Positions 1-64,000 of a DNA stretch of 64,000 nt are shown piece after piece. This stretch comes from a virus. The notes under the pieces are model-generated. The model made no database searches. It was not told the origin of the DNA and saw nothing but the letters and a program-made list of their open reading frames with translations. The position numbers and the translations under genes were made by a program. The DNA lies in the UHGV virus genome UHGV-1370141; one strand, written 5' to 3'. How positions within the stretch are numbered: position 1 is the stretch's first letter; every line of letters starts with the position of its first letter.

Positions 1-417
1 TTGAAAACGATTTGGTTCGCAAGCCGTTTCAACCACAGCGTTCTGGTAAAAGAAACGTGATTTCTCATCGTCCTCTACCATCTTAAAGCCGTAGTTTTCA
101 AACTTACACCGATAAGGTGTTCCCTGCGTTAAGTAATGCTCGTAAAGCTTATACTCAATGCCAAATTCGGTGGCCGTACGATTAATAATAATGCGTAAAC
201 GCTCAGAAAAGTTCCTGTGGAAGATAAACGAGCGGAGAGAAGGTATATGCGCGTAATACGGATCGCCACGTTCAGTGAATATACGACCGTAATGCTTGCC
301 CATCTTAGGAGCGTGCATATGTTCTTCTGCCCACTTAAGTATCGCCGACTCTATCTGTCGGCACGGGACTTCAACCCTCACCCCCATGCTGGTAAAGGTC
401 ATGTGGAATTCGTACAT
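1..417 (-). CDS. hypothetical protein (partial; 3' end beyond left window edge)
   Basis: Minus-strand frame open from an ATG at about 417 to position 1 (hand translation MYEFHMTFTSMGVRVEV...); absent from ORF track because no stop in window; purine-rich SD-like GAGGGGA just upstream. Confidence 0.4.
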   Translation of the reverse strand, partial: MYEFHMTFTSMGVRVEVPCRQIESAILKWAEEHMHAPKMGKHYGRIFTERGDPYYAHIPSLRSFIFHRNFSERLRIIINRTATEFGIEYKLYEHYLTQGTPYRCKFENYGFKMVEDDEKSRFFYQNAVVETACEPNRFQ

Positions 418-420
418 GCT

Positions 421-456
421 CCCCTCTTACAAAAAAAGAGGGGCGCAGGCCCCTCT
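421..456 (-). terminator. intergenic GC-rich hairpin with T-run (minus orientation)
   Basis: Hairpin gaggggc-gca-gcccctc followed on minus strand by TTTTTTT, directly after the stop of the 460..2559 gene. Confidence 0.4.
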
Positions 457-459
457 CGT

Positions 460-2559
460 TTACTCAATAATCGTTGCTGCGACAGAATTGTCGTACAACG
501 AAGCAGGACGTTTACGTGACGTATAGAAACGTACGTTGTCCAAGTTCTTCTGCTGTCCCTCAAACAACAACATCGGGATTGCAGAACGCATCGCAATCAG
601 TGTATTGTGATCTTCGAAGCGTTTTCCTTCTGCGGCATCGGCATCCTCACTGTCAAACCCTACTGCCGGGAATGGGTTAGTAGGTGACTCAACACGAGAG
701 ATTGCCAACATAATCGCGATGTGCGTCATCGGAATCCCTTTGAGCTTACGTTGGATATATTTGAACACGTAGAACAACGCATGAGTACATTGTTTTTCCG
801 TGGCACCACGCATCTGAACGAGGGTAATCGGTTTAACCTTACCACTCTTCTTGCTCAAACGCATTGACTCGTCCGAGAACTGTTCGAAGTTATCTGACTT
901 GTCCGATGCTACCGAACGTAAAATCAATTCCAACCCTGCTACAAACTCCGCCATAGATTCAGACCGATTCGTATAAATTAGGATCGGCCAGGACGGTTTC
1001 CATCCTTTTAGCGGAACACGCACCGTTTTCTTGCTGGGGAATACGAGCTTATCACGATTCTTCAAGAAGAAGCGAAGGAACGACTTAGAGAAGTTACCGC
1101 AGACGCCCATTCGAACGTCAATCGGATCTTCTGCCAGGATGTTCCCTTCTGCATCTAAACGAACAAACGTAAGGTCATTAATTTCCGGGAGTGCCGTTTC
1201 ATCAATATCGTCCAGGTCTTCATGATACGCAATCTGGCTAATCTCTGAATAGACTTCATCCGAAATTACCAGTTGGTATTCATCCCAGGTACCGTATTGC
1301 GGCTTCTCCAGTAAACTAATCCCTTTAACGGAGTTGTGCTTATACTCCGTGAGATAATCACGCATTCTTGGCGACAAGACCAAGTTCAGCAGATAACGCA
1401 GGAAGTCAAGGTGTTTCGTCGACAGAATACCTTGAGTGCCCTTTTCTGAAATTGCGGTTGACGCAAGGTGACCCGGTGATGTGCCAGGTGACAGGTTATA
1501 AATCAAGTCACCCATACACGTTGCACAGATAGTCTGTCGTGACATCCCTTTGCAACACATCGCGGTACGGAACTCGATAGGTTTGTTCAAGACTTTCTCA
1601 AACTCACCGTCTTCGAATCGTAACCACGGACCACCAGTACCTTCGAAGCGATAACGCATTCCTTTCATCGCTTTGAATTTCGCTTCTTCCAACGGCGAAT
1701 TCGTAAAGGTGTGTCTGTGTACGTGATGTGTACCACAGTCTTCGTAATCGAAGAACATCAGCACGTTAGCCGCTAACTGCAACTTACGCGATGCGTACTC
1801 TGCGTCTGCAATCTTGTCGGTATTATACAGGTGAGAACGCGATGTCGCACCTGCTTCTTTCAGTCGACTGATAACAGAATGCAAGCCGGTGAAGAAACCT
1901 TCCCATACCTGGTTAGAGTACACACGGGAGTCAATCTCTGAAGTCTTACCACGAATGTAAGCCTGGAGAATCTGATCCATTTTCAGTGTGCGGTCTAACA
2001 CAGACATGACAACTGGGTTGTTTGAGAGTCTCGGATCTTTAAAGATTTTCTCAATGAGTTGATAGGCTTCTTCTACCTTATCGTTACCTTCCTCATCGTA
2101 ACCCGTCGGATAGAGTTTAGACCATTCGATAATCAGCTTGAAGTTTTCATGCTGATAAATCTCCATCATCGTATCGTAGTCAATGGTAACACAATACGAC
2201 AACAGGTTTTTCACCGTCAGGTTAAACGCGTTTGCATAAACGTGCTGCGATAACAGGTAACGGGTATCGGCCAGATCCACTCCGGCCTTACGTGCTGCTA
2301 CAGCTGCCAACGACATAAAGCGCAGATGCGCATCGTCAGTTGCCGTGTCGCCATGCTTATACGCCATGTTCGACGAGATTGGCACTTGGGGATAAAACTG
2401 GGTTAATCCCCAATACGGCCAGCTCAACTTAATGTGTCGACCAGACATTCTCAACGTGACCCCATCGTCGAAGGACACGTCGTAAACGCCCCGAAGTAGC
2501 CACACCTGATCCGAATTCAACTTGCACAAGTCTCTTACGTGAACCGGAGTCGCCTTCAT
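460..2559 (-). CDS. multisubunit RNA polymerase beta' subunit, C-terminal fragment (bridge helix + trigger loop region)
   Basis: AAVAARKAGVDLADTRYLL resembles the beta' bridge helix (GARKGLADTALKTA..YLTRRL); AISEKGTQGILSTKHLD resembles the trigger-loop segment SIGEPGTQLTMRTFH. Start overlaps stop of upstream gene (TAATG). Confidence 0.7.
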   Translation of the reverse strand: MKATPVHVRDLCKLNSDQVWLLRGVYDVSFDDGVTLRMSGRHIKLSWPYWGLTQFYPQVPISSNMAYKHGDTATDDAHLRFMSLAAVAARKAGVDLADTRYLLSQHVYANAFNLTVKNLLSYCVTIDYDTMMEIYQHENFKLIIEWSKLYPTGYDEEGNDKVEEAYQLIEKIFKDPRLSNNPVVMSVLDRTLKMDQILQAYIRGKTSEIDSRVYSNQVWEGFFTGLHSVISRLKEAGATSRSHLYNTDKIADAEYASRKLQLAANVLMFFDYEDCGTHHVHRHTFTNSPLEEAKFKAMKGMRYRFEGTGGPWLRFEDGEFEKVLNKPIEFRTAMCCKGMSRQTICATCMGDLIYNLSPGTSPGHLASTAISEKGTQGILSTKHLDFLRYLLNLVLSPRMRDYLTEYKHNSVKGISLLEKPQYGTWDEYQLVISDEVYSEISQIAYHEDLDDIDETALPEINDLTFVRLDAEGNILAEDPIDVRMGVCGNFSKSFLRFFLKNRDKLVFPSKKTVRVPLKGWKPSWPILIYTNRSESMAEFVAGLELILRSVASDKSDNFEQFSDESMRLSKKSGKVKPITLVQMRGATEKQCTHALFYVFKYIQRKLKGIPMTHIAIMLAISRVESPTNPFPAVGFDSEDADAAEGKRFEDHNTLIAMRSAIPMLLFEGQQKNLDNVRFYTSRKRPASLYDNSVAATIIE

Positions 2560-4799
2560 TATTCTTCGCCCCTTTTCATTTTCACCAATTCAAACCCTTC
2601 ACAGCTGTGAATGTTTTTCATCATTCTGTCAATCTGCGAATCTCCTAATGGGAGCTTATTCCGGTCTACCAGTACGCCCGGATTGGAAGGAGTTTGAGAT
2701 CGGTACAGCCCTACTAAAATCTCTCGATGCACAGCAGGGTTATTTGCCCTATCGTGAACCTCTTCGTAGTTACCTGGACCATAACCCGCTAATAGTCGTT
2801 CTTCCGAAGGACCAGCCCATTTCAGCGTTTTATAGTTTACCGGATACGAACCACGTCCTTGGTTAGACGCATCAATCGTGCCCAGGTAGTTCAGGTACAT
2901 CGACGAAATACTTGAGAATTCACGTCCCGTTTTATCAAGCCGTAATGTTTCTACACCACCCACGTAAAACTCGTCTTTTGTCCATTCCTGTTTACCATCG
3001 TAATTGGTAATAAGCAGTTTCGACTTACGGGGTTTAAACTCACCTAAACGTTCACTGATTTCCACCGGAGTGTCATCAAGTTCGTGAGGTAAGTAAATGC
3101 GGATGGTGAAATCGTAAATCTCTTTAAAGAGTTCTCGCTGCAAATCCTCCGTAGGATGCGTAGCCTGTAACGTGTTCGCCCATTCTGGATTATAGCGTGA
3201 AAGGTAGTCCATCAGGATTTCCCAACACTCGCCAATACGCCCTTCATCCAGCATCGGTTTAAGACGCATCTTCAGTTGTTCAGATGCTGCTGACCAATAC
3301 ATGTGGAACAGCGCGGCGTAAGTAGAACGACGAATTACGGCGTTCATTGAACGTAGTACGTGAACACGTTCGCCGAACTCGTTAATTGGCATCTGTTCAA
3401 CTGGCAGTACACGACCCACAATCCCTTTCGTACCCGAACGGTCGGTAATCTTAGAAGACACCGTCACCGGGATCGGATAACGTACCGCGATACGAATTGT
3501 GTACGTGTTGATAGGATCGCTTAATCCACGCTGAACAGGTGAAGTCAGTTTAGAGATAATCTGTTGACTTACGTTCTCTTTACCGTATTCGCCGCGACGA
3601 ATTGCATCTTCAATCACTCCGCGAATTTCTTCACGAAACTCTGCGTAGACTTCGTACGTTTCAGATGCGAAAGCTTTCTCCAGCAACACACACGCTTTGG
3701 GAGACCAGATAACGTTTTTATCTCTCGACACGGAGAAATAGAAGCGAACAATCGCATTGTAGTAGTCCTTTAACGCCAATGCGTATTTGTCAAGCTCACG
3801 TTTGTTCTCTTCAGTACAGTTAATGTTATTCGTTCCATTACCGCATGACGTTTCATCACGCCAAACCTGAATATCAACAATGCGTGTTCCGCTACGTTCC
3901 ATCAGTTCGTGGTTGTTTTCCAAACGTGCTTTATAGTGTATCGGATCGGCATCCACGTAATCACAGTTATCGAAGAACGGAGAAACGTGTTGGGTTTCTC
4001 CTAAGGTTGCATCGATCGCTGCGTACAGGTCATCGAAACGACGAGAAGCGATAACTAACCCGTCATCACGAATCGCTTCACCCACGTCTGGGAAATAGCG
4101 CGGTACACGATTCCCCTCGGGATCGTTATAGCCGTAGGTATCCAGCAAGAATTCATCTTCACGTAAGGTTTTCTCAATAACTTTCAACCCATACCCGTGA
4201 AGCTTCTGTGCCGCTTCTTCGGAAATCGTGTAGGAATCTTCGATAATGTCTGGATGTGAAATGGTAACCGTTGGCAGCACCGCACTGTCTGCGAATTCAC
4301 CATCCACCATGCACGGCATTGTCGTCAGGATTTCATCCTTTTCTAACTGGTCGGTTTCACCACGTAACAAACTGCGCAGTTTTGGCGATTCCCATTTCTC
4401 GGAAGAGAACACGTTATCGTGATTAGTATAAAAGTTAATCTCGATAACATCTATCATTGTTTTGCCCGGAATACGGCATTCTGCACGACGGAAGAATATC
4501 GCGTGTTCCAGCGCACGGGAATCCCCACGACGGCCATAACGGGTAAACGTTGCGCGACGTTGTCTACCTTCCTTAGTTGTGTAATGACAGATGCTCCCAC
4601 TGTCTTCCACAATATCGTTAAACAGAAAATCGTGGTAATTGGTATCTGCTCCCGTAAAGTGAGGTGACGGCTCAGGATGATCAATCGGCACCGAGGACTT
4701 CATATGGTTACCTACCATCGATGCCCTTGCACCTGACACCTGTGCGATATTAACTTCACGGTCAGCGACGCTGCTCAATAGCTCAACTGGCGTTTTCAT
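2559..4799 (-). CDS. multisubunit RNA polymerase beta subunit fragment (catalytic region)
   Basis: TDRSGTKGIVGRVLPVEQMP matches the beta motif NRHGNKGVISKINPIEDMP; YNDPEGNRVP resembles ETPEGPNIGL; translationally coupled to the downstream beta'-C gene. Confidence 0.75.
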   Translation of the reverse strand: MKTPVELLSSVADREVNIAQVSGARASMVGNHMKSSVPIDHPEPSPHFTGADTNYHDFLFNDIVEDSGSICHYTTKEGRQRRATFTRYGRRGDSRALEHAIFFRRAECRIPGKTMIDVIEINFYTNHDNVFSSEKWESPKLRSLLRGETDQLEKDEILTTMPCMVDGEFADSAVLPTVTISHPDIIEDSYTISEEAAQKLHGYGLKVIEKTLREDEFLLDTYGYNDPEGNRVPRYFPDVGEAIRDDGLVIASRRFDDLYAAIDATLGETQHVSPFFDNCDYVDADPIHYKARLENNHELMERSGTRIVDIQVWRDETSCGNGTNNINCTEENKRELDKYALALKDYYNAIVRFYFSVSRDKNVIWSPKACVLLEKAFASETYEVYAEFREEIRGVIEDAIRRGEYGKENVSQQIISKLTSPVQRGLSDPINTYTIRIAVRYPIPVTVSSKITDRSGTKGIVGRVLPVEQMPINEFGERVHVLRSMNAVIRRSTYAALFHMYWSAASEQLKMRLKPMLDEGRIGECWEILMDYLSRYNPEWANTLQATHPTEDLQRELFKEIYDFTIRIYLPHELDDTPVEISERLGEFKPRKSKLLITNYDGKQEWTKDEFYVGGVETLRLDKTGREFSSISSMYLNYLGTIDASNQGRGSYPVNYKTLKWAGPSEERLLAGYGPGNYEEVHDRANNPAVHREILVGLYRSQTPSNPGVLVDRNKLPLGDSQIDRMMKNIHSCEGFELVKMKRGEE

Positions 4800-4823
4800 T
4801 TTAATGCTCCTTTAGGTTGATTC

Positions 4824-4845
4824 GGTAGGATAATATCTATCTCAC
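4824..4845 (-). promoter_or_regulatory. recurrent promoter-like motif (coding strand GTGAGATAGATATTATCCTACC)
   Basis: About 30-40 nt upstream of the SD (AAAGGAG) of the beta-like gene; same motif recurs upstream of at least 7 other minus-strand genes. Coordinates approximate. Confidence 0.45.
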
Positions 4846-4862
4846 TTAATTTAGGAACAACT

Positions 4863-5186
4863 ATGCTTGAAGATTTTATTACCCTAAAAGAAATCATACC
4901 TGCGCCCTATACCAGCACCTGGAAAGTGCTGCACGATTACACAGATTTTCTGCGTAAACACCCACAAACTAAAGTAGAAACTGTAGACCCACGATTCAGT
5001 TATCCTGAGATTCACAATTTCTACGCTTATTGCAAACTGAAAGGTTATGCCGAAAACATCATCTACCCGATGATGCTACTCAATAACTTGGAAGACCCTA
5101 TGAACTTCACCCCTGAGATTACAGAGCTGATAGTTCCAGATGCCGGGGTCGTCGCCAGTATTCTTAGCACCATCGTAGACGATTAA
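4863..5186 (+). CDS. hypothetical protein
   Basis: 107-aa ORF on plus strand between divergent region and a bidirectional terminator; no recognisable motif. Confidence 0.4.
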   Translation: MLEDFITLKEIIPAPYTSTWKVLHDYTDFLRKHPQTKVETVDPRFSYPEIHNFYAYCKLKGYAENIIYPMMLLNNLEDPMNFTPEITELIVPDAGVVASILSTIVDD

Positions 5187-5215
5187 AAAAAGAAGGGACA
5201 CTGTCCCTTCTTTTT
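5185..5215. terminator. bidirectional rho-independent terminator
   Basis: Perfect hairpin gaagggacactgtcccttc flanked by A-run upstream and T-run downstream, between convergent genes. Confidence 0.65.
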
Positions 5216-5221
5216 ACTACC

Positions 5222-6601
5222 CTAGTACGAGCTCTTAAACGGACTCGTAGAAGCACTAGCAAATGGGTTGCTTGTACTACTACCAAATCCGCTAGACGAA
5301 CCAAACTGAGGCTGGCTGCCGAAAGAGCTGCCTCCGAATGATGAACCCCCGCCAAAAGAGTGCCCGCCACCAAACGTATTCGACAGCGAGTTCGGTTGAC
5401 CGAATCCACCTACGTCACCAAAACCGCTGTTCTTACGCTCGCCACCGAAAGCATCTACTACAGAAATCCGTCCTACCATTCCTGTACCAGCCAGGTTAGT
5501 TGTGTTGTGTTCTTCCACAAAACGCTGCATTGCTGGAGAAAGATTACCGAAGCTGTTCGTTGGAGTCATCCGTTGCTTACGCGCACGGAAGAACTCTACC
5601 GGATCGTCCAGGTTCGGCTTATCCGCATCAGACGCCTTCTTCGTCGGGATCTGTTCCGTTGCCGACGATCTGTCAATTCTGAACTCACGGGCACTGGTAT
5701 CACGCTCAGGATTGTCTGAACGTGGACCGGTGTTATACGGTAAGGTCTGGATGACATTATCGTAAATCTCCATGTTGTCCAGCTGTGAAATCCATTCATC
5801 GTCCAACGGGCGCAGTGGTGTGTGGTCACGTAGCCCTTTCACTACGTTATTGTAGTTTACCACGTACTGTGCCCAACCGCGTGCTAACGACCCGAAGTAC
5901 GGACGGGAATCGTTAGAACCGGTGACACTTGGATACCAACCGAACACAGTAGTCAGCAGGCGATGAATAATCACCTTATCCTGTTTACGTTGAAGCTTCA
6001 CCGAGAAGTACATTGCAGTACCGTCTAAGGATTCTTCTTCGAACATATGGCGATAATTAGCCACACGGTTAAACTTCACACCGTCGATAACTAAATCAGA
6101 TGCAATAAAGAGCTGGGTAACTTTGTGCTTTTTATCGCGCTCCAATAAGCCATAAACGTATTGTTTAACTGCTTCCCAGGATTTTACCAAACGATCGTCA
6201 AACGTCGGATCTTTCATCCCTTCACAAATCTGTTCCGTTAAGAACTTCTTGTACGCCGCAGAACGAATTGCTTTACCACTGGCAGCCGTTTCCAGAATAG
6301 CGTCAATCAACGCAAAGGAACGAATGAACAAATTCGCATTGATAGATTTCTTCAAGAAACGGATGGTGCCCGATTCACCGGCCAGCACAGATTCACAGAG
6401 AGGATGGAATGCCTGACATTCACGTCCATCGTCATCTTCCATTCCTTTCTTAATCATTGCCGACGTTGGAAGCGCCAGGCGGCGCTTCACTTTGTTGTAG
6501 GTAAATTCTGCTGGCTCACCGTCATCACGGGTAAGCAAATCGTTCTCGAAATCGAATCCTTGTGATTTAAGAAACGATTTATAGAATTCAATAATTTTCA
6601 T
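5222..6601 (-). CDS. hypothetical protein with C-terminal FG-repeat low-complexity tail
   Basis: 459-aa ORF; last ~90 aa contain ~9 FG dipeptides in S/G/N/Q-rich spacers (AFGG, GFGD, GGFGQ, TFGGG, SFGGG, SFGGS, SFGS, QFGSS, GFGSS). Confidence 0.65.
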   Translation of the reverse strand: MKIIEFYKSFLKSQGFDFENDLLTRDDGEPAEFTYNKVKRRLALPTSAMIKKGMEDDDGRECQAFHPLCESVLAGESGTIRFLKKSINANLFIRSFALIDAILETAASGKAIRSAAYKKFLTEQICEGMKDPTFDDRLVKSWEAVKQYVYGLLERDKKHKVTQLFIASDLVIDGVKFNRVANYRHMFEEESLDGTAMYFSVKLQRKQDKVIIHRLLTTVFGWYPSVTGSNDSRPYFGSLARGWAQYVVNYNNVVKGLRDHTPLRPLDDEWISQLDNMEIYDNVIQTLPYNTGPRSDNPERDTSAREFRIDRSSATEQIPTKKASDADKPNLDDPVEFFRARKQRMTPTNSFGNLSPAMQRFVEEHNTTNLAGTGMVGRISVVDAFGGERKNSGFGDVGGFGQPNSLSNTFGGGHSFGGGSSFGGSSFGSQPQFGSSSGFGSSTSNPFASASTSPFKSSY

Positions 6602-6622
6602 TTATTAATCCTTGATATTTTT

Positions 6623-8326
6623 TTACTCGCCGAAAGCGCCGAATACACCGCCTGCGGTGGAAATGTTGTCAGGAGCACCAAAGCTACCGAAAGAACCGAA
6701 GCTATTGGTAGGCGCAGCCGCTGCCGTAGGAATGTTGGACAGGATATTAGTCCGGTTTTGTCCACGGTTGAATTCCTGATAACCTTCTTCTACTTTGTTC
6801 ATCAGCTGTGCCGTTTCAACAGCCAACTGATTGGTGTAGTTAAGGTCAGTTGTCACCCCACTGTGGATACGCGCTTTCATGAACGATGCGAAAGTGTAAT
6901 ACTCAGGCATCTCACCATCGAGTTCAATCTCAATGCGCGTTACCACACCAACGATACAAGTTACTGTCATGCAGCAACGGATACGGTTGTGTTTGGTCAC
7001 TTGTAGCATCAAACCTTGGAGATCGCTCATGAAACGACGTGCTAATACATCCGGCAAACCTTCGTCTGTTAATGCACCGAGAGTGTGGTGAGCAACTTGC
7101 AGCATCGGTTGTGTGGAAATATCCGCCATGCGGTTATCGTAGAAGAAGGTAATCTCACCAATCAAGTTACGGGACACGATTGGGCCGAGTACCATCGCCA
7201 AATCAAACGCAACCAGAGAACCTTGGGTAGAATAGTTATTACGTCCTACCCAATCGTCGGTACGTTCAATCTCACCGAAACCACGGCGGTCAGCTACCGC
7301 TAGAGATTGCGAAATCGCAATATCCAAATCTTGCGGGTTCATGATTGCGTTACGCAAATCAGCTAACTTAAACGCTGCGCGGTTGACTGCGTTCCAACCA
7401 CCAGACACATCCGACGTCGCGTTCGTTAACGCGGCACGGAAAGCACGGATCAGTTCGTAGTTATTGAAATTGCGCATTACCCCGATTTGGTTCAGCTCAG
7501 ATTCCACGCCAAGAGAATGGTCACCTGCAAAGAAGCTGTCTACCGTGCTCAGCTCTGTTTCAATCCCCATCGTGTTGATGAAAGAATTCGCAATCGCTGT
7601 AACAAAAGACTCAGGACGAGTCAGTTGACCAGACATCAGCTGCGGCGCGGATTGACAGTTCGCAGAGATAACCGTTTGGTCATCGTAAGTGAACTTCTCA
7701 CCTGCGTTAATCAGATTACGAATCGTGGATGCTGCTTTTGCAGTAGAGATTGCATCGATGGTGTGTTCACTGTAGCTATCTACTGTCAGAGTTTTAGACA
7801 GCACGTAGTTATCAACCAGACGGAAAGAATCTGGGTTGATACGACGTCCCCCGAACGCATCGGTAATGTACGTACACTGCAAGCCGTAGATTTCATTGAT
7901 GTATAACACCATGTCATCTGGCAGGTGGTTAAATACGGAACGCTCTGCCTGGGAGGTATAACCCGAGACGACATAACGGGTTTCCTGCGTACGACTTTCG
8001 TTAATCACGTTACCTACGATAATCGCAACGAAGTTATACACGCCAGTGTCACGGGAATTATACTGGAATTGTACCGGACGAGATTCATCATCGCTTACGT
8101 TAATCAGCGGAGTTTCAACGCCGGTCGGAGTATTATCAAACCCTACAATCTGCCCTAACGCTTCTTGATAATCTCGAGTCTTGGTCGCATTCTCGCCGTG
8201 TTGCGCCACAACGTTTACGAGTTCATCTAAAGCGTACTTAGATTCAAAGAACCCAATACGACGACGAATCTGTTTAGGAATTTCGTACACTGGGTTGATT
8301 TGAAGCTTTAGAAGTTTCATTGCCAT
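6623..8326 (-). CDS. hypothetical protein with short C-terminal FG-repeat tail
   Basis: 567-aa ORF ending NSFGSFGSFGAPDNISTAGGVFGAFGE; SD AAAGGAG upstream of ATG. Confidence 0.65.
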   Translation of the reverse strand: MAMKLLKLQINPVYEIPKQIRRRIGFFESKYALDELVNVVAQHGENATKTRDYQEALGQIVGFDNTPTGVETPLINVSDDESRPVQFQYNSRDTGVYNFVAIIVGNVINESRTQETRYVVSGYTSQAERSVFNHLPDDMVLYINEIYGLQCTYITDAFGGRRINPDSFRLVDNYVLSKTLTVDSYSEHTIDAISTAKAASTIRNLINAGEKFTYDDQTVISANCQSAPQLMSGQLTRPESFVTAIANSFINTMGIETELSTVDSFFAGDHSLGVESELNQIGVMRNFNNYELIRAFRAALTNATSDVSGGWNAVNRAAFKLADLRNAIMNPQDLDIAISQSLAVADRRGFGEIERTDDWVGRNNYSTQGSLVAFDLAMVLGPIVSRNLIGEITFFYDNRMADISTQPMLQVAHHTLGALTDEGLPDVLARRFMSDLQGLMLQVTKHNRIRCCMTVTCIVGVVTRIEIELDGEMPEYYTFASFMKARIHSGVTTDLNYTNQLAVETAQLMNKVEEGYQEFNRGQNRTNILSNIPTAAAAPTNSFGSFGSFGAPDNISTAGGVFGAFGE

Positions 8327-8359
8327 TTTGTAAATACTCCTTTAGGTTATGCCGATAAA

Positions 8360-10021
8360 TTACTGATTAAACCACGCCACTTCTTCACATTTCTTCCTGT
8401 TCTGAATTAACAGGAATTCTGCTAACATGTTCTGAAGTCGTGGGTGTGGTGTGTAGCCTAACATCACTTCTCCACTCCGAAGCATTCTTGCTGCTTCAGG
8501 TGTTGCCCTGAGATTGAAGTTAAACGGCGCAATATGTTCACGTACCAACAACGTCAAAGACGTCTTCAATGTTGACTGTTCGTAGATATTGCGATTGGTA
8601 CGGTATGCCTGAGGATAAAATCTATCCGATTTTATTTTGATCTCATTATCAATAGGTTCGATTGGATAACCCCCATTGTTGGGATCTAAAACCATTTCAC
8701 AGCTTAGCAACTGTGCAATCTCATGCATTCCGTAGTAGATATAAATCGCTTGTGCGATCCCCATTGCATTCTTAAACGCAGCAGCGTCAATGTCCTTATA
8801 GGTTCTGCGGTCAGCAAAGCGATGCAGTGCGGCTGCAACCAACCACTCGTACAGTTCGTAGAACGGATATTGATGATTCAGGTGAATAGAATCAATCAGT
8901 ACCTTAGCATCCGCAGGAGCGATATCGATCCCTAAGGAACGAACCACACGACGATAATCGTTGAAAAACTCTTGGGTACGAACAAACTCTTTCATCGGCG
9001 CTTTAGAGCGCGCTTGAACCAAGTCTATCGCACAAGTTTTCCCTTTCTCACCGTTAAACATAATCTTTTCAGGATGCGCTTTTAAGATGACGTTCTGTGA
9101 CGAAATCTTTCCTGCAAATCCTGTTTCGATTTCCTGCTTGATATTAAAGTACATCCCTGCAACGATGTTGTTCTCCACCATCGTACCTGGAGGTAACTCT
9201 GCGCCGATGAGTTTCATGGCGATTAAGCGAATCACCGCGAATGCCATGATGTACTCTTCCACCATATCCGTACCGTAACCACAGATAGAGGCCAGCACCG
9301 TTAAGTTCGCACTGTTCGGTCCTTTATTGCCACCGTCCTGTACTTTCGAAATCACCGACACTAAGAAGTCCCGCAATTTACTGATTGCAGGTAGTTGTGC
9401 TATCTCGGTGTCGTAAAGCAATTCCATGCAATGGGTTAAGTTATAAACGCTTTTCCGCTTGGAGTCCACAGCGGCGCGTGTTGTTGGGAAAGCATCCATG
9501 ACCAAGAATACCGGAATGAACGGTTTTACCATCAACGACAGTATGACCAGTTCGTAGTAGTCTTGTACGATATACGTCATCTCTTTCGGATAGTTAGATG
9601 ACATTTCTTCGTAAGTTTCGTGGACGTTTTGAGGAATCCACACGGAGCTTTGTGGATAGAGTTGGCGGAATCTGTCCGCGTGGTGGAATTTGGCAATTTG
9701 TGCAACAATCTCTGGCGCATGTTTACGAATCGTTTCGGGTTCTTCATTACCCAGCATTTCTAACTCTTCGTACGCCGAGAATAATTCTTCCTTTTCCTCC
9801 GACGTTAACGTTGACCAATAACGTTCGATTTCCATGAACATAATTTTGTCATGGGTAACCACTTTGCCGGAGCTATCGCGTACGTCTGGCACATTCGCAT
9901 CTTTGCGTCCATTACGGAATCCGTTAAACCCTACTTCCTTATCACCGTAACTAATAATGAGACGGTCGCGATTTTTCTCAATACGCATTTTAAAATCTCC
10001 AGGGATAACATAGTCGACCAC
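8360..10021 (-). CDS. hypothetical protein
   Basis: 553-aa ORF; track start is GTG at 10021, a more plausible start is the ATG at about 9988 (M12) preceded by GGAG. Confidence 0.6.
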   Translation of the reverse strand: MVDYVIPGDFKMRIEKNRDRLIISYGDKEVGFNGFRNGRKDANVPDVRDSSGKVVTHDKIMFMEIERYWSTLTSEEKEELFSAYEELEMLGNEEPETIRKHAPEIVAQIAKFHHADRFRQLYPQSSVWIPQNVHETYEEMSSNYPKEMTYIVQDYYELVILSLMVKPFIPVFLVMDAFPTTRAAVDSKRKSVYNLTHCMELLYDTEIAQLPAISKLRDFLVSVISKVQDGGNKGPNSANLTVLASICGYGTDMVEEYIMAFAVIRLIAMKLIGAELPPGTMVENNIVAGMYFNIKQEIETGFAGKISSQNVILKAHPEKIMFNGEKGKTCAIDLVQARSKAPMKEFVRTQEFFNDYRRVVRSLGIDIAPADAKVLIDSIHLNHQYPFYELYEWLVAAALHRFADRRTYKDIDAAAFKNAMGIAQAIYIYYGMHEIAQLLSCEMVLDPNNGGYPIEPIDNEIKIKSDRFYPQAYRTNRNIYEQSTLKTSLTLLVREHIAPFNFNLRATPEAARMLRSGEVMLGYTPHPRLQNMLAEFLLIQNRKKCEEVAWFNQ

Positions 10022-10022
10022 A

Positions 10023-10045
10023 AAGATAAAATCTATCTAAGATAA
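10023..10045 (-). promoter_or_regulatory. recurrent promoter-like motif (coding strand TTAGATAGATTTTATC)
   Basis: Variant of the GATAGATATTATC motif immediately upstream of the 8360..10021 gene. Approximate. Confidence 0.35.
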
Positions 10046-10077
10046 CTTCGACTGTGTTCTGCACACATACACGATAA

Positions 10078-10114
10078 GAAGCCCCAGGATTCCCTGGGGC
10101 TGAATTATTGTTTT
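10078..10114. terminator. candidate terminator hairpin
   Basis: Hairpin gccccagg-attc-cctggggc with T-rich flank, just downstream of the 10122..10763 gene. Confidence 0.35.
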
Positions 10115-10121
10115 ACGTTAA

Positions 10122-10763
10122 TTAGATAATGTCGTCAAAACTGCTGTCTGGTGCGGGTGCTTTTGTTGCCTGTTGGTTGTAACCACCGCCGTTATTGTTG
10201 CTATTATAGCCGCCACGACCGTAGCTACCGCCACCAGTGTTGTTGAACTCGCGAGGTTTATAGTTGTCACGGAAATCTTCCAGGAAGATATCAGCATTCT
10301 TAATAAACGCACGCAGAGTACGTTCTGCCAGTTCTAAATCAGAAACCTGTTGGCCATTACGGAAAACACGATAACCTTTCGGATAGGTGAAGTAGAATTT
10401 CTTCTGGCGTGCGCCAGCTCCTGGGATCTCACCACTGATAGCCATGAACGGCGTCAGGTTTTCATCGCGGCCTACGTGCAAGCTAACTGGCGATTTCTTC
10501 CCTTTAGCATCTTCCCATTTGTGAACGATTTTCTCTGCCTTAACCAACACGGTGCGCAGCGTTTCGAAAATGTCCACACAAACGGTATAGCCAGCAGTAA
10601 AATACAAACCTTCGCCTTTACCGAAAGAATAGCTGAACTTCATCAGCTCAACGTCACCGTTGAATTCGTTAAGCTCGATACCCAGTTTACGGGTACGTCC
10701 CTGCTGATCTGGTTCGGTTTGCGGGTAAAGATATTTTTCTTTAAAGAAGTTTTTGTTAACCAT
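10122..10763 (-). CDS. hypothetical protein with Gly/Tyr/Asn-rich disordered tail and acidic tip (SSB-like tail architecture)
   Basis: 213 aa; C-terminus NTGGGSYGRGGYNSNNNGGGYNQQ...SSFDDII resembles the Gly-rich linker plus acidic tip (DDDIPF) of SSB proteins; the N-terminal domain was not recognised. Confidence 0.55.
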   Translation of the reverse strand: MVNKNFFKEKYLYPQTEPDQQGRTRKLGIELNEFNGDVELMKFSYSFGKGEGLYFTAGYTVCVDIFETLRTVLVKAEKIVHKWEDAKGKKSPVSLHVGRDENLTPFMAISGEIPGAGARQKKFYFTYPKGYRVFRNGQQVSDLELAERTLRAFIKNADIFLEDFRDNYKPREFNNTGGGSYGRGGYNSNNNGGGYNQQATKAPAPDSSFDDII

Positions 10764-10821
10764 TTACTTTATCCTATTCTACATTTTCGGAGTGCTCAAA
10801 CTAACAAAACGTTCTGTAAAA

Positions 10822-11658
10822 TTAGCGAGCCAGTCTGTGAAGGAACTCAATTACGAAAGGTTCGTTTACCAACTTCAAGCAACTGTAGATACGATCCATC
10901 GTCGTGTCTTGTCGCCAGTGATATTTTTCAGCGGTCTTTAACACCACTTTACGAACTTTTCTGTCCAGGGGAGCGAACATATACCCGTCGCCAAATAACG
11001 TCAGGAACGCTTTGTTAAACGGGATCTGTTCGGGTTTACCGTTAAGTTTCGTGTACCATTCTAATCGACCTTTAATCTTACCCGTGTGTGACTCTAAGAG
11101 ATTCAGTAACGGGAAATCTTTGTAGGCCAATAAGTCGGCAGGGTAATGGGTTAAAATCAGCGTATCGTGCTGCCCTTTCGGGTATACATCAAAGCTTTCG
11201 AACTTCTCAGCATATTTTTCACCGTACAACTTTAACGTGTCATGTTCTAACGCGTTATAGTGTAACTGGTTGGGCGTCATCTTTTCCTGCCCACCTGCGA
11301 TAGTACGGAACGACGCTTCGGGAAAGATTCTGTTCGCACTTTTGTACGTACAGAGATAAGGGACACATAGCACCGAAGGCGCTACCGCTTTCGCGGTAGC
11401 GTAGATAGTATTGATATCTTCTTCAATCGATGCCAGCATCACTTCAGGCGTTAATCTTTCACGATTTGTCTCAAACGCGTAAAACGCGTTACGGAACAGC
11501 GTCCGTACATTCAGGTAAATTTCCTGATACTTGTGGATAGGGATCGGTCCCTTCCAGTCGGCATACTCTCCTTCATGGAGGAGCCCTTCAAAAGCCAACG
11601 ATGTGGCAATTGACATCTGATAAAACCCAAACGTGCGATCAACACTGATTGGGGTCAT
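10822..11658 (-). CDS. hypothetical protein
   Basis: 278-aa ORF, start overlaps stop of the upstream phosphoesterase gene. Confidence 0.55.
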   Translation of the reverse strand: MTPISVDRTFGFYQMSIATSLAFEGLLHEGEYADWKGPIPIHKYQEIYLNVRTLFRNAFYAFETNRERLTPEVMLASIEEDINTIYATAKAVAPSVLCVPYLCTYKSANRIFPEASFRTIAGGQEKMTPNQLHYNALEHDTLKLYGEKYAEKFESFDVYPKGQHDTLILTHYPADLLAYKDFPLLNLLESHTGKIKGRLEWYTKLNGKPEQIPFNKAFLTLFGDGYMFAPLDRKVRKVVLKTAEKYHWRQDTTMDRIYSCLKLVNEPFVIEFLHRLAR

Positions 11659-12803
11659 TTAATACTCCTGATAATGTCAGTAACAATTTGTGTATCGTAT
11701 TTAAACGGCACAAGTGCTTCTAACATAATCGACTCAACATTCTCTTCAGAGATAGTTTCTTCGACTTCAGCGTCGAGAGCGAAACCTGCTGCGAGAACTT
11801 GCTCTTCTTCAGGCGTACGAATACGCGTGCCTGAAATATGGAAAGAATATTGCGACTTCCATTTAGTAATGGCCTCGGCCAATGGAGAATCAGGATAATA
11901 TTCAATTTCCAACCGCCCTATCTCGTAGGACGGATGAGTATCAATATACTCTAACGCCTTGAGACACTTCGCATACTGCGATTCGTAGTCTTCTTCTGCC
12001 GCAATTTTTATTTGCGGGCAAGCGCGTTCGTTAACCAGGAAATAATCCCTGGCCAACTCAGGAGTGAAATCGACAATAGCAAAGCCTTTGTCCTCTTCTT
12101 CACCCATTACCAGACGATCGGGACTGCCTGGTACACGAATCTTACCCAACTGTTTTCGACGATGATCGTGGTGAATGATAATCAAATGCTTGACTAACGG
12201 TTCCCAAAAATCAGTGTGGAAAAAACGGGTAGACTCAACAGGAACTTGAAACTGAAAACAGCCATGCATAAAGCAGAAGTCCATCTGCTCTATACCGCGC
12301 GTGGCTAAAAGCTCAGCCATTTCCTTTTCCGTTGCGGTGGCGTCAATTGTCTCCGACCCTAGGGCTTTATACTCGTCCTGAACCCACCCAATCGTGGCAT
12401 CAAGTGCCTCGTCGTAGAAAACACCAATCTTATCCAGATACAAACAATCTGCGCCAACGGCTGAATTCAGCTCCTCGACAATTTTTGACTGTTTATGATC
12501 GTGGGACGGTGTTCCCTCCAGGACACGGATTGCCGTATTGGTGCTTTTAGCCCAGAACAACAACCAAGTTAAAAACCCTATGGCTTCTTGAGAATCTTCC
12601 TGCCGCAAGTGCCGGGAATCATCAAATAGATCACCAGCTATATAAATAGCGTCAATCGTGTTTTCAAACTTCACCAACGTCTCTTTCAACACATTAACAA
12701 TGTGCCACGTCGGTACACGGCGATGCAAGAGATGTACATCGCCTGTTGAAAAGATACGTTTAACGCCCGCAGGTTTCGGCGGAGGATTAGTAATCGTAAT
12801 CAT
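11655..12803 (-). CDS. calcineurin-like metallophosphoesterase (SbcD/Mre11-like nuclease or phosphatase)
   Basis: Ordered motifs STGDVHL (GDxH), IAGDLFDD (GDxxD), LEGTPSHD (GNHD-like), FMHG, IIHHDH (GHxH-like). Confidence 0.6.
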   Translation of the reverse strand: MITITNPPPKPAGVKRIFSTGDVHLLHRRVPTWHIVNVLKETLVKFENTIDAIYIAGDLFDDSRHLRQEDSQEAIGFLTWLLFWAKSTNTAIRVLEGTPSHDHKQSKIVEELNSAVGADCLYLDKIGVFYDEALDATIGWVQDEYKALGSETIDATATEKEMAELLATRGIEQMDFCFMHGCFQFQVPVESTRFFHTDFWEPLVKHLIIIHHDHRRKQLGKIRVPGSPDRLVMGEEEDKGFAIVDFTPELARDYFLVNERACPQIKIAAEEDYESQYAKCLKALEYIDTHPSYEIGRLEIEYYPDSPLAEAITKWKSQYSFHISGTRIRTPEEEQVLAAGFALDAEVEETISEENVESIMLEALVPFKYDTQIVTDIIRSIK

Positions 12804-13449
12804 CGAAACGTCTTGTTTTAACGGGTTCGGGTTTCTTCTCTACAACCTGGGCGGGTTTACTTTTACCTTCAATCTGATTGCAAAGTTCTTCCAACCCTTC
12901 TGGATAAGGAAGTTGACCGTTAACTTGATAGCGACGGAAAATCCAGTTTAAGAGATCGATGACTTTTTTTGCCCGCAGTGCATTTTCTTCGTACGACAGT
13001 CTCTCGATACCGTCTAACGTGTAATCGATCATCTGGTGCAACTGCTGCTCACCCACTTCGGAGATAATATCAGCAGTCTGCCGAATAGCTTCCGTCTCCT
13101 CCGTTAATGAGGGTTGACCTTCAACGTGTTGAAGAGAACGACCGGTATTCAGCAACGGTGGGATAGTGAATAACAGTTTAGAATGGTCAGCATCCGAAAC
13201 AATCTGTAACGGAACAAACGCGCTACCGACGTAATCTACCCAAGTGTCTTCGTTAAACGTACCGTCTAACATCCCTGACAACAAAGGTAAGCCCTGACGA
13301 CGGAACATCGATTCTGTAAAAACACTGCACACATTCTGGCCTTGCTGGAGTACGCTCTCCATTTCCAGAAGTTTATCGTATTCGAATTTAGCGCGGCCAG
13401 AAAGTTCATTAATAGGAACCCCATTAAATTTTCCTGGTTCTTGACTCAT
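12787..13449 (-). CDS. hypothetical protein
   Basis: 220-aa ORF in tight minus-strand array. Confidence 0.5.
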   Translation of the reverse strand: MSQEPGKFNGVPINELSGRAKFEYDKLLEMESVLQQGQNVCSVFTESMFRRQGLPLLSGMLDGTFNEDTWVDYVGSAFVPLQIVSDADHSKLLFTIPPLLNTGRSLQHVEGQPSLTEETEAIRQTADIISEVGEQQLHQMIDYTLDGIERLSYEENALRAKKVIDLLNWIFRRYQVNGQLPYPEGLEELCNQIEGKSKPAQVVEKKPEPVKTRRFDDYDY

Positions 13450-13451
13450 CT

Positions 13452-13835
13452 TTATTCGTCCTCAATACGTGAAGTTTCAGTTTCGACATACCGTTCAACA
13501 TCGTACCAAATCCCGCCCGATTTCGCACGAGCTTGAATAATGATACGATAACGAACATCAGTATCGGGGAGATACTCCCATTTCGTTTCGACCTCAACGC
13601 CCTCAGGGAAGATATTCCCGTAAATAGCAGTCAGGTCAGATTTGACTTTGGAAGCAAGACCGTCGGGATCTTGTGCATACATTTGCTGTGCTTTTGCTAA
13701 TGAACGCACATTCCCTTGATAAATCTGCGATTGGCTATACCCTGCTTCTGTATAGTGATTCATTGCCTCACGAATACGTTCGCGGGGAGTTCTGGCCCAA
13801 CCGCGAGTAGAAACTGTTCCTACTGCAATAGCCAT
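13452..13835 (-). CDS. hypothetical protein
   Basis: 127-aa ORF following a terminator. Confidence 0.5.
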   Translation of the reverse strand: MAIAVGTVSTRGWARTPRERIREAMNHYTEAGYSQSQIYQGNVRSLAKAQQMYAQDPDGLASKVKSDLTAIYGNIFPEGVEVETKWEYLPDTDVRYRIIIQARAKSGGIWYDVERYVETETSRIEDE

Positions 13836-13871
13836 CTTACTCTCCTATCACATTGATAGCTCGAGCTGTAA

Positions 13872-13900
13872 TTAAGAAAAAATAAGGGGCCGAAGCCCCT
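13872..13900 (-). terminator. rho-independent terminator
   Basis: Hairpin aggggccgaagcccct followed on minus strand by TATTTTTTCTT, downstream of the 13905..14492 gene. Confidence 0.6.
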
Positions 13901-13904
13901 CACT

Positions 13905-14492
13905 TTAGCAGGACGCACCAAGTTCTGAACAGGGATCTTCATCTTCCCAGTCAAAACTTCGCATACGTGCCCAGTTAATCTGCATGTCAACTTGCTGAAC
14001 GCGAGTAAGTCGATTGGAGCGATCTTCGTTGGATACCCAGTTCCAGATACGATCCTCGTCGTACTCCGTTGACATACCTGACGTAACTTCACGATAGTTA
14101 TCGTCAGTGTGCATGTACGCCGAGCCTCGGAATCGGTCTACCTTAGAGTAACCGTTCTCAAAGCCCGTCGCCATGTTATTGTTGTAGAGCTGTCGGTATT
14201 CCGGCATTGCAATTAAGAACGGTTGTAACGCCTCATTCGCAAACTGGAATTGCCCGATAGTTTCAAGTTGTCTTACTACATTCGTTGCATCGCTATTTTG
14301 AACCTTACGCGCAGCTGCGTACATTTCGCGGAAACGTTGCAATGAGATCAGTTCATTACACTTCTGCTTCACGCGCTCAACCATATCCGGTGCGAAACTA
14401 GACAGGTTAAAGTTCTCTTTGAAATAACGATACATACCGCTATTTTCGTCTTGACGCTGCCAAATAGACCCGCCTAGATTCCACATGCCCAT
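13905..14492 (-). CDS. hypothetical protein
   Basis: 195-aa ORF. Confidence 0.5.
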   Translation of the reverse strand: MGMWNLGGSIWQRQDENSGMYRYFKENFNLSSFAPDMVERVKQKCNELISLQRFREMYAAARKVQNSDATNVVRQLETIGQFQFANEALQPFLIAMPEYRQLYNNNMATGFENGYSKVDRFRGSAYMHTDDNYREVTSGMSTEYDEDRIWNWVSNEDRSNRLTRVQQVDMQINWARMRSFDWEDEDPCSELGASC

Positions 14493-14498
14493 GTTTTA

Positions 14499-14738
14499 CT
14501 ACCCCGCCATTAAGATTAATTCTGAGTCGATGGCGATACCCGCCTCCAGATCTTCTTCGGTATCGCGTAAGAAACGGTTTTCCATGCTGATAAGCTCATT
14601 GTGTAACACCATGCTGCTAGACACTTCGTCTACGTTTGTGCTGGACATAAATCCGTTATCTGGGCGATAAGCCAGCGCCAAATCCATCTCCGTGGTATCG
14701 ACTAAAAGTCTAACCTGTAATTGGTCGCCGTCGAAATC
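14499..14738 (-). CDS. RNA polymerase beta' N-terminal-like subunit, exon 2 (starts at the DFDGD catalytic triad)
   Basis: Frame of track ORF 14499..14783 from codon 16 onward: DFDGDQLQVRLLVD...GFMSSTNV aligns with beta' [15 protein letters not shown]...MMSTNNI. Confidence 0.75.
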   Translation of the reverse strand, partial: DFDGDQLQVRLLVDTTEMDLALAYRPDNGFMSSTNVDEVSSSMVLHNELISMENRFLRDTEEDLEAGIAIDSELILMAG

Positions 14739-15088
14739 CTGTTTGTCCACTCCATTCCTTTTGGAGCAGGTGTGCAATGACACCCTCCCATGTTTTCACA
14801 TGGGCACAGACTATATCATAACCGTAGGTATTGCTACCCGTAGGTCTCCCCCACTTCGCCGCTAAACTAAGCAGCTACTCTACTCGGTTTTACCCTTTCG
14901 ATAGTCGTTGAACGATTTTCATCGCTGCTGGTTATCCATTATCACAACCCTTAGCATTATTGGTTAGCATAGGCTATCTTACGAATTGTTTCTGACTTTC
15001 GCCACCCTGTCGGGATCGTAAGCTTTAGGAGTTTCCAGCAATTCGAGGGATACGCACTAGAGGTTTCCCGTCTAGTGGGCCAAATTTT
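14739..15088 (-). ncRNA. group I self-splicing intron (ORF-less, about 350 nt) interrupting the RNAP beta'-like gene
   Basis: Separates ...KAPNA from DFDGDQ...; 5' exon ends in U, intron ends in G; contains P-like ACGGGAAAC, Q-like AUCCCGACAG, R-like GUUCAACGACUA and S-like GAUAUAGUCU elements with complementary GACUA/UAGUC (P7). Confidence 0.8.
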
Positions 15089-16456
15089 AGCATTCGGAGC
15101 TTTGATGACGCGATCGGAGATACGTAACGAACACTGTGTAACATCAGGGTTAACAGCTGAGATAAATAATGTCTGAATAGACAACTGTACAAGCGTCGGG
15201 TTTCGTAGCGCTGATATCATCAGGCCGTAACCGCCACGAGACTCCTTAATAAGTTCGTTGATAATTTCATGAACCAACGGTACGTACTGCATTGATGCAA
15301 ATGCAATAACACGTTCACACTGCCGTGGTGTGAAGTTCCGTCGACCGAGTTTGTTTTCAATAGCTACAGATTCTAACGTCACTAGCCAACGCCAAGGTGC
15401 AATAACCTTCATAGCGTCATGCGGTTCTGAGATTGGAGAGATTGTTACACGACCACCCCACGGGATGTGTGTTGAACCTAACTTGGCACGATAGAATCCA
15501 GGTTTACCTTCCATCACCTCCTGACGATGGTCAATATAGAAGTACGCTAACTGGCGATTTGCTTTTAATGCGCGACTAATAATGAAATGGGTTGGGATGC
15601 GTCGTGCATTAGTATAAAGTAACGCGATGTTCTTAACCGCGTCTATTGCACCGGTATAAACAGGATCGATAAAGATACCCTGACGTCGTTCCTCCGTAAC
15701 GATCAGTTTGGGTGAAATGATTGGAAGATGAACCGGAAAGAAAGTGTGTGATTGTTCTTCGAAGAACTTTTTCCACTCTAAGCGAGTACGTTCGCTCTCA
15801 TATCGGTTATTTTTCGTTGGTGGATAAATTTCTTTCCAGACTTCAGGAGAAGTTAAGATATTGAATATTGTTCGATGGTGGTCAATAAAATTCCTAATGC
15901 CGCGTGGAACTTGATACTCGCTAAAGATACGTTTGATTATTCGGGATCGAGTACCTTCGTCTTTATCAGGTTTATAGCACGGATCTAACATCCACATCAA
16001 TAAATCAGAACCACGTTCTACGGTCACTTTGTTTCGGTTAAACTTCTTAAGTTTAGAACCGAAGAAAGCGTTAAACATCGACCAGAATCGTGGGTTAATA
16101 AAGTTGCCTATTTCCTCCGGGGCACGAATCCAGACTTCTGAAACAATACGATGTTCTGTCACTACATAGCCGCAGGTAGGACATCGCATACCGAGATTAT
16201 ATCGATGAACGATAGGTGCTTCACAATCAATACTACAAATGGGTGCCGAATTTAGCGTCTCGTCGACTGTCCGGTTCTGTAAGATTCGGTTAATCAACTC
16301 TGACGTCTCAATGGTGTCTTTATATTTCGCAACATCATTGATAATCATCGGCGGTTTATAGCCCTTTTCCTCCGCCTCTTTGAAAGCGTCACGTAACATT
16401 TTATCGTGACTGATTAATCGCCCTGATACACCGAAGTATTGTAATCTGTCTTTCAC
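15089..16456 (-). CDS. RNA polymerase beta' N-terminal-like subunit, exon 1
   Basis: GFYRAKLGSTHIPWGGRVTISPI resembles [32 protein letters not shown] resembles NRAPTLHRLGIQ; Cys cluster CPTCGY near the N-terminus; exon ends ...RVIKAPNA immediately before the catalytic motif. Confidence 0.75.
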
Positions 16457-16469
16457 GCCAAATCCTCAA

Positions 16470-16512
16470 CAAAAAAAGAGAGGGAAGGGACAGGGGGTTT
16501 TTCCCCTGTCCC
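16470..16512 (-). terminator. strong rho-independent terminator
   Basis: Hairpin gggacaggggg-ttttt-cccctgtccc followed on minus strand by a long T-run; lies downstream of the highly expressed 612-aa gene. Confidence 0.65.
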
Positions 16513-16544
16513 TAATTACTACCAATTACGCACTACTACATCTG

Positions 16545-18383
16545 TCAGACAGGGCTGTAGTTACCGGAAGCGAATGACATGTTGTAGTCACTGCCGAAGG
16601 AGTTCGGGCCGTTACCAGACAGAGTGAAGTTTTCACCGCCGTTGTTGAAGAACAACGTATTAGCCAGGCTATTGACTGCGGTAACACCATTCACTTGGAA
16701 GATGCAGTTATCACGCACGTAGTCCAGCAGCGCTTTGGCGAATTTCGGGTTGATTGCCAAATCGGTGGACTCGCCAGTTACGACCGGCTGTTTGCTGCCG
16801 AACAGGGAAGCGGCCAGCTTCAGCAGGTACAAACGCTGTTCAGTCGCGTTGAACTGACGGTGTGAGTAAGATTGCGCGTACAGGTAAGTGTAGGCATCGT
16901 GTTGGTTATCACCAACTTTGCTCAGAACAGACACCAGGTCCTGATCCTGGAAGCTACGTTTCTGGCTGTTGCTGAAATACTGACCGGAAACAGTCGGTAC
17001 GCCAGCGATAACAACGTGGTTGCAGGTGATGGTATTAACTTTCAGCATTTCAGCGAAACGCTGCGTGAACACCGTAGCACCTTTCGGAGCCATGTTGTCC
17101 AGGATGGTCAGGATGTTAGACAGTGTACCAGTGTTACCCTGGGAAACTTCACTGAACATCGTGGAGAGACCACCGATACCGTTACCAGCACGATGGTTCA
17201 CAACCAGCGCAGCTTCTGGGTAGGCGAACATGTTCAGGCACTCTTCGATAGCTTCGCGGTTGCCATCGATTTTGCTCAGGTCCGGACGTTTGTCACCCCA
17301 CTCTACGTATTCCATAACGCGGGAGAAACGACGATCGGTTTTGTTGAGAGAGTGCATGAAGCGTTCACGCCAGCCACCGATAGCGGCGATTTCTGCAAAG
17401 GCGGCCAGTTCAATCAGCTGACGTTCGATTGGTACCATAGCCCCGGAAGACTGAGAGTCCATCAGAGAAACAACAACTTCTGCTTGCAGCTGTTTGTAAT
17501 CCTGTACGCCATTTTCAGGTGCACGGCGGCCAGTGTAACGCAGGTTGATGTAACCCACACCCGCAACGCTCGGATAACCCTGAACACGTTCAGAGGACAT
17601 CAGCGTCGGGTTAGTATCGAAGCTACCGGTCTGAGTGTGTTCAACCTGAACCATCAGGTCAGCACGTTGTGCAGAGCCGTTAACGTCAGTCAGAGAACCT
17701 TCGTCTACCGCAGTTACCTGTGCAACGAAGCGATCGCCACGAGTCAGTTTCAGCTGACCCAGGTAGCCCGGAATACGGCCAAAGATACCCAGAGTCAGCT
17801 GACCCATCAGCTGGATAGCCCACTCTTCGGTCAGCGTTTTACCCAGGTCTGGAATGCAGTTCATTACCATGAATTGCACAGACGACAGGTTCTGCTGTTC
17901 GCAGATTTGTTTGGTGATGGAATCCATTACGCCAGCCTGACCGAACAGAGATGCCAGGGTGTAATAAGTTTCTTTACCGTTGATTTCACGGAAGCGTACA
18001 GACTGACCGTGTTCGAAGAACAGGATACCGTACATCCAGTGGCTGCCGTTTTCATCTGCTGGCGCAGCAACGTATGCCGCAGAACCCATTTCTGGATTCA
18101 CACCATCGATAACACCGCAGCGGAATTTGCTCAGGTACGGGTTACGTTCAACCATCTTCGCAATCAGCGCGGTGAAATGTGAAGCGGCAGAAACGTAGGA
18201 CATATAGCCGAACGCTTTATCGAAAGTGGAGATATTCTTAGACATACCACCGAAAGCATTTGCTGCGTGGGTGTTATCCACACTGCCTGCACCAGCACCT
18301 ACACCACCAAAAGACGGAGCCGGGTCTACACCAGCAGCGCCAGCATTTACGTTGTTAGGAATTTCGTTAAACTCTTTAGCCAT
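16545..18383 (-). CDS. highly expressed major protein; candidate phage-nucleus shell protein (chimallin-like) or capsid protein
   Basis: 612 aa with strongly optimal codon usage (ctg, cgt, ggt, aac), Gly-rich N- and C-terminal extensions, tandem promoter motifs upstream and a strong terminator downstream; no diagnostic motif recognised. Confidence 0.35.
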   Translation of the reverse strand: MAKEFNEIPNNVNAGAAGVDPAPSFGGVGAGAGSVDNTHAANAFGGMSKNISTFDKAFGYMSYVSAASHFTALIAKMVERNPYLSKFRCGVIDGVNPEMGSAAYVAAPADENGSHWMYGILFFEHGQSVRFREINGKETYYTLASLFGQAGVMDSITKQICEQQNLSSVQFMVMNCIPDLGKTLTEEWAIQLMGQLTLGIFGRIPGYLGQLKLTRGDRFVAQVTAVDEGSLTDVNGSAQRADLMVQVEHTQTGSFDTNPTLMSSERVQGYPSVAGVGYINLRYTGRRAPENGVQDYKQLQAEVVVSLMDSQSSGAMVPIERQLIELAAFAEIAAIGGWRERFMHSLNKTDRRFSRVMEYVEWGDKRPDLSKIDGNREAIEECLNMFAYPEAALVVNHRAGNGIGGLSTMFSEVSQGNTGTLSNILTILDNMAPKGATVFTQRFAEMLKVNTITCNHVVIAGVPTVSGQYFSNSQKRSFQDQDLVSVLSKVGDNQHDAYTYLYAQSYSHRQFNATEQRLYLLKLAASLFGSKQPVVTGESTDLAINPKFAKALLDYVRDNCIFQVNGVTAVNSLANTLFFNNGGENFTLSGNGPNSFGSDYNMSFASGNYSPV

Positions 18384-18424
18384 TTTATTTATCCTTTAAA
18401 GGTTTAATACAATTGTAGTGTTGG

Positions 18425-18449
18425 TTCACGTAGATAACATATACCTGAG
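18425..18449 (-). promoter_or_regulatory. promoter-like motif copy 1 upstream of the 612-aa gene
   Basis: Coding strand CTCAGGTATATGTTATCTACGTGAA, a variant of GATAGATATTATCCTAGTGAG. Approximate. Confidence 0.4.
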
Positions 18450-18504
18450 ATATTTTAGAATGCGTCTAGAACACACATAACTCAAAATAGTTAACCACCG
18501 AACC

Positions 18505-18530
18505 ATCACATAGATAATATCATTCTCAGA
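18505..18530 (-). promoter_or_regulatory. promoter-like motif copy 2 upstream of the 612-aa gene
   Basis: Coding strand CTGAGAATGATATTATCTATGTGATG; second tandem copy in the divergent intergenic region. Confidence 0.4.
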
Positions 18531-18589
18531 TATTTTTCAATGTGAGTAGAATGTGACCGTTTCCTATGTGTAACCCCAAGGAGTCAGTC

Positions 18590-19651
18590 ATGTTCAGTCA
18601 AGCCGAGTTAAACCAAGCAGTCATAAAGGGGCGCTACGAAGACCCTTCTGCTATACAATTGGTCAATGCCGTAAAAAATAATAACCAGCGCATTCGCAAC
18701 TATTTAGAATCGATTCAAACCAGCGTTGGTTCTGGTCATCTCGTCCTAAAAATCTTAGCAGCTATCGGCTATGCCGGTGAACCCACGTACGAAGAAATCG
18801 AATGGGCTTGTCGTCGAAAGCTGTCAGATATCGGCAACGCTCTACGCTTAACTTCTGTGGGGGAGTATGGTCAAGTTTTTAACGGCGCTTTTATAGAAGG
18901 TCAGGATGAAATCATCTCGTTAGTTGCGAGACCTGTCGATCCTAATCTTTCTTTCCGTGACTACACACCGGCGGTTTACCTTTATCACGAATACACGAAT
19001 CTTAACTGGACGCTCGGTAACGGAAAACCCCGAGGGATCAGCATTATCGAGATAAATCTGGTTGCACTACTGTGGCAATATGTTCTTGCTGAACAATACT
19101 ACCGAACACAACCAGAACCCATCACGCGCTTGGTATACGCGCAGCGACACATCATTTACAGGATGTTACCCAGTTACATGGATATCGCTTTATTAAATAT
19201 TCATCGTGCGATTGCCTTCGGTAAAGAGATAGAAGAAGAAAACCCGTTACGAGTTATTCCGACTCCGCCTCTACGCGATTTAGCAATCCGTCACGCGAAA
19301 GCGATTTCAAAATCGTTACGTGCTGGTAAACCTCTACCTGCGGTTGTCATGGCTCACATACCTCAGATTTTCGAAGACCCGAATAAACCGTCCACGGCGT
19401 TGGATCGAATTCTGTTTAAAGAACCCGGTTCGACAATTCAAGGCAGTTGGCATCGAAATATCGTCAACTGGTATTGGGCATTGTTCTGCCTGCAATACGA
19501 CAACACGAGCATGGGTAAATACAAATCTAATCTGATGGTAAGGATTGCCCGTTTCGAGGATGCAAAGATTCTGGAGAAACTTACACGTTCGGCAAGAAAC
19601 TACTACCGACACGAGTTAATTCTGCCATTATACAGTGCGCTCGAAAAATAA
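18590..19651 (+). CDS. hypothetical protein
   Basis: Track ORF 18566..19651; ATG at 18590 is preceded by AAGGAG, so used as the start. Confidence 0.55.
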   Translation: MFSQAELNQAVIKGRYEDPSAIQLVNAVKNNNQRIRNYLESIQTSVGSGHLVLKILAAIGYAGEPTYEEIEWACRRKLSDIGNALRLTSVGEYGQVFNGAFIEGQDEIISLVARPVDPNLSFRDYTPAVYLYHEYTNLNWTLGNGKPRGISIIEINLVALLWQYVLAEQYYRTQPEPITRLVYAQRHIIYRMLPSYMDIALLNIHRAIAFGKEIEEENPLRVIPTPPLRDLAIRHAKAISKSLRAGKPLPAVVMAHIPQIFEDPNKPSTALDRILFKEPGSTIQGSWHRNIVNWYWALFCLQYDNTSMGKYKSNLMVRIARFEDAKILEKLTRSARNYYRHELILPLYSALEK

Positions 19652-19705
19652 GACTTACTCTCCCCCGCTGAGGACTCTTTCGAATCCTCATATAATAGAG
19701 TAATA

Positions 19706-19745
19706 ACGTTGCACAAGTGTGCAACGTTACCTCTTTATTTTATCG
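19706..19745 (+). terminator. rho-independent terminator
   Basis: Hairpin acgttgcaca-agt-gtgcaacgt followed by CTCTTTATTTTAT, between convergent genes. Confidence 0.5.
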
Positions 19746-19773
19746 CAAAACGTTAGGGGCTAACGTTGAACGG

Positions 19774-22071
19774 TTACTCCTCATCGAATGTTTCTTCTTC
19801 ATCTTCCTCCTCATCATCCTCACCTGCCCTTTCTGATTTCTTGACATACTGTACTTCCGCAAGCTCTTTATACAATCCTTCGTCTTCAGCGGTTTTATCG
19901 TAGAAATCCGACAGTAAACGCATACGGTTTTTATCCATCATGAACACACCTAAGCATTCAAGGATGTGATAGTACGGTTCTACGGTGGAGAACGCCGTGC
20001 GACGAATGTCCGCAATTTCGATCAATTCTTTAGGAATACCGTAGTTCTCTACTAAGTGCTCTGGCAGAATCAACGTTTTGTATTTACGGAAATTGTTTTC
20101 CTCAAACCACGCGGTTGCACCGTTTCGGATAATCGGATCTTCGATGCTGTCCAACCACTCTTTAATCTTGGTTTTGTTTTCTAAAACCACCGGTAGTTTT
20201 ACAGCGTCGTAAGGCGGTTCTTCCAAATGGCCAAACTTCGGACCAAAGATGGCGTTGTACATTCGATGATAGTGATAGTTTTTCTCGTCCTTCTCGTTAT
20301 AAGCGCTACGTTCCTTAATGTTCGTTGTTTTCAGATAGCCCGGATTACCCGAACGAATGGAATCCATAATGGTGTGTTCAATCTGCGCAACCTTTTCCAG
20401 TAACGGAATGATTTCAATCTGGTCACCACGTGCGACGACTTCACACAGTCCTTTAATAGTATTCTTAAACTCCTTCATGATAATCGGTGGAATGTTCGAG
20501 GTACGTAAAGACACCCCTTTTACTTCCAGCTCGGGATCTTTTTTCAACTGACCTTCCTGACCGGTAATCAGTGAGAAGTAGTGTTTTGCTTTAGTCGTTA
20601 ATGCAAACGAATCGAACTTAAATTCGTTCTTCATCGCGTACAAGAACAGACGTTCTTTCGCTACACCGATATTCGCAGACATACTCGCCATCAGGTGACG
20701 GAGGTGTTGCGTTGCAATATAAATCATTGCATTGGATACACGAGTTGCTTCTTCACCGTAATGCTTACCAGTATACCAAACCGCCCACCATTGTGCAGTC
20801 ATCATTGTAGAGTCGGTATCTGAAACCACACCTACCCGACGAACCACATCCGGCATTCTTGCGATATTAATCGGTAAGTTTTTAGTGGTCAGGATATTGC
20901 GAATTAAAAGTGCGTACTTACCGATGGTTTTCTGTAAGAACAGTGCGGAACGAATCAGCTCCTTATAGTCGTCCTGCTGATCCCACGGTAATGGCTTTTT
21001 CTTATCGTCGAGTTTCTTAACGTGGCTGAACGCTTTGCCCATCGGCACCACGTCAGTACGGAACTGGGAGATGATGATCTGCATGTCACCATCAATGGTT
21101 TTTTCCGCAGCATCCCAGTCTTCGACTTCGTCAATCATCTCACGAGAAATCAACGCGGTAATAAAACCACGCATGAACTGATCGTTGTACTTCGCAAGAT
21201 GATAAAAATCACCCATGTAAACAAATGCCGCGCGAGTGAGCGGAGAAACATTTGATACATAGTGCTCAACAAACTCCATCCCCTCTTCGTTCTTGAAATA
21301 AAAGTCCGCAGAGTAATGAATCACGTCCATCACTTCTTCTACGGTCGGATAATGAAGCTCGTACGTATCCATACATTTCTTGAAGCTATTCCAATCGGTT
21401 AACGTGCCGATGGACAAGAAATGATCGATGATACGTGACGGTGTGTCGTAATGACGATTACCGCCTAATAAACGTTCGTTACCTGCGTTACCGAATGAGG
21501 TTGCAGTACGGCAGGTTGATGTTAAAACAGAGTGTGAAGACTGGTTAAAGATGATCGTGTACGGAGAAGAGAATGCGCCCGACATCCCGTTGTTCAGAGT
21601 CTTGACTGCGTTCTGTTCATTCTTTTTGTTAATCTGTAAAACTCTATTACCTGCTGCTTCGGCAGCAAACATCTCTTTTTTCACCGCTGCACGTTTAGCT
21701 ACGTTAGCGGCAGTGAATTCTGATAGCTTGGAACGTTTGATGTGTTCTGGGATATAAAACGTTAACGACGGTGCGGAGATAATCTGTTTATCGATTACGG
21801 TTTTAAACAGTTTATCAACAGTTGTGTATTTCTCTTCACGGTCTCCTGTTTTCTGATTACGCACCCACATCTTACACAGCGGTGATTCGGTTGATAACTC
21901 ACCGCCAGGTGCCAACATCTCGTCAACTTCTTTACGACATAATTCCAAAGGGTATTTTTGTGCGGTTACGTTGTGAATGTATAGCGCAACCTGTTCACGA
22001 TAAGCATCGTTAATATCGATATCACGATGGTACTCGTCTACCGATAAACGAAAAGGAGAATTGTATTCCAC
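19774..22071 (-). CDS. DNA polymerase-like protein (family B-like palm motifs), acidic C-terminal tail
   Basis: VGVVSDTDSTMM resembles motif C (YGDTDS); KAKHYFS about 55 aa later resembles the KxY motif; EVKGVSLRTSNIPP resembles KIMGLETQKSSTP of T4-family polymerases; ends ERAGEDDEEEDEEETFDEE. Motifs A/B and exonuclease motifs not recognised. Confidence 0.4.
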   Translation of the reverse strand: MEYNSPFRLSVDEYHRDIDINDAYREQVALYIHNVTAQKYPLELCRKEVDEMLAPGGELSTESPLCKMWVRNQKTGDREEKYTTVDKLFKTVIDKQIISAPSLTFYIPEHIKRSKLSEFTAANVAKRAAVKKEMFAAEAAGNRVLQINKKNEQNAVKTLNNGMSGAFSSPYTIIFNQSSHSVLTSTCRTATSFGNAGNERLLGGNRHYDTPSRIIDHFLSIGTLTDWNSFKKCMDTYELHYPTVEEVMDVIHYSADFYFKNEEGMEFVEHYVSNVSPLTRAAFVYMGDFYHLAKYNDQFMRGFITALISREMIDEVEDWDAAEKTIDGDMQIIISQFRTDVVPMGKAFSHVKKLDDKKKPLPWDQQDDYKELIRSALFLQKTIGKYALLIRNILTTKNLPINIARMPDVVRRVGVVSDTDSTMMTAQWWAVWYTGKHYGEEATRVSNAMIYIATQHLRHLMASMSANIGVAKERLFLYAMKNEFKFDSFALTTKAKHYFSLITGQEGQLKKDPELEVKGVSLRTSNIPPIIMKEFKNTIKGLCEVVARGDQIEIIPLLEKVAQIEHTIMDSIRSGNPGYLKTTNIKERSAYNEKDEKNYHYHRMYNAIFGPKFGHLEEPPYDAVKLPVVLENKTKIKEWLDSIEDPIIRNGATAWFEENNFRKYKTLILPEHLVENYGIPKELIEIADIRRTAFSTVEPYYHILECLGVFMMDKNRMRLLSDFYDKTAEDEGLYKELAEVQYVKKSERAGEDDEEEDEEETFDEE

Positions 22072-22124
22072 GGCTGTCCCCGAAAAAGGCAGTTTAACTC
22101 GGCTATAAGGATGGCAGGTAACGT

Positions 22125-22166
22125 GAAAAAAGAAAAAAAAAATAAACCCTCTCCGAAGAGAGGGTC
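22125..22166 (-). terminator. rho-independent terminator
   Basis: Hairpin accctctc-cgaa-gagagggt followed on minus strand by a long T-run, downstream of the 22173..22586 gene. Confidence 0.6.
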
Positions 22167-22172
22167 TTAACT

Positions 22173-22586
22173 TTAACCGGCTTCGTTTTCAATGATTTCG
22201 ATTTCGACGTCATTGAATCCGCGTGCGTTGAGCGCTGCTACCAGATCGTCTTTTTCTTGTTTGTTGTCCAACTGAACCACAAACCGTGCAGTGAGGCTTT
22301 TCACCACACGAACTTCACGTACCCACGCATCCGCAGTGACGCCGATGCGGTTACTGGAGTCCTTAAACAACATGTAGTTGTACGCGGTCAAATCGTTAAC
22401 CGGTTGTCCAACCAAAGACGAGTAAATGTTTTTCTGGATAGCGGCTAAATCTTCACCTGAGTTTTTAGCGAGCTCATAACCCACCTTTGACGCGAGTACA
22501 CGGACTCGCGTTTCGTTACCACGTAACGGGGTATCGTAAACGATGTTTACAATTGAACCCGGTTCGATGTTACTGAAGTCGTACAT
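22173..22586 (-). CDS. hypothetical protein (last gene of a 9-gene array)
   Basis: 137-aa ORF. Confidence 0.5.
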   Translation of the reverse strand: MYDFSNIEPGSIVNIVYDTPLRGNETRVRVLASKVGYELAKNSGEDLAAIQKNIYSSLVGQPVNDLTAYNYMLFKDSSNRIGVTADAWVREVRVVKSLTARFVVQLDNKQEKDDLVAALNARGFNDVEIEIIENEAG

Positions 22587-22589
22587 TTT

Positions 22590-23192
22590 TCACCCTTTCA
22601 TTTTAATCAAGAATGTAAATGACAAGAACAAACTACCCTGACCATAACCCGGATTATAGACTTTAATAGCAAGTTCCAGTCCAGAGACTTTTCCCTTATG
22701 CGCTGTACGAAACAGTTCTAAAGCAGGTCGACATTTCTCGTCAAACATTCTGACCAGCTCCTCACGAAACGTCTCAACAGCGTGCTCACGAAGAACATCC
22801 CAAGAGGAATCGCCTTGCAATTTACAGAACTCGTAAATTTCCAAAAGTGGTTTCATGTCATCGAGAACTGCGTCTGTATAACAGGTCTCCATCATTGACA
22901 TGAAATTCCACTGTCGATATTCCTTATTCAACCCTTTTAGGTATTTATCGAGTTTGGCTAACTCATTCTTGTTACCAGGAAACTTAATCGTACCGGAACG
23001 CTCGTTCAAGCATTTGTTGAAAATGCGCGTGACGTCATCGGGATTTTCAATATCCGTAGGTAATGAAATCGTTAGCTGGTCAAACAAATTCATCGATTTT
23101 ATCAGTAACTCTTTATAGAAGTCACCGCCGGAAACATATTCCAGTAAACCTAAATTCGGCTGAACAAAGTGATCGCCACGCACTTTATACAT
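22590..23192 (-). CDS. hypothetical protein
   Basis: 200-aa ORF; 3-nt spacing to next gene. Confidence 0.5.
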   Translation of the reverse strand: MYKVRGDHFVQPNLGLLEYVSGGDFYKELLIKSMNLFDQLTISLPTDIENPDDVTRIFNKCLNERSGTIKFPGNKNELAKLDKYLKGLNKEYRQWNFMSMMETCYTDAVLDDMKPLLEIYEFCKLQGDSSWDVLREHAVETFREELVRMFDEKCRPALELFRTAHKGKVSGLELAIKVYNPGYGQGSLFLSFTFLIKMKG

Positions 23193-23624
23193 TCAAACCT
23201 CTACTCGAATAAAACCTTTTCCCATCTCTTTCATAAACAAAGAGACTCTCGACCTTTTTGATCCTTCCTCTGCGGTATAGCCGCTTTCTCGCCACAAACT
23301 CTCCACCAACAAACGTATACGATGGTAGTCGATGCCTTTATCAATCTCTTCCCACATTAAAGAATGCGAAAAGATAATAACCTCATCTTCAGGATACATT
23401 TGTGACAACTGGGTGAGAATAAAATAGCGGTTGGGCGGGATGAACGTCAAAAACGTTTCACCCTCGCCCATCCGTTTAACGATAGAGCGTACCGATTCCT
23501 CAGCATACTTCGCCAGAAACAGATACGCCAAATCAGGTTTCACTTTACATTGATCCGCCATTTTAACTCGCGAAAGCAGTTGGTCCCGAAAGAACACTTC
23601 CGAAACTTCCATATAGAGTATCAT
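23193..23624 (-). CDS. hypothetical protein
   Basis: 143-aa ORF; true start may be an internal Met (M22, about 23561) because the track start overlaps the upstream gene by about 60 nt. Confidence 0.45.
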   Translation of the reverse strand: MILYMEVSEVFFRDQLLSRVKMADQCKVKPDLAYLFLAKYAEESVRSIVKRMGEGETFLTFIPPNRYFILTQLSQMYPEDEVIIFSHSLMWEEIDKGIDYHRIRLLVESLWRESGYTAEEGSKRSRVSLFMKEMGKGFIRVEV

Positions 23625-24069
23625 AACAGATAATCACCAATTCGCTAAAAGACTCACCTGACCAGTTTTCTAACTGACCTGGGAACATAGAGTTAATAAG
23701 TCCGGCTAACCCTGTTTGTGTTTCCAATTCACGAATGAGAATATCGGCAGCGGTTCCGATTGCGAGAATATGTTGGTCCTCAGTACCCTGCGTGGAAAGG
23801 AAGCTAATACTTTCTACCGTAGTACCTGGGATGGTATTCTCATCATACGCAACGGACATCACCATTTCTTTAAACAGTTCAGGATTACGGCTTTTCACAC
23901 CGATAATGTACGCAGTTGCAAAGTCCTCATAGAGTCGACGTATATCGTACTCTGATACGGACAACCTGCTTGTTTCGAGAACCTGCACTAAAACTTCGCG
24001 CACGGCGTCGTAGAACTTCAACCTGCCGTAATCAAGTACATGTTGTGCTACGTGAAAGTAGTATCTCAT
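23563..24069 (-). CDS. hypothetical protein
   Basis: 168-aa ORF; start abuts stop of the upstream gene. Confidence 0.5.
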   Translation of the reverse strand: MRYYFHVAQHVLDYGRLKFYDAVREVLVQVLETSRLSVSEYDIRRLYEDFATAYIIGVKSRNPELFKEMVMSVAYDENTIPGTTVESISFLSTQGTEDQHILAIGTAADILIRELETQTGLAGLINSMFPGQLENWSGESFSELVIICYDTLYGSFGSVLSGPTAFAS

Positions 24070-24578
24070 TAGAGCATCTTCCCTGCCAAGTTACCGAGCA
24101 ATAACTCAACAACGCTGAGGAGTCCAACCGACATCGTTTGAATAGCCTCAGGGTTCTCGAATTCGGGGTATTTTACCTGTTCGTAACGAACCAGAAACTC
24201 CACAGCACCAGGCTTATTGGTACAATAACGCGCACCTACCCATGTACCAAAACGGGTGAACCAATGCGGGTGACTAGAGACCGCGAGTAAGTACGCTTTG
24301 GCCACATCTTGAACGGCTTTCACATAAGTGAGCGCTCTTTCACCCTCAATGATATACCCCTGGGCATTTAACTCGCGAGAGATAAATTCAATGGTACCCT
24401 GTATCGCAAAACGATCCAGCTTAGGAAACTCCCCAGTTATTCCATACTGAATCGCATAGTTTAACACTTCGTTAAGATCGGTATTGATTTCTCGCAATAT
24501 CGAGTTGGGATCGAATTCGGTTAATGGACCACAAATGAATTGATAGTCCGGGATAATAAAGTAGCTCTCACGCACCAT
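24069..24578 (-). CDS. hypothetical protein
   Basis: 169-aa ORF, overlapping neighbours by a few nt. Confidence 0.5.
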   Translation of the reverse strand: MVRESYFIIPDYQFICGPLTEFDPNSILREINTDLNEVLNYAIQYGITGEFPKLDRFAIQGTIEFISRELNAQGYIIEGERALTYVKAVQDVAKAYLLAVSSHPHWFTRFGTWVGARYCTNKPGAVEFLVRYEQVKYPEFENPEAIQTMSVGLLSVVELLLGNLAGKML

Positions 24579-24972
24579 AAATCACTCCTGTAGTATACAT
24601 TCGCCATACACCACCACCTACATGAAACAGAAGAAAATCTGATTTCGGTAAGAATGGGACTTCTTCCTCTAAGCGTGCCCATAACGACTTAGAGGCTAAC
24701 AGCTCGGTTTCAATAACATGATTAAGGCAGTAACTGTTCGGTTTCTCCAACTCAACGATGGGATACCGCTTCATTATATCTAAGAACAACTCTTGAACTG
24801 TCCGCTTATCGATTTGGAACTTCCGTCGCATCACTTCCAGTCTTACTAACTGTTCGACATAATAGTCCACAGTATCCGCCACATCGAGGTACTGAAGAAA
24901 CGCTGTCCGTTTAACTACTTTTAGAATCTCTGCGGTTGTCCACGGAAACTCAATAAAGATCGTCATAGGCAT
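24568..24972 (-). CDS. hypothetical protein
   Basis: 134-aa ORF. Confidence 0.5.
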   Translation of the reverse strand: MPMTIFIEFPWTTAEILKVVKRTAFLQYLDVADTVDYYVEQLVRLEVMRRKFQIDKRTVQELFLDIMKRYPIVELEKPNSYCLNHVIETELLASKSLWARLEEEVPFLPKSDFLLFHVGGGVWRMYTTGVIYGA

Positions 24973-25384
24973 CAGTTACCTTCTTTGGAATAAATCGGAG
25001 GAAGTGTCCGTCTAAACGAAAGTAGAAACGCCAGCCGCGTGGAGGAATGCCCATTTCCTCGCACAACGCGTTTCGTACATAACTCGTTATCAAACGAACA
25101 TCTTCTTCCGTTGATTTCGGTCTAAACGACCTGACTATCGTGGTCACACAATGAGTATCCCATAAACCGGTCTCTGTAAAGTTCGGTATGAGATACTCAA
25201 GTAATGACAGAATCACGTACTTCAGTTGTTCCGCATCTGTACCAGAATACGACGACAACCTATCGTCCGCGAGTATGCGTTGGTACGCTTTATACGTCAC
25301 GTGTTCGAGTAGGGTGATTCGGATCGTATCTTTTTTCTGGGAAACAGTTGCGGTAGTGGACAAATCGGATATCTTCTCCAACAC
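24950..25384 (-). CDS. hypothetical protein
   Basis: 144-aa ORF. Confidence 0.5.
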   Translation of the reverse strand: MLEKISDLSTTATVSQKKDTIRITLLEHVTYKAYQRILADDRLSSYSGTDAEQLKYVILSLLEYLIPNFTETGLWDTHCVTTIVRSFRPKSTEEDVRLITSYVRNALCEEMGIPPRGWRFYFRLDGHFLRFIPKKVTDAYDDLY

Positions 25385-25919
25385 GAAGCTCCATCATTGC
25401 AATCTGGCCACGTGGTGTTAAGTGGGGTTCTATCTCAACCGTAAGGTAAGGATTAAACGGTTGGTTTACCGCCTCGAACCCTTGCTTTACTAATTGCTCA
25501 ACCTCACACAACAACACATCGTAACAATCATCAAAAGCCAATCCCAATAGATACGACTTTGGACGTAAAACACAAACTTCACGCTGTTCAAACCCTACGG
25601 GTGTTTCGCCAAACACGGTCTGTTCAATACGTAACCGACGCGTTTGGATCGTTTTCGGTGGGCTCATTTTGCCACTGTTCACCAGAAGGTTCGTCAATAC
25701 AAAAGAATCTGTGTAGTCTTCTAAAAAGTCCGGTAATCGTGTATTAGGCATTCGCGGAATAGAATAAAAAATGTCCTCCAATGCAGTGTGTATCAGTTGT
25801 ACAGTAACGGCCTGTTTCTCCTTTACGGTCATCCGCAAAGCGGGAGCGTAGGTTGTTTCTTCCACCGCTGCCCAGAAGTTATGATAAACTGTAGCTGGAT
25901 TGAAGTGTATTTTGACCAC
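25290..25919 (-). CDS. hypothetical protein
   Basis: 209-aa ORF; N-terminus overlaps the upstream ORF, true start possibly internal. Confidence 0.45.
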   Translation of the reverse strand: MVKIHFNPATVYHNFWAAVEETTYAPALRMTVKEKQAVTVQLIHTALEDIFYSIPRMPNTRLPDFLEDYTDSFVLTNLLVNSGKMSPPKTIQTRRLRIEQTVFGETPVGFEQREVCVLRPKSYLLGLAFDDCYDVLLCEVEQLVKQGFEAVNQPFNPYLTVEIEPHLTPRGQIAMMELRVGEDIRFVHYRNCFPEKRYDPNHPTRTRDV

Positions 25920-26152
25920 GTTTGCACAACTCCGTTTTTGTAAGAAAATGGACTGGAATGGTCACGACCTAAAGCACCAATCATAAACCAAGCGTCCGAA
26001 CCAAAATATCTTTCTGCAATCTTTAAGCAATCGCTGGGTAGGTTGTGTATCCCAGGATAAATCAGTTCCTGCATCGCTGTTAGAATTTCCTCAGGACGAT
26101 AGCGAACTGAATGGCTAGAGTCTGGCAGAAAACCAAAAAGTACGCGCGACAT
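25829..26152 (-). CDS. hypothetical protein (first gene of the 9-gene array)
   Basis: Track ORF 25829..26227 trimmed to the ATG at 26152 (M26), which is preceded by AAAGGAG; promoter motif further upstream. Confidence 0.5.
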   Translation of the reverse strand: MSRVLFGFLPDSSHSVRYRPEEILTAMQELIYPGIHNLPSDCLKIAERYFGSDAWFMIGALGRDHSSPFSYKNGVVQTWSKYTSIQLQFIITSGQRWKKQPTLPLCG

Positions 26153-26179
26153 TAACTTTAAATACTCCTTTAAGGGAAC

Positions 26180-26203
26180 ATCACAGAGATAATATCTATA
26201 CGA
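26180..26203 (-). promoter_or_regulatory. recurrent promoter-like motif (coding strand CGTATAGATATTATCTCTGTGATG)
   Basis: About 30 nt upstream of the SD of the first gene of the small-gene array. Approximate. Confidence 0.4.
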
Positions 26204-26318
26204 AAAAAGTTCGAGTATAGTGCGCACAGGAAGGGCATAGAGTGTATTTTTTAGTAGTGGTGTAGTTACCCATTACCCGATCCTATGAACCGTTTTACAG
26301 AGCTAACAGGAGCACACA

Positions 26319-27131
26319 ATGAGTGTCATCGACTACTGTCTACGGAGAATACGTCGAGAGATTCCAGAACCGATTCTTCGCGCTGCGTTTGTACCCAAAA
26401 ATCTTCGCTATTACGGTGTTGCGTCTTCCTTAGATAACGAGATTACTGAAAAGGTATTTAAAGAATACCTTATCCCAGAAGTTTCCCGTCTAGGTCAATA
26501 CACCGAAATCGACCTCCAAGGTTTACCTTTTGAGAACGACACCCAGGATTACTACTCACGTATCTATTACCTGGATGACATTAAGACCGGGGGTAGACCG
26601 ATACTGGACGTCCACATTGCCGTAACGCCGGTGGCAGGGCAAGCGTACACCTTACCCCCAGCAGGATCTTATTTAGACGGGGCAACTTCAGGGGTGCTGG
26701 CCTCCACGCAACAAGTAGTGGATAGTCAATCTGCAATGCCGCGTATCTCCTCACCCGAAGTTAAGAAACTTGGGCCGAACACCATCAAAATCAAAGACCC
26801 AGGAATGTTCGTCTACGCAACTAAGCTTCAAGTTAAGTTTGCAATGTCTGATGACTTAAACGAAATCAAACCGGCCTTCTATCCGGTAGTTGCAGATATG
26901 GCACTGTACGCCACTAAGCAGGTCATCTACAACAAAATGATTTTCGATATGGATTCAGGTCATCTTGAAAACGGTATGGAGTTCGGGGCGTTTAAAAACG
27001 TTATCGAAGGCTATTCCGACGCCGGGGAAATGTTCAACGACAACCTACCACGCCTACAGCGTGCGATGGTTCACAACGACGACGCAGGCAACCGTTACAA
27101 CTACATGTCTGGCGGTCGTTTCAAATCTTAA
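26319..27131 (+). CDS. hypothetical protein
   Basis: 270-aa plus-strand ORF followed by a bidirectional terminator. Confidence 0.55.
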   Translation: MSVIDYCLRRIRREIPEPILRAAFVPKNLRYYGVASSLDNEITEKVFKEYLIPEVSRLGQYTEIDLQGLPFENDTQDYYSRIYYLDDIKTGGRPILDVHIAVTPVAGQAYTLPPAGSYLDGATSGVLASTQQVVDSQSAMPRISSPEVKKLGPNTIKIKDPGMFVYATKLQVKFAMSDDLNEIKPAFYPVVADMALYATKQVIYNKMIFDMDSGHLENGMEFGAFKNVIEGYSDAGEMFNDNLPRLQRAMVHNDDAGNRYNYMSGGRFKS

Positions 27132-27186
27132 CAAAAAAAGAAAACCTACCCACTACTCCGTTCGAGTAGTGGGTCTTATCGTTTTC
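27131..27186. terminator. bidirectional rho-independent terminator
   Basis: 10-bp hairpin cccactactc-cgttc-gagtagtggg flanked by A-run and T-run, between convergent genes. Confidence 0.6.
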
Positions 27187-27565
27187 ACTGCAACATATTT
27201 TTTAAATGACATGCGGTTCCTGTTGTCCATGCCACACCGTTGCGAATGTTTTCAGGTTGGGCATTCACAAGTCGACGTAAAGAAATGATATTCTCCGCAG
27301 GGCCAGCAATCGGTAAGCTGTACGGAACCGTCATCTCTGCCATATATTGCACGACATCATCGTAACCCTCAGGTACACCCCAGTCGATGACTGAACCTTC
27401 AGCAATATCGCTGTAGCGTGTATTTTTGTATTCGTCAGGATGTAATACAAACCCCCACTCTAAAGACGAGATAAGTTTTTTGTCTAACTCGCACCGTAGA
27501 GTAATTTTACTCAATGCGTCCGGGTGCACCAAAATCACGTCCAGCGGACGCAGTGTAGTATTCAT
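27185..27565 (-). CDS. hypothetical protein
   Basis: 126-aa ORF. Confidence 0.5.
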   Translation of the reverse strand: MNTTLRPLDVILVHPDALSKITLRCELDKKLISSLEWGFVLHPDEYKNTRYSDIAEGSVIDWGVPEGYDDVVQYMAEMTVPYSLPIAGPAENIISLRRLVNAQPENIRNGVAWTTGTACHLKNMLQ

Positions 27566-27584
27566 TTTTCTCTCCCACTATAAC

Positions 27585-27986
27585 TCAATGGACATTAGAC
27601 AGCTTATTGGTTGCCTGGTACTGGAAACTACAGATTGCATCCAATAACACAGAGAAAGCTTCCATAACGGTAATCTGTTGGTTTATAACAGCATGACTGA
27701 TTTCAACCATAAACGACTGTACAAACTTTGATGTTGTAGCACAGACTTCGTTTCGGGTAATGTGATAATTCGTCCTGATAACAGGGACATCTTCATGCAT
27801 TAAAACAGAAGACACATCTTCAGACTCCATGCTATCAAACCATTCTTTAAAAGCAGGGTATTCAGTAATAATCGGCATTAGCATGTAGATAACATGAAAC
27901 CCCAATCGACTACGAATTGCAACTTCGTTCGGAAAACGCTTTTGTTCTAGTAAACTATAAAAATCGTATTGTGGTTGTTCGTTCAC
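27585..27986 (-). CDS. hypothetical protein
   Basis: 133-aa ORF. Confidence 0.5.
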   Translation of the reverse strand: MNEQPQYDFYSLLEQKRFPNEVAIRSRLGFHVIYMLMPIITEYPAFKEWFDSMESEDVSSVLMHEDVPVIRTNYHITRNEVCATTSKFVQSFMVEISHAVINQQITVMEAFSVLLDAICSFQYQATNKLSNVH

Positions 27987-28020
27987 GGTACCACCTCCTA
28001 TAAATACATACCAGTACCGT

Positions 28021-28053
28021 AAAAATCAAAAAAAATGGGGACACGCAGTCCCC
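28021..28053 (-). terminator. rho-independent terminator
   Basis: Hairpin ggggac-acgca-gtcccc preceded on plus strand by a long A-run (T-run on minus), downstream of the 28080..28520 gene. Confidence 0.55.
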
Positions 28054-28079
28054 AAACACCCTCTATAGCTGATTTATAG

Positions 28080-28520
28080 TTATACTAATTCGGCAACGTG
28101 TCGTTCGTGGTAGAGCTCTGCTAACTGCTTCGTTTTAATACGTAACTCACCTCTGTCGTAAACTAATACCCGACCTGCCCCGTTTGTTCCTAACTCGGTA
28201 TAAATCGCTAAACCGTACCGTCTTACAAATTCAATTGCCGGGAACGTAAATTCTTCACCGTCACAACGAAACACCAACATACACCACGGATTAGGGTTTA
28301 GGTGCTTACGCTCTTTCCCGTCCGCCCACCGTAAACTAAATTCATTCCGATTACGATTCAACACACGTTCAACGAATCGCTCTACTAACTTACCGGTTGG
28401 CCCATCTTCAGGTAACGCTTGCCACACGGAGAAATGTCGTGACAGAAACGGACGAATAACCGCCGCTTCTTCGAATGAATAACCCATACCCATTAATCCT
28501 TCAATCGCATCTAATTTCAT
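28080..28520 (-). CDS. hypothetical protein
   Basis: 146-aa ORF with promoter-like motif upstream. Confidence 0.5.
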   Translation of the reverse strand: MKLDAIEGLMGMGYSFEEAAVIRPFLSRHFSVWQALPEDGPTGKLVERFVERVLNRNRNEFSLRWADGKERKHLNPNPWCMLVFRCDGEEFTFPAIEFVRRYGLAIYTELGTNGAGRVLVYDRGELRIKTKQLAELYHERHVAELV

Positions 28521-28564
28521 TTTATCAGTTCCTAAAAAGTCGAAGTAAACGTTTCACGCGAACA

Positions 28565-28587
28565 CTCACTAAAATAATATCTATCTC
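28565..28587 (-). promoter_or_regulatory. recurrent promoter-like motif (coding strand GAGATAGATATTATTTTAGTGAG)
   Basis: About 50 nt upstream of the 28080..28520 start. Approximate. Confidence 0.45.
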
Positions 28588-28599
28588 TAAAATTTTGCG

Positions 28600-28637
28600 A
28601 TAAAAAAGAATATACCTACCTCCTTTCGGAGGTAGGT
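28600..28637 (-). terminator. rho-independent terminator (ACCTACCTCC/GGAGGTAGGT stem family)
   Basis: Hairpin acctacctcc-tttc-ggaggtaggt with T-run on minus strand, downstream of the 28741..29388 gene; the same stem sequence recurs near 45825. Confidence 0.55.
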
Positions 28638-28740
28638 ACGTTCCCTGGCATCGGCATGAAACTACAGGATTAAACCCTTCAGGGCATGAGAATGGGCATT
28701 CTCGAAGGGCGGGCTTTAGCTTTCGGCAGAGCTAAACTGG

Positions 28741-29388
28741 TTATCTCAGGTTATCGATGGTTTTACCTTCACTGTTCATGATGTAAACCGCATCACCTGG
28801 ATAGAAAAATTCGTAAGCATCGTCGACATGTAACACGCCGATAGCCTCGTCAACAGAGTGCTTACCGCTACGGAGCTGATTCTGATAGAAAGTATCACCG
28901 TCTTCGTTGATCAACTCGCGGACTAATTCGACTTCTTGAGATGGAATTGCAAAAGACATCTCTTCTAGGGTAAACCCTACAAAACGGCACACAAAGTCGA
29001 CTGTTACCCCAGGAACATAAATTTCATCGACGGACGTTTCTCCGGTATCCGGATTAAACGGTCGAATAAAAACGACACGTCCAGATGGTGAGGTAGCTTT
29101 CTGTCCTGGAAATGCCCAGGCCCAACCGTCGGTGTTTTTCAGAAATGGGTAAATGGCAGTCAACGTTGACGCTATAAGCAGAGGATCTAACCCTATCAGG
29201 GTCTCATACTCAATCCGAGTGGGTTTTCTCGGCAAATCGATGGCGCTGTTAAAACATAATTCGTTATTTTCGCCGTTAACGACTTTAAGTGCTTCTTTGT
29301 AAACACGGGACATTTTGTCACCTAAACGTACACGTTCGTGTACAGTGATGACTCGATCACCGTTAATGATACGTTTAACTGTAAGCAT
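28741..29388 (-). CDS. hypothetical protein
   Basis: 215-aa ORF. Confidence 0.55.
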   Translation of the reverse strand: MLTVKRIINGDRVITVHERVRLGDKMSRVYKEALKVVNGENNELCFNSAIDLPRKPTRIEYETLIGLDPLLIASTLTAIYPFLKNTDGWAWAFPGQKATSPSGRVVFIRPFNPDTGETSVDEIYVPGVTVDFVCRFVGFTLEEMSFAIPSQEVELVRELINEDGDTFYQNQLRSGKHSVDEAIGVLHVDDAYEFFYPGDAVYIMNSEGKTIDNLR

Positions 29389-29828
29389 TTCTGTTACCTC
29401 GTTCTGTTACTACTACTCGTTCTGTTGTACGTCGCTATACCCCGACGTGTGGGTTAATGGGACGCGTTGAACGTCTGTTGAGGCGCAGCAGGCAGTGGCA
29501 GCAATGACAGCAAGGGCAGCAATGGTACAAACGCCAACGCGAATAAAAAACGCTACTGTCACTGAACACAGCTTCAGAATACTGACAATAACGCAAAAAG
29601 GGTGTCGCTAACGGGTGTCGAGCCCCAGCCTCGGTGTGTAGCCACGTCACCAGGCATAGCGACAAAGTTCGGTACTGGTCAAACACAGCATGACATGGGA
29701 CGATGAAGGTTTACAGGTGATCATCGACCAGTACCGTCGAGTTAACACGTAACTCTCAATTCACATTACAGGGTATTCACGTTACACTTAGGGGAAATAC
29801 CCAATAATTAAATTCTTGGTGGGTGCAG

Positions 29829-29894
29829 GTGGGAGGTTTTATCCTCCCACCGTACAACCGTTTAGGTGGTCTAACCACCAGGGTCTCACGACCC
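29829..29894. other. cluster of three consecutive perfect stem-loops (structured RNA or processing site candidate)
   Basis: ggtgggagg-tttta-cctcccacc, ggtggt-ctaa-accacc, gggtc-tcac-gaccc; no flanking T-runs; non-coding context next to the tRNA-like element. Confidence 0.35.
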
Positions 29895-30042
29895 TAACGT
29901 AAGTCCGAACTTAATCGGTAGGTGTTTACACGTTTTTAAGGAGCTTTCTACCCGTGAGCAAGAGCAGAAGTTATCAGAACAACCGACGCTCAGTTGAAGG
30001 CTGACGAGTTTGTAACTCTTGTTCGATTGCTCTAATCTGGGC

Positions 30043-30115
30043 GACCAATGGCAGGATTCGAACCTGCGAAATAACCGATTATTAGTCGGGTGTTAATTCC
30101 TCTAACTTCAATGGT
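30043..30115 (-). tRNA. tRNA-like element (about 73 nt; anticodon uncertain, possibly pseudo-tRNA)
   Basis: Perfect T-arm GCAGG-TTCGAAT-CCTGC, 7-bp acceptor stem with one mismatch, anticodon-like stem-loop CCGA-CTAATAA-TCGG; D-arm weak and no encoded CCA. Hand-folded only. Confidence 0.4.
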
Positions 30116-30124
30116 CTAAATCCA

Positions 30125-30625
30125 TCAAAACAGCTTAAGTGATTGCGTTTGTCCGCCGCTGTACAGGTCGTAACGTTTCGCCACTTCCACCGCAGTGGGG
30201 GCGTCAACGCCAGCGCCTAATGCACCCAGGGCATAGTGAGCACCTGAGCCTATCGCATACGGTGGCTCTACAAACACGTAACTGGCGTATTTGTTGTCTT
30301 TGCACTTCGAGGCATCAATAACACGCCCGTCTGTCAAAACAGCAAGTACGATAAATTCAATCTGTTCGGGATACGTCGTTTCAAAACGAACCCCACCCCG
30401 TTCGATACCGCCGAAACGTTCAAGCGTGAGTTCTTGACGCACGGATTGCAATGCGGCGACATCACCTGCCAAACCAATCGCTTTCACGTCCTCACCCAAA
30501 AGCTTCCACGTCGTACCCTCAGGCGGCGTGTGAATCTTACGGTATTGCGTAGCAGCGCTTCGCTCTTCCACGGTGACTTGGCCATCGCAAGCTAACGTCT
30601 TTCCGTCAAAAACAATCGTGGTCAT
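30125..30625 (-). CDS. HslV-like peptidase (proteasome beta-type Ntn hydrolase)
   Basis: From the internal ATG: MTTIVFDGKTLACDGQVT resembles HslV MTTIVSVRRNG..IAGDGQ.T (Thr nucleophile after Met); YAIGSGAHYALGALGAG resembles IAIGSGGPYAQAAARAL. The track ORF 30125..30736 extends upstream, but the HslV-type N-terminus and the TAATG overlap with the upstream ORF favour the start at 30625. Confidence 0.6.
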   Translation of the reverse strand: MTTIVFDGKTLACDGQVTVEERSAATQYRKIHTPPEGTTWKLLGEDVKAIGLAGDVAALQSVRQELTLERFGGIERGGVRFETTYPEQIEFIVLAVLTDGRVIDASKCKDNKYASYVFVEPPYAIGSGAHYALGALGAGVDAPTAVEVAKRYDLYSGGQTQSLKLF

Positions 30626-30969
30626 TATGGCGAACCCCAATCCATGATGAACGTAGCCATGCACTGCTCGGCGTGTTTCATGATAGCTTTGTGCAAGCAT
30701 CTCTGAACCGCTGAGAACAGGTAAGGCCGATAACACACATGCGACTCCTTGGGAGACGGGGTGTGAGTAACCAACTGACCATCGGTGAGTTTAACACAAA
30801 CCGTAACAAGCTCTGTGTTTCGCCAATGGTTCACTGACACTGTCTCGATGCAGTTTAGCAGCGACGAATCATAACAACCCCAATTCTCGGGCGCTTTTAG
30901 CAGCCTGCCCAATTCATCGAGTCGGTACGGGACATTCGAACCGATGTTCGGAACGTCTTTGGAATCCAT
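30625..30969 (-). CDS. hypothetical protein, translationally coupled to the HslV-like gene
   Basis: Track ORF 30625..31065 starts with GTG and no SD; ATG at 30969 (M33) is preceded by AGGAGA; its stop overlaps the HslV-like start (TAATG). Confidence 0.45.
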   Translation of the reverse strand: MDSKDVPNIGSNVPYRLDELGRLLKAPENWGCYDSSLLNCIETVSVNHWRNTELVTVCVKLTDGQLVTHTPSPKESHVCYRPYLFSAVQRCLHKAIMKHAEQCMATFIMDWGSP

Positions 30970-31619
30970 ATTAAAATCTCCTGCCGTGGTTTGTGTCACA
31001 CCAACAGGAAACTCTGTAAAAAATAATTCAGCTGCGTACCGGCGTTTCTCAACGGGAGTACGCACCCCTCTCGTCTTTGCGAGCCGTCAAGCTAGAGGAC
31101 ATCACACTGCCAGCGCTACCTGGAGCAGGGTTGTTTCGACGCAACGTCGTAATTCGGATTCTGGCCGCACCTCTGGGAGCGCATCCCACCGTCGGCTGCC
31201 CGCAGGTAAGTTCTACGGACCTCTCGCCAACGTCGCCCCCAGAGGCTGCCACGGTTCACTCGGATTTTCTCATGTCGGCCACGCGTCGCTGATAGCGCGG
31301 CTTCCCCCAAACTTCGTAAGTCGCGGGAACGGTACCGAGCACCTGAATTCGTGGGGTTTACCAACCCCTGAGGTTTTTATCCGAAGTCACGGAAACCCCA
31401 TAGTAAAACAAACCGCCAGTGTTAGGCCGAACGTTTTGTTTTTCCCAGCACACGGTGAACTAAAATCCATGCACTTGAAAAAACACCCCTGGCCAATAAC
31501 CAACCAGGGGGTTCGAGCTCTGCTGAATCATCGCAGACAGTAATCGTGTTGAGCTGTGAGCAGTAATACCTGAACTCCGAAAAATCTTCGTGGTTGTAAA
31601 TCAACCCCACGCAAATCCT

Positions 31620-31857
31620 CCGAACATACCATAGGGTTTTAACGTTCGGAAAAGGGGAATGGGGGTTTACCCCTTGGGTCAGGTGTTCAGGATCTCCCCG
31701 GAAGGGTAACCCCTACCCGATCCCCCAGGTGGGGATTTTACCCTGGCGAATTACCCCGGGTACGATTTTCGGTTTTTCCGGAAAATACCGCTCACCGATC
31801 CCCACCCCCTCACCGGGGGTCAGAGCGAGATCAGATCTCATAATAAGGATCGCGCGC
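31620..31857. repeat. G-tract / C-tract rich structured flank of the AT-rich core
   Basis: Runs such as ggggaatgggggtttacccc, ccccggaagggtaacccctacccgatcccccaggtgggg, ccccaccccctcaccggggg; non-coding. Confidence 0.4.
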
Positions 31858-32270
31858 GTTTTATATATATTTATATATAATATATATTATATATAATAAT
31901 TATATTATTAATATATTTATTTAATATATTTATATTTATTAAAATAAATATATATTAAAATATATAATTAAATAATACCAAAAGGTATTATTATTTTGAT
32001 CCTAAAGGAATAATATATTTATAAATAAATATATTATACTATACGTGTGCGCACGCACACGCGTATAAGGAAGAGATCTTGAGATCAGGTTTTTGAGAGA
32101 GTTAAATTTTTAAGATCGATCCGAGAGACTTGAGGTCTCTCGAGAGTATTTAAAAAACCAAGCAAGATAACTACTCAACTTGAATCTTCAGTGTGTGAAG
32201 ATTCAAAACGTTGATCCAATCACTTGATCCGTTAGTACGCGAAGCGTGAATGTTTTTTTGATCGGCACGG
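31825..32270. promoter_or_regulatory. GATC-dense, palindrome-rich region around the AT core (candidate replication origin / DNA unwinding element)
   Basis: About 11 GATC sites in about 440 bp (expected 1-2), including agatcagatct, agatcttgagatcag, agatcgatcc; palindromes cgagagac-ttgag-gtctctcg and gaatcttca-gtgtg-tgaagattc. Confidence 0.4.
31858..32045. repeat. about 185-bp almost pure A/T tract (TATA/TAAT-rich) bounded by alternating GC elements
   Basis: tttatatatatttatatataatatatattatatataat... bounded by gatcgcgcgcg on the left and gtgtgcgcacgcacacgcg on the right; extreme compositional outlier in a ~48% GC genome. Confidence 0.8.
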
Positions 32271-32659
32271 CGGCTGGCCGTCGGGTGGCAGGGTCGGGTC
32301 TCACCCACCCCCGGCAAGGGGTCGTACGCTTTCTCAATCGCTCCACATCGCGCTAAACGGGGTCAGGTAACCCAAGTGTACTGGGTAGGGGTAAAAACCG
32401 CGTTAAAATCGTTTCTAGAGCGTTTTACGAAATCCGGTTAAAAAATCACCAACCGGATAGGGTTTCCAGAGACAATCCAGCACCCGGTTTTGGGGTTTGT
32501 TGCGGTTTGGGTTAAAATAAATTCTTCGACAGGGAATAAAACCCCGTCAAATTCTTCCTGAGAAGCTCTCTAACGAGAAAAACTCACCCAGGGTATACGA
32601 ACGTACCACCTCGACCTAAAAATGCGTTAGAATCGCTCTGAGGAGGTCGAAGTTTTTTT

Positions 32660-32711
32660 GGCAAAAAAAAAATAAAAAAAAACAGGTGGCCGAAGCCACC
32701 CGATATTTTTT
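32660..32711. terminator. bidirectional rho-independent terminator
   Basis: Hairpin ggtggc-cgaa-gccacc flanked by an about 20-nt A-run and an 8-nt T-run; immediately downstream of the 32712 gene on the minus strand. Confidence 0.6.
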
Positions 32712-33836
32712 TTACGGACAGACCTGTTCTTTCTGAGGGTAGTGCAGTTTTACCTCCAACAGGCTGTAGCCCGTGGCGTAGAAAATCTGACTCCCCACTG
32801 AAGCCACAAAGCCTTCAGGGTCAATCACCTCAACGGAGAAATCCGATTCGAAAAGCCAGGTTTCTTGCTTACCGTCTCGTTCGAATACCGCTGCATAGCG
32901 ACCGTACTCCGCACCCCGTCGGAAGCGGAAAAGCGTTAACCCTGTTTCACGTTCGTAACCGGAAATCACACCCCCTTCCTCGAAAATCTCGGCACGGTTA
33001 CAGCGGGTAACGGTCAATAACGCCGGTCGTTGTGTTGGAATGGTTTTGAACGGGGAAGGCCCTTCGTATGTCGTTGAGACCCAGTCTCCCATGTTGTCCA
33101 GCGCTAACGCTCGGTATGCGATAGGGGACTTGTAATTACACAGCCGATTCCCTTCCGTGTACATCGTGTATTCGATACGTAACGTCGTACCGACGATGTC
33201 TTCCAGGGAAAGTTTGTAGTGTTCTAACTGTGCCTGAATACGTCGTGAGAGTATCGTGCACAGGAAGGTGTGTCCTTCGGAAGAACGACAAACGATTCCG
33301 TAATCCGTTACGGCCAAAAGCGTCGCATCGGTTTTACGGACAGGTTCTAATCGGAATGTGTGTTCACCCGTTTCGATGATAAACTGGGAAACGGCTTGGT
33401 TACGGGATTTGACTTTAATCATGTCAAATACGTCACCGGCTTTTACGATTAATGGCTCAACAACGTTCACCTGGAAAGGCAAGGGTTTCGTGGGATACTG
33501 GCCTAGTGTGGTAATCGTTACCGAACTGAGTTCGGGGTCTGATGCGTCAGGGTCACTAGACAGCCAGTACGTTAACCACTTAGACAGCGTTTGTGGGATA
33601 ACACGGGTGGTGTAAAATAACACCTCGCCTTGTAACCCTGCTTCCGCCAGTTCTCGTGCTAAGAACGAGTTGACGGCGTCGTAAGTACCGTTACGCAGGA
33701 TGTCCATCCCACCGACTCTGTCCAGGTCACAAATCACGCCGTGAGGAAGCACCCACATCTTGACTTGTTGTTCGCGGTCGATGGTACCTTCACGCAACAT
33801 CTTGTGCCAAGCAGGTTTGCGCAGATAATTTCTCAT
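32712..33836 (-). CDS. hypothetical protein
   Basis: Track ORF 32712..33869 trimmed to the ATG at 33836 (M12), which is preceded by AAAGGAG; promoter motif upstream. Confidence 0.55.
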   Translation of the reverse strand: MRNYLRKPAWHKMLREGTIDREQQVKMWVLPHGVICDLDRVGGMDILRNGTYDAVNSFLARELAEAGLQGEVLFYTTRVIPQTLSKWLTYWLSSDPDASDPELSSVTITTLGQYPTKPLPFQVNVVEPLIVKAGDVFDMIKVKSRNQAVSQFIIETGEHTFRLEPVRKTDATLLAVTDYGIVCRSSEGHTFLCTILSRRIQAQLEHYKLSLEDIVGTTLRIEYTMYTEGNRLCNYKSPIAYRALALDNMGDWVSTTYEGPSPFKTIPTQRPALLTVTRCNRAEIFEEGGVISGYERETGLTLFRFRRGAEYGRYAAVFERDGKQETWLFESDFSVEVIDPEGFVASVGSQIFYATGYSLLEVKLHYPQKEQVCP

Positions 33837-33863
33837 GGTAAAAACTCCTTTAGGTAATAAGAC

Positions 33864-33888
33864 TCTCACTAGGATAATATCTATCCGT
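33864..33888 (-). promoter_or_regulatory. recurrent promoter-like motif (coding strand CGGATAGATATTATCCTAGTGAGAG)
   Basis: About 25 nt upstream of the SD of the 32712..33836 gene, in a divergent intergenic region. Approximate. Confidence 0.45.
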
Positions 33889-33908
33889 AATAATTTCGAG
33901 GTTCACTG

Positions 33909-35285
33909 ATGGCTGAACTGGTTTATGATTTTACCTCCGGTTGTTATCAAACCACCGGAACCCGCGTTGCTCAGGAATCGTTCGGTCACGACCCGTACTT
34001 CGACGACGCGGAAACCTCACCGGGTTTGTACTACGACTACGGTTTTGGTGGCTACGTACCGATGGGATTCTCCGTCGCTCACGAAGCCCGTCACGACGAC
34101 CGTTTACGTAAAGCGTTTGACAGCGTGTTTAACAAACTCGTGATTGATCGCAAGCTGGCGTCTAAGCTGCGTCACTACGTAAGCGGGATACTCTCTCGTG
34201 AAGGCAACGTGGAGTGGTTAGGGTCGAACCTCCTCGGTGTCCACAGCATTCGTTTTTTCGATTCTGACCGTAACCGTCTGTTCGATGAGGTGATTAACAT
34301 CGACGAAGACTATCTGTCAGAGTTGATTAAAGAGTCGCATTCCATCAATACCGATTGGCAGGTGGCGGGTGACACGTATAACCTGACCATCGTGTATCTG
34401 TTGCACCTGATGATTCCGAAGTTCGGTGACAAAGAGATTCTCGCTGCGGCTATCGACCTGGTGACGATTCTTCAGTTCAAATTTTACTCGAGTATTTACT
34501 ACCACTTCTTCCCGAAGCCGGTAGACTTACCTGCTGCCGAAGCCGCGTACTCGATGTTGTCGATGAAATTCGATATTCGTCGTTTAGGGAACTGGGGGTT
34601 GCACATGGCAGAACGTGCAACGTATTTCTGTTCTCCGGAATACCCTAACTACGATGCGGTAAAACGTTTCGATGCGCCGGATATGGTGTTGCGTTATATC
34701 ACCGACCTGAATACCCGTACGAAGCAAACCGTGAAAGACTACTACGCGGTGCTCGACCGTGTACGTCGTGAGAACGCTCGTGTGGTCAGCCAGTCGGCAC
34801 GTGTGGAATTAGACGGACAGTCGGTGATTCGTGACAAAGTCGGTGCGTTGGAAATCGCAAAACAGAACCTGTTTGATGCGTCTTACGATATCAACAATTT
34901 GTACAAAGAAGAGTTGGCGCGTGTGGTGCTGGAGATGGTACCGAAAGCGTCACCTGCGGCACTGAAAACGTTGCTGACGTATATCGCAGGACTCCCCATC
35001 GGGAAGAAACGTGATGAAGTTAACAGCATCATGGAAGACACGTTGTCTCACGCTTTTGACGAAATCGTTACCAACCGAATTAACTTCAATGATGCGGTCA
35101 CGGTATTACAGCGTATGCGTGCGTTGTACCAGGCGTCGAAATCGCCTAACCCGTATGTGTTGTCGTTGCGTTCTCGCATTGAGAAACTGGCAGCGAAAGA
35201 GACACACATTCGCCACGAGTCTGCGTTAGCTGCACTGCGTAACGCGCTACTGCTTTACTTCCTGATTCGTTCGTTACAGAAATAA
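33909..35285 (+). CDS. hypothetical protein
   Basis: 458-aa ORF with optimal codon usage (cgt, ctg rich); followed by a bidirectional terminator. Confidence 0.6.
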   Translation: MAELVYDFTSGCYQTTGTRVAQESFGHDPYFDDAETSPGLYYDYGFGGYVPMGFSVAHEARHDDRLRKAFDSVFNKLVIDRKLASKLRHYVSGILSREGNVEWLGSNLLGVHSIRFFDSDRNRLFDEVINIDEDYLSELIKESHSINTDWQVAGDTYNLTIVYLLHLMIPKFGDKEILAAAIDLVTILQFKFYSSIYYHFFPKPVDLPAAEAAYSMLSMKFDIRRLGNWGLHMAERATYFCSPEYPNYDAVKRFDAPDMVLRYITDLNTRTKQTVKDYYAVLDRVRRENARVVSQSARVELDGQSVIRDKVGALEIAKQNLFDASYDINNLYKEELARVVLEMVPKASPAALKTLLTYIAGLPIGKKRDEVNSIMEDTLSHAFDEIVTNRINFNDAVTVLQRMRALYQASKSPNPYVLSLRSRIEKLAAKETHIRHESALAALRNALLLYFLIRSLQK

Positions 35286-35335
35286 AAAAAGAGTTAGCCT
35301 GAGACCCCGGTGGGTCTCAGGCTAGTTTATTTTAA
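35284..35335. terminator. bidirectional rho-independent terminator
   Basis: 12-bp hairpin agcctgagaccc-cggt-gggtctcaggct flanked by A-run and T-run. Confidence 0.65.
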
Positions 35336-35341
35336 AAGGCT

Positions 35342-35581
35342 TCAATGGGCCCCGGATACCGCTAATAGGTGGATGGTGTACACCAAGTTTAGAGCGTAAG
35401 TCGTTGATGTCCCTGCCACCATTAATCCGAATACTGCTACCGCCTGCGCATACCGCGTCGTACGATGACACACACCGTGCGATGCACCGTATCGTTCTAT
35501 CGATTGGTAACTGTGTCTAATCATTTTGTACGTCGCGATCCACGAAAAGAACACGAGCAAATAGTAAATTGGAGCCATCAC
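35342..35581 (-). CDS. small hydrophobic (probably membrane) protein
   Basis: 79 aa with two hydrophobic segments (IYYLLVFFSWIATY, AVAVFGLMVAGTSTTYALNLVYTIHLLAV); start overlaps the terminase stop (ATGA). Confidence 0.4.
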   Translation of the reverse strand: MMAPIYYLLVFFSWIATYKMIRHSYQSIERYGASHGVCHRTTRYAQAVAVFGLMVAGTSTTYALNLVYTIHLLAVSGAH

Positions 35582-37686
35582 TTCATCCTCTGGCGTTGGA
35601 GAAGCTCTCTCAAGCTTTCCATTGACGCCACGTTTTGTGTATCAGTGTTAAGTTGAGAGATGAGGGCCTGAAGTCGGTTACGAGCGGCCATTGCTTGAAC
35701 CGGGTCGAGTAACCCGTGAGTCGTTCTCACTAACTGCTCAATTTCCCCCATCAGTTTTTGCTGTCGCGCTTCCTCTTCGAGCTGTAACTCTTCGTCCACC
35801 CCTTCCCGGTTTTCTGCCAAGTTACGATTACGCATCATCAATCGGCTGTTGTTGATCTCGTAATGTCCTAAGTTATTCCCAAGTAGCAATAACCACATCG
35901 CAAGTAACCAAGAAATCACAAGGTCATCGTGACCGGATGCTTTGTGGTCGATACGACCATTTTTCTCCACGAGGTTAAGAATTTGGTCGATGAGCTCTCC
36001 ACAACGGAGTTTATCGGCAGACAAGCGCAACGCGGTGGTGAATACCTCACCGTACAGTTTACGACGTTTCTCCTGGTCGGTTGAGAACCCGATGTATTTG
36101 CGGAATTTATTCCAGAATTTCTCTGCGCTCCCCACTGGGCCACGGTGATACTCTTTGTAGAGATCGTCCGTACGCGAGTAGTCCTGGGTGATTCGCACAA
36201 ACAAACGACGGTGTAAATCGGGTACCCGTGATTGCAATTGCAGGATAACCGCATCTGCAACGGATGAGCCTGTTGAGCGTCGTTCCAGAATCAGTACCGT
36301 GTTCGGATATCGCACCATAAAATCCGCTAAATGGATCGCGAACGAAATAACGTTGGATTCATTAACGGTAAGCTTACCGGCGTACTCGGCCGTGACTGAG
36401 TTGACGATGGACATGGCGATCGCATCTCGACCTACGGCTTCGGAGGTATCCAAACCGATGACATGACGATCTTTGAGTTTCATCATCATTTCTTCTTCGG
36501 TGTAGTACCAGTCGGTAACGTAGTTTTGTGGCGAGATATCTTTGAACACTGCACGCATTCGTGAAGCATTCATACGATCTGCATCTTCCGCTGAGAACGG
36601 CTTGTTCAGACCACCGGTCGTCCATTCGCCACCGAAGTCACGACGGATCTGGTCAGGGGTACCTTTGGCGTTCGCAATCATTGCCGCTAACTGTTCATCT
36701 GTGGTCCCGAGCTGACGGTGGTTGTACTTCACGTAGAACATGATACGTGGGACTTCTGCCGTGGAGTTAGAACGGATGATGTCAATGAGCTGTTTACGGG
36801 TTGGAATGTCGATATAGCGCTCATCCCACATAATCCCTGACGTCATCAGCTCGTACATGTACTTGCCTTCTTCCGTCGCTAAGTCACCAGGGGTTGTTGC
36901 GAATACGTTACCGTAAGGAACACCTTCCGCTTCGTTAATACGACGTGCCGCTGTACCGGATGCCAGCGCTGCCGGTAGAATGTGGTGTACGTTTTTGGTA
37001 AAGGGGCCTTCGTCCGAGAACAGACGACCAGCAGTAAGTCCACGACCGATACCGTTAGCGGACTCTGGGTCGTTTTGGCCGATACCTGTAATCAGTTTAT
37101 TACCCTGAGCTAAACACGCAAAGGTTTCTCGGTTATCTGGGTCATCAGGATGCGCTGGCCAGAGGTAACTCGGTAAACCGTTACGAAGTTGTTTCAGTTT
37201 GTTGATAGTTTCTTCACGCAGTGCCGGGCCTTTTGTGATAAGAATTGTTCGGGAGTTTTCTAAGAAACGAATCAACCACAGCAGTAAACCACTCATCCCG
37301 ACGGTTTTACCGTGCTGACGCAAGAACTCGACAGCAACGTCGATGTTGTTAAAGAAAATCCAGTACATCGAGAAGTTACCACGGTCGATACGGAACGGGG
37401 AACCGTACTTCATACCGTCCGCAGGCACCCTGACACATTCCCTGAACCAGTACCACGGGTTCTCAGCACATTCGATGGCGATGTATGCCTTCATCTGTTC
37501 TGAAAGGTTTTCATCGAACGGGTCTACGCCCTGCAACAGTGGGTTATGCAACGCCAGGTGAATATACCAGTGTTTGACACCCAGTTTTTTCAGTAAGTTA
37601 GCAAACTTGATAAAGGATTTGTTTGTTGTTTTATCGTCAACAATAGCGCCTGGATAATAACGCCAGTCCGATTCACGTAGTATCAT
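35578..37686 (-). CDS. terminase large subunit
   Basis: Deviant Walker A LRQHGKTVGMSG as in T4 gp17 (SRQLGKT); nuclease-domain-like IGLDTSEAVGRDAIAMSIV; 702 aa. Confidence 0.6.
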   Translation of the reverse strand: MILRESDWRYYPGAIVDDKTTNKSFIKFANLLKKLGVKHWYIHLALHNPLLQGVDPFDENLSEQMKAYIAIECAENPWYWFRECVRVPADGMKYGSPFRIDRGNFSMYWIFFNNIDVAVEFLRQHGKTVGMSGLLLWLIRFLENSRTILITKGPALREETINKLKQLRNGLPSYLWPAHPDDPDNRETFACLAQGNKLITGIGQNDPESANGIGRGLTAGRLFSDEGPFTKNVHHILPAALASGTAARRINEAEGVPYGNVFATTPGDLATEEGKYMYELMTSGIMWDERYIDIPTRKQLIDIIRSNSTAEVPRIMFYVKYNHRQLGTTDEQLAAMIANAKGTPDQIRRDFGGEWTTGGLNKPFSAEDADRMNASRMRAVFKDISPQNYVTDWYYTEEEMMMKLKDRHVIGLDTSEAVGRDAIAMSIVNSVTAEYAGKLTVNESNVISFAIHLADFMVRYPNTVLILERRSTGSSVADAVILQLQSRVPDLHRRLFVRITQDYSRTDDLYKEYHRGPVGSAEKFWNKFRKYIGFSTDQEKRRKLYGEVFTTALRLSADKLRCGELIDQILNLVEKNGRIDHKASGHDDLVISWLLAMWLLLLGNNLGHYEINNSRLMMRNRNLAENREGVDEELQLEEEARQQKLMGEIEQLVRTTHGLLDPVQAMAARNRLQALISQLNTDTQNVASMESLRELLQRQRMK

Positions 37687-37698
37687 ACAGACTCCTAA

Positions 37699-37737
37699 CC
37701 TCCTACCCTTGCGGGTAGGAGGTCTTTTATTTTTTAT
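37699..37737 (+). terminator. hairpin with T-run in plus orientation, between two minus-strand genes
   Basis: cctcctaccc-ttgc-gggtaggagg followed by TCTTTTATTTTTTATT; sits just upstream of the terminase SD on the opposite strand. Confidence 0.4.
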
Positions 37738-39374
37738 TCGATGTGATGCGCAAGCATCGGTGACGCTGCAAGGTTAAGCGTATCGGTTGGAGTACGACGA
37801 ATCCAACGGATCACCAACGGTGCGTCTAACGGGACGCGGTAATCGATAACTTTCTTATCTAACCACTCGTCCACGCTGTAGGTGTAAACTTTACCCCCAA
37901 CGTGAATTTCGAAATGGGTAGGTTCAGGCGGTTCCGATTCGTTACGGCGATCGTACAACGGATAAATCGGTTCGTACAGCAGTTTAAGCCACTCTGCTTT
38001 CGAGCTGACTTTGTTACTGACGTCGATTTCCGAGTAGTTAACGTTGGAGTATTTGAATTCCGCCCATACGTTTTCACCGTATTTCTCACCGTCAGGCAGA
38101 TACTCCAGAATGAAGTTGGTGTTCAGTTCGTTACCTGGATTTACCAGTGTAATCGCAAAGGACTGCGACTGGATAAACGCACGGAACTTACTGTCTACCT
38201 TGCTGATGTCAACCTGGACGTTTAGACGCTGTTTCACACCCATCAATAGCGGGTCAAACGTGGTGCCCGTTGTGTAGTTGACGTGTGCTGTTGCATCGTA
38301 AACCTTACCACGCGTCAGGTTATACAACAGGAAGTCCAGACGATAACCACGGGTAGCATCCAACCATCTCGGTACCACAAACAGTTTCATGGAGTAAGCC
38401 CCATCAACCTGTTCGGTGACAGCGGTGTAGTTCTTCACGATGGTGTCACCAACGATATCCGTACCACCGTAAGTTTCCCCTTTCGAGAGTTTGTAACTCA
38501 GTACGCAAGGGAGACTGTTACCGGCGTTAGACGCGATGTAGAAGGTGTCATGAGAACCGGCGTTACGTAAACCGTTGAATTTCACACGCGCCTGGTCTAT
38601 CGGTAAACGTTTGGTACCGTCACTGTAAATCACATCACACCACAACGGAATAGAGTCGATAGGCATGTTGATAGGCAGTGTCAGCGTGGTACCGTCGTTG
38701 TCCACCAAGAACGGAGAAACCAGCTTAATGCCCAATACTGTACGAGCCGGTGTTTCCTGTGCCATCACCAGGTTGGTTTTGATGATGTGGGCATGGCCGA
38801 TTTGTACCACGTTACCTACGTCCGAGTACACGGCAAACATACACGCTTCACCGTTCTCAACGTCGGCTAAGCACGCGCCAGGTAGCGTTTGTTTAACAAC
38901 ACGTTCAGCGCCTTCCACCGAGATGGTCTGTACGGGCAGGTACGTGTATTTGAGTTTACCGTCTTTGTAATACCCCGACAGGATTTCTGCGTGGTCATCT
39001 ACGGTGCTCCCACGGAAGACACGTACACCGTCTACGTCAGGTCCTTCAAACGTCAACGCGTTATCCAAGACCATCGTTGCAGGCAGTTTTGAACTGTCCA
39101 CGTAGACACGGTATTTGTCACTTCGTAATGGGTAGTGGCCATTCAGACGTCCGTCCTGGTTGGCAACACCCACCCCACCCCACGGTTCAGTTTCCCACGA
39201 GGGTTTCGCGTAGTTAACGCTTACGACGATATCAAAACCAGAGGTGATATCGTTAACGATCAGATCTTTCGGGTTCGGTACGTAACCGGTAGGTCGTTCC
39301 GCCGCGTAAAGCTCCTCAGGACGCCATACACGGAAACCGCGATCCTTGTTGATAATGTCAGTTGTTAAGGCCAT
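37734..39374 (-). CDS. hypothetical protein (possibly virion structural)
   Basis: 546-aa ORF immediately upstream of the terminase gene. Confidence 0.55.
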   Translation of the reverse strand: MALTTDIINKDRGFRVWRPEELYAAERPTGYVPNPKDLIVNDITSGFDIVVSVNYAKPSWETEPWGGVGVANQDGRLNGHYPLRSDKYRVYVDSSKLPATMVLDNALTFEGPDVDGVRVFRGSTVDDHAEILSGYYKDGKLKYTYLPVQTISVEGAERVVKQTLPGACLADVENGEACMFAVYSDVGNVVQIGHAHIIKTNLVMAQETPARTVLGIKLVSPFLVDNDGTTLTLPINMPIDSIPLWCDVIYSDGTKRLPIDQARVKFNGLRNAGSHDTFYIASNAGNSLPCVLSYKLSKGETYGGTDIVGDTIVKNYTAVTEQVDGAYSMKLFVVPRWLDATRGYRLDFLLYNLTRGKVYDATAHVNYTTGTTFDPLLMGVKQRLNVQVDISKVDSKFRAFIQSQSFAITLVNPGNELNTNFILEYLPDGEKYGENVWAEFKYSNVNYSEIDVSNKVSSKAEWLKLLYEPIYPLYDRRNESEPPEPTHFEIHVGGKVYTYSVDEWLDKKVIDYRVPLDAPLVIRWIRRTPTDTLNLAASPMLAHHIE

Positions 39375-39376
39375 GA

Positions 39377-41893
39377 TTAACCCTTGATTTTCAGATACTG
39401 GTTCAGCTGAACTTCACCGTTCAGGTACCGTTCGTTTACGCGGTCTAAGAACGCAAAACCGAGTTCGTTGATTTCCACCGTCTCGTATTTGACGTGTGGG
39501 TGGAGTTTGACGAACGCTTTATCGTAGCCGATATACGCCGGGTCGAAGGGAAGCAGATCTTTGTAACGTTCCATGATCTCATCCAACTGAGTCGTTGAGA
39601 TACGGTAGTCAGGATCGTCTTCTCGCAGGATTAAAATACCGTTTAGGTAATCCCACATGATTTTGTTCAGTGTCGGCGAATACAGGTGGTATAAGTGCGG
39701 TAGCGGTACCGGGTTTTCAGGCGGTGGTGTTGGGAACCAGTGTGTCATGTAATTCTCAACACGCGTGTCCAGGTCTCGGGCAACGTCACGCAATTCGTAC
39801 GTGTCCCCGGTGACCATCGTCAGTAACGGGATAGTCGGGTCGTCAACCGAGTACGGATAACCGTCGTCAACGATATTGACCCCAACGGTGTTGTCTTCAC
39901 GGAACACCACTTCATCACGCAGCAGTAAAGAACCGCCAGCCACAACACGAATGACTTTGTCATCACGACAATCGAATTGGCTGTTGTTAGACAGTAAGCC
40001 ACTGGAGACAAACCCGTGTTTCGGTATACGCAGCATACCCGTTACTCCACGGCAGCGTACGGCGATATGGTTGTCTTCGTCGTCACTTACCCAGGACTTA
40101 CACACCACGACGATTTCAGGCCAAATAACGTGATAGTCGATACCGTGTACCAGCGGGTGGCCGTTTAACCACACTTCAACGGTTTCCATCGGAATCCACA
40201 GCGTACGCTGGTTCCCTTCCTGGTTACGTGCCATAATCGGAATACGGATTTCCCCTTCCCGTACTGCAAAGGTGGTCTCGAAGAACAGATGACGGTCGTC
40301 GTAAATCACCGTTGGATGACGTCGCGTTCTGTCTACCGACCAGGTAATCTTGTTCCCGTCCCGTTCGTAGTCCGTCCCTTCTACCGCTTCGATATACTCG
40401 TCACGAGGAATATCGTCAATGACTTTACGTAACCAGAGGTTAACGTTTTCACCTTCGTTAATCACGAAGTCATCGGCGTTATCGACAATGGTCACCGCGT
40501 CGTCTTTTGCCCCCGCAATCGCTTCGATAATGCGTGCGTTGGGATTACGAGCTTGGTAAACGTCATAACCTGTGTTTTGATGCGCCTCTAACAGTAAACC
40601 ATCACCGTCGTATTCGTATACGGTGGAGTTAACCGCCAGTAACGCAGGGAGCGTTGCACGATAACCACCTTCGGTTAAGGTCAGGCGCTGCGGTGTGTCA
40701 GCTGCGTAACGCGTAACGGCATTATAACCGTAAGCGTCAGTGCACAGGTCACGGTTAATGTTTTCCAGCTTAGCCGCAGCCAAACGGTTAAACGCAGCCT
40801 GTTCTAAGTTAGCCGCTTGCCACTCCGTTACGTTGGCGTTAGCGCCAATCATCGCGTCGATAATCAGCTCGTCAGTGAGACGATACAAATCGTGGACGTG
40901 GGACGAGTTATACAGCGGCGTAATGTCCAGATAGTCGTCACGGATAATAAGACGAATGACCAGTTCATCTAAGTCGGTGATAGACTCGTTAAAGACATTA
41001 CGGTATTTCGCAATGCGTTCAGTCGGGATTGCCAAATCGTTCCACGTTAGCTGACGCATCGCCTGGTGACGATGACGGTGGTAATAACGACCGCGACCTT
41101 TCCAGAACAGCTGAATTTCGGCGTCGTTGTTGAAAATCCAAATCCCGTCTTTTTTCGGAATGTGGAGCAAATACTTACGCTTGCTGTCGAGCGTAGACAT
41201 AAACGTCGGTAAGTCGCCACAACGGAATTCAACGATGCGGCGTACACGACCGTCAACACGAATGTCGATGTCGTCCCAGACTTTAATGTCTTGCGTTTTC
41301 GGTGAGTCGATTAATTCACCGTTTAACCAGAACTCAACGTAACCTTTATTCTGTTGCTTAAGTAGGTTATACCGATCGACGACTCTCTGAACCTGTTCGC
41401 GGTTAGGCGGTGAGAAATACTCAACGGTGGTTGGGTTAATATACGGTGCGTTTTCACCCCCACTGTAACCCGGATAAATTCGCAGGTAGCAGATGTCTTC
41501 TTCTAACCAGCTATAGCGATCGGATTGTGGGATAGCCATGTAAACCATCCCAGAGCTGGTGCGGTAAAAGTAGACGTACTCAGAGGGGATCGAAACTCCG
41601 CTCTCGTTGTAGACCAGCATCCAGGTACTGAAGCCGTTCACACACGTTGAAAGCTTCTTCCAACGGTTTAGGGGGATGGCTAAGTTCCCCCAGTTTACGT
41701 GAAGTTTATCAATAGCGAATGCGTGCCACCAGGTATTTTCTTTCGGTAGCGCTACCGGTGTCCGACCGTGTTTGAAAAAGCCGATCGCCCCGGTCTTGGG
41801 TGAAAGACGGAAGGGTGCAATGTTCAACACCCCGTCGAGATATGGACGCTGCCACGCTTTTTGGATGGCGTGGGCGACCAGCCAGTTCTCCAT
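39377..41893 (-). CDS. hypothetical protein (possibly virion structural)
   Basis: 838-aa ORF, 3 nt from the next gene. Confidence 0.55.
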   Translation of the reverse strand: MENWLVAHAIQKAWQRPYLDGVLNIAPFRLSPKTGAIGFFKHGRTPVALPKENTWWHAFAIDKLHVNWGNLAIPLNRWKKLSTCVNGFSTWMLVYNESGVSIPSEYVYFYRTSSGMVYMAIPQSDRYSWLEEDICYLRIYPGYSGGENAPYINPTTVEYFSPPNREQVQRVVDRYNLLKQQNKGYVEFWLNGELIDSPKTQDIKVWDDIDIRVDGRVRRIVEFRCGDLPTFMSTLDSKRKYLLHIPKKDGIWIFNNDAEIQLFWKGRGRYYHRHRHQAMRQLTWNDLAIPTERIAKYRNVFNESITDLDELVIRLIIRDDYLDITPLYNSSHVHDLYRLTDELIIDAMIGANANVTEWQAANLEQAAFNRLAAAKLENINRDLCTDAYGYNAVTRYAADTPQRLTLTEGGYRATLPALLAVNSTVYEYDGDGLLLEAHQNTGYDVYQARNPNARIIEAIAGAKDDAVTIVDNADDFVINEGENVNLWLRKVIDDIPRDEYIEAVEGTDYERDGNKITWSVDRTRRHPTVIYDDRHLFFETTFAVREGEIRIPIMARNQEGNQRTLWIPMETVEVWLNGHPLVHGIDYHVIWPEIVVVCKSWVSDDEDNHIAVRCRGVTGMLRIPKHGFVSSGLLSNNSQFDCRDDKVIRVVAGGSLLLRDEVVFREDNTVGVNIVDDGYPYSVDDPTIPLLTMVTGDTYELRDVARDLDTRVENYMTHWFPTPPPENPVPLPHLYHLYSPTLNKIMWDYLNGILILREDDPDYRISTTQLDEIMERYKDLLPFDPAYIGYDKAFVKLHPHVKYETVEINELGFAFLDRVNERYLNGEVQLNQYLKIKG

Positions 41894-41903
41894 AGTGGAC
41901 CTC

Positions 41904-42809
41904 TTACTGGATATTTAAGGGTTTGGTATTCTGGTTCAGTAATGTATCGTAAGCGATGGTAAACGCATCTTTACGTTTTGCTACGTCACATTTCTTAATC
42001 AGCCCACCCAAACGTGAACGGTTGAACACCGAGTTTTCTAAACAGGTGCGGACAATCACAAACAGCGATGGCGGATATTCGATGGCGCTCGTTACCAACT
42101 GGCGGTCGTAGCTGATGTAGCTGCCTAAGCTGGTCGCCAGCATTGACTGCAAGCTAACCACGCTCAGTTCATTAAGACGTGGGATGCCTGCTGCTTTAAC
42201 CATCTCAACGAATTCACCGATATTACGCGGGAACAGAAACTCGGTATTACCGGTGACGGTTTCGAAAAACTGTGGCGAAAGTCGCAGTTCACGTTCCAAC
42301 TGCTGCTGCATACGCAGCATTTTTACTTCATCTTCGAAGTTGTTATAGAACTGTCCTACGGAAAACAGCGCTGCGAGTGCCTTGACTTGACCGCTTTGAT
42401 ATGGAGCAAGTGCATAGGTGTGTTCAATCGCATCGCTAATCCACCTGCTGAAGATCTCATGGTGATAAGACATTCGGGCCATCAACGCACCGAGCTTATC
42501 ATTGTTCCGTTTCCACACTAATTCCCAACGTGCTTCGTCTAGACGTAATTGGTGCTCAATGGGGTTACGAATTTTTAACTCGCCGTTTTTATCGAGCGTC
42601 GTAAAAGTTCGTGCGTCAACGTACACGTCATCACCAATGACGATAGGTAACGGGAACGGTTTTACATCGGCTGTTTCGATAACGTAATGGACTTCTTCAG
42701 ACTGAGCAACAGTTTGGTTAACCTTACGAGCCAATTCCAAGTCCGCGTGTAAGCGGGTAAGGTCTATGGTATTAAAGGGAGTGCCGTTGTAAGCGTTTTT
42801 GAGTGCCAT
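41904..42809 (-). CDS. hypothetical protein
   Basis: 301-aa ORF at the head of the minus-strand block. Confidence 0.55.
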   Translation of the reverse strand: MALKNAYNGTPFNTIDLTRLHADLELARKVNQTVAQSEEVHYVIETADVKPFPLPIVIGDDVYVDARTFTTLDKNGELKIRNPIEHQLRLDEARWELVWKRNNDKLGALMARMSYHHEIFSRWISDAIEHTYALAPYQSGQVKALAALFSVGQFYNNFEDEVKMLRMQQQLERELRLSPQFFETVTGNTEFLFPRNIGEFVEMVKAAGIPRLNELSVVSLQSMLATSLGSYISYDRQLVTSAIEYPPSLFVIVRTCLENSVFNRSRLGGLIKKCDVAKRKDAFTIAYDTLLNQNTKPLNIQ

Positions 42810-42871
42810 GAGTATGATACCTTAGTATGACCCTTTTTCAAGGTCTTAAAGACTGAATATGGAGACGTTCC

Positions 42872-44929
42872 ATGAGTTTTATTCCACGAAACGGCGCGCC
42901 GTTGAATAACAAGCAGGGGTGGCAGGACAATTCTGTCCCTGAGCTTGTTCGGACCCCCACGGGTGATCCGATTCATAAGCCGCTGATCTTCACCTTTGCT
43001 TCACGCGGGGTAGACGACGAGGCGTTCCCGTTATCCGGGGATAATGCATTGTCTCTGCTTGGTCGCGATCTGTTCGACCTGCGTGGCGATTACGCGACGT
43101 TTAACACACCTTTCCAGGCGATGTTCAACGCTAACGGTAACGATTGCATGTATCAGCGCCTGGTACCGGATGATGCGAAAACCGCAGCTATCCGTCTGGT
43201 TGCTGACGTACTGGAAACGAAAGTTCCCGCTTATGAGCGTGTGAACGGCGTGATTCAGTACGACGTAAGCGGTAAGCCGAAAGTCAGAGAACAGGTAGAC
43301 GGTCTGAAAATCGTCTTCCGACTGTCCGTCATCGAAGATGTCAGCAACGTAAAAGCGGGCACCGTCACCGAAGGTACGATGACTGATACCGAGACTCAGG
43401 CGAAATCAAAACTCTATCCGATTTTTGATATCAAAGGTCCGTACGCGGGTGCTGATGTCAACGGATTTGGTTTCAAACTGGTTCCGCTGAACGAAAAATC
43501 CAGCCCGTCTATTGCGTCTGCTTATCAGACGAATGTAGGCGGACGTATGTACGCACTGCAATGGTTTGAGACCTTAGCAGGGGTAACATCACCGGTGATT
43601 TGGAAGACCCTCAAAGGTCTTAGCAGCATCAATGTTAGCTTCAAGCCCGATGCATACTATCAGCCGATGAGCACCCAGCTGGACTTCGAAGTCGTCGTTC
43701 CAGATGCGTATCGTCAGACGATGCCGGATATCGGTGGTCTGCCGGATTACGGCCCGTTCGAAGAGTTTTACATCTACCGCGAAAACCTGGAAACGGTGCT
43801 GAAACTGGCCCAATCTAAGATTCAAAACGCAAAACCGGCAATTACCGATCCGTATATGGTCGATATTTTCGGTGGCGTTGACTTAACCGGTCAGCTCTAC
43901 GACGGTTTACAAGTTAACCCGTCTGAAGAAGTAGGTAAAATTGTTTTCTCTGCTTCGAATATCCACTACCTGCAAGGCGGTAGTAACGGGACCATGAACA
44001 ACGATGTTTACGACGAACTGGTTCGCCGTGAAATGTCTCTGTTCCCGGACGGTGGTAAAGTCCGCTACGATAACGAACTGAAATACTCTCTGGGTTGCTT
44101 CTGGGACTCCGGCTTCAGCATGGATACCAAGAAAGCCCTGACGAACTTCATCGGTCGTTCTCGTAACACGTTCCTGACTCTTTGCACTCACGTTTACAAC
44201 CAAGGTCGTAACGATCTGCAAACGGAAGAGAACGTGAAGACAGCGCTGATCGAAATGATCACGTCTGTACCTGAATCGTCTTATTACGGTACCCCAGCGT
44301 GCCGTGGGATGATTTGTGGTCAGGACGCCTACATCCGTAACTCCTCTTACAAGAAACCGGTTCCGATGTGTTACAGCATCGCGAACTTCTTCTCGAAGTA
44401 TCTGGGTTCCGGTGAAGGTCGCGCTAAACCTGCTTATCGCTTCAGCCGTGGTGAAGAGACGATTATCGAAGATCTGTACGATCTGAGTATGCCGTGGAAA
44501 GGTAACGAGATTTACGCATCCGACTGGGATGTGTCACTGGTTACTGCACGTTCCCGCGACTACTATCGTTTGTTCATCCCAGCACTTCAGTCCATCTATA
44601 GCGAAGAACGTTCAGTGCTGAATAACGCACTGTTTAACTTCATCATGACCTACGTTTATCGTGTCAGTGATCAAGTTTGGGCAGATATGTCCGGTGAGAG
44701 CCGTATGACGGACGACGAACGCGCGAAAATGATTGAGAACAAAATCACCGAGCGTTTGGAAGGTCGCCTGGATAGTATTGCCAACATTACTCCGAGTGCG
44801 TACATGACAGCGGATGACAAAGCTAACGGCTATTCCATCACGCTGGACATTAAAGCTGAAGGCGGTGTACTGTTGACGCAGTTCAACACGACGATCAAAG
44901 TTTATCGTCGCGACAGTACGGAGAGCTAA
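42872..44929 (+). CDS. candidate tail sheath protein
   Basis: 685 aa with optimal codons and an SD, immediately followed by a 291-aa gene and a strong terminator (sheath-tube-like arrangement). No motif-level evidence. Confidence 0.35.
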   Translation: MSFIPRNGAPLNNKQGWQDNSVPELVRTPTGDPIHKPLIFTFASRGVDDEAFPLSGDNALSLLGRDLFDLRGDYATFNTPFQAMFNANGNDCMYQRLVPDDAKTAAIRLVADVLETKVPAYERVNGVIQYDVSGKPKVREQVDGLKIVFRLSVIEDVSNVKAGTVTEGTMTDTETQAKSKLYPIFDIKGPYAGADVNGFGFKLVPLNEKSSPSIASAYQTNVGGRMYALQWFETLAGVTSPVIWKTLKGLSSINVSFKPDAYYQPMSTQLDFEVVVPDAYRQTMPDIGGLPDYGPFEEFYIYRENLETVLKLAQSKIQNAKPAITDPYMVDIFGGVDLTGQLYDGLQVNPSEEVGKIVFSASNIHYLQGGSNGTMNNDVYDELVRREMSLFPDGGKVRYDNELKYSLGCFWDSGFSMDTKKALTNFIGRSRNTFLTLCTHVYNQGRNDLQTEENVKTALIEMITSVPESSYYGTPACRGMICGQDAYIRNSSYKKPVPMCYSIANFFSKYLGSGEGRAKPAYRFSRGEETIIEDLYDLSMPWKGNEIYASDWDVSLVTARSRDYYRLFIPALQSIYSEERSVLNNALFNFIMTYVYRVSDQVWADMSGESRMTDDERAKMIENKITERLEGRLDSIANITPSAYMTADDKANGYSITLDIKAEGGVLLTQFNTTIKVYRRDSTES

Positions 44930-44932
44930 TAG

Positions 44933-45808
44933 ATGTCCATCAAAGAACGCATGATTTTACCTGACCAGGGCTTGCATGTTGACGGTGGTCAGTACGACAT
45001 GGTCAACCCGTTCAGCTCGGGTCAAAACGGTCCGGTCGGACAGGTTGGTAAGTTTGTTACCAACGCCCACCGTCTGCGTCGTAACGTAATCGCCCGTGTG
45101 ATGGAATTCCCTCGCTGGGTTGATTACATGCCGAACCCACAATTGTGGCGTCAGGCAATCAAATCGTTTATCGAGGTTCACACCACGATTACCGGTTTGG
45201 ATAAATCCCTGAGTGCTGAGTACGTGCAGACCCAACAGGGTCGTAACAACCGCGTCCAGTATGAAGCTGGTCTGGTAACGGAAGCTCTGTCTTCTGTTAC
45301 GCACACTACCCCGGATAAACTGGGTAAAGTGTATCAGAACATGCTCTGGGCGTGGCTGGTATACGGTGTTTGTGACCCGCACACAGGCCACCCTGGTCTG
45401 GCGGCAATCAACCCGAACGTTCCTGACCACCTGCCGGATATGTATAGCATGACTGTGCTGTACTTCGAACCGGATGCGTATCAGCGTAAACCGCAGAACG
45501 CATGGTGGCTGACCAACATGGCTCCTGAGTCTAACGGTCAGGATATCGGTGAACGTGACCCGAACACTGGTCCGCAAACTAACGAACTGTCCATCACCTT
45601 TACCTCCCAGCAATGGACAGGTTGGGGCCCGATGCAGGCAGCGCAGAAGGAACTGGAACGTATGAAACTGTACGGTCTGCGTCCTTACGAGCGCAAACTG
45701 TGGCTCACTCCGTCTCAACAGACCGACGGTATCAACCCAGACGTCGATGCTACGGCTGGCGGTTATCGTTCTGTGTCCGACGAGCAGATGGCCAATCAGC
45801 TTCGTTAA
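44933..45808 (+). CDS. candidate tail tube protein
   Basis: 291 aa, 3 nt downstream of the candidate sheath gene, GGAGAG SD; size and position only. Confidence 0.3.
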   Translation: MSIKERMILPDQGLHVDGGQYDMVNPFSSGQNGPVGQVGKFVTNAHRLRRNVIARVMEFPRWVDYMPNPQLWRQAIKSFIEVHTTITGLDKSLSAEYVQTQQGRNNRVQYEAGLVTEALSSVTHTTPDKLGKVYQNMLWAWLVYGVCDPHTGHPGLAAINPNVPDHLPDMYSMTVLYFEPDAYQRKPQNAWWLTNMAPESNGQDIGERDPNTGPQTNELSITFTSQQWTGWGPMQAAQKELERMKLYGLRPYERKLWLTPSQQTDGINPDVDATAGGYRSVSDEQMANQLR

Positions 45809-45856
45809 GAAAAAAAAATAAGTTTACCTACCTCCGTAAAGGAGGTAGGTACTTTT
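45809..45856. terminator. bidirectional rho-independent terminator (ACCTACCTCC/GGAGGTAGGT stem family)
   Basis: Hairpin tacctacctcc-gtaaa-ggaggtaggta flanked by A-run and T-run between convergent genes. Confidence 0.65.
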
Positions 45857-46417
45857 TTATTTTTCTTCCGTTCCCAGGACTTTCGATGCGGATGCACGGA
45901 TGATTAAGTTTTTCATTTGCATCAACAACAGGAAGGTTGAAATTAAATCGTAAGTGGTCGGTGGGGTGTTGGTGATATCGTCAGGATAAGCGAGTTTCCA
46001 CAGCGTTAATTCGTTGGAACCCTCACCTTTTTCGTTACGTACGATTTCGTTGTCGTGTAACGAAACCAGTTCACGTTCAAGGGAATCGATAACATCTTTA
46101 CCGAATTCGATTAACAGTAACTGTTTGAAACGAATAACAAAACCGGCGATAACGTTACCTGAAGCCGTTGATCTGATTTCAGTTAGGAAACGTTGATATC
46201 CGTTGATGGTGTGGGGGATGGTTTCAGCAGGCCAGCCTGCAATGTGTGGGAACGCATCTTCCAACACAGATTTCATTGACAGCGTAAAGACTTCACCGAT
46301 TTGGTTTAGGCGATTAATAACCTCAGTGCGCGTCATGACGTTAGGTAACGGTTTTACATCATCGACAATCTGATGTCCTGGTGTAACAGGCCCACCAAAA
46401 AGGTTAGGATTTGACAT
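45857..46417 (-). CDS. hypothetical protein
   Basis: 186-aa ORF with AGGAG SD. Confidence 0.5.
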   Translation of the reverse strand: MSNPNLFGGPVTPGHQIVDDVKPLPNVMTRTEVINRLNQIGEVFTLSMKSVLEDAFPHIAGWPAETIPHTINGYQRFLTEIRSTASGNVIAGFVIRFKQLLLIEFGKDVIDSLERELVSLHDNEIVRNEKGEGSNELTLWKLAYPDDITNTPPTTYDLISTFLLLMQMKNLIIRASASKVLGTEEK

Positions 46418-46434
46418 TTTATATCTCCTGAGAT

Positions 46435-46470
46435 CAAAAAAATAAGGCGGTCATAAAACCGCCTTAACTT
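46435..46470 (-). terminator. rho-independent terminator
   Basis: Hairpin aaggcggt-cataaa-accgcctt with T-run on minus strand, about 20 nt upstream of the next SD. Confidence 0.5.
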
Positions 46471-46621
46471 TTATTTTCTCCGTCGATGCGACAGATACAC
46501 CAAACCGTCAATCGGTTTAGGTAACCCTAACGTTCTGGAGAGTGGGTTCTGCCAGGCCGTAGGGTTAATCGGTGTAGGAGGGATATAGGTACGTTTTACC
46601 TTCCCTCCGAGTATCGCAACC

Positions 46622-47104
46622 TTATTCGTCGTCTTCGTCATCGGAAGCCATCATGTCCGCAGCGAATTGCTTACGAAGTTTGCCTTCCAGTGCTTTAGAC
46701 TTCGGCACACCGTAACCGAAACCGATGGATGCAGCCCATTCTTTCTGGCTGATGGTGTCCCCGGTCGGGCGAGAGAACACCGTGGAGAACGATGCGTTGC
46801 CGATTTCGGTGGTGATGTTCATCGCGGCCAACTCAGCATCGGCTTTCGCTTTTTCCACAATCAGACCAGAAGCGACTTTCCCGTACACTTCCAGGAAGTT
46901 AGCATCGTGTTGACGAACCGCGTCGGCGTCTTTCAGCGTTAAGCGATAGTCAGTATCGTTAACTTTGATAACCGGCAGCGTTTCTTCATAAATTTTTACC
47001 ATCGGGTCAGCGTTGACCACCAGGTCGTCGTTCATGGTCATTGCCGGAGTTTCCAGTGCATCGATCATTGCAGCCAGGTCTTTGATAGAAGTTACTTTAG
47101 CCAT
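46622..47104 (-). CDS. hypothetical protein with acidic C-terminal tail
   Basis: 160 aa ending MASDDEDDE. Confidence 0.5.
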   Translation of the reverse strand: MAKVTSIKDLAAMIDALETPAMTMNDDLVVNADPMVKIYEETLPVIKVNDTDYRLTLKDADAVRQHDANFLEVYGKVASGLIVEKAKADAELAAMNITTEIGNASFSTVFSRPTGDTISQKEWAASIGFGYGVPKSKALEGKLRKQFAADMMASDDEDDE

Positions 47105-47125
47105 TAGTTTTATTCCTTCAGGTTA

Positions 47126-47797
47126 TTACTGGTTTTGGATACGACTTTCTAAGTCGTTGGTGATTTCAAAAGTAAAGTGCTCGAGGCTGAGCATCTCTAC
47201 GTACTCTTGACGTTCCAGAATCTCTTTCGCGAAGAGTTTCTCGTACCACTCTGGAACGCGAGATTTGCCATTACGACCGAACTTTTCTTGTACGTGACGA
47301 ATCGCATGGAACTTCGAATCGGTAACGGATTTTCCATGGTCACGTGCGTATAAGTAAGAGCGGTACATGTAATTTTTCACTTCATCGATAGAAGGGATAC
47401 CACGATCCGCAGCCGCGACAATTTCGGATACGATAGAGTTGTACCCGCCTTTGTGTGAACTGCGATGTTCTAGTACCGCGTAAGCTATCTCGGTAACGTC
47501 ATCACAGGTAAGCTTAAAGCGACGTTTTAGAATCGGTGCAGAATCCAGAACGTAGTTGAAGGCTTTGATGTGATGGGAAGCACGATCGGCTTTAGTTGAG
47601 AAAATGTCATGTGCTGCCACAGCGACCAGGATATTTTTAAGGTGCTTAGACTCACCCAGCAGATAAGCAATGCGAATGGCATTAGACTTCACTGACTGGA
47701 TGTGGTCGATACGGTGGGCGCTGTCTGTGTAGCGATAGAAATCGCGGAATTGAGCAATGACTTGTTCCCAGAATTTGTTAATTTCGATAGCTTCCAT
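47126..47797 (-). CDS. hypothetical protein
   Basis: 223-aa ORF. Confidence 0.5.
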   Translation of the reverse strand: MEAIEINKFWEQVIAQFRDFYRYTDSAHRIDHIQSVKSNAIRIAYLLGESKHLKNILVAVAAHDIFSTKADRASHHIKAFNYVLDSAPILKRRFKLTCDDVTEIAYAVLEHRSSHKGGYNSIVSEIVAAADRGIPSIDEVKNYMYRSYLYARDHGKSVTDSKFHAIRHVQEKFGRNGKSRVPEWYEKLFAKEILERQEYVEMLSLEHFTFEITNDLESRIQNQ

Positions 47798-47818
47798 TTA
47801 TAAAACCTTACATGTCGA

Positions 47819-48208
47819 TTAGGAGAATGTGAACTGGCAGCGGATTAACATCAGACGTAAGTCGTGCCAACTGTCAGGTTGTTGAATGATATTCCGATAG
47901 AGCAGATGGTCAGAACTCACCGCTCGGGCAAGTTCTTGTACCATGTCTGCTAACGTCGGTGCCTTTAACCGATGTGTTTTACGCCACGTAGGAGACATCA
48001 TACGGACATAAAACGCATCAGCTGGTTCTAGGGTATTACTTTCCTCTTTAAGCGTCTCTAAACGCGTCTCCTCACGTTTTACGTGATTGCTCAACGCTTG
48101 TGGGTCTTTGACGAAAGTATAGAATCTGTCGTCTCGCCGTAGGCTGCACAGCAACCACAGTGTGAACGGGTCACGACAGACCTCGATAAGTTCTTTTGAC
48201 CATTTCAT
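47819..48208 (-). CDS. hypothetical protein
   Basis: 129-aa ORF. Confidence 0.5.
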   Translation of the reverse strand: MKWSKELIEVCRDPFTLWLLCSLRRDDRFYTFVKDPQALSNHVKREETRLETLKEESNTLEPADAFYVRMMSPTWRKTHRLKAPTLADMVQELARAVSSDHLLYRNIIQQPDSWHDLRLMLIRCQFTFS

Positions 48209-48209
48209 C

Positions 48210-48599
48210 TTAGCTACCTACGCTAGAAAGCATCCAATTGTTTCTGATGGCGTTAATTTGTTTAACGGATTCCCGAATACCTTCAAATAGTTCGATGCGT
48301 TCCGATGTGGAAAGACACTGTTTAAGATCTTTATCGAGAGAGAACAGCATCGCCAGTTTTGCAAGCGAAACACTCAAGATATCAGACAATTCATTGTTTC
48401 TACGCCACTCGGGATTACGGAAGATAGTCACCAGACGTCCGATGCTTTCGCAAGGACATTCTTTGTTCAGTAGTTTGTCACGTTGCTCGCACAGATAAGC
48501 CTCATCTGTAATTAATCGTTCCAGGTCATCTGGACGCATGATTGCACGAGTAGAAATCATTAGTACAACAAACGGGTCTTTGAATAATTCGTTTTTCAT
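48210..48599 (-). CDS. hypothetical protein
   Basis: 129-aa ORF with AAAGGAG SD and promoter-like motif upstream. Confidence 0.5.
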   Translation of the reverse strand: MKNELFKDPFVVLMISTRAIMRPDDLERLITDEAYLCEQRDKLLNKECPCESIGRLVTIFRNPEWRRNNELSDILSVSLAKLAMLFSLDKDLKQCLSTSERIELFEGIRESVKQINAIRNNWMLSSVGS

Positions 48600-48650
48600 C
48601 TTTAATACTCCTTTAGGTTAACAAGTCGAATAGCGTGTAATTCTACAACG

Positions 48651-48675
48651 CTCACCTAAGTAATATATATCTAAG
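48651..48675 (-). promoter_or_regulatory. recurrent promoter-like motif (coding strand CTTAGATATATATTACTTAGGTGAG)
   Basis: About 50 nt upstream of the 48210..48599 start. Approximate. Confidence 0.4.
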
Positions 48676-48741
48676 ATATTTTTCAATAGGGCTAAAAATA
48701 AGTAGGGTAGTCTATCCAATGGATAGACTACCCGAGAGGTT

Positions 48742-49293
48742 TTACTGCACGCACAAAATTTGACCTGAGTATTCTAAGGGACTTTCTGCAAACGTCCTGA
48801 TTTGTCGGCAAATCACATCGACTTCAGGTTCGTTCGTCCGCGTATAAATTGCGGTCCCGCCCTTTAACACCCACTCACGGCAATTACGACCATAATCGTC
48901 AACCAACAATCTTCCCTTCTCCGCGTAGGTCGCTTTCTCCGCAGAGGAAGTTGTCACGATGACTTTATGGCCAGGGATACCGAAGTGTTTTTCGAAGAAT
49001 AATTTTTTGCTTTCTACAACACGGTCGTGGTCGAAATGATCTTCTGAACCTGACGTTAAAATCGCCCAACATTCTCCCAGACTTTCTACTGTTTCGAGGA
49101 TTTTAACGGCCTCGGGTATCGGGTCTAGTTTATAAAAAAGATCCGGGTCGTTTAAATAGATTTCCCGCATCAAAGCACGACGATGCAACTCTGGCATTCC
49201 GTGAAATTCTTCTATACTCATTCCTTTAAGGTGGTGTTCCAAAACGTAACCACGCCAGTTTGCGAAAACGCCGTCGCTGTCTAAATTAAACAT
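48742..49293 (-). CDS. HAD-superfamily hydrolase, 5'(3')-deoxyribonucleotidase-like
   Basis: N-terminal FNLDSDGVFANW (DxDGV motif I), AILTSGS (motif II-like), LLVDDYGRN (motif IV-like). Confidence 0.5.
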   Translation of the reverse strand: MFNLDSDGVFANWRGYVLEHHLKGMSIEEFHGMPELHRRALMREIYLNDPDLFYKLDPIPEAVKILETVESLGECWAILTSGSEDHFDHDRVVESKKLFFEKHFGIPGHKVIVTTSSAEKATYAEKGRLLVDDYGRNCREWVLKGGTAIYTRTNEPEVDVICRQIRTFAESPLEYSGQILCVQ

Positions 49294-49350
49294 ATTTGGT
49301 TATCCTTTGTAATTTTCCTCCGACACAGTAAACGGTAGAAATTGTAAAAA

Positions 49351-49650
49351 TTAAGACTGCTTAATCGAAAGAATGAACCGACAAGGTTCAGTTAACAAGA
49401 GATACGTACGCGCAAAGTCGATTTCGGTTCCAGCTTTACGGACGTCGCAATAAAATTTTGCGATATCTTGTTGTGAAATACCTGCGACAATGTTGTTTAC
49501 TTTACGTTTGGTGTCGAAACGTTCAGCGAGTATTTCGGAAAGCACCTCCTTTCCTGCACGTCCTTGGACGGCAAAGATTGTTAGTGCTTTCAATTCCTCA
49601 GGCGTTAAAGTTTGCAAAGTCGGAGGTATGGCAATGTTAACCACTTTCAT
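49351..49650 (-). CDS. hypothetical protein
   Basis: 99-aa ORF. Confidence 0.45.
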   Translation of the reverse strand: MKVVNIAIPPTLQTLTPEELKALTIFAVQGRAGKEVLSEILAERFDTKRKVNNIVAGISQQDIAKFYCDVRKAGTEIDFARTYLLLTEPCRFILSIKQS

Positions 49651-49699
49651 GCTTCCCTCACAATCGACAAATTCGGGTTGCAGACCATGAACTGGGCGA

Positions 49700-50338
49700 T
49701 TATGGAGTTACAGTGTATTCGTTTAACGCAGCGTCAAAAATACCACGCGAGATTTCTGTCGCATCACTAACAGCAATCAGCGGTTCCCGTTCAGAGATAG
49801 TCACCGTGATTTCGTAAAACTTACCTGCCTTTAACAGCTGGTTATTGTTTAAACGAACGTCTTCGTGTAACGCAACAGCGAGTGTGTGTTTATATCCGTT
49901 ATCTGCTAATCGAACTAGGCGCAACTCACCGATAACGGTGGGTTTGATTTCCCAGTTCGATAAACGATGTGGAACAATCCAAACCTCGTTCGCACGGAAA
50001 GGTTCACTTGAGAGTTCTACCGATGGTTGAACAACGTCACGCTCATCAAATGCATGAAGATAGTAACGGTGTCTCAGGTCCTCATAAGGACTCGGTACGA
50101 AGTAACGTCGAACGCCGCGCAAACATTTTTCTAAATCGACAGAACAACAAATACGAGGAACCGTTTTGTCTTCGTCGCTGTAAACGCTATGAGGAATCCT
50201 GGGCGTAAAGACCGGGATTTTTTTATCGCTGATGTGGAGTGGAGCGGTATCCAGTTTTTTCAACGAAACTTTTTTCGCGGTACGTGGCAACTGTTGCTCC
50301 AACCACTTTACCAGCGAAGGTTCGACATTATCAGCCAT
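49700..50338 (-). CDS. hypothetical protein
   Basis: 212-aa ORF. Confidence 0.5.
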   Translation of the reverse strand: MADNVEPSLVKWLEQQLPRTAKKVSLKKLDTAPLHISDKKIPVFTPRIPHSVYSDEDKTVPRICCSVDLEKCLRGVRRYFVPSPYEDLRHRYYLHAFDERDVVQPSVELSSEPFRANEVWIVPHRLSNWEIKPTVIGELRLVRLADNGYKHTLAVALHEDVRLNNNQLLKAGKFYEITVTISEREPLIAVSDATEISRGIFDAALNEYTVTP

Positions 50339-51142
50339 TTACCACTTCCCGTTCCCTAAGCCCATAACACGCAGGTTGGTGCGTTTGTTGGCAATTGCCA
50401 GATACTCCTGAGCTAAAGCACGGACTTCACCACGACGGGATTCCGTTGCGATAGTTGAAGTGGTGTTTGGATTACGCAGGATGTCTTCCAGCGCCTGAAG
50501 CGACACACGGCGGTCCAGCAGGACACGGGTAGATTCCTGAGCCACTTTGCTACCACGCTGAATCGCGGAGTATTTGTTGCAAATCTGAAGCCCATCTTCG
50601 ATAACCCAGTCGAAGGTGACCAGACGATCCAGACGACGCGTTTTCACCCCACCAACATACCCTTCACGTACGATAGCACGCAGAGAGAAGCAAACGTTTT
50701 GATGTGGATTCTCTAACGCTTCTGCCAGATACGGACCACGTTCACGGTTCGGTTTAATCCAGCCCCAGATTTCCATTACCGGCAAACCATTACAGGTCTG
50801 GTCGGTCGGAATAACTTCAACTTCACGAATGTGCATACAGACGTTTTTCGTCTCAATCCATTCGTTACGGTCAATCCACTGCGCTTCGGTCATTCCCGGT
50901 TCTGGTGCAGGGTGGTCTTCTTCCCCGAACAGGTTACCGGCTTTTACTTTACGCATGAAAATGTTAGAGCGTTCGAATACGTGCTTAGACTCGTTATAGG
51001 CGTAGAAAATCCCTTCCGAGTTAAAAATATTCAGAGCACCCAATAATACGCGGTAATAACCATCCGCGTCTTTCTCCAGAGTAGCTGGAGCATTAACACC
51101 GGCTAACGCTACGCAATTGTAACGTAGGGTCAAGTTGTCCAT
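50339..51142 (-). CDS. hypothetical protein
   Basis: 267-aa ORF, directly abutting the downstream gene. Confidence 0.5.
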   Translation of the reverse strand: MDNLTLRYNCVALAGVNAPATLEKDADGYYRVLLGALNIFNSEGIFYAYNESKHVFERSNIFMRKVKAGNLFGEEDHPAPEPGMTEAQWIDRNEWIETKNVCMHIREVEVIPTDQTCNGLPVMEIWGWIKPNRERGPYLAEALENPHQNVCFSLRAIVREGYVGGVKTRRLDRLVTFDWVIEDGLQICNKYSAIQRGSKVAQESTRVLLDRRVSLQALEDILRNPNTTSTIATESRRGEVRALAQEYLAIANKRTNLRVMGLGNGKW

Positions 51143-51173
51143 TGTTTTCCCCGAGTGAAAGTAAAAAGGTAAA

Positions 51174-51908
51174 TTACCTCATAAACAAATCTTCGAGCGG
51201 TTCGGCACGTACCGGGTCAACTTGTAGCGCAGAACGAATACCACGTTTCAGTTCTACGTCAGCAAGCTTCGCCAGTCTCGACGTTTTGTTAAGAGACCCA
51301 CTACGTAGTGGGATGAATTGGACAGGGTTGTTTAAGTCACTGTCTTTTTTCAGTGTATAACGGAAAAACGTTTTTGGATCACCCACTTTACGCTGCGTGT
51401 GTGCAGCATAAACGTCAGCGGTAATCTGGTCGGCAAATACAGTAAAACCGTTCCATCGCTTTACCTTATCCGGTGCTAATAGTTCAGCATCGTCGTAAGC
51501 GGTAAACCAGAAAGGACGGTTACCAAAGTCGTAAATATACGACGCAATGTTGTATATCGGTGCGGACAACACCTGTAAATTGCGGTTGGGGAAAACCACT
51601 GTGCCGGGGTCAAAACGAAATTCGTAATAAGGGACGCCAAAGACGTCAATCTCTTCAAACGCCGTTGGGGTAATCTCAATCAGTGTTGTGACACTGGAAA
51701 CCCCGTAAGTTTTACGGTCCGTTGAGATAGCAAAAATACCTACAATCGTTACCGTAGAAGAAATAACCGCCAACTCTTTCGCCACAAACCCAACGGGGAT
51801 GTAAATGTAACATCCCCCTTTGGTAGTGGTGACCGTGCCGTTATTTACCAAGTCCGCATGAATCTTAGTGGGATCACGACGGGCTGTTTCAATCGCACTC
51901 ACGATCAC
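51174..51908 (-). CDS. hypothetical protein
   Basis: 244-aa ORF. Confidence 0.5.
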   Translation of the reverse strand: MIVSAIETARRDPTKIHADLVNNGTVTTTKGGCYIYIPVGFVAKELAVISSTVTIVGIFAISTDRKTYGVSSVTTLIEITPTAFEEIDVFGVPYYEFRFDPGTVVFPNRNLQVLSAPIYNIASYIYDFGNRPFWFTAYDDAELLAPDKVKRWNGFTVFADQITADVYAAHTQRKVGDPKTFFRYTLKKDSDLNNPVQFIPLRSGSLNKTSRLAKLADVELKRGIRSALQVDPVRAEPLEDLFMR

Positions 51909-51919
51909 CTCCTATTGCA

Positions 51920-53380
51920 TTAGAGTTTGTCAACAAACACAGAACCTGAAATCCAGTCCAGAACGTAGTCAATCATCCAACTGGTTGCTGCTTGTGACGG
52001 GTCTTGATTATCCACCATCGCCTGGTGAATCGTCCGCATCAGTGGGGCAATTTCCCATACGCGGAACACGTCATTACACGCGGTCTGGATAATAAAGAGC
52101 GTGATGTCATCATCAGCACTGCTAAAGAAGGCGTCACAGCTTGCCATGACCCAACGTTTCACGTCTTCACGCGTACGCTGGTCTTCTCCGTTATCGAAGT
52201 AGCCCTGATCGAGTTGGTCAATAGCCAGTGAGAACGCCGTTTTCAGTGACTGACGGTTACGTGTTACCCAGTCCTGTTCGTTTTTCTTCTGCGTGATAAT
52301 CGCACGACGGTTATAAGCGTCGACGTACGCATTCTGGTTTTCCAGCAGTGCAGGAACACGTGCAGAAACGTTATAGTCGCCTTCGTCCATCAGATAGATA
52401 GCGCCCAGAAGACCTTCAACGATACCACCTTTAGACAGATAGTCATCCATCGTTTCCTGACAGATGTACACGTCTTTCTTATCGGTGTCGTAGCTGTAAA
52501 TAATGTTACCTGTCGCGACACGGTTCAGGATTTCTTTTTCGAAACCGTAAACCCAACCGATAGAGGTGTAGTAAGCACGACCCATCTCTGCTTTCCACTT
52601 CAACGCGTCAACGCCAGAGTCAGGCCAAGGACGTTCGATGTAGTAGGAAGACAGCAGCAGAACCAGCACACGCTCTTTCAGAATCATCGGTGCGTTGCTT
52701 GCAACCGGTACGGTGTTGTTACCGGCCAGGATCAGTTTAGCCGCATCGTAAATGCTAATGCCTAAATCGTTAAGCAGGCTACGTACTAACTCGTCGTACG
52801 CCTTAACACCGGTTTCTGGGATTTCGATGTTGGTTGGAACGTCGAAATTAATCGGGTCGTAAGTCGTCCCGTTGCCCATCGGGTTAGCGATTTCCTGAAT
52901 CAGTGCCTGGACAACTGGAGAATCAACACAGCTGTCGATACCCACCGGAATCAGGTTCCAGTCTTCTACCAACGGTTTAACTTCGTCGATAACGTTGTTC
53001 TGAATAACCAACTGAACGAACGGTTGCACCACGTTACGGGCGAAATCAAGCATCCCGTTGCAGCGTTGAATTGCCATGTTCTTCAGTTCGAACAGCGTAG
53101 TTTCATGATCGTCAACACGCAGCGCTTCTGGCTCAATGGCACCGTCACGGATAACGGACGCTTCTGACGTTGCCTCCGTCGGACGTTTCAGCTGAGTGAT
53201 TGCTGGCAGTTCCTGGAAGAACTGTTCGTCAGTAATGGTGGTATCAAAAACACGAGATGGATCTACCGCACGGTTCAGCAGGTCAACCGGAGAGTCAACG
53301 TCGGTGCCGAGTTGAATGTTGTGCTGTTTGCACAGCTTCATGGCGTTGGTAACTGCGTTCAGCGAGTATAAACTGATCAT
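51920..53380 (-). CDS. hypothetical protein
   Basis: 486-aa ORF. Confidence 0.55.
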   Translation of the reverse strand: MISLYSLNAVTNAMKLCKQHNIQLGTDVDSPVDLLNRAVDPSRVFDTTITDEQFFQELPAITQLKRPTEATSEASVIRDGAIEPEALRVDDHETTLFELKNMAIQRCNGMLDFARNVVQPFVQLVIQNNVIDEVKPLVEDWNLIPVGIDSCVDSPVVQALIQEIANPMGNGTTYDPINFDVPTNIEIPETGVKAYDELVRSLLNDLGISIYDAAKLILAGNNTVPVASNAPMILKERVLVLLLSSYYIERPWPDSGVDALKWKAEMGRAYYTSIGWVYGFEKEILNRVATGNIIYSYDTDKKDVYICQETMDDYLSKGGIVEGLLGAIYLMDEGDYNVSARVPALLENQNAYVDAYNRRAIITQKKNEQDWVTRNRQSLKTAFSLAIDQLDQGYFDNGEDQRTREDVKRWVMASCDAFFSSADDDITLFIIQTACNDVFRVWEIAPLMRTIHQAMVDNQDPSQAATSWMIDYVLDWISGSVFVDKL

Positions 53381-53670
53381 TGTTTAACCTCATTATTGGT
53401 GGTGATGGCGTCCTGAAGCTTCGTGTACAAACGAGCTCCCACCAGGTCAGCGATATCGCGTTTCAGCAGTTTCTGATCGCCGATACGGTCAGACATTCCA
53501 GAATTGCCACGAATCAATCCGTGCACGATTTCGGTCGTCAGTTCAACCGTGTTGCCCAAAGACACGTAGTTAGTACGTTGGATAGGGCTATAGCCTTCCA
53601 CGCTTTGCTGGGTAATATTTTTCCCAGTCGGAATACCGTGTCGCTGTTTGATTTTATCTAAAATAGACAT
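53377..53670 (-). CDS. hypothetical protein
   Basis: 97-aa ORF overlapping the downstream gene by 4 nt. Confidence 0.45.
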   Translation of the reverse strand: MSILDKIKQRHGIPTGKNITQQSVEGYSPIQRTNYVSLGNTVELTTEIVHGLIRGNSGMSDRIGDQKLLKRDIADLVGARLYTKLQDAITTNNEVKQ

Positions 53671-53691
53671 TCTCTACTCCGGAGTTTATCA

Positions 53692-53710
53692 GGGTGGGAG
53701 CGACCCACCC
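53692..53710. other. intergenic stem-loop between the beta-like gene and the next gene
   Basis: gggtggg-agcga-cccaccc, no clear T-run; possible processing or attenuation site. Confidence 0.3.
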
Positions 53711-53717
53711 CTTGAGA

Positions 53718-56700
53718 TTATTTAAGTGTCGCTGGTAACTCAGGCACGGACTCGCCGTCGAGGATACGACCGATAAGAATCCCTGCTTGTTCACCCACAG
53801 CATTTGCGGTACCGATTCGTTGGATAGAACCTACGATACGTGCGTCGACAGAATCACGACCGAACAAAATGTCAATGTCATCGCCATCTTCTGTTTTGTT
53901 TTCCCCGTACATCACTTCTTGTACAGTGGTTTTCAGCTGGTTAGCAATAACCATCTTATCCGCTGCGGCCATTTCCACTTCGTGCGTAATAAAGAATCGA
54001 ACACAAAGCGAGTTAAAGGCTAACGGTACACCCTCTACACGGTAATCCCCATTAACACTCCCTGATACCGGATCGCCACGATTAACAGCCAATGCTGCTT
54101 TACGACGAATGCGATCGTATTTACGTACCAGTTCTGCCAGTGAAGGCGTCATGTCTTCGGTTTCACCGTGATATACGACTTCGATTTTATCCACGATACC
54201 ACGAACCCCAGCACGAGGCGCGTACGAACTTAAACTTTGCAACGTTTGTGCTGCTTCCTTACTAAAGGTACTCATATCCCCCGTAAGGTCGTCAGTAAAT
54301 GTGCATAGGATTGTGTCGACGTCAACGTGTTCCCCTTCGTTAACGATTTCCAGGAGCATCTGGTTGCTGTTAATCACCACTTCTTTCAGCTTAGTAACCT
54401 GCCCAACCATTTTCTTCGCGAACCGTTCAGAAATAGCATTGGAGTCTTCGATTACTTCTTCAGCTTCGATTAGAGCGACGGTAGCCAGCACCCCGTTTTT
54501 CCAGGAAACCTGAGTAGGGTCGTAGATATCGGGTTCAAAGTGTTGCTCGTTATAGGTGATGACTGCCCCGGCCGGGAGTTTGTCACCGGCTTTCCAGCGA
54601 GTCACCAGGGTGTGCGGATAGAAGGTACCTTCGTGGGGGCCGAACCAGCGCCCTAGAGGAAAGGCTTCTTTACTTCCATCTTCGTACGTAATTTCGATAT
54701 GGTCTTTAGACAGACCGGTGATTTTACCTGCTTTATCAATAACGCGTGCGTGTTTCACCGATGTACGGTGAGCGACAAATTTCTCCTGTTCGGTACGATA
54801 AGGGGTAGTGGTAGCGCCGTTGCAACTGGTGGCAGAACCTAACTGAATCCCAACGAAGTTTTGACGTTTAGCGTCGTCCATCAGGGTATCCGGCACGAGA
54901 CCGTCAATAAATGACAGAGTGTCGCTCGGCTTCAGTTTCTTTTCATCCCGTTTATAGGTTGTGCCGTCAACGGTATCAAAACGCGGGTTGTTGGTGGCGA
55001 AAGCAGTAATACCTACGTCACCGTTATCCACCGTGTTACCGGATACAATACCCAGGTCACTCGGTTGGAACTCACGCGTGTGATAAACCATTGTTTTACG
55101 GTTACGGCCACCCGTACCACCCATGGTGATAACGTCTTTCTCTTTAATCGACTGGATAGGGTTAGCACCCGGCGCTAACAGAACAGACGGGTCGGAGTTA
55201 ATTGCGCCCCAAATCATGTCCTGAGTAAGCTCGAACTTACGGTTACTGTTCGGTGCGTTGTTGTAGTTACGCATCGCCCTGACCATCGCAGTGTAGATGT
55301 GGTAGGAAATACGTTGGTTCCCTAAGAACATCATTTCATCACCGTTAATCTCCGGTAAAGAGTGGTCGGTTTGTAACAGTTCGTTAGAACGTTCCAATAG
55401 CCCGATAAAGGTTTCCGGTTCACCCATTTTCCTGAGGATACGTGCGTGCATGTCATCAACAAACGCGGCCCGCATTTGTTTCAGCTCGTTGATGTAGCGT
55501 GGAGTTAGCCCATCTGCATCACGTATTAAGTTCAGGTAAATGTCTTCGCGGTCGACTTCGGACTCGGTATAAGCTACCAGGTGTTTCAGGTACTTATCCA
55601 GACCGTGTAGAATCATTCGTTGCTGATCGTTATCACACGTTACCAGGAACTTACTGTCCTGGAGACGAATAATAGAATCGTACGTGCTCTTATCTACACG
55701 TTGGCCAACAGGGACGATTTCGTACTGAATACCGAAATGTTTAAGCATCCCTTGCAGACCTAAATAGAACGAGAAGATGAAGCCCAGTGAGAGCGATTTG
55801 CCCATCAGTGAAAGCTCGGTCATTTCTCTTGGCGCTTTCTGGCTACTGAAGCCAAGCACTTCCGAGATGGTACCCAGTGGTGTACACTCTTTACCCTTAA
55901 CGGTATAGAGCATGGACTTGGTATCCATCACCACAATAACTTCACTGCGCGGACGTTTCGCAACCGGCAACATCTCAACGTTGTTTGCGTCAGTAAGCTG
56001 TTCGTCATTAAAGAAGTTAACCGCTTCTTTATAATCGAAGTTCCACATATACCCGCCTGCATTGAAGCTGGCGATACGGCGTGCAATCTCCGTGTACTGA
56101 CGAGGAAGTTTCTCTGTAGGATCGAAAACGTTCGCGAGACGTGCGTCGGTGATCTCCGTGTTGGTCGGGTCTACGGCACGCGTGATAATCGCGTTCGTTA
56201 ACCAACGGCCGTAGTCGTTTGCGACTTTGTCACTACGACGTACGAAGTTTTTACCGTAAGCGGTAGTTAACGCTACGGTGTCTGGGGCGACCTTACGAAT
56301 CGGAACGTCTACACGCTGACGACGCATGGTGTATTCAACACCGTTTGCTACCCAGGTACCGTCTTCGGTTAAACCAGGGATAGAGAAACGCACTGTCGTC
56401 GGTTCACCACCAATCGGTTGAACACGCAGGGTGTGGTGTTCGATAGTTCCCGTAACGGAAACCTCTTTCTCGATCGTGTGGTTGTGAATAGCTAAACCAA
56501 GACGCTGCGAGCTGGCGACTGCTGCCAGCACGTCTTTACTCATCATGGTCTGGTTGTATTGTTTCACCATTTGGTCGGTGACGTTTTCTGCCCAACCTTC
56601 ATCCGTAACCAGTCGCTGGACTTTCTTCGGTTCCGCTTTCACGGCAATGTCTTTTTCGTGAATGGTTAATGCTTCACCGTAAGTCTCTTTCGGGTTGTAC

Positions 56701-57884
56701 GGGTTTGGTAACTGAACGAAACGTTTGGTCGAATCAGACAGGAATTGATACGCTTTGGAGCTTAAGCGGCCCGCCTCAGCCAGTTTCTGCGCTTCCTGTT
56801 TGATAATGTCATCGTGAGCAATCGTTTTTTCGATAACGATAGTCGTCGGCTTAACGTCTTCTTTCGGCTCCTCAATAACGAGGTCTTCTTTTTCATCGAA
56901 AGCGTTATCCGATTCAACCACAGCGTCGTTAACAACGTCTGTATCGTCAACGACGTCAACGGTATCCTCTTCGATGTCCTTAACAAAGATACGTTCATCA
57001 CCTTCCGGTGTCAGGAATTCAGCTTCGTAAGCATTAGACGGTGCTTGAGTCATTACACGCACTAACGTACGATAGAACATCCTGGCCATCTGGTCGTCAC
57101 TTAAACGGCCACCGGACGATTTACGCATCTTCTCCACGACACCCATGTTCATCGACGTAAAGCCGCCGTTGTGGGTGAAGATGAAGTTCATTCGAGACAG
57201 TTGCGTTAAGTCCATTCCCGCAAACAGAGAATCGGACTGTTTACCGTACGCCCAAGCGAACAGTTCCAATAACCACAGCAGGTTAAAATCCTGGAACTTT
57301 TCAATCTTGCTTTTAACACGATCGTTATACGTCGTTTGGAACTTCTGGAAAGACGGTAACGTTGACCCCAGCTCAATCACGAAGTAGTTCTGACGCATGT
57401 ATTCTTGCGTGTCGTATTTGAACTGGTTAGTCATTAACAGCTGGATGTTACGCAGTCTGTCGTACCAGGCTAGTTGAGTGTCTGGATAATAGTAGTGCGA
57501 TAACATCGGTGTATAGTTCTCAATAAGGAGAACTTTTAAGTCTTTACGAATCAGGTCATCTGAAGTCAGACGACGAATTGGACGGTTAGCGCGATGATAC
57601 GCAAAGATAGCACGTTCTTGCCCCTGCACAGGTTTGTTACGTGGATGCCCACTGATCCCTTCTTCGGGAAGTTTAAAGTGGTGGCGAATTTGTGCAGGTT
57701 TTTCCAACGGCTGGATGATTTCCAGCGTAGCAGGTGGCGCTAAGACCACCTGATCGAGATCCACGACGTGCAGTATGGAGCCTCGTGGTATCTGGAGCTT
57801 CTCGAGCGGGATAATCCTCGGATTACCAAACTCGTCTGTTTTACGCACAGAGAAGCGTTGGTTAAACTGTTTAATGAGCAGCAT
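53718..57884 (-). CDS. large RNA polymerase beta-like subunit (second RNAP set), 1388 aa
   Basis: Weak but ordered beta-like motifs in the C-terminal half: QPSDLGIVSGN (EGPNIGLI-like), KAGKITGLSKDHIEITYEDG (NRHGNKGVISKI..YDENG-like), LGRWFGPHEG (GGQRFGEMEV-like); immediately downstream of a beta'-N-like gene. Confidence 0.45.
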   Translation of the reverse strand: MLLIKQFNQRFSVRKTDEFGNPRIIPLEKLQIPRGSILHVVDLDQVVLAPPATLEIIQPLEKPAQIRHHFKLPEEGISGHPRNKPVQGQERAIFAYHRANRPIRRLTSDDLIRKDLKVLLIENYTPMLSHYYYPDTQLAWYDRLRNIQLLMTNQFKYDTQEYMRQNYFVIELGSTLPSFQKFQTTYNDRVKSKIEKFQDFNLLWLLELFAWAYGKQSDSLFAGMDLTQLSRMNFIFTHNGGFTSMNMGVVEKMRKSSGGRLSDDQMARMFYRTLVRVMTQAPSNAYEAEFLTPEGDERIFVKDIEEDTVDVVDDTDVVNDAVVESDNAFDEKEDLVIEEPKEDVKPTTIVIEKTIAHDDIIKQEAQKLAEAGRLSSKAYQFLSDSTKRFVQLPNPYNPKETYGEALTIHEKDIAVKAEPKKVQRLVTDEGWAENVTDQMVKQYNQTMMSKDVLAAVASSQRLGLAIHNHTIEKEVSVTGTIEHHTLRVQPIGGEPTTVRFSIPGLTEDGTWVANGVEYTMRRQRVDVPIRKVAPDTVALTTAYGKNFVRRSDKVANDYGRWLTNAIITRAVDPTNTEITDARLANVFDPTEKLPRQYTEIARRIASFNAGGYMWNFDYKEAVNFFNDEQLTDANNVEMLPVAKRPRSEVIVVMDTKSMLYTVKGKECTPLGTISEVLGFSSQKAPREMTELSLMGKSLSLGFIFSFYLGLQGMLKHFGIQYEIVPVGQRVDKSTYDSIIRLQDSKFLVTCDNDQQRMILHGLDKYLKHLVAYTESEVDREDIYLNLIRDADGLTPRYINELKQMRAAFVDDMHARILRKMGEPETFIGLLERSNELLQTDHSLPEINGDEMMFLGNQRISYHIYTAMVRAMRNYNNAPNSNRKFELTQDMIWGAINSDPSVLLAPGANPIQSIKEKDVITMGGTGGRNRKTMVYHTREFQPSDLGIVSGNTVDNGDVGITAFATNNPRFDTVDGTTYKRDEKKLKPSDTLSFIDGLVPDTLMDDAKRQNFVGIQLGSATSCNGATTTPYRTEQEKFVAHRTSVKHARVIDKAGKITGLSKDHIEITYEDGSKEAFPLGRWFGPHEGTFYPHTLVTRWKAGDKLPAGAVITYNEQHFEPDIYDPTQVSWKNGVLATVALIEAEEVIEDSNAISERFAKKMVGQVTKLKEVVINSNQMLLEIVNEGEHVDVDTILCTFTDDLTGDMSTFSKEAAQTLQSLSSYAPRAGVRGIVDKIEVVYHGETEDMTPSLAELVRKYDRIRRKAALAVNRGDPVSGSVNGDYRVEGVPLAFNSLCVRFFITHEVEMAAADKMVIANQLKTTVQEVMYGENKTEDGDDIDILFGRDSVDARIVGSIQRIGTANAVGEQAGILIGRILDGESVPELPATLK

Positions 57885-57887
57885 TGA

Positions 57888-59513
57888 TTAGCCTTTTGGA
57901 TTCTTTAATAACGCTTGCGTCGCACGTTTAATCACGTTGTTGACAGGATTGATTTTGAAATTCCCGTCTGAATCGAACCAGTAGTTCTTCGAGTGTATCC
58001 AGTTACGGTTTTCCTCGAGTGCTTCTTGCGACATAGGCGCGTTAAGTGAACCGGTGTCACCATCGTAGTCACCCCCTAAGCCACCCAATCGTGACGGGTG
58101 CGGTGCCATCGACTCGACAAAGGTTGGAACCGACCTGTCAGGATAACTGATAGCTCCGTGTGGCTTTTCAGTCTCCCAGTCATCTTCCAGTTCTTTTAGG
58201 TATAAAGATGACGTGGTGGTCTCCAATCTTATGGTCGATGAGTACGTCGAGCCTCGACCGGTGACGGGATAACGTGTAACGAAACCGAAATAATTGTTCC
58301 ACAGTTCGTAACCCGATAAATAGAGTAATTCTACCAGGGTCATTCCGTGGACGTTTTTACGGTCAAACGTTTTAGGCAGTTCGTCGATATCGTAGAACAC
58401 CTTAAAATGTTTGTTGTCTTGGTAGACCAGTGCGACATAATGGGTATCGTTAATCATTAACGGTTGATGACGAAGCTCGCGAGCTTCCATCCGGTTAATT
58501 AATGTTTCGATGCCATCGTCCGTGGTAAAGGTGTCGTAAACACGACCCCCAACCTCCAAGAACTCACGTTTAAGCGTTTTGGTGTTCACGCCATAAAGGT
58601 TGCCATCGCCAGCACGAATGTTACCGAGGTAACGTTCACGTATCTGGTATTGCGCAACAGGTAGCAACGCTTTCAGACCCTGATACAAACCAATTTTGGT
58701 GTCGGTCGGTCGAATCGCATCCTCACGTCCCATGCATTTAGAGCCTGTGGAGAATGAGGACAACACGTTACGTGTCCCGTTCATCAGTTTACGCGACGTC
58801 ACTTTACGACGTTGGAAACCTCCTTTACCGTCCTGGATGTTAAAGAAGTACATCCAGATTTCGTTAAAGGTTTGTTGGAGTTTCCATCGTACAGGGTTCG
58901 TTAATTCAACCCGTGTAGCACGGTCAGGAATCGCCCTGGCCAAAGAAATCAAACGACGATATAACCCACCGATTTCCTCTTCCTGTTCCCTACCGTCTTG
59001 TCTAACCACCAAATCACGTAAACCCGCGGGTAATACGAGAACATAGCGGCTAAGACTCACGGGACGGAACTTCTCGAAGAAATCCACCGTTTCGTCACGT
59101 TGTAACGATTCGTTACGTCCGGGTTTTAAGTCGTTGTAGTGACTAAGGAAAAAGTTAAAACCGGTATCTGCGCCAGCGTCGCCAGGCAAAGCCGGTTCAA
59201 AATCTTTTTCTTTTTCGCTCCAGGTTGCGTAGCGTTTTCCAGAACAAATTTCTTCGTAGAGTTGTTTTAGTTGGAATAACGCCAAACACACCGTCGGCGA
59301 AATGATATCTAATTTAATATCAATGTAAGAAAACGTTGAGTCTCGGGCTTCACTTCCCGTAAGACCGAATATCTCCGTGGAGTACAACCCTTCAGGGTGA
59401 AAGTTTTTTGTCAACCCTTGAAAAGTATCTGTGGTCGTGACGGGTCGTAATCGCGACACAAGAGACTTGTTTACATTGAGCAGATAAAAGTCAACCCAAT
59501 TAAGTTTATTCAC
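57888..59513 (-). CDS. RNA polymerase beta' N-terminal-like subunit (second RNAP set)
   Basis: [10 protein letters not shown] resembles [33 protein letters not shown] resembles [45 protein letters not shown] resembles [23 protein letters not shown]; GTG start with AGGAG SD. Confidence 0.7.
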   Translation of the reverse strand: [541 protein letters not shown]

Positions 59514-59542
59514 GCTAAATCTCCTGATACGGATTAAACGTT

Positions 59543-62500
59543 ATGGCTAAAAAAGGTAAAGACGATTTCGATGAAATCGATCTTGATAACATGGACGACT
59601 GGGACGATTTTGATGAGCCCCCTCGTCAACAAGACCAATCGCGTAACCCGGTCATGGACACATTTCGTGCTGCCCGTAAGTCGGCATTGTCGACTATCTG
59701 GCCCGAAAATAAACGTGATCAGGTCATTTTAAAAGGAATGCCAAAACCGGCGTCTGACGCTTATGAAGGTTATAAGAACGTCAAAGCCGCAGGTCAAGAC
59801 ATTCTGGCCCATACGAAAGACGAGATTGAAAAGACCTCCCGCGTGGTGAAGGCACAAGCTCGTCAATTAGGCCCAACCCTAAAACGGTATTTGCCTGACA
59901 GCGTAACCCGTAAGATCGATAAATGGGCGAAAAGCGACCAGTACGATTACGGGAATTACGATCCTAAACAAGCATTAATGGATCGTGAGTTAGACACTGT
60001 TTTTGCAGGTACCCCACAAACACCTGAACAACAACGTGAAGTTCAGGAAGGAATGGTAGAAGACCGTCTTCGTGACACCATCAAGGACATGAAGTCTGAT
60101 GCGCTGTTCCAGACGGTTATCGGTATTGCGAAAGACGTTAACCTGACGACCAGTTTAAGTCGTGGGGTGATGCTTAACGTTCAGCGTAAACAGTTAGAAC
60201 TGCAATACCGTACGTTATTCGCGTTGCAAGATATTGCTAAACTTAAACAGGATGAGTTTAGCCGTAACACCCCGGCACTTGAAGCGATTGTTAAAAACAC
60301 CGCGTTGCCGGACTACGCAAAAGAGGAATTCTCTGAAGTTCGTTGGGCTAACGTAAAACGTAAAGCTGCCGAATGGATGAACCCCTTGCGTTACGCGGAT
60401 AACTTTATTGATCAGATTCGTGAGAACGCGAAGAAAAAGATTTCGAATATCTTCAGCGACGGACGCGGGATATTAGAACAAGTTCTGTCAATGGGTCAGG
60501 AAGACGACTTTGGCATGGATGACAGTTCTACACTGTCGCCAGAACGTCGTCGTACGAATAGCCGAGGTAAAGTCGCAGGGTTTGCCGGTGGTTGGTTAGC
60601 AAAACGATTCTTACAACCGCAAGTAGAACGTTTACAGAACTGGACACGCAGTGAGTTAGAAAAGAACCCTGAAGTCATGAAACGGCTTCAGTTGGCACGC
60701 TACGGGTTCGGTAACTTATCTTCTATCTCTAACTCGGCGATTGCTGGTGAGATAGACGGCCCACTGGCCACCGTCTTCCGTTTAATGCACGAGTTGGGGT
60801 TAGTGACACCGCTGCGTCGTGAGGGATTAGCTTTAGAAGAACGTTCAGCAGAAGCGTTATCCGCTGCCGCGAAGTTCGACCGTAAAGCGTATCTTAGCAT
60901 CACGGAAGTCATCCCGACTTTGCTGACGGAGATTAACAAATCTATTCGTCGCGGGTACGGCGAACACCACGACCAGGTGTACGATTTAACCACGCGTGGG
61001 ATGATTGACCGTAAAGTCATCGGTAACCGTGTCCGTAAAGCGGTTGCGAACGATGAACAGCGGAAGCGTTTACAGCAGTACATTAACGAAACCGTTGACT
61101 TTATCGACAAAGACAAAACCCTGGATTCGAAAACTCGCCAGGCGCTGGCGGACTATATCGAATCCCGTGCGTCTGAAGGTAAGGCATTCGACGTAGGCAG
61201 TCTGCTGAAAGACCCGATGCACATGTATCGTTACATGAATGCAAACGCGGTAGAAGCGATTCAGGCGGTCTTAGAAGCACGGTCTTCAGAACTGACAGGC
61301 GGTCATCACGAACTTAGCAATGAGATTGCTAGTAAGATTTCAGCCATTCAGTCAACGATACGTGCACGTCAAAACACGGTAGACGAAGCTTCAATTATCT
61401 ACGGTGAGAATGCGTTACGTGACGCAGGTATCTTTAAGTACGATGCGAAGAACGATCGGTTTGATGTAGATAAAGACATTAACGATCCGTATACGCTATA
61501 CAACGACCTGGCCATGGGGAAAACCCGTTCCGGTCGTTCGTTAACGCGTGAACAAGAAATCCAGCGCAAACTGAAAAACGGTTCTGCGCTAGGTGACTAC
61601 TTACGTCGTTTAGGGGTAGACGCTTCCGTAACCGGTGACGAGTCGACTATTGACACCGTTAAAGGTAAAGGTGGACGTGGTGGTCGTGGGCTGTCGGCAC
61701 GACAACTTGCTGCTGTCCTCTACGGTGAAAAATCCACCAACTTTGTTGAACTGTTAAGCGAACGGCCTGACACTAATGCGGGTTTAGAGCAACAGTTTGA
61801 TAGAATCGTTGATGCTATCCGTAACAAATCCGAATCCAACACCGTGCAGGAAATTCTGAAACATGTTAAGAACATGGATGAGGAAGGCATCCTGCTGGCC
61901 AGCTTAGGTGGTGGTCGTGACGGTGAGGGTGACGCATCTGAAGACGCGGGTAGTACCGGTAACAAACGCAAACGTAAGCGCATTGTGCTTGGTGAAAGTG
62001 GGCTGTTCCGTCGTTGGGCGGGCGTACTTTGGGACACCGGTACGGGTGCTGGTCGTTTTGCGAAGAACATGTTCCTGAGAGGAAAAGGGCGTTTACAGTC
62101 ACTGGGCAGTTTTATCCGTGGGAAGTTCTCCGGTGGGTCTTCTGACGGTCCAGGTGTTTTTGAACGACTGAAAGGTTTAGTTACTGGTACGCTGTCCACA
62201 GGCTGGAATTCAGCAGTAGCGTTCGGGAAAGGCGTTCTTGGTGTTCGAGACATCTACGACGAGAAAGGCAATGTTGTTTTACAAGGTAGCCGTTTAGAGG
62301 CAGGTGAGTATTATCAGGCTGACCCTAAAACCAACAAGTTGGTACAACTCCGCTCGTTAGACGACATTAAGCTGGGTCGTGATATTGTTGACGAAGCCGG
62401 GAACTTGATTCTCGCAGCGGCGGACTTAGCGGCTGCGGGTAAACTGCGCTTCTATAAAGGTGGTAAGCTCCAGGCCCTGTTCCAGTATATCTCTGGTAAA

Positions 62501-64000
62501 GCAGGTACAGCGGTAAACAAAGCTGTTAACTTACCGAAGAAACTGATTGGTCTAATCTCACCAAGAGCAGCGTCTATCTTCGAGAAAGCACGTGAGTGGC
62601 TTAACGAGATTCCCGAGGGTAGTGAGAAAACGCGTTTACAAAGCATGATTTCTCGCGTAACCGGAATGCCTGCTCGTTTGTGGAACAATGCAAAACGCGG
62701 CTTTGAGAAATTCAAAGAGTTAGCGACTGACAACCCACTTACCCGGTGGTGGCAGAATCGTAAGGACGGTGGTTCTGGCGGCGGTTTCAGCATGTTCTCC
62801 TGGTCGAATGGCCGTAAGACCAACCATATCCTGATTCGTATCTATAAACTCCTTAACCGTCGTTTAGACGGTGAGCCTGAAGATGAATCCTGGACGGAGC
62901 AACTGGAGAAAAACGTTGGCTCGAAATCTATCAAAGGGATGCTTAACCGTGTTAAGGATTTCCGCGATGGGTTTAAAGACTATTTCCAGAATTTCCGGGA
63001 TTGGCGAGGCAGACAACGTGACCGGTTCTCGCGTTTCCGTCATGGTGTTGGCGATAGACTGTCACGTTGGGGTGCTGCGGGTAAAGGGTGGTTTGACCGT
63101 TTCCGTGGACGCTTTGGCGAAACGGTAGATAGCTTCCGCGATCCACGCTACGACATTGCCACACGTTATCGGACGGAGTCTCGTTTAGCAGGTCGTGACG
63201 ATGACGTTGCTGAGTTTTACCGTCAACACTTATACGCCCGTGGTAAGGTTTCTCCAACACGCGTGATTAACGCAGCGAAGGAGGATTTCGAAACCGCAAC
63301 GGATAGCGCAGGACGCGTTATCAACAAAGGTAAGCAGAAAGCGAAGAGTGTTGGTTCAGCATTACTGGAACGTTTAAACCGGATGGTTAACCTCCAGGAA
63401 ATGTCCTGGTTTAACACCATGCGTGACTCTGCGGAACGTGCTGGTGCGCCAGATGGCTTGATTCGTACGATGTTCAGTAAATTCGGACAACGTAACAAAC
63501 CGGCAGCCAATGATGAAAAACGCGACTACTTCCAATTCTTCCGTCGTCGTAGACGTTCTAAGGAAGAAGAGAAAGCCAAGAAATCCGCCGAACAGAAAGG
63601 ACGTAAAGGCGGGGTGATGGACTTCCTCAAAGGGCTACCGTTAGTAGGACCAATCGTGAGTATCTTAGGTACGGTGGGTTCCATACTGGGTAAAGTTGCG
63701 AAGTGGGGTATTTTTAAACCTACCGGGTTCCTTGGTAAAGCAGTGTGGAACGTTGGTAAGTTTGCCGTCCAGCGTTTAGCGGTTCCGGCGGTGACTGCGG
63801 TAGCCTCGGCTGCGTCTACGGTGGTAGCAGCGGTGGGATGGCCCGCAATTGTGATCGGTGCGACTGCCGCCGGTCTGGGTTATTGGGCGTATAAATGCGC
63901 TACCCGTGTGAAAGCACAGTACCTCGACTATATGCGTCTGGCACAATACGGTTTCCGTGACTACGACCAGTGGTCTTCTGAAGACGGTATGAAAGCCCGT
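59543..64000 (+). CDS. giant protein (over 1486 aa, partial; candidate virion internal / tape-measure-like or ejection protein)
   Basis: Frame open from an ATG at about 59543 to the window end (no complete plus ORF in the track across 4.4 kb); Gly/Arg-rich repeats (GKGGRGGRGL), KRKRKR, and a hydrophobic Gly/Ala-rich C-terminal region (PIVSILGTVGSILG..., AVASAASTVVAAVGWPAIVIGATAAGLGYW). Confidence 0.55.
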   Translation, partial: MAKKGKDDFDEIDLDNMDDWDDFDEPPRQQDQSRNPVMDTFRAARKSALSTIWPENKRDQVILKGMPKPASDAYEGYKNVKAAGQDILAHTKDEIEKTSRVVKAQARQLGPTLKRYLPDSVTRKIDKWAKSDQYDYGNYDPKQALMDRELDTVFAGTPQTPEQQREVQEGMVEDRLRDTIKDMKSDALFQTVIGIAKDVNLTTSLSRGVMLNVQRKQLELQYRTLFALQDIAKLKQDEFSRNTPALEAIVKNTALPDYAKEEFSEVRWANVKRKAAEWMNPLRYADNFIDQIRENAKKKISNIFSDGRGILEQVLSMGQEDDFGMDDSSTLSPERRRTNSRGKVAGFAGGWLAKRFLQPQVERLQNWTRSELEKNPEVMKRLQLARYGFGNLSSISNSAIAGEIDGPLATVFRLMHELGLVTPLRREGLALEERSAEALSAAAKFDRKAYLSITEVIPTLLTEINKSIRRGYGEHHDQVYDLTTRGMIDRKVIGNRVRKAVANDEQRKRLQQYINETVDFIDKDKTLDSKTRQALADYIESRASEGKAFDVGSLLKDPMHMYRYMNANAVEAIQAVLEARSSELTGGHHELSNEIASKISAIQSTIRARQNTVDEASIIYGENALRDAGIFKYDAKNDRFDVDKDINDPYTLYNDLAMGKTRSGRSLTREQEIQRKLKNGSALGDYLRRLGVDASVTGDESTIDTVKGKGGRGGRGLSARQLAAVLYGEKSTNFVELLSERPDTNAGLEQQFDRIVDAIRNKSESNTVQEILKHVKNMDEEGILLASLGGGRDGEGDASEDAGSTGNKRKRKRIVLGESGLFRRWAGVLWDTGTGAGRFAKNMFLRGKGRLQSLGSFIRGKFSGGSSDGPGVFERLKGLVTGTLSTGWNSAVAFGKGVLGVRDIYDEKGNVVLQGSRLEAGEYYQADPKTNKLVQLRSLDDIKLGRDIVDEAGNLILAAADLAAAGKLRFYKGGKLQALFQYISGKAGTAVNKAVNLPKKLIGLISPRAASIFEKAREWLNEIPEGSEKTRLQSMISRVTGMPARLWNNAKRGFEKFKELATDNPLTRWWQNRKDGGSGGGFSMFSWSNGRKTNHILIRIYKLLNRRLDGEPEDESWTEQLEKNVGSKSIKGMLNRVKDFRDGFKDYFQNFRDWRGRQRDRFSRFRHGVGDRLSRWGAAGKGWFDRFRGRFGETVDSFRDPRYDIATRYRTESRLAGRDDDVAEFYRQHLYARGKVSPTRVINAAKEDFETATDSAGRVINKGKQKAKSVGSALLERLNRMVNLQEMSWFNTMRDSAERAGAPDGLIRTMFSKFGQRNKPAANDEKRDYFQFFRRRRRSKEEEKAKKSAEQKGRKGGVMDFLKGLPLVGPIVSILGTVGSILGKVAKWGIFKPTGFLGKAVWNVGKFAVQRLAVPAVTAVASAASTVVAAVGWPAIVIGATAAGLGYWAYKCATRVKAQYLDYMRLAQYGFRDYDQWSSEDGMKAR

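What the first reader, a model, noticed from the sequence alone, without database searches (positions are those of the whole stretch)
19774..22071. Divergent DNA-polymerase-like protein with only the palm/thumb motifs recognisable and an acidic tail
Motif C-like SDTDS, a KxY-like KAKHY and a downstream KG-x-S-x-R-T-S segment resemble family B polymerases, but motif A, motif B and the 3'-5' exonuclease motifs could not be found in the 765-aa protein. It ends in a poly-acidic tail (EDDEEEDEEETFDEE). It could be a split or highly diverged replicative polymerase, or a different nucleotidyltransferase.
Basis: partly seen in the sequence, partly recalled or inferred. Interest (0 to 1): 0.5.

Follow-up and report, generated by a model that had tools for sequence, protein, structure and literature searches.

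The report
Half of a split phage polymerase
This gene encodes the fingers-palm-thumb half of the known two-gene family B DNA polymerase of phiKZ-like giant phages; it is an ordinary ortholog, and the "missing" motif A and proofreading motifs sit on a partner protein encoded about 29 kb away.

Summary
It is a full-length member of Pfam PF20286, "Divergent Family B DNA polymerase" (E = 1e-284). It is about 80% identical to Salmonella phage SPN3US YP_009153312.1, the published prototype, and orthologous to phiKZ gp050. Structure prediction and fold search return RB69/T4 gp43 and Pol alpha/delta.

Motif A and Exo I-III are absent from this chain. They are invariant on a second protein (phiKZ gp082 / SPN3US gp222) that aligns to RB69 gp43 residues 57-435 (HHalign probability 98.6%). 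That protein occurs in the same phages as the polymerase half. In a 98%-identical genome it is encoded 7.4-9.1 kb beyond the window's left edge.

So the gene split falls inside the palm, and the polymerase active site is most likely assembled from two chains. The two key papers I could read do not say this. There is no intein or intron. The acidic tail is real but restricted to the SPN3US-like clade. The upstream gene is the known polymerase-associated SH3 protein (PF20287). Verdict: a known kind, low novelty, with one useful refinement.

The parts
19774..22071 (-). CDS of the C-terminal (fingers-palm-thumb) subunit of the phiKZ-type split family B DNA polymerase; 765 aa, GTG start, stop codon at 19774-19776. 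Ortholog of phiKZ gp050, SPN3US gp248 and EL gp021.
   Evidence: ORF listing. PF20286 at E = 1e-284, residues 11-724 against profile 3-705/705. 299 phage records hold a match, the best about 80% identical. AF2 model pLDDT 84.9. Fold hits are RB69/T4 gp43.
21787..22071 (-). N-terminal family-specific module (residues 1-95) with invariant Y14, near-invariant F7, R16, Y24 and D77/R78. No counterpart in RB69 gp43. Inferred to be the docking joint for the partner chain's C-terminal segment.
   Evidence: Column conservation. No alignment to the gp43 profile. Helices at 20-35 and 42-53 and a hairpin at 65-84 in the model. The docking role is inference.
21463..21786 (-). Palm-to-fingers segment and fingers domain (residues 96-203). 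It includes the 'SAPSLTFY' hairpin, fingers residues R127/K131 (21679-21693), motif B QNAVKTLNNGMSG (residues 153-165, 21577-21615) and the 'LTSTCR' helix (residues 183-188, 21508-21525).
   Evidence: Pfam DNA_pol_B sub-threshold hit at residues 89-189. Profile hit to Pol zeta 1021-1098. HHalign to RB69 475-588. Invariant columns.
20857..21462 (-). Family-specific all-helical insert of about 200 residues (204-405) between the fingers/palm helix and motif C. It contains the invariant 'RAAFVYxG-D288-LYHLAKYN' (21184-21234). Function unknown; Iyer et al. proposed it substitutes for a sliding clamp.
20800..20835 (-). Motif C beta-hairpin (residues 413-424), with the catalytic SDTDS at 20809-20823 (D418, D420).
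   Evidence: S417-T422 invariant in 51/51. Strands 415-418 and 421-424 in the model. EL D398, named in PMC3201878, equals D420.
20497..20592 (-). KxY motif (KAKHY, residues 494-498, 20578-20592) through the primer-binding segment KGVSLRTS (residues 518-525, 20497-20520).
   Evidence: HHalign and hmmsearch align residues 496-545 to RB69 706-755, with K496=K706, Y498=Y708 and G519=G729. Invariant K496, Y498, E516, K518, G519, V520 and P528.
19900..20487 (-). Thumb domain (residues 529-716) ending in the family's conserved C-terminal motif RLLSDFY (residues 718-724, 19900-19920), where most family members terminate.
   Evidence: Model elements. C-termini of 51 homologs. The 'TRLISDFY' motif is noted in PMC3201878 as a possible clamp-binding-like motif.
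19777..19899 (-). Clade-specific C-terminal extension (residues 725-765): 'YVKKSER' followed by a poly-acidic run (751-765, 19777-19821). Net charge -15; predicted disordered at the end.
   Evidence: Present only in relatives at least about 72% identical (P0001-P0012); absent in most of the family. Statistics. pLDDT below 50 for residues 752-765.
22173..22586 (-). Upstream gene for a 137-aa SH3-fold protein, the conserved neighbour of this polymerase (ortholog of phiKZ gp049). Candidate third subunit.
   Evidence: PF20287 SH3DP at E = 8.2e-29, full length. The same pairing is found in scaffold_27 and in phiKZ. Antisense knock-down of phiKZ 049 impairs plaque formation (PMC12571901).
22144..22167 (-). 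Terminator-like hairpin (10-bp stem, T-run) between the SH3 gene and the polymerase start.
   Evidence: Consensus scan only. Function not shown.
19702..19731 (.). Bidirectional 13-bp-stem hairpin in the convergent intergenic region just after the polymerase stop codon.
   Evidence: Consensus scan only. Function not shown.

Best explanation
The ORF encodes the C-terminal catalytic subunit of the replicative family B DNA polymerase of a phiKZ-like (SPN3US-related) nucleus-forming jumbo phage.

This chain carries the fingers (R127, K131, motif B with K157/N161), a family-specific helical insert of about 200 residues, the motif C hairpin (D418, D420), the KxY primer-binding motif and the thumb. 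It does not carry motif A or the 3'-5' exonuclease.

Those lie on a second protein of about 593 aa (phiKZ gp082 / SPN3US gp222 type). Its gene sits roughly 29 kb away on the opposite strand, about 7.4-9.1 kb beyond the left edge of this window. The gene split falls inside the palm domain, between RB69-equivalent residues of about 435 and 455.

The inference is that the two chains must assemble to form one polymerase active site. The motif A aspartate and steric-gate tyrosine come from the partner chain, and the motif C aspartates, motif B and KxY come from this chain. Extra residues on both sides of the split (about 60 at the partner's C-terminus and about 95 at this protein's N-terminus) probably form the joint. 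The SH3 protein encoded just upstream is a likely third subunit.

Shown here: family membership, fold, motif locations on each chain, co-occurrence and gene positions. Inferred: physical assembly, the composite active site, and the roles of the insert, the SH3 protein and the acidic tail.
For: Family and fold:
- PF20286 at E = 1e-284, full length. PHROG 2927 'DNA polymerase'.
- About 80% identity to SPN3US YP_009153312.1, the prototype cited in PMC7824862.

Motifs on this chain:
- HHalign maps residues 120-185 to RB69 475-588 and residues 496-545 to RB69 706-755.
- The corresponding residues are invariant in 51 homologs.

No motif A on this chain:
- D19 is D in 34 and N in 14 of 51. D17 is D30/E11/N4/G3.
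- Two members lack an acid at both positions.
- The column matching EL D229, which PMC3201878 proposed as the motif A Asp, is variable.

Motif A and the exonuclease on the partner:
- The partner family aligns to RB69 57-435 with probability 98.6% and E = 6.4e-16.
- D152/E154, N262/D266, Y395/D399 and D506, D508, Y513, P514, N521, T526 are invariant in 48-49 of 49 members. The motif A spacing is exactly that of RB69 D411/Y416/P417/N424/T429.
- The partner model matches RB69 gp43 at E = 1.7e-13.
- Its motif A segment is poorly defined in isolation (pLDDT 34-62), whereas residues 1-455 mostly score above 90.

Co-occurrence and position:
- 299 and 291 phage records hold the two halves, with identical genus counts.
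- The window is 100% identical to a 224.8-kb scaffold.
- A 98.1%-identical genome carries the partner 7.4-9.1 kb left of the window.

No fused forms:
- Of the 150 best among 1,199 representatives at E <= 1e-10, all but one are about 545-780 aa, nearly all with the match starting near residue 1. The one longer protein is fused to a 5'-3' nuclease, not to the partner.

Function:
- Knock-down of phiKZ 049, 050 and 082 each impairs plaque formation (PMC12571901).
Against: - No experiment or complex model shows the two chains bound or the active site assembled. I could not run a multimer prediction or inspect model coordinates.
- An invariant aspartate, D288 in 'RAAFVYxGDLYHLAKYN', exists on this chain and is unexplained. 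It lies after motif B and the model predicts it as helical, but a non-canonical catalytic role is not excluded.
- Kazlauskas & Venclovas (PMC3201878) modelled both catalytic aspartates on the polymerase chain.
- The partner gene of this exact genome was not seen. It was seen only in a 98%-identical relative and in SPN3US, phiKZ and EL.
Confidence: 0.85

Rival explanations
1. The 765-aa protein is a complete, self-sufficient polymerase whose own aspartate serves as motif A (as modelled in 2011 for phage EL, or the invariant D288). The separately encoded protein contributes only proofreading as a loosely associated standalone exonuclease.
For: [quoted passage not shown] PMC7824862 calls the exonuclease a standalone protein that 'might associate'. 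D288 is invariant in 51/51 and followed by LYHL, loosely resembling DxxSLY.
Against: The EL D229-equivalent column is variable in the wider family (E11, D10, V7, N5, A5...). D288 lies C-terminal to motif B, the wrong order for a PolB palm, and the model places it in a confident helix-turn-helix rather than at the end of a strand. The partner keeps a perfect, invariant motif A with canonical spacing, which a pure exonuclease would have no reason to keep.
Confidence: 0.1
2. The gene is one piece of a polymerase gene interrupted by an intein, intron or recent rearrangement, rather than a stable two-subunit arrangement.
For: Introns and homing endonucleases occur in phiKZ-like phages. The PhiPA3 partner gene matched in three pieces over about 2.35 kb.
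Against: The Pfam match is one uninterrupted stretch covering the whole profile. No intein or endonuclease domain is present. The two halves are about 29 kb apart on opposite strands in SPN3US-like genomes, and are also separate genes in phiKZ and EL. All but one of the 150 best representatives have the short length of about 545-780 aa, and none is fused to the partner.
Confidence: 0.02
3. The protein is a different nucleotidyltransferase or an inactivated pseudo-polymerase with a structural role.
For: Sequence similarity to classical PolBs is very low. phmmer against the PDB finds nothing relevant, and the DNA_pol_B hit is below Pfam's threshold.
Against: Every catalytic or substrate-binding residue expected on this half is invariant: R127, K131, K157, N161, D418, D420, K496 and Y498. 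The fold matches are PolBs. The phiKZ ortholog is needed for plaque formation. It is the only replicative polymerase known in these phages (PMC3201878).
Confidence: 0.03

Closest known systems
phiKZ-type divergent family B DNA polymerase (Pfam PF20286 divDNApol; 'PolBrPhiKZ' of Kazlauskas & Venclovas 2011; phiKZ gp050, EL gp021, SPN3US gp248/YP_009153312.1)
   Same: Full-length match at E = 1e-284. Same length class. Same invariant motifs B, C and KxY, the same helical insert and the same C-terminal SDFY motif. Same gene neighbourhood: SH3 gene upstream, an opposite-strand gene, then the shell-protein slot and RNAP beta downstream.
   Different: About 20% sequence divergence from the nearest annotated phage. 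It carries the SPN3US-clade C-terminal acidic extension, which most of the family lacks.
RB69/T4 gp43 (classical phage family B replicase)
   Different: gp43 is one chain of about 900 aa. Here the enzyme is two chains split after motif A. The fingers are about 48 residues shorter. A 200-residue helical insert precedes motif C. Y567 is replaced by Ser. No sliding clamp or clamp loader is known in these phages (PMC3201878).
Naturally split family B polymerases: T4-like 'split DNA polymerase' of Acinetobacter and Aeromonas phages, and (from my own knowledge, not tested here) the two-subunit PolB of Methanothermobacter and the intein-split PolB of Nanoarchaeum
   Same: The catalytic core is divided between two polypeptides that must assemble. 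In the T4-like case the N-terminal piece also carries the exonuclease and motif A (about 502-aa proteins covering 55-56% of RB69 gp43).
   Different: The split point differs. The T4-like split falls at about RB69 residue 500, inside the fingers. Here it falls at about 435-455, before the fingers. The phiKZ-type genes are far apart and on opposite strands, and both sides of the split have gained extra residues.
SH3DP (Pfam PF20287), the SH3-fold protein associated with phage DNA polymerases
   Same: The upstream 137-aa ORF is a full-length member (E = 8e-29) in the conserved position next to the polymerase gene.
   Different: Nothing notable. Its role as a subunit remains a proposal (PMC7824862).

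Membership tests
Pfam PF20286 divDNApol (phiKZ-type divergent PolB, polymerase subunit) | Full-length match to the family profile above the gathering threshold | tested here: met
   946.7 bits against a cut-off of 25.7. E = 1e-284. Residues 11-724 against profile 3-705/705.
Pfam PF20286 divDNApol (phiKZ-type divergent PolB, polymerase subunit) | No fused 3'-5' exonuclease; length about 700-800 aa; long helical insert before the motif C hairpin | tested here: met
   765 aa with no exonuclease domain. All-helical residues 204-405 in the model. 149 of the 150 best representatives are about 545-780 aa; the exception is 967 aa.
Pfam PF20286 divDNApol (phiKZ-type divergent PolB, polymerase subunit) | Conserved neighbourhood with an upstream SH3DP gene and a jumbo-phage (phiKZ-like) genome context | tested here: met
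   PF20287 at 22173-22586. phiKZ-type families in the window: Peptidase_S80, phiKZ_gp29PR and PhiKZ_VTX. Synteny with phiKZ, EL and SPN3US.
Family B DNA polymerase (catalytic core) | Motif C (YGDTDS-type DxD on a beta-hairpin) | tested here: met
   SDTDS at 417-421, invariant 51/51, strands 415-418 and 421-424.
Family B DNA polymerase (catalytic core) | Motif B (KxxxNSxYG) and the fingers basic residues | tested here: met
   Q153, K157, N161 and G165 align with RB69 Q556, K560, N564 and G568. R127/K131 align with R482/K486. All invariant. The Tyr is replaced by S164.
Family B DNA polymerase (catalytic core) | KxY primer-terminus motif | tested here: met
   K496-H-Y498 aligns with RB69 K706-R-Y708. 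Invariant.
Family B DNA polymerase (catalytic core) | Motif A (DxxSLYPS) on the same polypeptide | tested here: not met
   No invariant acid at the canonical position. Motif A is invariant on the partner chain instead: D506/D508/Y513/P514/N521/T526 in SPN3US numbering. It is met only for the two-chain enzyme.
Family B DNA polymerase (catalytic core) | 3'-5' exonuclease motifs Exo I, II and III on the same polypeptide | tested here: not met
   Absent here. Present and invariant on the partner: D152/E154, N262/D266, Y395/D399. The cognate partner in the 98%-identical genome has VYDVETR, WNHEFD and YCVYNIFD.
Family B DNA polymerase (catalytic core) | PolB three-dimensional fold (palm, fingers, thumb) | tested here: met
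Family B DNA polymerase (catalytic core) | DNA-templated dNTP polymerisation activity | not testable with these tools
   No biochemical data for any family member were found in the searchable literature. There is only knock-down evidence of essentiality in phiKZ.
Intein- or intron-split polymerase gene | Intein (Hint) domain, homing endonuclease, or adjacent exon pieces | tested here: not met
   No such Pfam hit and a single uninterrupted profile match. The partner is about 29 kb away on the other strand.

The most novel reading that the evidence does not exclude
The phiKZ-type replicase has a composite polymerase active site. The metal-binding motif A aspartate and the steric-gate tyrosine are supplied in trans by the chain that also carries the proofreading exonuclease. 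Neither gene product would then be a polymerase on its own, and the 'standalone exonuclease plus polymerase' description in the two key papers, including the 2011 assignment of the motif A aspartate to the polymerase chain, would need correcting. Family-specific extra segments at the split, the SH3 protein and the helical insert would together hold the enzyme on DNA without a sliding clamp.
Probability: 0.75. Interest if true: 0.45.

Novelty: new member of a known kind. Interest (0 to 1): 0.25.

Why it matters
For genome annotation, the gene can be named confidently: DNA polymerase, family B, phiKZ-type, polymerase subunit.

For the biology of nucleus-forming jumbo phages, the useful point is that the enzyme should be treated as an obligate two-chain, possibly three-chain, replicase. 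Expression, import into the phage nucleus, structural work and inhibitor or knock-down design all need both gp050-like and gp082-like proteins.

The partner family has no Pfam or NCBIfam model, so it is often left as 'hypothetical protein'. A model built from the alignment made here would fix that.

None of this changes the assessment that the flagged gene itself is an ordinary ortholog of a described family.

Tried and rejected
1. Motif A at residues 16-24 ('RDIDxxxxY', with D-x4-Y spacing and a coil-then-helix topology like DxxSLY). Rejected as the catalytic motif. D19 is Asn in 14 of 51 members, D17 is variable, and two members lack both acids.

2. D77 ('TGDR'). It is 90% conserved but sits in a hairpin turn. 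No support.

3. D288 as motif A. It is invariant, but it lies after motif B and the model predicts it as helical. It is left unexplained.

4. EL D229, from the 2011 paper. It maps to a variable column.

5. Direct sequence search of the PDB with the protein. It returned only a spurious lipoxygenase hit. HHalign against a single RB69 sequence aligned only the KxY region, so a 34-sequence gp43 profile was needed.

6. Looking for the exonuclease partner inside the window. The Pfam census of 57 ORFs found none, and tblastn with phiKZ gp082 found nothing. The partner lies outside the window.

7. NCBIfam. It has no model for the polymerase half, the partner, the SH3 protein or the 612-aa neighbour.

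8. Confirming the 612-aa neighbour as chimallin. Synteny supports it, but phmmer against the PDB gave nothing and BLASTP against the EL shell protein gave E = 0.07. Left as probable only.

9. The OBP/Cornelissen 2012 paper that first called the enzyme 'split subunit' is not in the library. I could not check how that paper placed the split.

Full report
**Observation.** The window holds an ORF at 19774..22071 on the minus strand, 765 aa, starting with GTG. Its N-terminus, MEYNSPF, matches the N-termini of close homologs. SDTDS (residues 417-421), KAKHY (494-498), KGVSLRTS (518-525) and the terminal EDDEEEDEEETFDEE (751-765) are all present at the stated place. The tail has 13 acidic residues in 15, and none of 20,000 shuffles of the protein produced such a window.

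**What it is.** The protein matches Pfam PF20286, "Divergent Family B DNA polymerase", over its whole length (E = 1e-284, residues 11-724 against profile 3-705 of 705). It also has a sub-threshold DNA_pol_B hit at residues 89-189, and it matches PHROG 2927, "DNA polymerase".
- tblastn finds it in 299 phage records, all phiKZ-like jumbo phages of Pseudomonas, Erwinia, Salmonella, Vibrio, Serratia, Aeromonas, Klebsiella and Ralstonia.
- The best matches are about 80% identical: SPN3US and its relatives, where RefSeq annotates the gene as DNA polymerase.
- The SPN3US protein, YP_009153312.1, is the example Iyer et al. [quoted passage not shown]
- Kazlauskas and Venclovas discovered the family in 2011 by profile-profile searches. 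They noted that the 3'-5' exonuclease is a separate ORF (PMC3201878).
- The window is 100% identical to a 224,801-bp metagenomic scaffold (ENA ERZ28595873, scaffold_27). It has no near-identical genome in the annotated phage collection.

**Fold.** An AlphaFold2 model built on 51 homologs is confident (mean pLDDT 84.9, pTM 0.79).
- Foldseek against the PDB returns only RB69 and T4 gp43 at the top, with probability 0.96-1.0.
- The other hits are generic helical bundles that match a long helical block in the model.

**Motifs on this chain.** I aligned 51 homologs down to about 35% identity and compared their profile with a 34-sequence gp43 profile referenced on RB69. Two collinear alignments result.
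- Residues 120-185 align with RB69 475-588. This gives R127=R482, K131=K486, Q153=Q556, K157=K560, N161=N564, G165=G568 and T184=T587.
- Residues 496-545 align with RB69 706-755. This gives K496=K706, Y498=Y708 and G519=G729.
- An independent profile search of PDB sequences gave the same two regions, against Pol zeta and RB69.
- All these residues are invariant in the 51 sequences, as is S417-D-T-D-S-T422.

Between the post-fingers helix ('LTSTCR', 183-188) and motif C lies an all-helical insert of about 200 residues (204-405, pLDDT 93-98). This is the "unusually long multi-helical insert" described by Iyer et al..

**Where motif A is.** No invariant acidic residue lies upstream of the fingers.
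- The tempting 'RDIDxxxxY' at residues 16-24 has D19 replaced by Asn in 14 of 51 sequences, and two members have no acid at positions 17 or 19.
- The only invariant acids before motif C are E199 and D288. D288 lies after motif B, in a predicted helix-turn-helix.
- The 2011 paper marked EL D229 and D398 as the two active-site aspartates. EL D398 equals D420 here. EL D229 maps to a column that is variable across the wider family (E11, D10, V7, N5, A5...).

The answer came from the second phiKZ protein annotated "DNA polymerase", gp082. Near its C-terminus it reads HIADLDIVSTYPNVSQILNIARET, which is a classical motif A.
- I collected its family using SPN3US gp222 (YP_009153338.1) as the query: 94 clusters, essentially without Pfam coverage. 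I aligned 49 members.
- The family profile aligns to the gp43 profile at RB69 residues 57-435 with probability 98.6% and E = 6.4e-16.
- Invariant in 48-49 of 49 members are Exo I D152/E154, Exo II N262/D266, Exo III Y395/D399 and motif A D506, D508, Y513, P514, N521, T526. The motif A residues have exactly the spacing of RB69 D411, Y416, P417, N424 and T429.
- A model of the cognate partner matches RB69 gp43 at E = 1.7e-13.
- In that model residues 1-455 mostly score above 90 pLDDT, whereas the C-terminal part carrying motif A is poorly defined (pLDDT 34-62). That is the expected behaviour of a palm strand whose sheet partners are on another chain.

**The split.** The partner covers RB69 57-435 and this ORF covers RB69 from about 455 onward. 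The gene split therefore lies inside the palm, after motif A and before the fingers.
- RB69 has only about 20 residues between these points.
- The partner has about 60 further residues and this ORF has about 95 before the aligned region. I infer that these extra pieces form the joint between the chains.
- The two families have the same phyletic distribution: 299 and 291 phage records with identical genus counts.
- They are separate genes in phiKZ (gp050 and gp082, about 35 kb apart), in EL (gp021 and gp051) and in SPN3US (gp248 and gp222, opposite strands).
- Locus L007 is 98.1% identical to window positions 1-2633 in the same orientation. It carries the partner gene at a position equal to 7.4-9.1 kb left of the window, on the plus strand, with all four motifs intact.
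- Inside the window there is no partner. A Pfam census of 57 ORFs and a tblastn search with gp082 both found nothing.
- In a search of 1.84 billion representatives the family has 1,199 members at E <= 1e-10. All but one of the 150 best are about 545-780 aa, nearly all with the match starting near residue 1, so no unsplit form was found.
- The one longer protein, P0380, is fused to a T4 RNase H/FEN-type 5'-3' nuclease, not to the partner.
- No intein or intron is involved.

**Context.** The gene immediately upstream (22173-22586) is a full-length PF20287 SH3DP, the SH3-fold protein known to accompany these polymerases. A terminator-like hairpin separates the two genes, and a bidirectional hairpin follows the polymerase stop.
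- The local order mirrors phiKZ gp049-gp055 and EL gp020-gp024: SH3 protein, polymerase, an opposite-strand gene, a 612-aa protein in the slot of the nuclear shell protein, then RNAP beta.
- The identity of the 612-aa protein as chimallin rests on synteny only.
- In phiKZ, antisense knock-down of 049, 050 and 082 each impaired plaque formation (PMC12571901).
- The polymerase of the related phage RAY localises inside the phage nucleus (PMC10299810).

**The acidic tail.** Most family members end at the conserved L-x-SDYY motif, here RLLSDFY at 718-724. The 2011 paper discussed this motif as a possible clamp-binding-like element. The 41-residue extension, with 'YVKKSER' followed by a poly-D/E run, occurs only in the SPN3US-like clade at about 72% identity or more. 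It carries a net charge of -15 and its end is predicted disordered. Its function is unknown. By analogy with the acidic C-termini of T7 gp4/gp2.5 and T4 gp32 (my own knowledge), it may mediate a protein-protein contact in the replisome. I did not test this.

**Verdict.** The flagged gene is an ordinary ortholog of an already described and curated family, in an uncultivated SPN3US-related jumbo phage.

The one refinement is that motif A is carried by the exonuclease-bearing chain, so the active site is probably composite. This is well supported by sequence and profile evidence. It is not stated in the two key papers I could read, and one of them assigns the aspartate differently. It remains unproven without a complex structure or biochemistry.

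Noticed in passing
P0380 (967-aa protein from the representatives search; not in the window): A natural fusion of a T4 RNase H/FEN-type 5'-3' exonuclease (PF02739 at residues 29-157, PF09293 at residues 173-256) to a phiKZ-type polymerase subunit (PF20286 at residues 265-967). This Pol I-like arrangement links the subunit to Okazaki-fragment processing.
   Followed up: partly
window 21184-21234 (residues 280-296 of the polymerase subunit): 'RAAFVYxG-D288-LYHLAKYN' is the most conserved segment of the family-specific helical insert. D288 and N296 are invariant in 51/51 and their function is unknown. D288 is not the canonical motif A.
   Followed up: partly
window 16545-18383 (-): A 612-aa protein in the syntenic slot of the phage-nucleus shell protein chimallin (phiKZ gp054, EL gp023). 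Sequence similarity is too weak to confirm this: PHROG 8316 has unknown function, phmmer finds no PDB hit, and BLASTP against EL gp023 gives E = 0.07.
   Followed up: partly
L007:10001-11782 (+), equal to about 7.4-9.1 kb left of window position 1: The partner-subunit family (N-terminal domain, exonuclease and motif A) has no Pfam or NCBIfam model and is often annotated 'hypothetical protein'. Alignments A4 and A5 made here could seed one.
   Followed up: yes
Pseudomonas phage PhiPA3, NC_028999.1, 74335-76688: The partner-subunit gene matched in three pieces spread over about 2.35 kb for about 620 aa. This suggests an interruption, perhaps an intron or insertion, in that phage.
   Followed up: no
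P0207-P0240 (T4-like phages of Acinetobacter and others): Many T4-like gp43 homologs are proteins of about 502 aa covering only the first 55-56% of RB69 gp43, and one is named 'split DNA polymerase'. This is an independent PolB split at a different point, inside the fingers.
   Followed up: no
window 460-16456 (-): The left part of the window mirrors phiKZ gp055-gp074: split multisubunit RNAP beta-like genes (14957-16456, 2559-4799, 460-2559), an SbcD-like nuclease (11655-12803), and homologs in the slots of phiKZ gp066-gp070. This confirms a phiKZ-like, nucleus-forming jumbo phage context.
   Followed up: partly
window 22144-22167 and 19702-19731: Strong terminator-like hairpins flank the polymerase gene. 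One lies between the SH3 gene and the polymerase start. The other is bidirectional and lies in the convergent gap after the stop.
   Followed up: no

Follow-up and report, generated by a model that had tools for sequence, protein, structure and literature searches.

The nine small, overlapping genes at 22173-26152 on the minus strand of the viral genome UHGV-1370141 are, on the evidence of genome comparison, a real and conserved operon of a nucleus-forming jumbo phage. The window that was analysed is a stretch of 64,000 nucleotides of this genome, in which the genes, here called g9 to g1 in their order from the promoter, are packed at 99.9% coding density. A first-pass annotation had described a single compact unit running from a phage-specific promoter to a terminator, which is supported by the presence of a conserved motif at one end and a conserved terminator at the other. 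On balance, we think that this is a core operon, expressed early and supporting replication in the phage nucleus, the SPN3US-clade version of the Chimalliviridae operon, and not an accessory host-takeover array. The unit and its boundaries are as follows.

26319-27131, plus strand: DUF7484 gene, the divergently transcribed left boundary; equivalent of phiKZ gp42 (Pfam PF24302, E = 1e-96)
26179-26199, minus strand: promoter motif, ATAGATATTATC then tctGTGA, 36 nt upstream of the g9 start codon
25829-26152, minus strand: g9, 107 aa, pI 9.0; equivalent of SPN3US gp9 (phrog_9874, E = 4e-42)
25290-25919, minus strand: g8, 209 aa, GTG start, 91-nt overlap with g9; alpha+beta protein
24950-25384, minus strand: g7, 144 aa, GTG start, 95-nt overlap with g8 (phrog_8134, E = 1e-43)
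24568-24972, minus strand: g6, 134 aa (phrog_9510, E = 2e-41)
24069-24578, minus strand: g5, 169 aa, acidic, compact alpha/beta domain (phrog_8024, E = 7e-67)
23563-24069, minus strand: g4, 168 aa, acidic (phrog_8126, E = 3e-39)
23193-23624, minus strand: g3, 143 aa, 62-nt overlap with g4 (phrog_9694, E = 2e-40, full-length match)
22590-23192, minus strand: g2, 200 aa (phrog_8007, E = 3e-36)
22173-22586, minus strand: g1, 137 aa, SH3DP (Pfam PF20287)
22130-22167, minus strand: intrinsic terminator from the terminator scan, GACCCTCTC-UUCG-GAGAGGGUU then a U run
19774-22071, minus strand: divergent family-B DNA polymerase (PolB), the right boundary (Pfam PF20286 divDNApol, E = 1e-284)

All nine ORFs of 107-209 aa that had been reported at this site were located there, every one on the minus strand, and the tight packing is as described. 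From g9 to g1 the junctions are overlaps of 91, 95, 23, 11, 1 and 62 nt, three of them long and dual-coding, then one abutting pair and one gap of 3 nt. Translation signals include an ATG start preceded by AAGGAG for g9 and a GGAG 5 nt upstream of the GTG of g7. Each of the nine ORFs matches a PHROG family, and in comparison with a relative (L016) pN is far below pS in 9/9 genes, for example 0.06 against 0.38 in g9, 0.07 against 0.62 in g7 and 0.15 against 0.65 in g6. Substitution patterns thus place all nine genes under purifying selection. With these PHROG matches, this selection and a gene order that is kept, the result is the opposite of the absence of conservation or coding signal in relatives that the first-pass annotation had named as the finding that would count against it. 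The nine products are soluble, none has a transmembrane segment, and eight are acidic while g9 is basic.

The rate of change is uneven across the unit. Genes g2-g5 evolve several-fold faster than their neighbours, with 51-68% amino acid identity to L016 (65% for g3) where PolB has 92%. The fastest-evolving gene of the unit is g2, at 51% identity and a pN of 0.33, and its homologues form only 5 clusters among 5.8 billion proteins. Such fast change would suit interaction or arms-race proteins.

The order of the nine genes is identical in SPN3US, SPAsTU, Caitlin, phiEaH2, Wellington, Machina, CR5 and Phobos, and is shared by five or more SPN3US-like jumbo-phage genera (Seoulvirus, Erskinevirus, Wellingtonvirus, Machinavirus and Derbicusvirus). 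The equivalents in SPN3US are gp9-gp17. These phages share with our genome one-to-one orthologues, gene order, promoter motif, terminator and overlapping junctions, yet amino acid identity is only 21-55%. In the alignment, g4 lacks a central insert of ~40 aa that is present in the other genera, and Derbicusvirus differs in having 2-3 additional genes between SH3DP and PolB. At the level of single motifs, the g7 N-terminus M(L)EKISD..DTVRxTLIDHV is kept across genera, and the conservation of g5 reaches the Vibrio phage pVa-21 clade. Homologues of the array proteins were found in one phage clade and none beyond it, and every one of the SPN3US-clade equivalents is annotated 'hypothetical protein'. 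The unit is not a variable accessory island: each SPN3US-like genus examined keeps all nine genes and their order.

The location of the unit is equally constant. An architecture of DUF7484 in the opposite orientation, cassette, SH3DP and PolB is present in 71 chimallivirus loci, the DUF7484 gene facing away from the cassette every time. The cassette spans 3.7-8.6 kb over these 71 loci; most fall within 3.7-4.6 kb, and a minority extend to as much as 8.6 kb. The window contains the chimallivirus core block of DUF7484/gp42, SH3DP/gp49, PolB/gp50, a gp52-like gene, chimallin and nvRNAP beta' (PHROG assignments of core-block genes are phrog_3938, phrog_8316 and phrog_2987). Its chimallin is 54% identical to SPN3US gp244, the chimallin of that phage (PMC9365700). 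By synteny, the unit lies within the most conserved block of the chimalliviruses.

The last gene of the unit is the exception to the earlier statement that none has a recognisable function, which is wrong for g1. It is a member of the SH3DP family, Pfam PF20287 (E = 8e-29), with a score of 100.2 bits where the cut-off is 25 and a match to model positions 1-122 of 122. Its equivalents are phiKZ gp49, 201phi2-1 gp81 and SPN3US gp17. As in the definition of the family, which pairs SH3DP with divDNApol (PF20286), g1 covers the whole model and sits directly upstream of the divergent PolB, whose ORF begins 101 nt downstream of g1. This polymerase is the equivalent of phiKZ gp50 and SPN3US gp18 and is 80% identical to that of SPN3US. 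The two genes are adjacent in 89/89 chimallivirus loci examined. The SH3DP-polymerase interaction in the literature was deduced from gene neighbourhood (PMC7824862), and a knock-down phenotype has been reported for phiKZ gp49 (PMC12571901). From its family and position, g1 is most likely an accessory subunit or partner of the divergent family-B DNA polymerase.

The promoter motif claimed at about 26190 is an exact match to ATAGATATTATC at 26188-26199 on the minus strand, and there is no sigma-70-like site at this position. In every locus of the SPN3US clade, the sequence CATAGATATTATCT is kept 5' of the gene that opens the cassette. Allowing two or fewer mismatches, ATAGATATTATC occurs 18 times in the 64-kb window versus 3.8 expected, and with YYNGTGA the same motif precedes chimallin, the gp52-like gene, RNAP beta and three other genes. 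In phiKZ, the chimallin and nvRNAP genes are early and dependent on the virion RNA polymerase (PMC12571901, PMC7598289). The early promoters of jumbo phages are AT-rich motifs of ~10 nt that recur before early operons (PMC7598289). Because the same motif precedes chimallin and RNA-polymerase genes, the ATAGATATTATC promoter probably belongs to this early, virion-RNAP class. Like the early promoters of phiKZ and AR9, it is short, AT-rich, highly conserved and recurrent before operons that include nvRNAP and the nuclear shell; unlike them, it has a clade-specific consensus, ATAGATATTATC-YYNGTGA.

At the other end, the strong terminator predicted at about 22150 is the UUCG-loop hairpin listed above. 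Its stem is 10 bp and GC-rich, the hairpin is followed by a T run in the DNA, and its folding energy is -15.6 kcal/mol (RNAfold). Its position is shared by 13 diverse loci, those of 201phi2-1 and phiKZ among them. Run on 11 of those 13 loci, RNAalifold identified compensatory changes in 8/9 stem pairs around an invariant UUCG loop. The conserved terminator separates the operon from PolB, which has a conserved leader of its own and no early motif. Comparison of sequences demonstrates the genes, their synteny and selection, the conservation of promoter and terminator, and the SH3DP identity of g1.

The corresponding operon of phiKZ, gp43-gp49, contains an unannotated 142-aa ORF, gp43, gp44, gp44.1, gp45, gp46, Imp2/gp47, Imp4/gp48 and SH3DP/gp49. 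It is in the same slot, after the divergent DUF7484/gp42 and before PolB/gp50, gp52, chimallin and nvRNAP, with a similar span of ~4 kb and 7-9 small genes. It too is preceded by an AT-rich motif, TTAGATCTATATCA, with the closely related GAGATTTATATTAC before chmA, and it ends with a homologous SH3DP gene followed by a hairpin terminator. The two operons differ in promoter sequence and in gene number and sizes (phiKZ gp43 is 357 aa, g8 is 209 aa and g7 is 144 aa), and the other eight genes here have no detectable sequence homology to the phiKZ cassette. Two of the phiKZ genes encode nuclear-import adaptors, imp2 being orf47 and imp4 being orf48 (bioRxiv 10.1101/2024.03.27.586873); these functions have been shown in phiKZ only and both proteins reportedly occur in Pseudomonas phages alone. 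In phiKZ transposon data from the laboratory host there are zero insertions in 042, 043, 047, 048 and 049, whereas 044-046 tolerate insertions. A standard laboratory host thus requires cassette genes 43, 47 and 48, as well as SH3DP gene 49 beside them, for phage growth (PMC12676376).

Are any of g2-g9 counterparts of Imp2 or Imp4? In position they match, since all lie in the cassette immediately 5' of SH3DP-PolB. In sequence, g2-g9 show no homology to Imp2 or Imp4 in sequence or profile searches (hmmsearch E >= 0.06) and no significant similarity to phiKZ gp43-gp48; the cassettes could therefore be non-homologous replacements. Weak hhalign matches link g4 to the phiKZ gp48/Imp4-like family (probability 20-29%, E ~1e-3) and g8 with the pVa-21 clade to the gp43 family (probability 5-23%), while g5 against the gp47 family reached a probability of 0.1%. 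The literature searched holds no localisation or interaction data for homologues of SPN3US gp9-gp16.

The confident AlphaFold models of g8 and g5 have no informative PDB neighbours, the matches being other jumbo-phage proteins, some of them cassette genes. Profile searches with g4, g5 and g8 against PDB sequences returned nothing. The AF2 model of g5 (pLDDT 87.4, pTM 0.85) matches, in Foldseek, its own family, pVa21_202 and Mortimer (probability 0.97). It also has weak matches to 201phi2-1 gp79, of the Imp2 family (0.18), and gp78 (0.10), and to two Noxifer proteins that agree in length with cassette genes gp38 and gp41. Folds like that of g8 were found by Foldseek only in other phiKZ-like jumbo phages, including RisingSun gp19 at cassette position 2. 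The g8 matches include, at probability 0.99, an unnamed protein of 358 aa, close in length to phiKZ gp43 (357 aa); several of the BFVD matches were identified by protein length and accession order only. The models show the predicted folds of g8 and g5 to be novel.

What, then, does the operon do? The first-pass annotation had proposed a host-takeover, anti-defence or regulatory array; on that reading, the early small proteins would inhibit host processes or defence and be dispensable for basic replication. The early-type promoter and the divergence of g2-g5, far faster than that of the flanking genes, agree with this, as do the small, soluble and mostly acidic products, their confinement to one phage clade and the tolerance of insertions by gp44-46 in the equivalent phiKZ cassette. 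The fixed gene order does not, as gene content usually differs from phage to phage in accessory early regions, and neither does the embedding of the array in the family core block with the polymerase-associated SH3DP gene at its end. The phiKZ genes without insertions, 43, 47, 48 and 49, would fit core functions better than anti-defence. Pfam and NCBIfam gave no matches to known anti-defence or takeover proteins, although as a negative this is weak evidence. We consider an accessory array of this kind unlikely.

Alternatively, the eight proteins and SH3DP might be replisome accessory subunits, supplying the missing clamp, loader, primase-helper or SSB-like parts. PolB and SH3DP are immediate neighbours in the 71 loci, Group-1 jumbo phages have no recognisable sliding clamp (PMC7824862), and translational coupling suggests fixed product ratios. 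This is nevertheless quite improbable, given that a conserved terminator and a separate leader without the early motif set PolB apart, that the PDB profile searches with g4, g5 and g8 were empty, that the evolutionary rate is far above that of PolB, and that both characterised phiKZ cassette genes serve protein import rather than synthesis. A very improbable reading is that these are virion or ejected proteins encoded beside core genes. The early-type promoter also precedes non-virion genes, no mass-spectrometry note accompanies any of 201phi2-1 gp74-gp80, and SPN3US gp8-gp18 are absent from the main text and the searched supplements of the SPN3US virion-proteome paper; on the other side are a weak match of g4 to a 'virion structural protein' PHROG family (E = 2.5e-4) and mass-spectrometry detection of gp73 (the gp42 homologue) and gp81 (SH3DP) in the 201phi2-1 record.

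In the early core operon that we favour, the injected virion RNA polymerase would start just downstream of ATAGATATTATC (26188-26199), a promoter type common to the chimallin and nvRNAP genes, and transcription would end at the UUCG hairpin. The nine cistrons, with overlaps of 1-95 nt, an abutting pair and a 3-nt gap, are packed for coupled translation. The SH3-fold protein g1 would act with the divergent polymerase as its subunit or partner. The other eight occupy the lineage-specific cassette found in every chimallivirus between DUF7484 (gp42) and SH3DP-PolB. We infer the early timing and any role of g2-g9, the proposed role being based on position, timing and the phiKZ precedent of an essential gp43, the cargo-specific import adaptors Imp2 (gp47) and Imp4 (gp48), and dispensable gp44-46. 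On this basis, g2-g9 would be non-virion early factors that help to set up replication inside the phage nucleus. At least some of the fast-evolving proteins among g2-g5 may be cargo-specific adaptors or licensing factors, and g8 may be a member of a more widely conserved structural family.

Nine minus-strand genes, the equivalents of SPN3US gp9-gp17, occupy positions 22173-26152 of the window at a coding density of 99.9%. They are numbered here g9 to g1 in order of transcription.

Genes of the unit and its two neighbours, with amino-acid identity to L016, a related locus
DUF7484 gene; 95% identity
g9, 25829-26152, minus strand; 107 aa; 90% identity
g8, 25290-25919, minus strand; 209 aa, GTG start; 75% identity
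g7, 24950-25384, minus strand; 144 aa, GTG start; 87% identity
g6, 24568-24972, minus strand; 134 aa; 78% identity
g5, 24069-24578, minus strand; 169 aa; 68% identity
g4, 23563-24069, minus strand; 168 aa; 66% identity
g3, 23193-23624, minus strand; 143 aa; 65% identity
g2, 22590-23192, minus strand; 200 aa; 51% identity
g1, 22173-22586, minus strand; 137 aa; 86% identity
PolB (divergent family-B DNA polymerase); 92% identity

From g9 to g3 the successive junctions overlap by 91, 95, 23, 11, 1 and 62 nt; g3 and g2 abut (TGAATG), g2 and g1 are 3 nt apart, and a Shine-Dalgarno-like purine run precedes most of the nine starts. For both g8 and g7 the upstream start, which gives the longer protein, is the correct one. 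The first 30 residues of g8 recur in distant homologues and have a pLDDT of 88-95 in its model, and the g7 N-terminus is kept across genera, where the overlapping g8 tail varies. Because these starts are real and the N-termini conserved, the g9/g8, g8/g7 and g4/g3 junctions are truly dual-coding (25829-25919, 91 nt; 25290-25384, 95 nt; 23563-23624, 62 nt), with both frames protein-conserved across genera. That g9 and g8 have diverged less at synonymous sites fits dual coding. Several gene starts are thus corrected and long overlaps revealed; public annotations of relatives often take shorter downstream ATG starts and so miss the overlaps. None of the nine proteins has a transmembrane segment, and their pI is 4.6-6.3, except for g9 (9.0).

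The array noticed in the first-pass annotation is real, and can now be described more sharply. All nine genes match PHROG families of unknown function (E 1e-36 to 1e-77), every one has a pN (0.06-0.33) far below its pS (0.38-0.84) against L016, and the genes keep their order and orientation in SPAsTU, pEa_SNUABM_29, SPN3US, Caitlin, phiEaH2, Wellington, Machina, CR5 and Phobos. The best nucleotide match to the window is 74% over 335 nt, and the window is a distinct lineage within the SPN3US-like clade; the polymerase of a near-identical IMG/VR contig, L014, is 99% identical. The fastest-evolving genes are the four adjoining g1 (g2-g5). A central insert of about 40 residues in g4 (23563-24069) is absent here and in the closest relative and present in all other genera. 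The group's closest relatives, of the L016 type (proteins P0088-P0102), turn up in over 100 isolate assemblies of Salmonella, Shigella and E. coli, on contigs about 225 kb long, which suggests that such jumbo phages are frequently carried in cultures.

The first-pass annotation had found no recognisable function in the unit. This does not hold for its last gene, g1, which matches the Pfam family SH3DP, 'SH3 fold domain associated with phage DNA polymerases' (100 bits), a presumed polymerase partner. Iyer et al. argued from gene neighbourhood that SH3DP might be a subunit of the polymerase (PMC7824862). Knock-down of phiKZ gp49, its phiKZ member, strongly reduces plaques (PMC12571901), and gp49 received no transposon insertions in TnSeq (PMC12676376). 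Homologues of g1 are found only in the SPN3US-like clade, pVa-21-like phages and Pseudomonas phages.

The ORF downstream of g1 is PolB (PF20286, E = 1e-284), and the divergent gene upstream of g9 is DUF7484 (PF24302). Farther downstream are a gp52-like gene, chimallin (the phage nuclear-shell protein, chmA) and the beta' gene of the non-virion RNA polymerase (nvRNAP). The chimallin is 54% identical to SPN3US gp244, a named chimallin homologue (PMC9365700). With the polymerase as anchor 79 IMG/VR loci were retrieved, and the layout DUF7484 (minus), small-gene cassette, SH3DP, PolB holds in 71. In these the DUF7484-to-SH3DP gap is mostly 3.7-4.6 kb, with a minority up to 8.6 kb, and most clades have 7-9 small genes per cassette. 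The phiKZ layout is the same, with gp42, then a 142-aa ORF, gp43, 44, 44.1, 45, 46, 47 and 48, then gp49 and gp50. Among loci of other chimallivirus (nucleus-forming jumbo phage) clades (L043-L092), several clades have tandem 125-175-aa paralogues directly upstream of SH3DP (local clusters 12, 16, 17 and 40; hhalign 95-97%), and the phiKZ-like loci L069 and L075 each have two adjacent copies of the gp48/Imp4-like family; duplication therefore accounts for the growth of part of the cassette.

At 26179-26199, 36 nt upstream of the g9 ATG, is ATAGATATTATC followed by tctGTGA; no sigma-70-like site was found at the 5' end of the unit. Within it, CATAGATATTATCT is nearly invariant at the cassette 5' end in all genera, while flanking sequence drifts. 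The window contains 18 matches (up to 2 mismatches) against 3.8 expected, a number that no shuffle reached. The intergenic copies, which have the YYNGTGA extension in common, lie upstream of the chimallin gene, the gp52-like gene, an RNAP beta gene (2559-4799) and three further genes. According to a review of jumbo-phage RNA polymerases (PMC7598289), the early, virion-RNAP promoters are AT-rich, about 10 nt long and repeated in front of early operons, and bioinformatics cannot locate the middle and late ones. Virion RNAP transcribes chmA (PMC12571901). In phiKZ, TTAGATCTATATCA is upstream of the equivalent cassette operon and of gp53, and its close relation GAGATTTATATTAC is upstream of chmA. 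Because the motif is common to chimallin and RNAP genes, fits the description of early promoters and has this phiKZ parallel, and because chmA is transcribed by virion RNAP, we strongly infer from sequence that the nine-gene unit is early. The motif, itself partly palindromic, has copies that overlap on opposite strands at 18510-18524, between chimallin (minus) and the gp52-like gene (plus), and at 26185-26199, between g9 (minus) and DUF7484 (plus); these may be bidirectional promoter sites.

The unit ends in a terminator, GACCCUCUC-UUCG-GAGAGGGUU and a U run, 6 nt past the g1 stop codon. At the equivalent position 13 diverse loci, 201phi2-1 and phiKZ among them, have a hairpin and T run; aligning 11 of these shows compensatory changes in 8 of 9 stem pairs and an invariant UUCG loop. 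The clade thus gains a promoter consensus and a terminator. Between terminator and PolB start, at 22098-22127 (minus), is TTCACG-N14-CCTTATAGCCGAG, which occurs once in the window and is kept before PolB across SPN3US-like genera. Because this conserved, unique motif precedes it, PolB has its own leader, without the early-type motif; the motif may serve PolB specifically, as a promoter, leader or translational operator.

Elsewhere, 14787-15099 (minus), where the nvRNAP beta' ORF (14957-16456) has its 3' end, is occupied by a group I intron (Rfam RF00028, 63.7 bits). In phiKZ an HNH gene (gp56) and gp56.1 follow gp55 at the same place, so the nvRNAP gene is probably intron-split here too. The 1.17 kb at 31545-32710 has no ORF of at least 110 aa; about 190 nt of it (31860-32040), between GCGCGCG and GTGTGCGCACGCACACGCG, consist almost wholly of A and T, cumulative GC skew ceases falling there, and the stretch could be a replication origin or genome-end region. 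A single tRNA-Ile (anticodon AAT) is at 30040-30116 (minus; ARAGORN and Rfam); relatives have clusters of 5-9 tRNAs in the equivalent region.

Profile searches of Pfam and NCBIfam gave no matches for g2-g9, and those of PDB sequences with g4, g5 and g8 gave none either. Homologues of g5 were found only in the SPN3US-like clade and pVa-21-like phages, and a set of 1.84 billion proteins contains 17 representatives of g8. In one source the g5 homologue is labelled 'DUF4719', a name that scanning g5 against Pfam did not bear out. In phiKZ, imp2 (orf47) and imp4 (orf48) lie in this slot; they encode adaptors that each bring specific cargo into the phage nucleus (bioRxiv 10.1101/2024.03.27.586873). 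In phiKZ TnSeq, genes 042, 043, 047, 048 and 049 have no insertions, while 044-046 tolerate them (PMC12676376). Iterated HMMs and hhalign did not link the two cassettes: the HMMs reach no farther than the pVa-21 clade, and only with g8 and g5, and the best hhalign links are weak (g4 and the gp48-like family, 20-29%; g8 or its pVa-21-clade relatives and the gp43 family, 5-23%).

The g8 model is confident (pLDDT 90.2). Against viral models, Foldseek matched it to its own family, pVa21_200, an unnamed 358-aa protein and, with probability about 1.0, 150-200-aa proteins of the jumbo phiKZ-like phages FBKp24, Eowyn, pTD1 and RisingSun. The RisingSun match was assigned by length to gp19, the second cassette gene, upstream of SH3DP gp24 and PolB gp25. 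The g5 model is good (pLDDT 87.4, pTM 0.85) and matches its own family, pVa21_202, a Mortimer protein (probability 0.97) and, weakly, 201phi2-1 B3FK53 and B3FK54 (0.1-0.2) and two Noxifer proteins with lengths equal to those of the cassette genes gp38 and gp41. By length and adjacent accessions the 201phi2-1 pair would be gp78 and gp79, the latter of the Imp2 family. That the weak matches of these models cluster in cassette genes is suggestive, not proof of relation.

Are these, then, host-takeover genes, as first proposed? The idea of an early small-protein unit driven by a phage promoter stands, but rather than a variable accessory array the unit is a constant component of the chimallivirus core block. 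From position, timing and weak structural hints, the eight proteins g2-g9 most likely help to establish replication in the nucleus, and may do so as import adaptors. A bolder proposal, which we think rather improbable, is that the cassette separating the gp42-like gene from SH3DP-PolB is a universal, fast-evolving 'import-licensing' module of nucleus-forming phages, and g2-g9 the SPN3US-clade counterparts of phiKZ gp43, Imp2 and Imp4. Under import licensing, g2-g9 would have diverged past sequence recognition while lineages tuned the entry of host and phage proteins to the nucleus, and would be made early, with coupled translation and dual-coding overlaps fixing their ratios.

Nucleus-forming phages must select the proteins admitted to their protein-walled nucleus, and to our knowledge adaptors (Imp2, Imp4 and Imp5) have been reported for Pseudomonas phages only. 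A nine-gene operon that is strictly conserved but uncharacterised in the Salmonella/Erwinia (SPN3US-like) clade is here placed in the same slot, and its promoter is probably of the early kind that also serves the shell gene. This gives a short, testable candidate list in a clade where SPN3US amber mutants provide a genetic system. If these are ordinary accessory genes, the practical value is better annotation only; if the import-licensing proposal is true, equivalents of the Pseudomonas-phage import adaptors would exist in all chimalliviruses, and the cargoes of g2-g9 could be found through SPN3US genetics.

Follow-up and report, generated by a model that had tools for sequence, protein, structure and literature searches.

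Introduction

Intrinsic transcription terminators have been mapped in two phiKZ-like jumbo phages. In phiKZ, 61 of them share the motif BCCYCCCCHWWDGGGRRGGBYTTATKYYGT (Putzeys et al. 2024, PMC10914365). In 201phi2-1 a similar motif, motif A, was described (n=59), and eight terminators of this phage are active in vivo, also in uninfected Pseudomonas cells (PMC11512511). T4-like phages have repeated hairpin cassettes of another kind, the promoter-early stem-loops or PeSLs (Arbiol et al. 2010, PMC2839356; Comeau et al. 2014, PMC4122927). By definition these combine a terminator with an early promoter; they border variable ORFs in hyperplastic regions and coincide with the boundaries of indels or replacements. 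Intercistronic stem-loops, for their part, set operon stoichiometry through two routes, internal termination or selective RNA processing and stabilisation, for example in the Clostridium cip-cel and ABC-transporter operons (PMC4423207, PMC9045158).

Here we analyzed hairpins in the window, the whole 64,000-nucleotide stretch of phage DNA presented above. It comes from a phiKZ-like jumbo phage of the family Chimalliviridae, with Erskinevirus and SPN3US among its relatives. The terminase-to-tail-sheath block has ~75-77% nucleotide identity with the Erwinia phages Asesino and phiEaH2 and with Salmonella SPN3US-like phages, synteny is kept with Erskinevirus (a genus assigned to Chimalliviridae) and Seoulvirus phages, and the gene order terminase, structural genes, tail sheath and tail tube matches that of phiKZ. 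The genome therefore comes from the same family of jumbo phages as the phiKZ-type terminators.

Results

Three hairpins and a shared stem

Sequence reading and an exhaustive hairpin scan of the window located the following hairpins.

Site 1 hairpin: 28613-28623 TACCTACCTCC, loop tttc, 28628-28638 GGAGGTAGGTA, perfect 11-bp stem
Site 2 hairpin: 45825-45835 TACCTACCTCC, loop gtaaa, 45841-45851 GGAGGTAGGTA, perfect 11-bp stem
Site 3 hairpin: 37698-37708 ACCTCCTACCC, loop ttgc, 37713-37723 GGGTAGGAGGT, perfect 11-bp stem

Reading and scan both confirmed that sites 1 and 2 carry the same stem. The original prediction was right about this identity, but the stem measures 11 bp instead of 10 and its coordinates had been misplaced by at most one base. 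Folded as RNA, the three sites reach -21.5 to -26.3 kcal/mol (z -4.2 to -7.0 against shuffles). Their 5' arms are G-free and their 3' arms C-free, which corresponds to the C/Y-rich 5' arm and G/R-rich 3' arm of the phiKZ-type terminator. The number of copies of the 10-mer in the window is not significant (5 matches with at most one mismatch against 2.3 expected, 7 out of 100 shuffles reaching 5). The identity of two complete arms is significant: the next longest run in common among the 78 pairs of strong hairpins in the window is 6 nt, and an identical 11-mer has P ~4e-5 per pair, the restricted arm composition being already allowed for. Site 3 had been described as bearing a related stem. The hairpin is present, but it has only the 6-mers ACCTCC and CCTACC in common with sites 1 and 2, and these are unremarkable because they belong to the stem grammar of the phage family.

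Anatomy of sites 1 and 2

The hairpins of sites 1 and 2 lie within or near the following features.

28600..28639, minus strand: site 1, predicted intrinsic terminator (hairpin and T-run)
28560..28585, minus strand: promoter-like box GATAGATATTATTTTAGTGAG, weak statistical support
45809..45866, unstranded: site 2, predicted bidirectional intrinsic terminator between convergent genes

Site 1 is located between the co-directional minus-strand ORFs 28741..29388 and 28080..28520, among small ORFs without a nucleotide match in the annotated phage collection, and is kept in a 97% relative (L063). On the minus strand it reads G-UACCUACCUCC-GAAA-GGAGGUAGGUA-U (28612-28639), with a GNRA loop on the transcribed strand, directly followed by the tail AUUCUUUUUUAU (28600-28611); no T-run is found on the plus strand. 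Its RNA fold is the most stable of the three (-26.3 kcal/mol, z -7.0). The box GATAGATATTATTTTAGTGAG lies ~25 nt downstream of the terminator and ~45 nt upstream of the ATG at 28520, so that site 1 has the appearance of a terminator-then-promoter junction. The same box, whose statistical support is weak, is also present at 33865-33880(-) and 48651-48666(-); it comes after site 1 and after the hairpin at 48705-48733 but not after site 2.

Site 2 consists of an A-run with ATAAG (45810-45822), the hairpin (45825-45851) and then CTTTTTTATTTTT (45852-45864), and folds on both strands (-23.8 kcal/mol on plus, -23.5 on minus). The hairpin starts 17 nt past the stop of a tail-tube-like virion structural gene (44933..45808, plus) and finishes 6 nt before the end of the ORF 45857..46417 (minus). 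All 21 readable orthologous loci have both the A-run/hairpin/T-run layout and a perfect stem. The stems themselves vary, at least eight different ones being found with fully compensated pairing, including TACCTACCTCC, CCTCACTCC, TACCTCTCTCC, ACCCAACTCC, ACCCACTCC, ACCCCACTC, AGACCTACCACCC and CCGACCCC. The aligned loci thus indicate that structure, not sequence, is conserved at this position. The direction of change is ambiguous because the SPN3US stem, TACCTCTCTCC, is just two pairs away.

Sites 1 and 2 both show a stable G+C-rich hairpin past a gene with a U-tract directly after it, as in canonical Rho-independent terminators. Their prediction as terminators is well supported by these hairpins just past stop codons, by T-runs on the transcribed strand or strands and by the comparison with relatives.

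A terminator style common to the family

A T-rich region containing TTAT was found immediately 3' of the stem at site 1 on the minus strand (UAUUCUUUUUUAU), at site 2 on the plus (CUUUUUUAU) and minus (AACUUAU) strands, and at site 3 on the antisense strand only. TTAT is present in nearly all site 2 orthologs, and of the 17 hairpin-plus-T-run sites in the window 13 have it within 15 nt downstream, where 7.1 were expected (3 of 2000 shuffles). The hairpin scan gave two further examples of the same style, the second flanked by CTTATCGTTTTC on the plus strand and AGGTTTTCTTTTTTT on the minus strand.

22146..22165, minus strand: same-style terminator, ACCCUCUC-UUCG-GAGAGGGU then UUAUUUUUUUUU
27148..27174, unstranded: same-style hairpin, ACCCACTACTC-cgttc-GAGTAGTGGGT

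In terminator-like hairpins from six chimallivirus samples the C-skew of the 5' arm averages +0.37 (n=45, p=4e-4). The T4 and E. coli controls, a small sample of 150 kb, give -0.22 (n=11; Mann-Whitney p=0.008). Among strongly polarised hairpins that have a T/A-run, 21 are C-type and 5 G-type. This polarity is a tendency and not a rule: the window alone gives 5 against 3 (p=0.07), and G-type and mixed hairpins also stand at gene ends there. By inspection no site matches the 30-nt phiKZ consensus literally, the 11-bp stems having TAC units and a different tail, and the loops GAAA and GTAAA breaking its HWWD. The likeness of the sites to phiKZ terminators is one of style and not a consensus match.

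Copies of the stem in other genomes

The exact hairpin was found at 8 loci in IMG/VR, all on jumbo-phage contigs, and once among 185,579 bacterial species genomes; metagenomic contigs of 222-228 kb carry 2-3 copies each. SKEP01000003, a 97-98% relative, has the stem at site 1, site 2 and a third site. A fourth site carries a 10-bp version, ACCTACCTCC, in a 97% relative (L075); in three ~83% relatives all 11 bp are present there. Site 2 and the third and fourth sites all lie between conserved convergent genes. In the outgroups the third site reads CCTACCTCCC in SPN3US and GACCTACTACC in Asesino and phiEaH2. At the fourth site the outgroup stems are unrelated (CGAGTAGCCC in Asesino, CGAGTACCCC in SPN3US, AACACCTACCC in ChrisDB) and the A/T-run flanks are kept; on this evidence an unrelated ancestral stem was clearly replaced outright. 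Phage Huxley has, independently, ACCCACTCC-ttcg at both site 2 and the third site, a repeat not found in its congeners Caitlin and ChrisDB. Loop orientation is inverted between near-identical genomes, and at site 2 the exact stem is kept between ~83% identical genomes with different loops.

The proposed duplication of a terminator module finds support in modified form, with the same stem at three to four non-homologous positions, differing stems in sister clades and one stem replaced. The same 11-mer also occurs at unrelated sites in the distant chimalliviruses Vibrio VP4B and Photobacterium PDCC-1, and EL and SEGD1 have another 11-mer in common, TACCCACTCCC. These cases indicate that the stem vocabulary is narrow. 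Convergence on a favoured word may conceivably account for the stem identity.

A conserved stem-loop before the terminase gene

The site 3 hairpin lies within the following feature.

37684..37723, minus strand: site 3, intercistronic stem-loop, conserved, on the gene strand

On the gene strand site 3 reads ACCUCCUACCC-GCAA-GGGUAGGAGGU (37698-37723). Directly 3' of it come a Shine-Dalgarno AGGAG (37692-37696) and the terminase large-subunit ATG (37684-37686), where a canonical Rho-independent terminator would have its U-tract; no U-run follows the stem on this strand, and a T-run is present on the antisense (plus) strand only (37724-37738). The hairpin stands upstream of the terminase ATG in every relative examined, with GNRA or UUCG loops on the gene strand and no U-run next to it, and most relatives have no T-run on either strand. 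Pairing is kept in 93% of alignment cells against at most 67% in slid registers. Four of the 11 pairs show compensatory changes; CCUCC/GGAGG is invariant across 11 relatives and the inner pairs covary, which supports the helix. The orthologs of this site (CCTCCTCCCC-GCAA-GGGGAGGAGG) have the stem nearest to the phiKZ consensus, but without the TTAT tail on the gene strand. Site 3, which had been listed as a terminator, does not qualify as a canonical one: its gene strand lacks a U-run and adjoins the terminase ribosome-binding site, and most relatives are without a T-run.

Site 3 is an element apart from sites 1 and 2, carried on the mRNA after a virion structural gene and ahead of the terminase large-subunit gene. 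Its most likely role is transcription attenuation, or differential stabilising or processing of the polycistronic mRNA, by which terminase expression may be tuned relative to the upstream structural genes.

Discussion

We consider it probable (roughly 0.78) that sites 1 and 2 are phiKZ-type intrinsic terminators with a copied stem and that site 3 is a separate element. Structures, positions, conservation, covariation and copy distribution of the hairpins were observed directly; termination at sites 1 and 2 we infer from their anatomy and from experiments on the distant relatives phiKZ and 201phi2-1. They look like factor-independent terminators of the Chimalliviridae type, a style that is already published for phiKZ-like jumbo phages. 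In such a terminator the nascent RNA would fold into an 11-12 bp hairpin with only C, U and A in the 5' arm and only G, A and U in the 3' arm, and the U-rich tract with one interrupting A right after it (CUUUUUUAUUUUU) would release the transcript. Site 2, with its symmetric A-run and T-run between convergent genes, would terminate in both directions, and site 1, next to the promoter-like box, on the minus strand only. The identical stem would be one "word" of a restricted family-wide vocabulary and not itself a recognition site. Presence at three to four sites, other stems in sister clades and the replacement at the fourth site point to copying or gene conversion within the stem grammar. Terminator positions in the lineage of this phage seem to have acquired the stem from one another, possibly by gene conversion, copy-choice or recombination via the flanking A/T-runs, and the phage would therefore carry it at about four places.

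The original prediction had also raised a sequence-specific RNA element, a protein-binding or RNase site, as opposed to a generic hairpin. A strict site is disfavoured because orthologous stems drift with compensatory changes, at least eight of them at site 2, and because the phiKZ and 201phi2-1 counterparts are mapped intrinsic terminators (PMC10914365, PMC11512511); fully generic hairpins are disfavoured because of the family-wide sequence style. A broader version, in which the ACCUACCUCC/GGAGGUAGGU helix and the site 3 CCUCC/GGAGG are read by a phage or host factor and the sequence is under selection, not just the structure, we regard as unlikely. The reader could be an RNA-binding protein, an endoribonuclease, the non-canonical phage RNA polymerases or, via the embedded Shine-Dalgarno (GGAGG) and anti-Shine-Dalgarno (CCUCC), the ribosome. 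It would explain why the exact 11-mer turns up again in unrelated chimalliviruses of Vibrio and Photobacterium and hardly at all in bacteria, as well as the invariant CCUCC/GGAGG of site 3 amid covarying pairs and the site 2 stem maintained between ~83% identical genomes. However, the many compensated stems of sister clades mean that no single sequence is required, the eight 201phi2-1 terminators need no phage factors, being active in uninfected Pseudomonas, GGAG/CUCC is buried inside a very stable helix, and G-type and mixed hairpins also stand at gene ends in the window. It is likewise unlikely that a conserved phage factor reads the hairpins and has thereby kept the vocabulary narrow, even though G-free 5' arms of TACC/CTCC/CCC units and a TTAT-interrupted U-tract are found in Pseudomonas, Vibrio, Photobacterium, Salmonella and Erwinia chimalliviruses alike. 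Candidates could be the non-canonical phage RNA polymerases, or an RNA-binding or export component that is associated with the phage nucleus and acts at mRNA 3' ends. If this were true, selection for an optimal recognition site would maintain the identical copies, and the CCUCC/GGAGG hairpin before the terminase gene would be part of the same recognition system.

A PeSL-like mobile cassette, in which the hairpin, together with the A/T-rich sequence around it and, at site 1, the promoter box, serves as a repeated recombination substrate and mainly mediates gene shuffling, indels or inversions, is improbable in our view. Identical copies within one genome and the position of site 1, among unmatched small ORFs and next to a promoter-like box, are in its favour. 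So is one contig (L058), in which the reverse complement of the site 2 right flank is joined to the third-site right flank exactly at the hairpin, as expected from inversion between two palindromic copies; but this contig, the sole and ambiguous hint of rearrangement, could be an assembly chimera at a ~45-bp repeat. Of the four copies, three are flanked by conserved convergent core genes and do not mark indel boundaries, the window is colinear with its 97% relatives across sites 1 and 2 with no indel bounded by a hairpin copy, and no promoter motif is generally coupled to hairpins, no 7-mer being enriched downstream of the 17 terminator-like sites of the window. That two independent terminators came upon one stem by coincidence is scarcely credible. 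The 10-mer count taken alone would allow it, as would the narrow arm alphabet, because of which 6- to 9-mers are commonly shared, but it is contradicted by arms identical over the full 11 bp with the same boundaries, in a window with just 78 pairs, by the recurrence of the stem at three to four sites per genome in the clade and by the replacement at the fourth site.

Comparison with known systems

Site 3 resembles the stem-loops of the Clostridium cip-cel and ABC-transporter operons in being stable, conserved and intercistronic within one direction of transcription, with a highly expressed structural gene on one side and, on the other, the terminase gene, whose product is presumably required in smaller amounts. 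Site 3 differs in that it abuts the downstream Shine-Dalgarno and includes a Shine-Dalgarno-like GGAGG paired to CCUCC, an arrangement not described for those operons. With the PeSLs of T4-like phages, sites 1 and 2 have in common that the genome of a large lytic phage has short terminator cassettes repeated in several positions, that identity between copies implies exchange and, for site 1, that a terminator is followed by a promoter-like box. In contrast to PeSLs, most copies stand between conserved convergent genes, without general promoter coupling or a copy-bounded indel.

Bacterial Rho-independent terminators likewise have a G+C-rich hairpin, a U-tract and stable tetraloops (GNRA, UUCG), and bidirectional ones have the A-tract/hairpin/T-tract symmetry at convergent gene pairs. 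To our knowledge, neither such arm polarity nor a TTAT-interrupted U-tract is known in bacterial terminators. The closest counterparts are those of phiKZ and 201phi2-1, phages of another host and genus than this Enterobacterales phage near Erskinevirus. Their stems are shorter (~7, CCYCCCC, against 11 bp of TACC/CTCC units here) and the T-run before AT is longer here (CTTTTTTAT against YTTAT). Common to all are a hairpin with a short loop, C/T-rich on its 5' side and G/A-rich on its 3' side, a T-rich tract with TTAT within a few nucleotides of the stem, placement at gene ends, in some cases bidirectionally between convergent genes, and many copies per genome that are alike in sequence and structure.

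The shared stem in its genomic setting

The window is part of a jumbo phage genome that, over the block running from terminase to tail sheath/tail tube, shares ~75-77% nucleotide identity with the Erwinia phages Asesino and phiEaH2 and with Salmonella SPN3US-like phages. Erskinevirus is placed in the Chimalliviridae, the phiKZ-like nucleus-forming family, and phiKZ carries the terminase-to-tail-tube block in the same gene order as the window. Reading of the sequence combined with a hairpin scan located the three hairpins of the original prediction essentially where it had placed them. They lie, with their neighboring genes, as follows:

28613-28638, site 1: arms TACCTACCTCC (28613-28623) and GGAGGTAGGTA (28628-28638), loop tttc
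28741..29388 and 28080..28520, minus strand: ORFs flanking site 1, no assigned function
45825-45851, site 2: the same two arms as site 1 (45825-45835 and 45841-45851), loop gtaaa
44933..45808, plus strand: tail-tube-like virion structural gene on the left of site 2; the hairpin begins 17 nt past its stop codon
45857..46417, minus strand: convergent ORF on the right of site 2, which ends 6 nt before the ORF end
37698-37723, site 3: arms ACCTCCTACCC (37698-37708) and GGGTAGGAGGT (37713-37723), loop ttgc
37734..39374, minus strand: virion structural gene flanking site 3
35578..37686, minus strand: terminase large subunit flanking site 3

The stem shared by sites 1 and 2 is indeed identical, but it spans 11 bp and not the 10 bp first proposed. 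RNA folding of sites 1-3 gave -21.5 to -26.3 kcal/mol, far under shuffled controls. The count of shared 10-mers is by itself not significant; the identity of the whole arms is, the next longest run shared among the 78 pairs of strong hairpins in the window being 6 nt and the probability of an identical 11-mer being ~4e-5 per pair even with the restricted arm composition. Site 1 has a T-run on the minus strand only, where its loop reads GAAA, and site 2 is flanked by an A-run and, at its opposite end, by a T-run, as expected of a bidirectional terminator. An Rfam scan of the entire window returned no family at site 1, 2 or 3 and only two hits elsewhere: a group I catalytic intron at 14787-15099 on the minus strand (RF00028, 63.7 bits, full-length model match) and a minus-strand tRNA-Ile gene at 30040-30116 with the unusual anticodon AAU (written aat), also called by ARAGORN.

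Layout, not stem sequence, is conserved at site 2

As orthologs of site 2 we took the relatives' loci downstream of the tail-tube-like gene, 21 of which are readable beyond the stop codon. RNAalifold on MAFFT alignments of the site 2 and site 3 orthologs was uninformative because the hairpin register slips where stems differ; hairpins were instead detected directly in each ortholog and pairs were counted explicitly in the alignable subset. All 21 loci have the same succession of A-run, perfect hairpin and T-run, with variable stems: TACCTACCTCC is restricted to the clade of the window, where it is found down to ~83% nucleotide identity, and the other stems include CCTCACTCC, TACCTCTCTCC, ACCCAACTCC, (C)ACCCACTCC, ACCCCACTC, AGACCTACCACCC and CCGACCCC. 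Two distant stem forms differ in composition, and UUCG loops are common on the plus strand. Such differing stems within a conserved layout argue against a strict sequence-specific recognition element, which had been one of the two explanations proposed for the reuse of the stem.

Probable copying of the stem between terminator positions

IMG/VR, bacterial and archaeal genomes, and metagenomes were searched for exact matches to TACCTACCTCC-N3-6-GGAGGTAGGTA. The pattern occurs at 8 loci in IMG/VR, every one on jumbo-size contigs, once among 185,579 bacterial and archaeal species genomes, and at 19 metagenome loci, with contigs related to the window's clade accounting for 15. These clade contigs are mostly 201-229 kb long and carry 2-3 copies each. 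Four short metagenome contigs also have the exact hairpin (L055, L062, L064 and L067); L055, the one inspected, is phage-like and carries a helicase. Two further terminator positions, here called the third and fourth sites, lie outside the window and were read in relatives.

Terminator positions carrying the hairpin in relatives of the window
SKEP01000003 (97-98% identical to the window): site 1, site 2, third site
~83% relatives: site 2, third site, fourth site

The fourth site, ~5.5 kb past the window's right end, has a 10-bp version, ACCTACCTCC, in a 97% relative and in two ~83% relatives; like site 2, the third and fourth sites are flanked by convergent genes. Orthologs of the third- and fourth-site genes were traced by tblastn against the phage collection, a locus search with single proteins having returned close relatives only. 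The third-site stem is CCTACCTCCC in SPN3US and GACCTACTACC in Asesino and phiEaH2, so that this position looks like the ancestral carrier of the word (the stem arm sequence). At the fourth site the outgroups have an unrelated stem, common to Asesino (CGAGTAGCCC) and SPN3US (CGAGTACCCC), and ChrisDB has AACACCTACCC; the A-run and T-run flanks are kept despite the unrelated stem. The stem was therefore replaced outright in the window's clade, a change that gradual substitution with compensation explains poorly. The ancestral state of site 2 is ambiguous since the SPN3US stem TACCTCTCTCC differs by two pairs only.

Concerted evolution as a general rule was rejected: the site 2 and third-site stems differ within each of Asesino, phiEaH2, Caitlin, ChrisDB, Wellington, Phobos and SPN3US, and homogenization of the two positions is confined to the window's clade and Huxley. 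In Huxley, word and loop (ACCCACTCC-ttcg) are identical between site 2 and the third site, whereas Caitlin and ChrisDB, of the same genus, carry unrelated third-site stems; Huxley is thus an independent parallel to the window's clade.

The sites 1 and 2 11-mer is also found at unrelated sites in Vibrio and Photobacterium chimalliviruses. In addition, EL (L010 33017-33050) and SEGD1 (L012 18793-18823), phages with no nucleotide similarity to each other, have the 11-bp terminator arm TACCCACTCCC in common, and the related word ACCCACTCC doubles as the site 2 stem in several Erwinia phages; with TACCCACTCCC/ACCCACTCC the stem vocabulary of the family has a second word that recurs. By a rough estimate these distant matches are borderline, not impossible, as coincidences, and a narrow vocabulary is their most economical account. 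We conclude that the identical stems probably reflect copying of the stem-loop between terminator positions, in a vocabulary already held narrow by selection. The duplication of a terminator module, the other explanation in the original prediction, thus survives as stem copying among terminator positions, as indicated by the fourth-site replacement and the outgroup stems.

An otherwise identical hairpin with an inverted loop and unchanged flank orientation was observed between near-identical genomes (gtaaa versus tttac; gaaa versus tttc), at the third site in locus L072 versus L059 and L068, and at the fourth site in L075 and L077 versus L076 and in L073 versus L069. Conversion by a donor in the opposite orientation, or a template switch across the palindrome, would produce such flips.

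The hairpin upstream of terminase

On the gene strand the site 3 stem is directly followed by UAGGAG, five nucleotides and AUG, and its T-run is on the opposite strand only. A gene-strand hairpin precedes the terminase ATG in 16 of 16 relatives examined, with GNRA or UUCG loops on that strand, at 1-2 nt from the real Shine-Dalgarno or, in the three most distant relatives (L046-L048), at ~10-12 nt. None of the 16 has a U-run after the stem on that strand, and the upstream A-run (the antisense T-run) is present only in the window and its closest relatives. Across the alignable subset, pairing is kept in 93% of cells versus at most 67% in slid registers, with compensatory changes in 4 of the 11 pairs and invariant outer CCUCC/GGAGG pairs. 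Because terminase transcription must pass through the hairpin, site 3 is not an efficient gene-strand terminator; it is an element different from sites 1 and 2. In the equivalent region of phiKZ a hairpin comes right after the structural gene's stop, followed by ~100 nt to the terminase start. We infer that the most likely role of site 3 is modulation of the polycistronic mRNA, where the hairpin would partly attenuate transcription, or make stability or processing differ, at the point where the abundant structural genes give way to terminase. The paired GGAGG, which resembles a Shine-Dalgarno sequence, may also affect translation, and in this phage the antisense T-run CTTTTATTTTTT could provide an additional stop for antisense transcription.

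A terminator style shared with phiKZ-like phages

In phiKZ, 133 terminators were mapped by Putzeys et al. 2024, and most predicted intrinsic terminators (61) have in common the motif 5'-BCCYCCCCHWWDGGGRRGGBYTTATKYYGT-3', in which a 5' arm rich in C and T and a 3' arm rich in G and A precede a TTAT region (PMC10914365). Mapping in 201phi2-1 gave 132 termination sites; its motif A (n=59) is similar to the phiKZ motif, and eight of its terminators were functional in a terminator trap in uninfected Pseudomonas (PMC11512511). Sites 1-3 have no G in their 5' arms and no C in their 3' arms, and TTAT occurs within 15 nt downstream at 13 of the 17 hairpin-plus-T-run sites of the window, versus 7.1 expected by composition (3/2000 shuffles). 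Strong intergenic hairpins of the same kind are numerous in samples of Asesino, SEGD1 (SPN3US-like), Pseudomonas phage EL, Vibrio phage VP4B and phiKZ, for example:

EL: ACCCTCCTACCTCC, CCCTACCCACTCCC
VP4B: TAACTACCTACCTCC, ACCTACCCCC
SEGD1: CCTACCTCCC
phiKZ: AACCCCCTCC

The 5' arms of terminator-like hairpins from six chimallivirus samples are C-skewed (mean +0.37, n=45, p=4e-4), versus a mean of -0.22 (n=11) in a control of 100 kb of T4 plus 50 kb of E. coli (Mann-Whitney p=0.008). Within the window the skew is no more than a tendency (+0.29, n=12, p=0.07), and its gene ends also have hairpins with the reverse or a mixed polarity; the C-skewed type is therefore a prominent subclass and not a rule. 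The dinucleotide grammar of the arms is narrow, with CC, CT, AC, TA and TC predominating, and A in the arms is therefore nearly always within TAC. An exact 13-mer, TTTTATCGCAAAA, lies 3' of two different terminator hairpins, at 19738-19750 on the plus strand (hairpin 19704-19729) and at 28593-28605 on the minus strand (site 1); it may represent a longer tail motif or belong to a downstream signal.

Other features near the sites

The 100 non-coding nucleotides that separate the stop codon of ORF 28741..29388 from the site 1 hairpin (28640-28740, minus strand) adopt a predicted multi-helix fold, which together with the site 1 terminator reaches -54.7 kcal/mol (z -4.7). The region is conserved in the 97% relative L063, had no match in the annotated phage collection and could represent either a 3' UTR with structure or a small RNA with site 1 as its terminator. 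The conserved giant-phage sRNA (PMC11512511) was discarded as a candidate for this structure because it is upstream of a tail gene (gp182/gp277 homologues).

A k-mer promoter search found no enriched 7-mer coupled to the window's terminators. A candidate promoter box, GATAGATATTAT-NN-TAGTGAG, is present on the minus strand at 28560-28585, 33860-33885 and 48651-48671 and in a weaker form at 18505-18520, 30-55 nt before start codons of that strand; 'ttgaaaaatatct[tg]aga' stands just ahead of the copies at 48651 and 18505. Counted as a degenerate pattern, the box is weakly enriched (7 matches versus 3.0 expected). A large intergenic gap contains ~180 nt of A and T only (31860-32040), with many overlapping palindromes and sigma-70-like hexamers, which could be an origin or a promoter cluster. 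In the metagenome contig L058 (OGZS01001409.1, 1-587 onward) the reverse complement of the site 2 right flank is joined to the third-site right flank exactly at the hairpin, which equally fits an inversion of ~87 kb between palindromic copies or an assembly chimera at the ~45-bp repeat.

Significance and comparison with known systems

These observations extend the conserved-terminator phenomenon from phiKZ and 201phi2-1 to an Enterobacterales branch of nucleus-forming jumbo phages, and suggest that EL-like, Vibrio and Photobacterium members have the same stem style; our literature search turned up no account of these elements for SPN3US-like or Erwinia jumbo phages. They leave current understanding unchanged. 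They can serve for transcription-unit annotation in poorly annotated 220-250 kb genomes and as a source of strong, compact, bidirectional terminators for synthetic biology. The comparison of orthologous sites also offers a clean, small case of concerted evolution of regulatory hairpins, in which one word overwrites others and the A/T-run flanks stay. Arm polarity and the TTAT signature give a lead on termination by the unusual phage RNA polymerases inside the phage nucleus. In the window, the 1388-aa ORF 53718..57884 (minus strand) is by synteny the ortholog of Asesino gp263, annotated as an RNA polymerase beta subunit. Pfam gave no match to it at E<=1e-3, so the assignment comes from the Asesino annotation and synteny alone; the missing match fits how extremely divergent these phage polymerases are.

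The promoter-early stem-loop (PeSL) cassettes of T4-like phages (PMC2839356, PMC4122927) are alike in being multi-copy, but a general promoter coupling and an association with indel boundaries, which define them, were not found for the window hairpins. Further resemblance is partial and confined to two cases, the promoter-like box that follows site 1 and contig L058 with its junction. The nearest known system is the conserved intrinsic terminator of phiKZ and 201phi2-1, with which the window elements share the family, the arm polarity and the TTAT tail. The literal 30-nt phiKZ consensus is however unmatched in the window, where stems are longer and a longer T-run precedes AT, and termination, mapped in phiKZ and 201phi2-1, is predicted from sequence for sites 1 and 2. 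Sites 1 and 2 are probably terminators of this known kind, and the new part is a small evolutionary twist, the probable copying of the stem.

Follow-up and report, generated by a model that had tools for sequence, protein, structure and literature searches.

Our structural and comparative analyses establish that the 64-kb window, by which we mean the whole stretch of phage DNA analysed here, carries a real and conserved tRNA gene. They further suggest, with a confidence slightly above even, that it is a genuine phage tRNA gene from an unusual family of the SPN3US-like phages, in which a single C34-to-A34 change made a tRNA-Ile(AAU) out of an ancestor with a CAU anticodon. Its product most likely works as an isoleucine tRNA whose unmodified A34 reads AUU, as far as can be judged from sequence comparison. 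What was already known of this gene is a tRNA-Ile annotation in one RefSeq record; its descent from a tRNA with a CAU anticodon, the apparent repetition of that change and its place as the only tRNA retained by the phage are new, and our literature searches turned up no account of an AAU tRNA in phages or of the present tRNA family.

ARAGORN calls only one tRNA in the window, a tRNA-Ile with anticodon aat at 30040-30116 on the minus strand (Table 1), and the Rfam tRNA model RF00005 matches the same strand at 30043-30115 with 40.1 bits against a gathering score of 29 (E = 5.2e-05 over the whole window), in an alignment that is full-length (model positions 1-71). The preliminary description of this DNA had proposed a non-canonical, tRNA-like element here and ARAGORN as a check on it, with the lack of any tRNA model hit among the grounds for rejection; tRNA models of both programs match. 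The minimum-energy fold is a cloverleaf of -19.8 kcal/mol (z = -2.2), and in NZ_CP173450.1, which is ~97% identical, PGAP labels these 75 nt as tRNA-Ile, taking the extra G as the first base. The hallmarks of a tRNA are present, namely a 7-nt anticodon loop CTAATAA with U33 and a purine at 37, the T-loop TTCGAAT and a D-loop GAGGAAT with G18-G19. The canonical core of a 7-bp acceptor stem, U8 and A14 is replaced by an 8-bp helix, an AA linker and a D-loop that starts with G. The features described from the letters alone are borne out: the perfect T-arm lies at 30067-30051 of the minus strand, the D-arm is indeed weak, with a stem of only 4 bp that is AU-rich (GTTA/TAAC) and a 7-nt loop, the odd anticodon loop has its AAT at 30083-30081, and the 3' end has no encoded CCA but is followed by GCC. 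The acceptor stem had been given as 7 bp with one mismatch, and the strands ACCATTG/CATTGGT with their one U.U do pair in this way; the helix, however, can be extended by an eighth pair, G30116-C30043, which stands at its top in the ARAGORN drawing and is followed by an unpaired G and then CC.

Table 1. Features of the tRNA-Ile(AAU) gene and the adjoining HslV-like gene (positions in the window)
Feature	Position	Strand	Description
tRNA-Ile(AAU) gene	30040..30116	-	77 nt (ARAGORN); 8-bp acceptor stem, discriminator G30042, then CC
Acceptor stem, 5' strand GACCATTG	30109..30116	-	pairs with 30043-30050
Acceptor stem, 3' strand CATTGGTC	30043..30050	-	one U.U mismatch, kept in all clade members
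D-arm GTTA-GAGGAAT-TAAC	30092..30106	-	G18-G19 present; no U8 or A14
Anticodon arm CCCGA-CTAATAA-TCGGT	30074..30090	-	four loop-proximal stem pairs invariant
Anticodon AAU (AAT)	30081..30083	-	A34 is 30083
T-arm GCAGG-TTCGAAT-CCTGC	30051..30067	-	perfect stem; canonical TTCGAAT loop
Spacer, stop codon to tRNA	30117..30124	-	8 nt; same gap in the PGAP annotation of NZ_CP173450.1
HslV-like peptidase ORF	30125..30736	-	directly upstream of the tRNA; conserved core starts at ~30628

The proteins of the window are those of a jumbo phage that is sister to Seoulvirus (SPN3US) and has the same gene order, with conserved proteins (terminase, sheath, RNA polymerase subunits and structural proteins) 55-89% identical to those of SPN3US. 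A megablast search with 4 kb around the element gave no match among the INPHARED phages, and relatives were detected only through blastn, tblastn, pattern scans and the E. coli and plasmid collections. The same phage is found in NZ_CP173450.1 (p98232-contig_4 of E. coli strain 98232, a circular 'plasmid' of 221,873 bp, about 97-98% identical to the window) and NZ_CP134650.1 (a circular 'plasmid' of Enterobacter ludwigii, 222,441 bp, ~97% identical), as well as in two ~224-kb metagenome contigs, two IMG/VR contigs and one 'Bacillota' MAG contig (JAEWFE010000254.1). The two 'plasmids' come from an E. coli urine isolate and an E. ludwigii from a gull, respectively, and together with the MAG contig they look like mislabelled or carried phage genomes; since such genomes occur in E. 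coli and Enterobacter assemblies, the host is probably an enterobacterium. The clade with the AAU anticodon comprises eight genomes, the window among them, drawn from distinct samples and assemblies. In the complete 221,873-bp relative both PGAP and ARAGORN find exactly one tRNA gene, which is the AAU element, while related phages have from 2 to 11. Elsewhere in the window a group I intron (RF00028, 63.7 bits) lies at 14787-15099 on the minus strand between two ORFs without a Pfam match, and because the segment 14737-15088 is missing from the 98%-identical NZ_CP173450.1, this intron is a presence/absence polymorphism.

The tRNA gene stands beside an HslV-like gene, as had been noted, and begins 8 nt past the stop (TGA, 30127-30125) of an ORF that matches phrog_1040 'peptidase HslV family' over residues 37-202 (E = 2.3e-35) and has ~34% amino-acid identity to SPN3US gp001. 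A scan for sigma-70 promoters and intrinsic terminators gave nothing beyond shuffle expectation, as one expects of a phiKZ-like phage, and a sensitive Rfam scan of 28500-32000 returned no tRNA relics near the element. Several other features of this region were observed. At 29389-29434, which is intergenic, only 1 of 46 columns varies among six clade genomes, against 12-14% in the adjoining DNA. Two short segments that flank the tRNA locus appear to be local replacement cassettes: 28945-29221 cannot be aligned with NZ_CP173450.1, JAEWFE010000254.1 and one more relative, nor 30625-30967 with another relative, all of them otherwise 92-98% identical. A second non-coding element of ~80 nt, with its sense on the minus strand, occupies 31013-31094 and is 84% identical to SPN3US 1064-1145, and it has the same place in the two phages, upstream of the HslV-like gene. 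A hairpin, GCGTAC...GTACGC, forms its core, and GCTGAATTATTTTTTACAG comes after it; SPN3US shows one compensatory pair in the stem, the fold z is only -0.8, and the element could be a terminator, a promoter or a leader.

Around the locus, this ~80-nt element and the tRNA are the only DNA that blastn aligns with SPN3US-like phages. The tRNA is 85-89% identical to the copies of the SPN3US group (85% to that of SPN3US itself), whereas the proteins encoded on either side are 24-37% identical and the DNA of their genes is unalignable. In Seoulvirus, Machinavirus and Erskinevirus the homologue is part of a cluster of tRNA genes that lies downstream of the HslV-like gene, under labels that are inconsistent from one relative to the next (tRNA-Ile2(cat), tRNA-Ile, tRNA-Met(cat) or none), and jumbo phage annotation has also called members of the family Asp or 'OTHER'. 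We aligned 19 distinct homologues and assessed 22 pairs against 500 shuffles, with partners slid by 1-3 columns as a control. Standard pairs fill 91.4% of cells and 13 of the 22 pairs show changes on both sides, values for pairing and covariation that none of the 500 shuffles reached, while slid partners pair in 28-50% of cells. Covariation is seen in 7 of 8 acceptor pairs (the top G-C being invariant in 19/19 homologues), in 2 of 4 D-stem pairs (U12-A23, alignment columns 15:25, being invariant) and in 4 of 5 T-stem pairs; in the anticodon stem the four loop-adjacent pairs are invariant in sequence and 27:43 is unpaired in all 19. The comparison thus strongly supports a cloverleaf for the family as a whole.

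The label 'non-canonical' given by the preliminary description is correct, and we find that it applies throughout the family. An 8-bp acceptor stem, the lack of U8/A14 and of an encoded CCA, an unusual D-arm, the 27:43 mismatch and a variable discriminator are family-wide, and RF00005 scores are 30.6-45.6 bits (38.3-40.2 in the AAU clade, 44.5 for the copy of Proteus phage 10 and 30.6 for that of SPN3US) against 48-76 bits for ordinary tRNAs of the same clusters. SPN3US-group copies are missed by ARAGORN, and several have imperfect stems. One subgroup, for example pEa_SNUABM_8 at 2495-2591, has an extra hairpin of ~23 nt in the variable region, which itself shows compensatory change (CCCGG..CGGG versus CCTGG..CAGG). 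In SPN3US a 'tRNA-OTHER' beside the family member (2929-2998) has an anticodon loop of only 3-4 nt, and the family copy of EC001 (2501-2581) has mismatched, chimeric T-stem halves, GACGG with CCCTGC; from their sequences, both look like cases of tRNA decay within the SPN3US group.

Such features raise the question of whether the family decodes at all. A tRNA-shaped RNA might instead serve as an RNase P processing signal for the 3' end of the HslV-like mRNA, or as a decoy or ligand for a protein, in which case the invariant anticodon stem-loop could be read by an anticodon nuclease, by TilS, by an acetyltransferase toxin or by some other protein of host or phage. We consider a non-decoding RNA unlikely. 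It would account for a family whose members are all non-canonical and score below their neighbours, whereas in Proteus phage 10 the other six tRNAs of the cluster have a canonical form and an encoded CCA, and it is consistent with an anticodon stem conserved in sequence without covariation, with the tolerance of a 23-nt insertion in the variable region of some members, with the persistence of some SPN3US-group copies despite imperfect stems and with the placement of the gene directly against the HslV-like gene. However, U33, A37 and A38 are kept, the T-loop and G18-G19 that make the L-shape are intact, the stem pairs that specify isoleucine identity are conserved, and an invariant anticodon loop is more than a pure processing signal needs. 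Moreover, SPAsTU has an ordinary tRNA-Trp in the same place after HslV, so that this position does not demand an RNA of the AAU/CAU family.

A decoding tRNA, the reading that we prefer, leads to its isotype. The anticodon arm, CACCCGACT-NAT-AATCGG, is the same as in the CAU homologues and in the lambdoid prophage tRNA-Ile(CAT) that adjoins the Q antiterminator gene, save for position 34. Using the bacterial tRNA identity sets compiled in PMC9976931 and counting the extra G as +1, we found that the pairs of the isoleucine set are kept, with C4-G69 in 18/19 homologues (a match that holds only in this register), U12-A23 in 19/19 and C29-G41 in 19/19, and that A35, U36, A37 and A38 are present as well. 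The set for elongator tRNA-Met (C34, U4-A69, A5-U68) does not fit, the window having A34 and the pair 4:69 being C-G in 18 of the 19. Because the isoleucine determinants are kept and the U4-A69 of tRNA-Met is missing, the ancestral member of the family is best read as a lysidine-type tRNA-Ile2. Two further positions bear on recognition by IleRS: the enzyme's determinant at position 34 is G or a modified C (PMC9976931) and here the base is A, and for A73 the base after the acceptor helix among the eight clade genomes is A in four, G in three and U in one.

The likeness to tRNA-Ile2, which carries a CAU anticodon with C34 modified by TilS (e.g. in Erwinia phage pEa_SNUABM_29 and lambdoid prophages), extends to homology and synteny with the jumbo-phage copies. 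The C34 on which TilS acts is nevertheless absent, with A34 in the window and the seven other clade genomes, so no lysidine is possible and the tRNA should read AUU rather than AUA; it also differs in its 8-bp acceptor stem and in lacking an encoded CCA and U8/A14. On these comparisons we place the window tRNA as a descendant of the tRNA-Ile2 family and not as a functional member of it. An 8-bp acceptor helix, here closed by an invariant G-C, is otherwise known from bacterial tRNA-His (G-1:C73) and tRNA-Sec (8/5), but the anticodon here is not GUG or UCA, past the C there is one more unpaired base and then usually CC, and the register is that of the isoleucine determinant C4-G69 and not of the histidine identity set.

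The 14 other aligned homologues all have C at position 34, where the window clade and Proteus phage 10 have A, and a looser-pattern scan of IMG/VR found AAT in the window clade only. The AAU gene of Proteus phage 10 is unannotated, its syntenic proteins are 23-35% identical to those of the window, and it has a perfect 8-bp acceptor stem with many compensatory differences from the window copy. When position 34 is left out of the tRNA sequences and a bootstrapped neighbour-joining tree is built from the rest, the window clade joins the CAU tRNAs of the SPN3US group in 82% of bootstraps and Proteus phage 10 joins the CAU tRNA of Asesino in 96%, while all AAU tRNAs come together in only 0.2%; on this tree there appear to have been two separate C-to-A changes. 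We rejected a single origin of AAU on that last value together with the low identity of the two phages' proteins, and a sequencing error at position 34 on the presence of A in eight independent genomes. Two genes labelled 'tRNA-Ile(aat)', in the Erwinia phages Huxley (1388-1484, 97 nt) and Asesino (1360-1480, 121 nt), were considered and set aside as separate and dubious genes beside the family member, ARAGORN reading the first as an Ile(aat) with a long variable arm and the second as an intron-containing Arg(acg). Every substitution at position 34 of CAU yields an isoleucine anticodon, so that remaining within the isoleucine codons is not in itself a sign of selection.

How would such a tRNA be made and used? 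We suppose that its transcription accompanies or directly follows that of the HslV-like gene, that host RNase P would cut its 5' end and host exonucleases trim its 3' end, that the host CCA-adding enzyme would supply CCA, and that host IleRS would charge it with isoleucine. With A34 left unmodified it would then read AUU by Watson-Crick pairing and AUC weakly, and host TilS would no longer be needed. A CDA-type deaminase motif was found neither in the window, nor in 49 kb of Proteus phage 10, nor in the whole 221,873-bp relative, and the last has no annotated TilS or aminoacyl-tRNA synthetase; given these searches, maturation and charging must rely on host enzymes. Since position 34 is one of the determinants of IleRS, as noted above, A34 may lower charging. 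A tRNA whose AAU anticodon was unmodified decoded, in E. coli, AUU at 4.5%, AUC at 0.43% and AUG at 0.27%, with AUA below detection and no inosine detected (PMC11066159), and E. coli tolerated an engineered Ile-tRNA(AAU) or gained mildly from it (10.64898/2026.05.15.725136). These engineered and orthogonal tRNAs resemble that of the window in bringing A34 into bacterial translation, where they are active, prefer AUU and are tolerated; that of the window is unlike them in being natural and phage-encoded and, as we suggest, derived from CAU and held by purifying selection. Codon usage offers no convincing explanation for the change. The phage writes its isoleucine codons as ATT in 49%, ATC in 45% and ATA in 6% of cases, AUU being the commonest at 30.5 per thousand codons, and compared with SPN3US ATA is slightly rarer and ATT slightly commoner (chi-square p = 0.002), an effect that is small and confounded with GC content, while Proteus phage 10, which also bears AAU, uses ATA heavily (23%).

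The same A34 could instead be deaminated to inosine, by host TadA or by an unrecognised enzyme, in which case AUU, AUC and AUA would all be read and the AUA role of the ancestor kept without lysidine. The genomic anticodon AAU is shared with eukaryotic tRNA-Ile(IAU), which is encoded as AAU and deaminated by ADAT2/3. Functional continuity with an AUA-reading ancestor would be attractive, the loop CU-AAU-AA differs from that of the TadA substrate tRNA-Arg2 at positions 35-36 only (PMC11066159), and a 2026 preprint reports that in E. coli at least one A34 tRNA other than that for Arg, namely Phe-AAA, undergoes A-to-I modification (10.64898/2026.05.15.725136). Here, however, there is no enzyme of the ADAT type, bacterial TadA is specific for ACG-like loops (PMC11066159; 10.64898/2026.05.15.725136), none of the three phage sequences searched has a CDA-type motif, and no inosine was reported on AAU in E. 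coli (PMC11066159), so that we hold inosine at this position to be rather improbable and retain an unmodified A34 as the preferred reading.

Whether the gene is still under constraint was judged from those six genomes of the clade in which the region is fully covered. Among them 3 of 77 columns of the tRNA vary, against 47 of 353 (13%) in the flanking intergenic DNA (Fisher p = 0.018) and 43 of 165 (26%) at third codon positions of HslV (Fisher p = 1.4e-5). All three variable sites are neutral for the structure, one being a partner in the 27:43 mismatch, one turning a T-stem G-C into G.U and one being the unpaired base past the acceptor helix. These counts suggest purifying selection on the tRNA of the AAU clade, with limited power, since the clade is shallow (86-97% identical). 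They also bear on the idea that the gene is a decaying relic, the last copy of a cluster lost in this lineage and inactivated by its anticodon mutation, which we regard as very doubtful. A relic would fit the loss of all other cluster tRNAs from this lineage, when relatives have 2 to 11, the U.U mismatch in the acceptor stem and the degenerate state of copies in the SPN3US group, which ARAGORN misses and which include the chimeric T-stem of EC001 and the neighbouring 'tRNA-OTHER' with its 3-4 nt loop. Yet the variation is low and structure-neutral, the window copy is better formed than that of SPN3US (40.1 vs 30.6 bits, and detected by ARAGORN), and A34 appears to have arisen independently in the perfectly paired tRNA of Proteus phage 10. 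The preliminary description had left a functional phage tRNA, a degraded one and a tRNA-like structure side by side; the first is favoured by the covariation of the family, the apparent purifying selection in the AAU clade, the 85% identity to SPN3US and the retention of this tRNA as the only one, while degradation is disfavoured here and fits some of the SPN3US-group copies.

A last possibility, that the top pair is a G-1:C73 of the tRNA-His type by which host HisRS would charge a missense tRNA and put histidine at AUU, draws on the invariance of the top G and C in 19/19 homologues and on the role of G-1/C73 as major bacterial histidine determinants whose transplantation gives minihelices histidine acceptance (PMC9976931), but it is extremely improbable given an anticodon of AAU or CAU and not GUG, an isoleucine determinant C4-G69 that is in register only with this G as +1, the placement of G at +1 with a separate discriminator by both PGAP and ARAGORN and the extra unpaired base after the C, and the harm to the phage of exchanging isoleucine for histidine across its proteome.

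Our comparison exposes an inconsistent annotation of this tRNA family across jumbo phages, where its members have been called Ile, Met, Asp, 'OTHER' or nothing. It also provides, in a tractable host, a locus with a natural AAU tRNA that appears to be under purifying selection and is the sole tRNA of a ~222-kb phage, and makes it possible to test whether unmodified A34 is tolerated or useful in vivo, whether IleRS accepts A34 and what a phage gains from one extra isoleucine tRNA. Outside Arg-ACG, A34 tRNAs are nearly absent from bacteria and archaea; non-ACG A34 tRNAs account for 695 of 246,393 bacterial tRNA genes, 81% of them from four-fold degenerate codon boxes, and the cause of this avoidance is an open question (10.64898/2026.05.15.725136). 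At present we can only put forward as a tentative and somewhat doubtful proposal that selection has twice turned a lysidine-dependent tRNA-Ile2 (CAU) into a tRNA-Ile(AAU) with unmodified A34, and that one lineage kept only that tRNA. If this is true, the change would bring a specific benefit, for example isoleucine decoding that is independent of TilS, or the replacement or protection of host tRNA-Ile under attack by defence systems or toxins, and the family would stand as a natural exception to an avoidance of A34 that is near-universal in prokaryotic systems.
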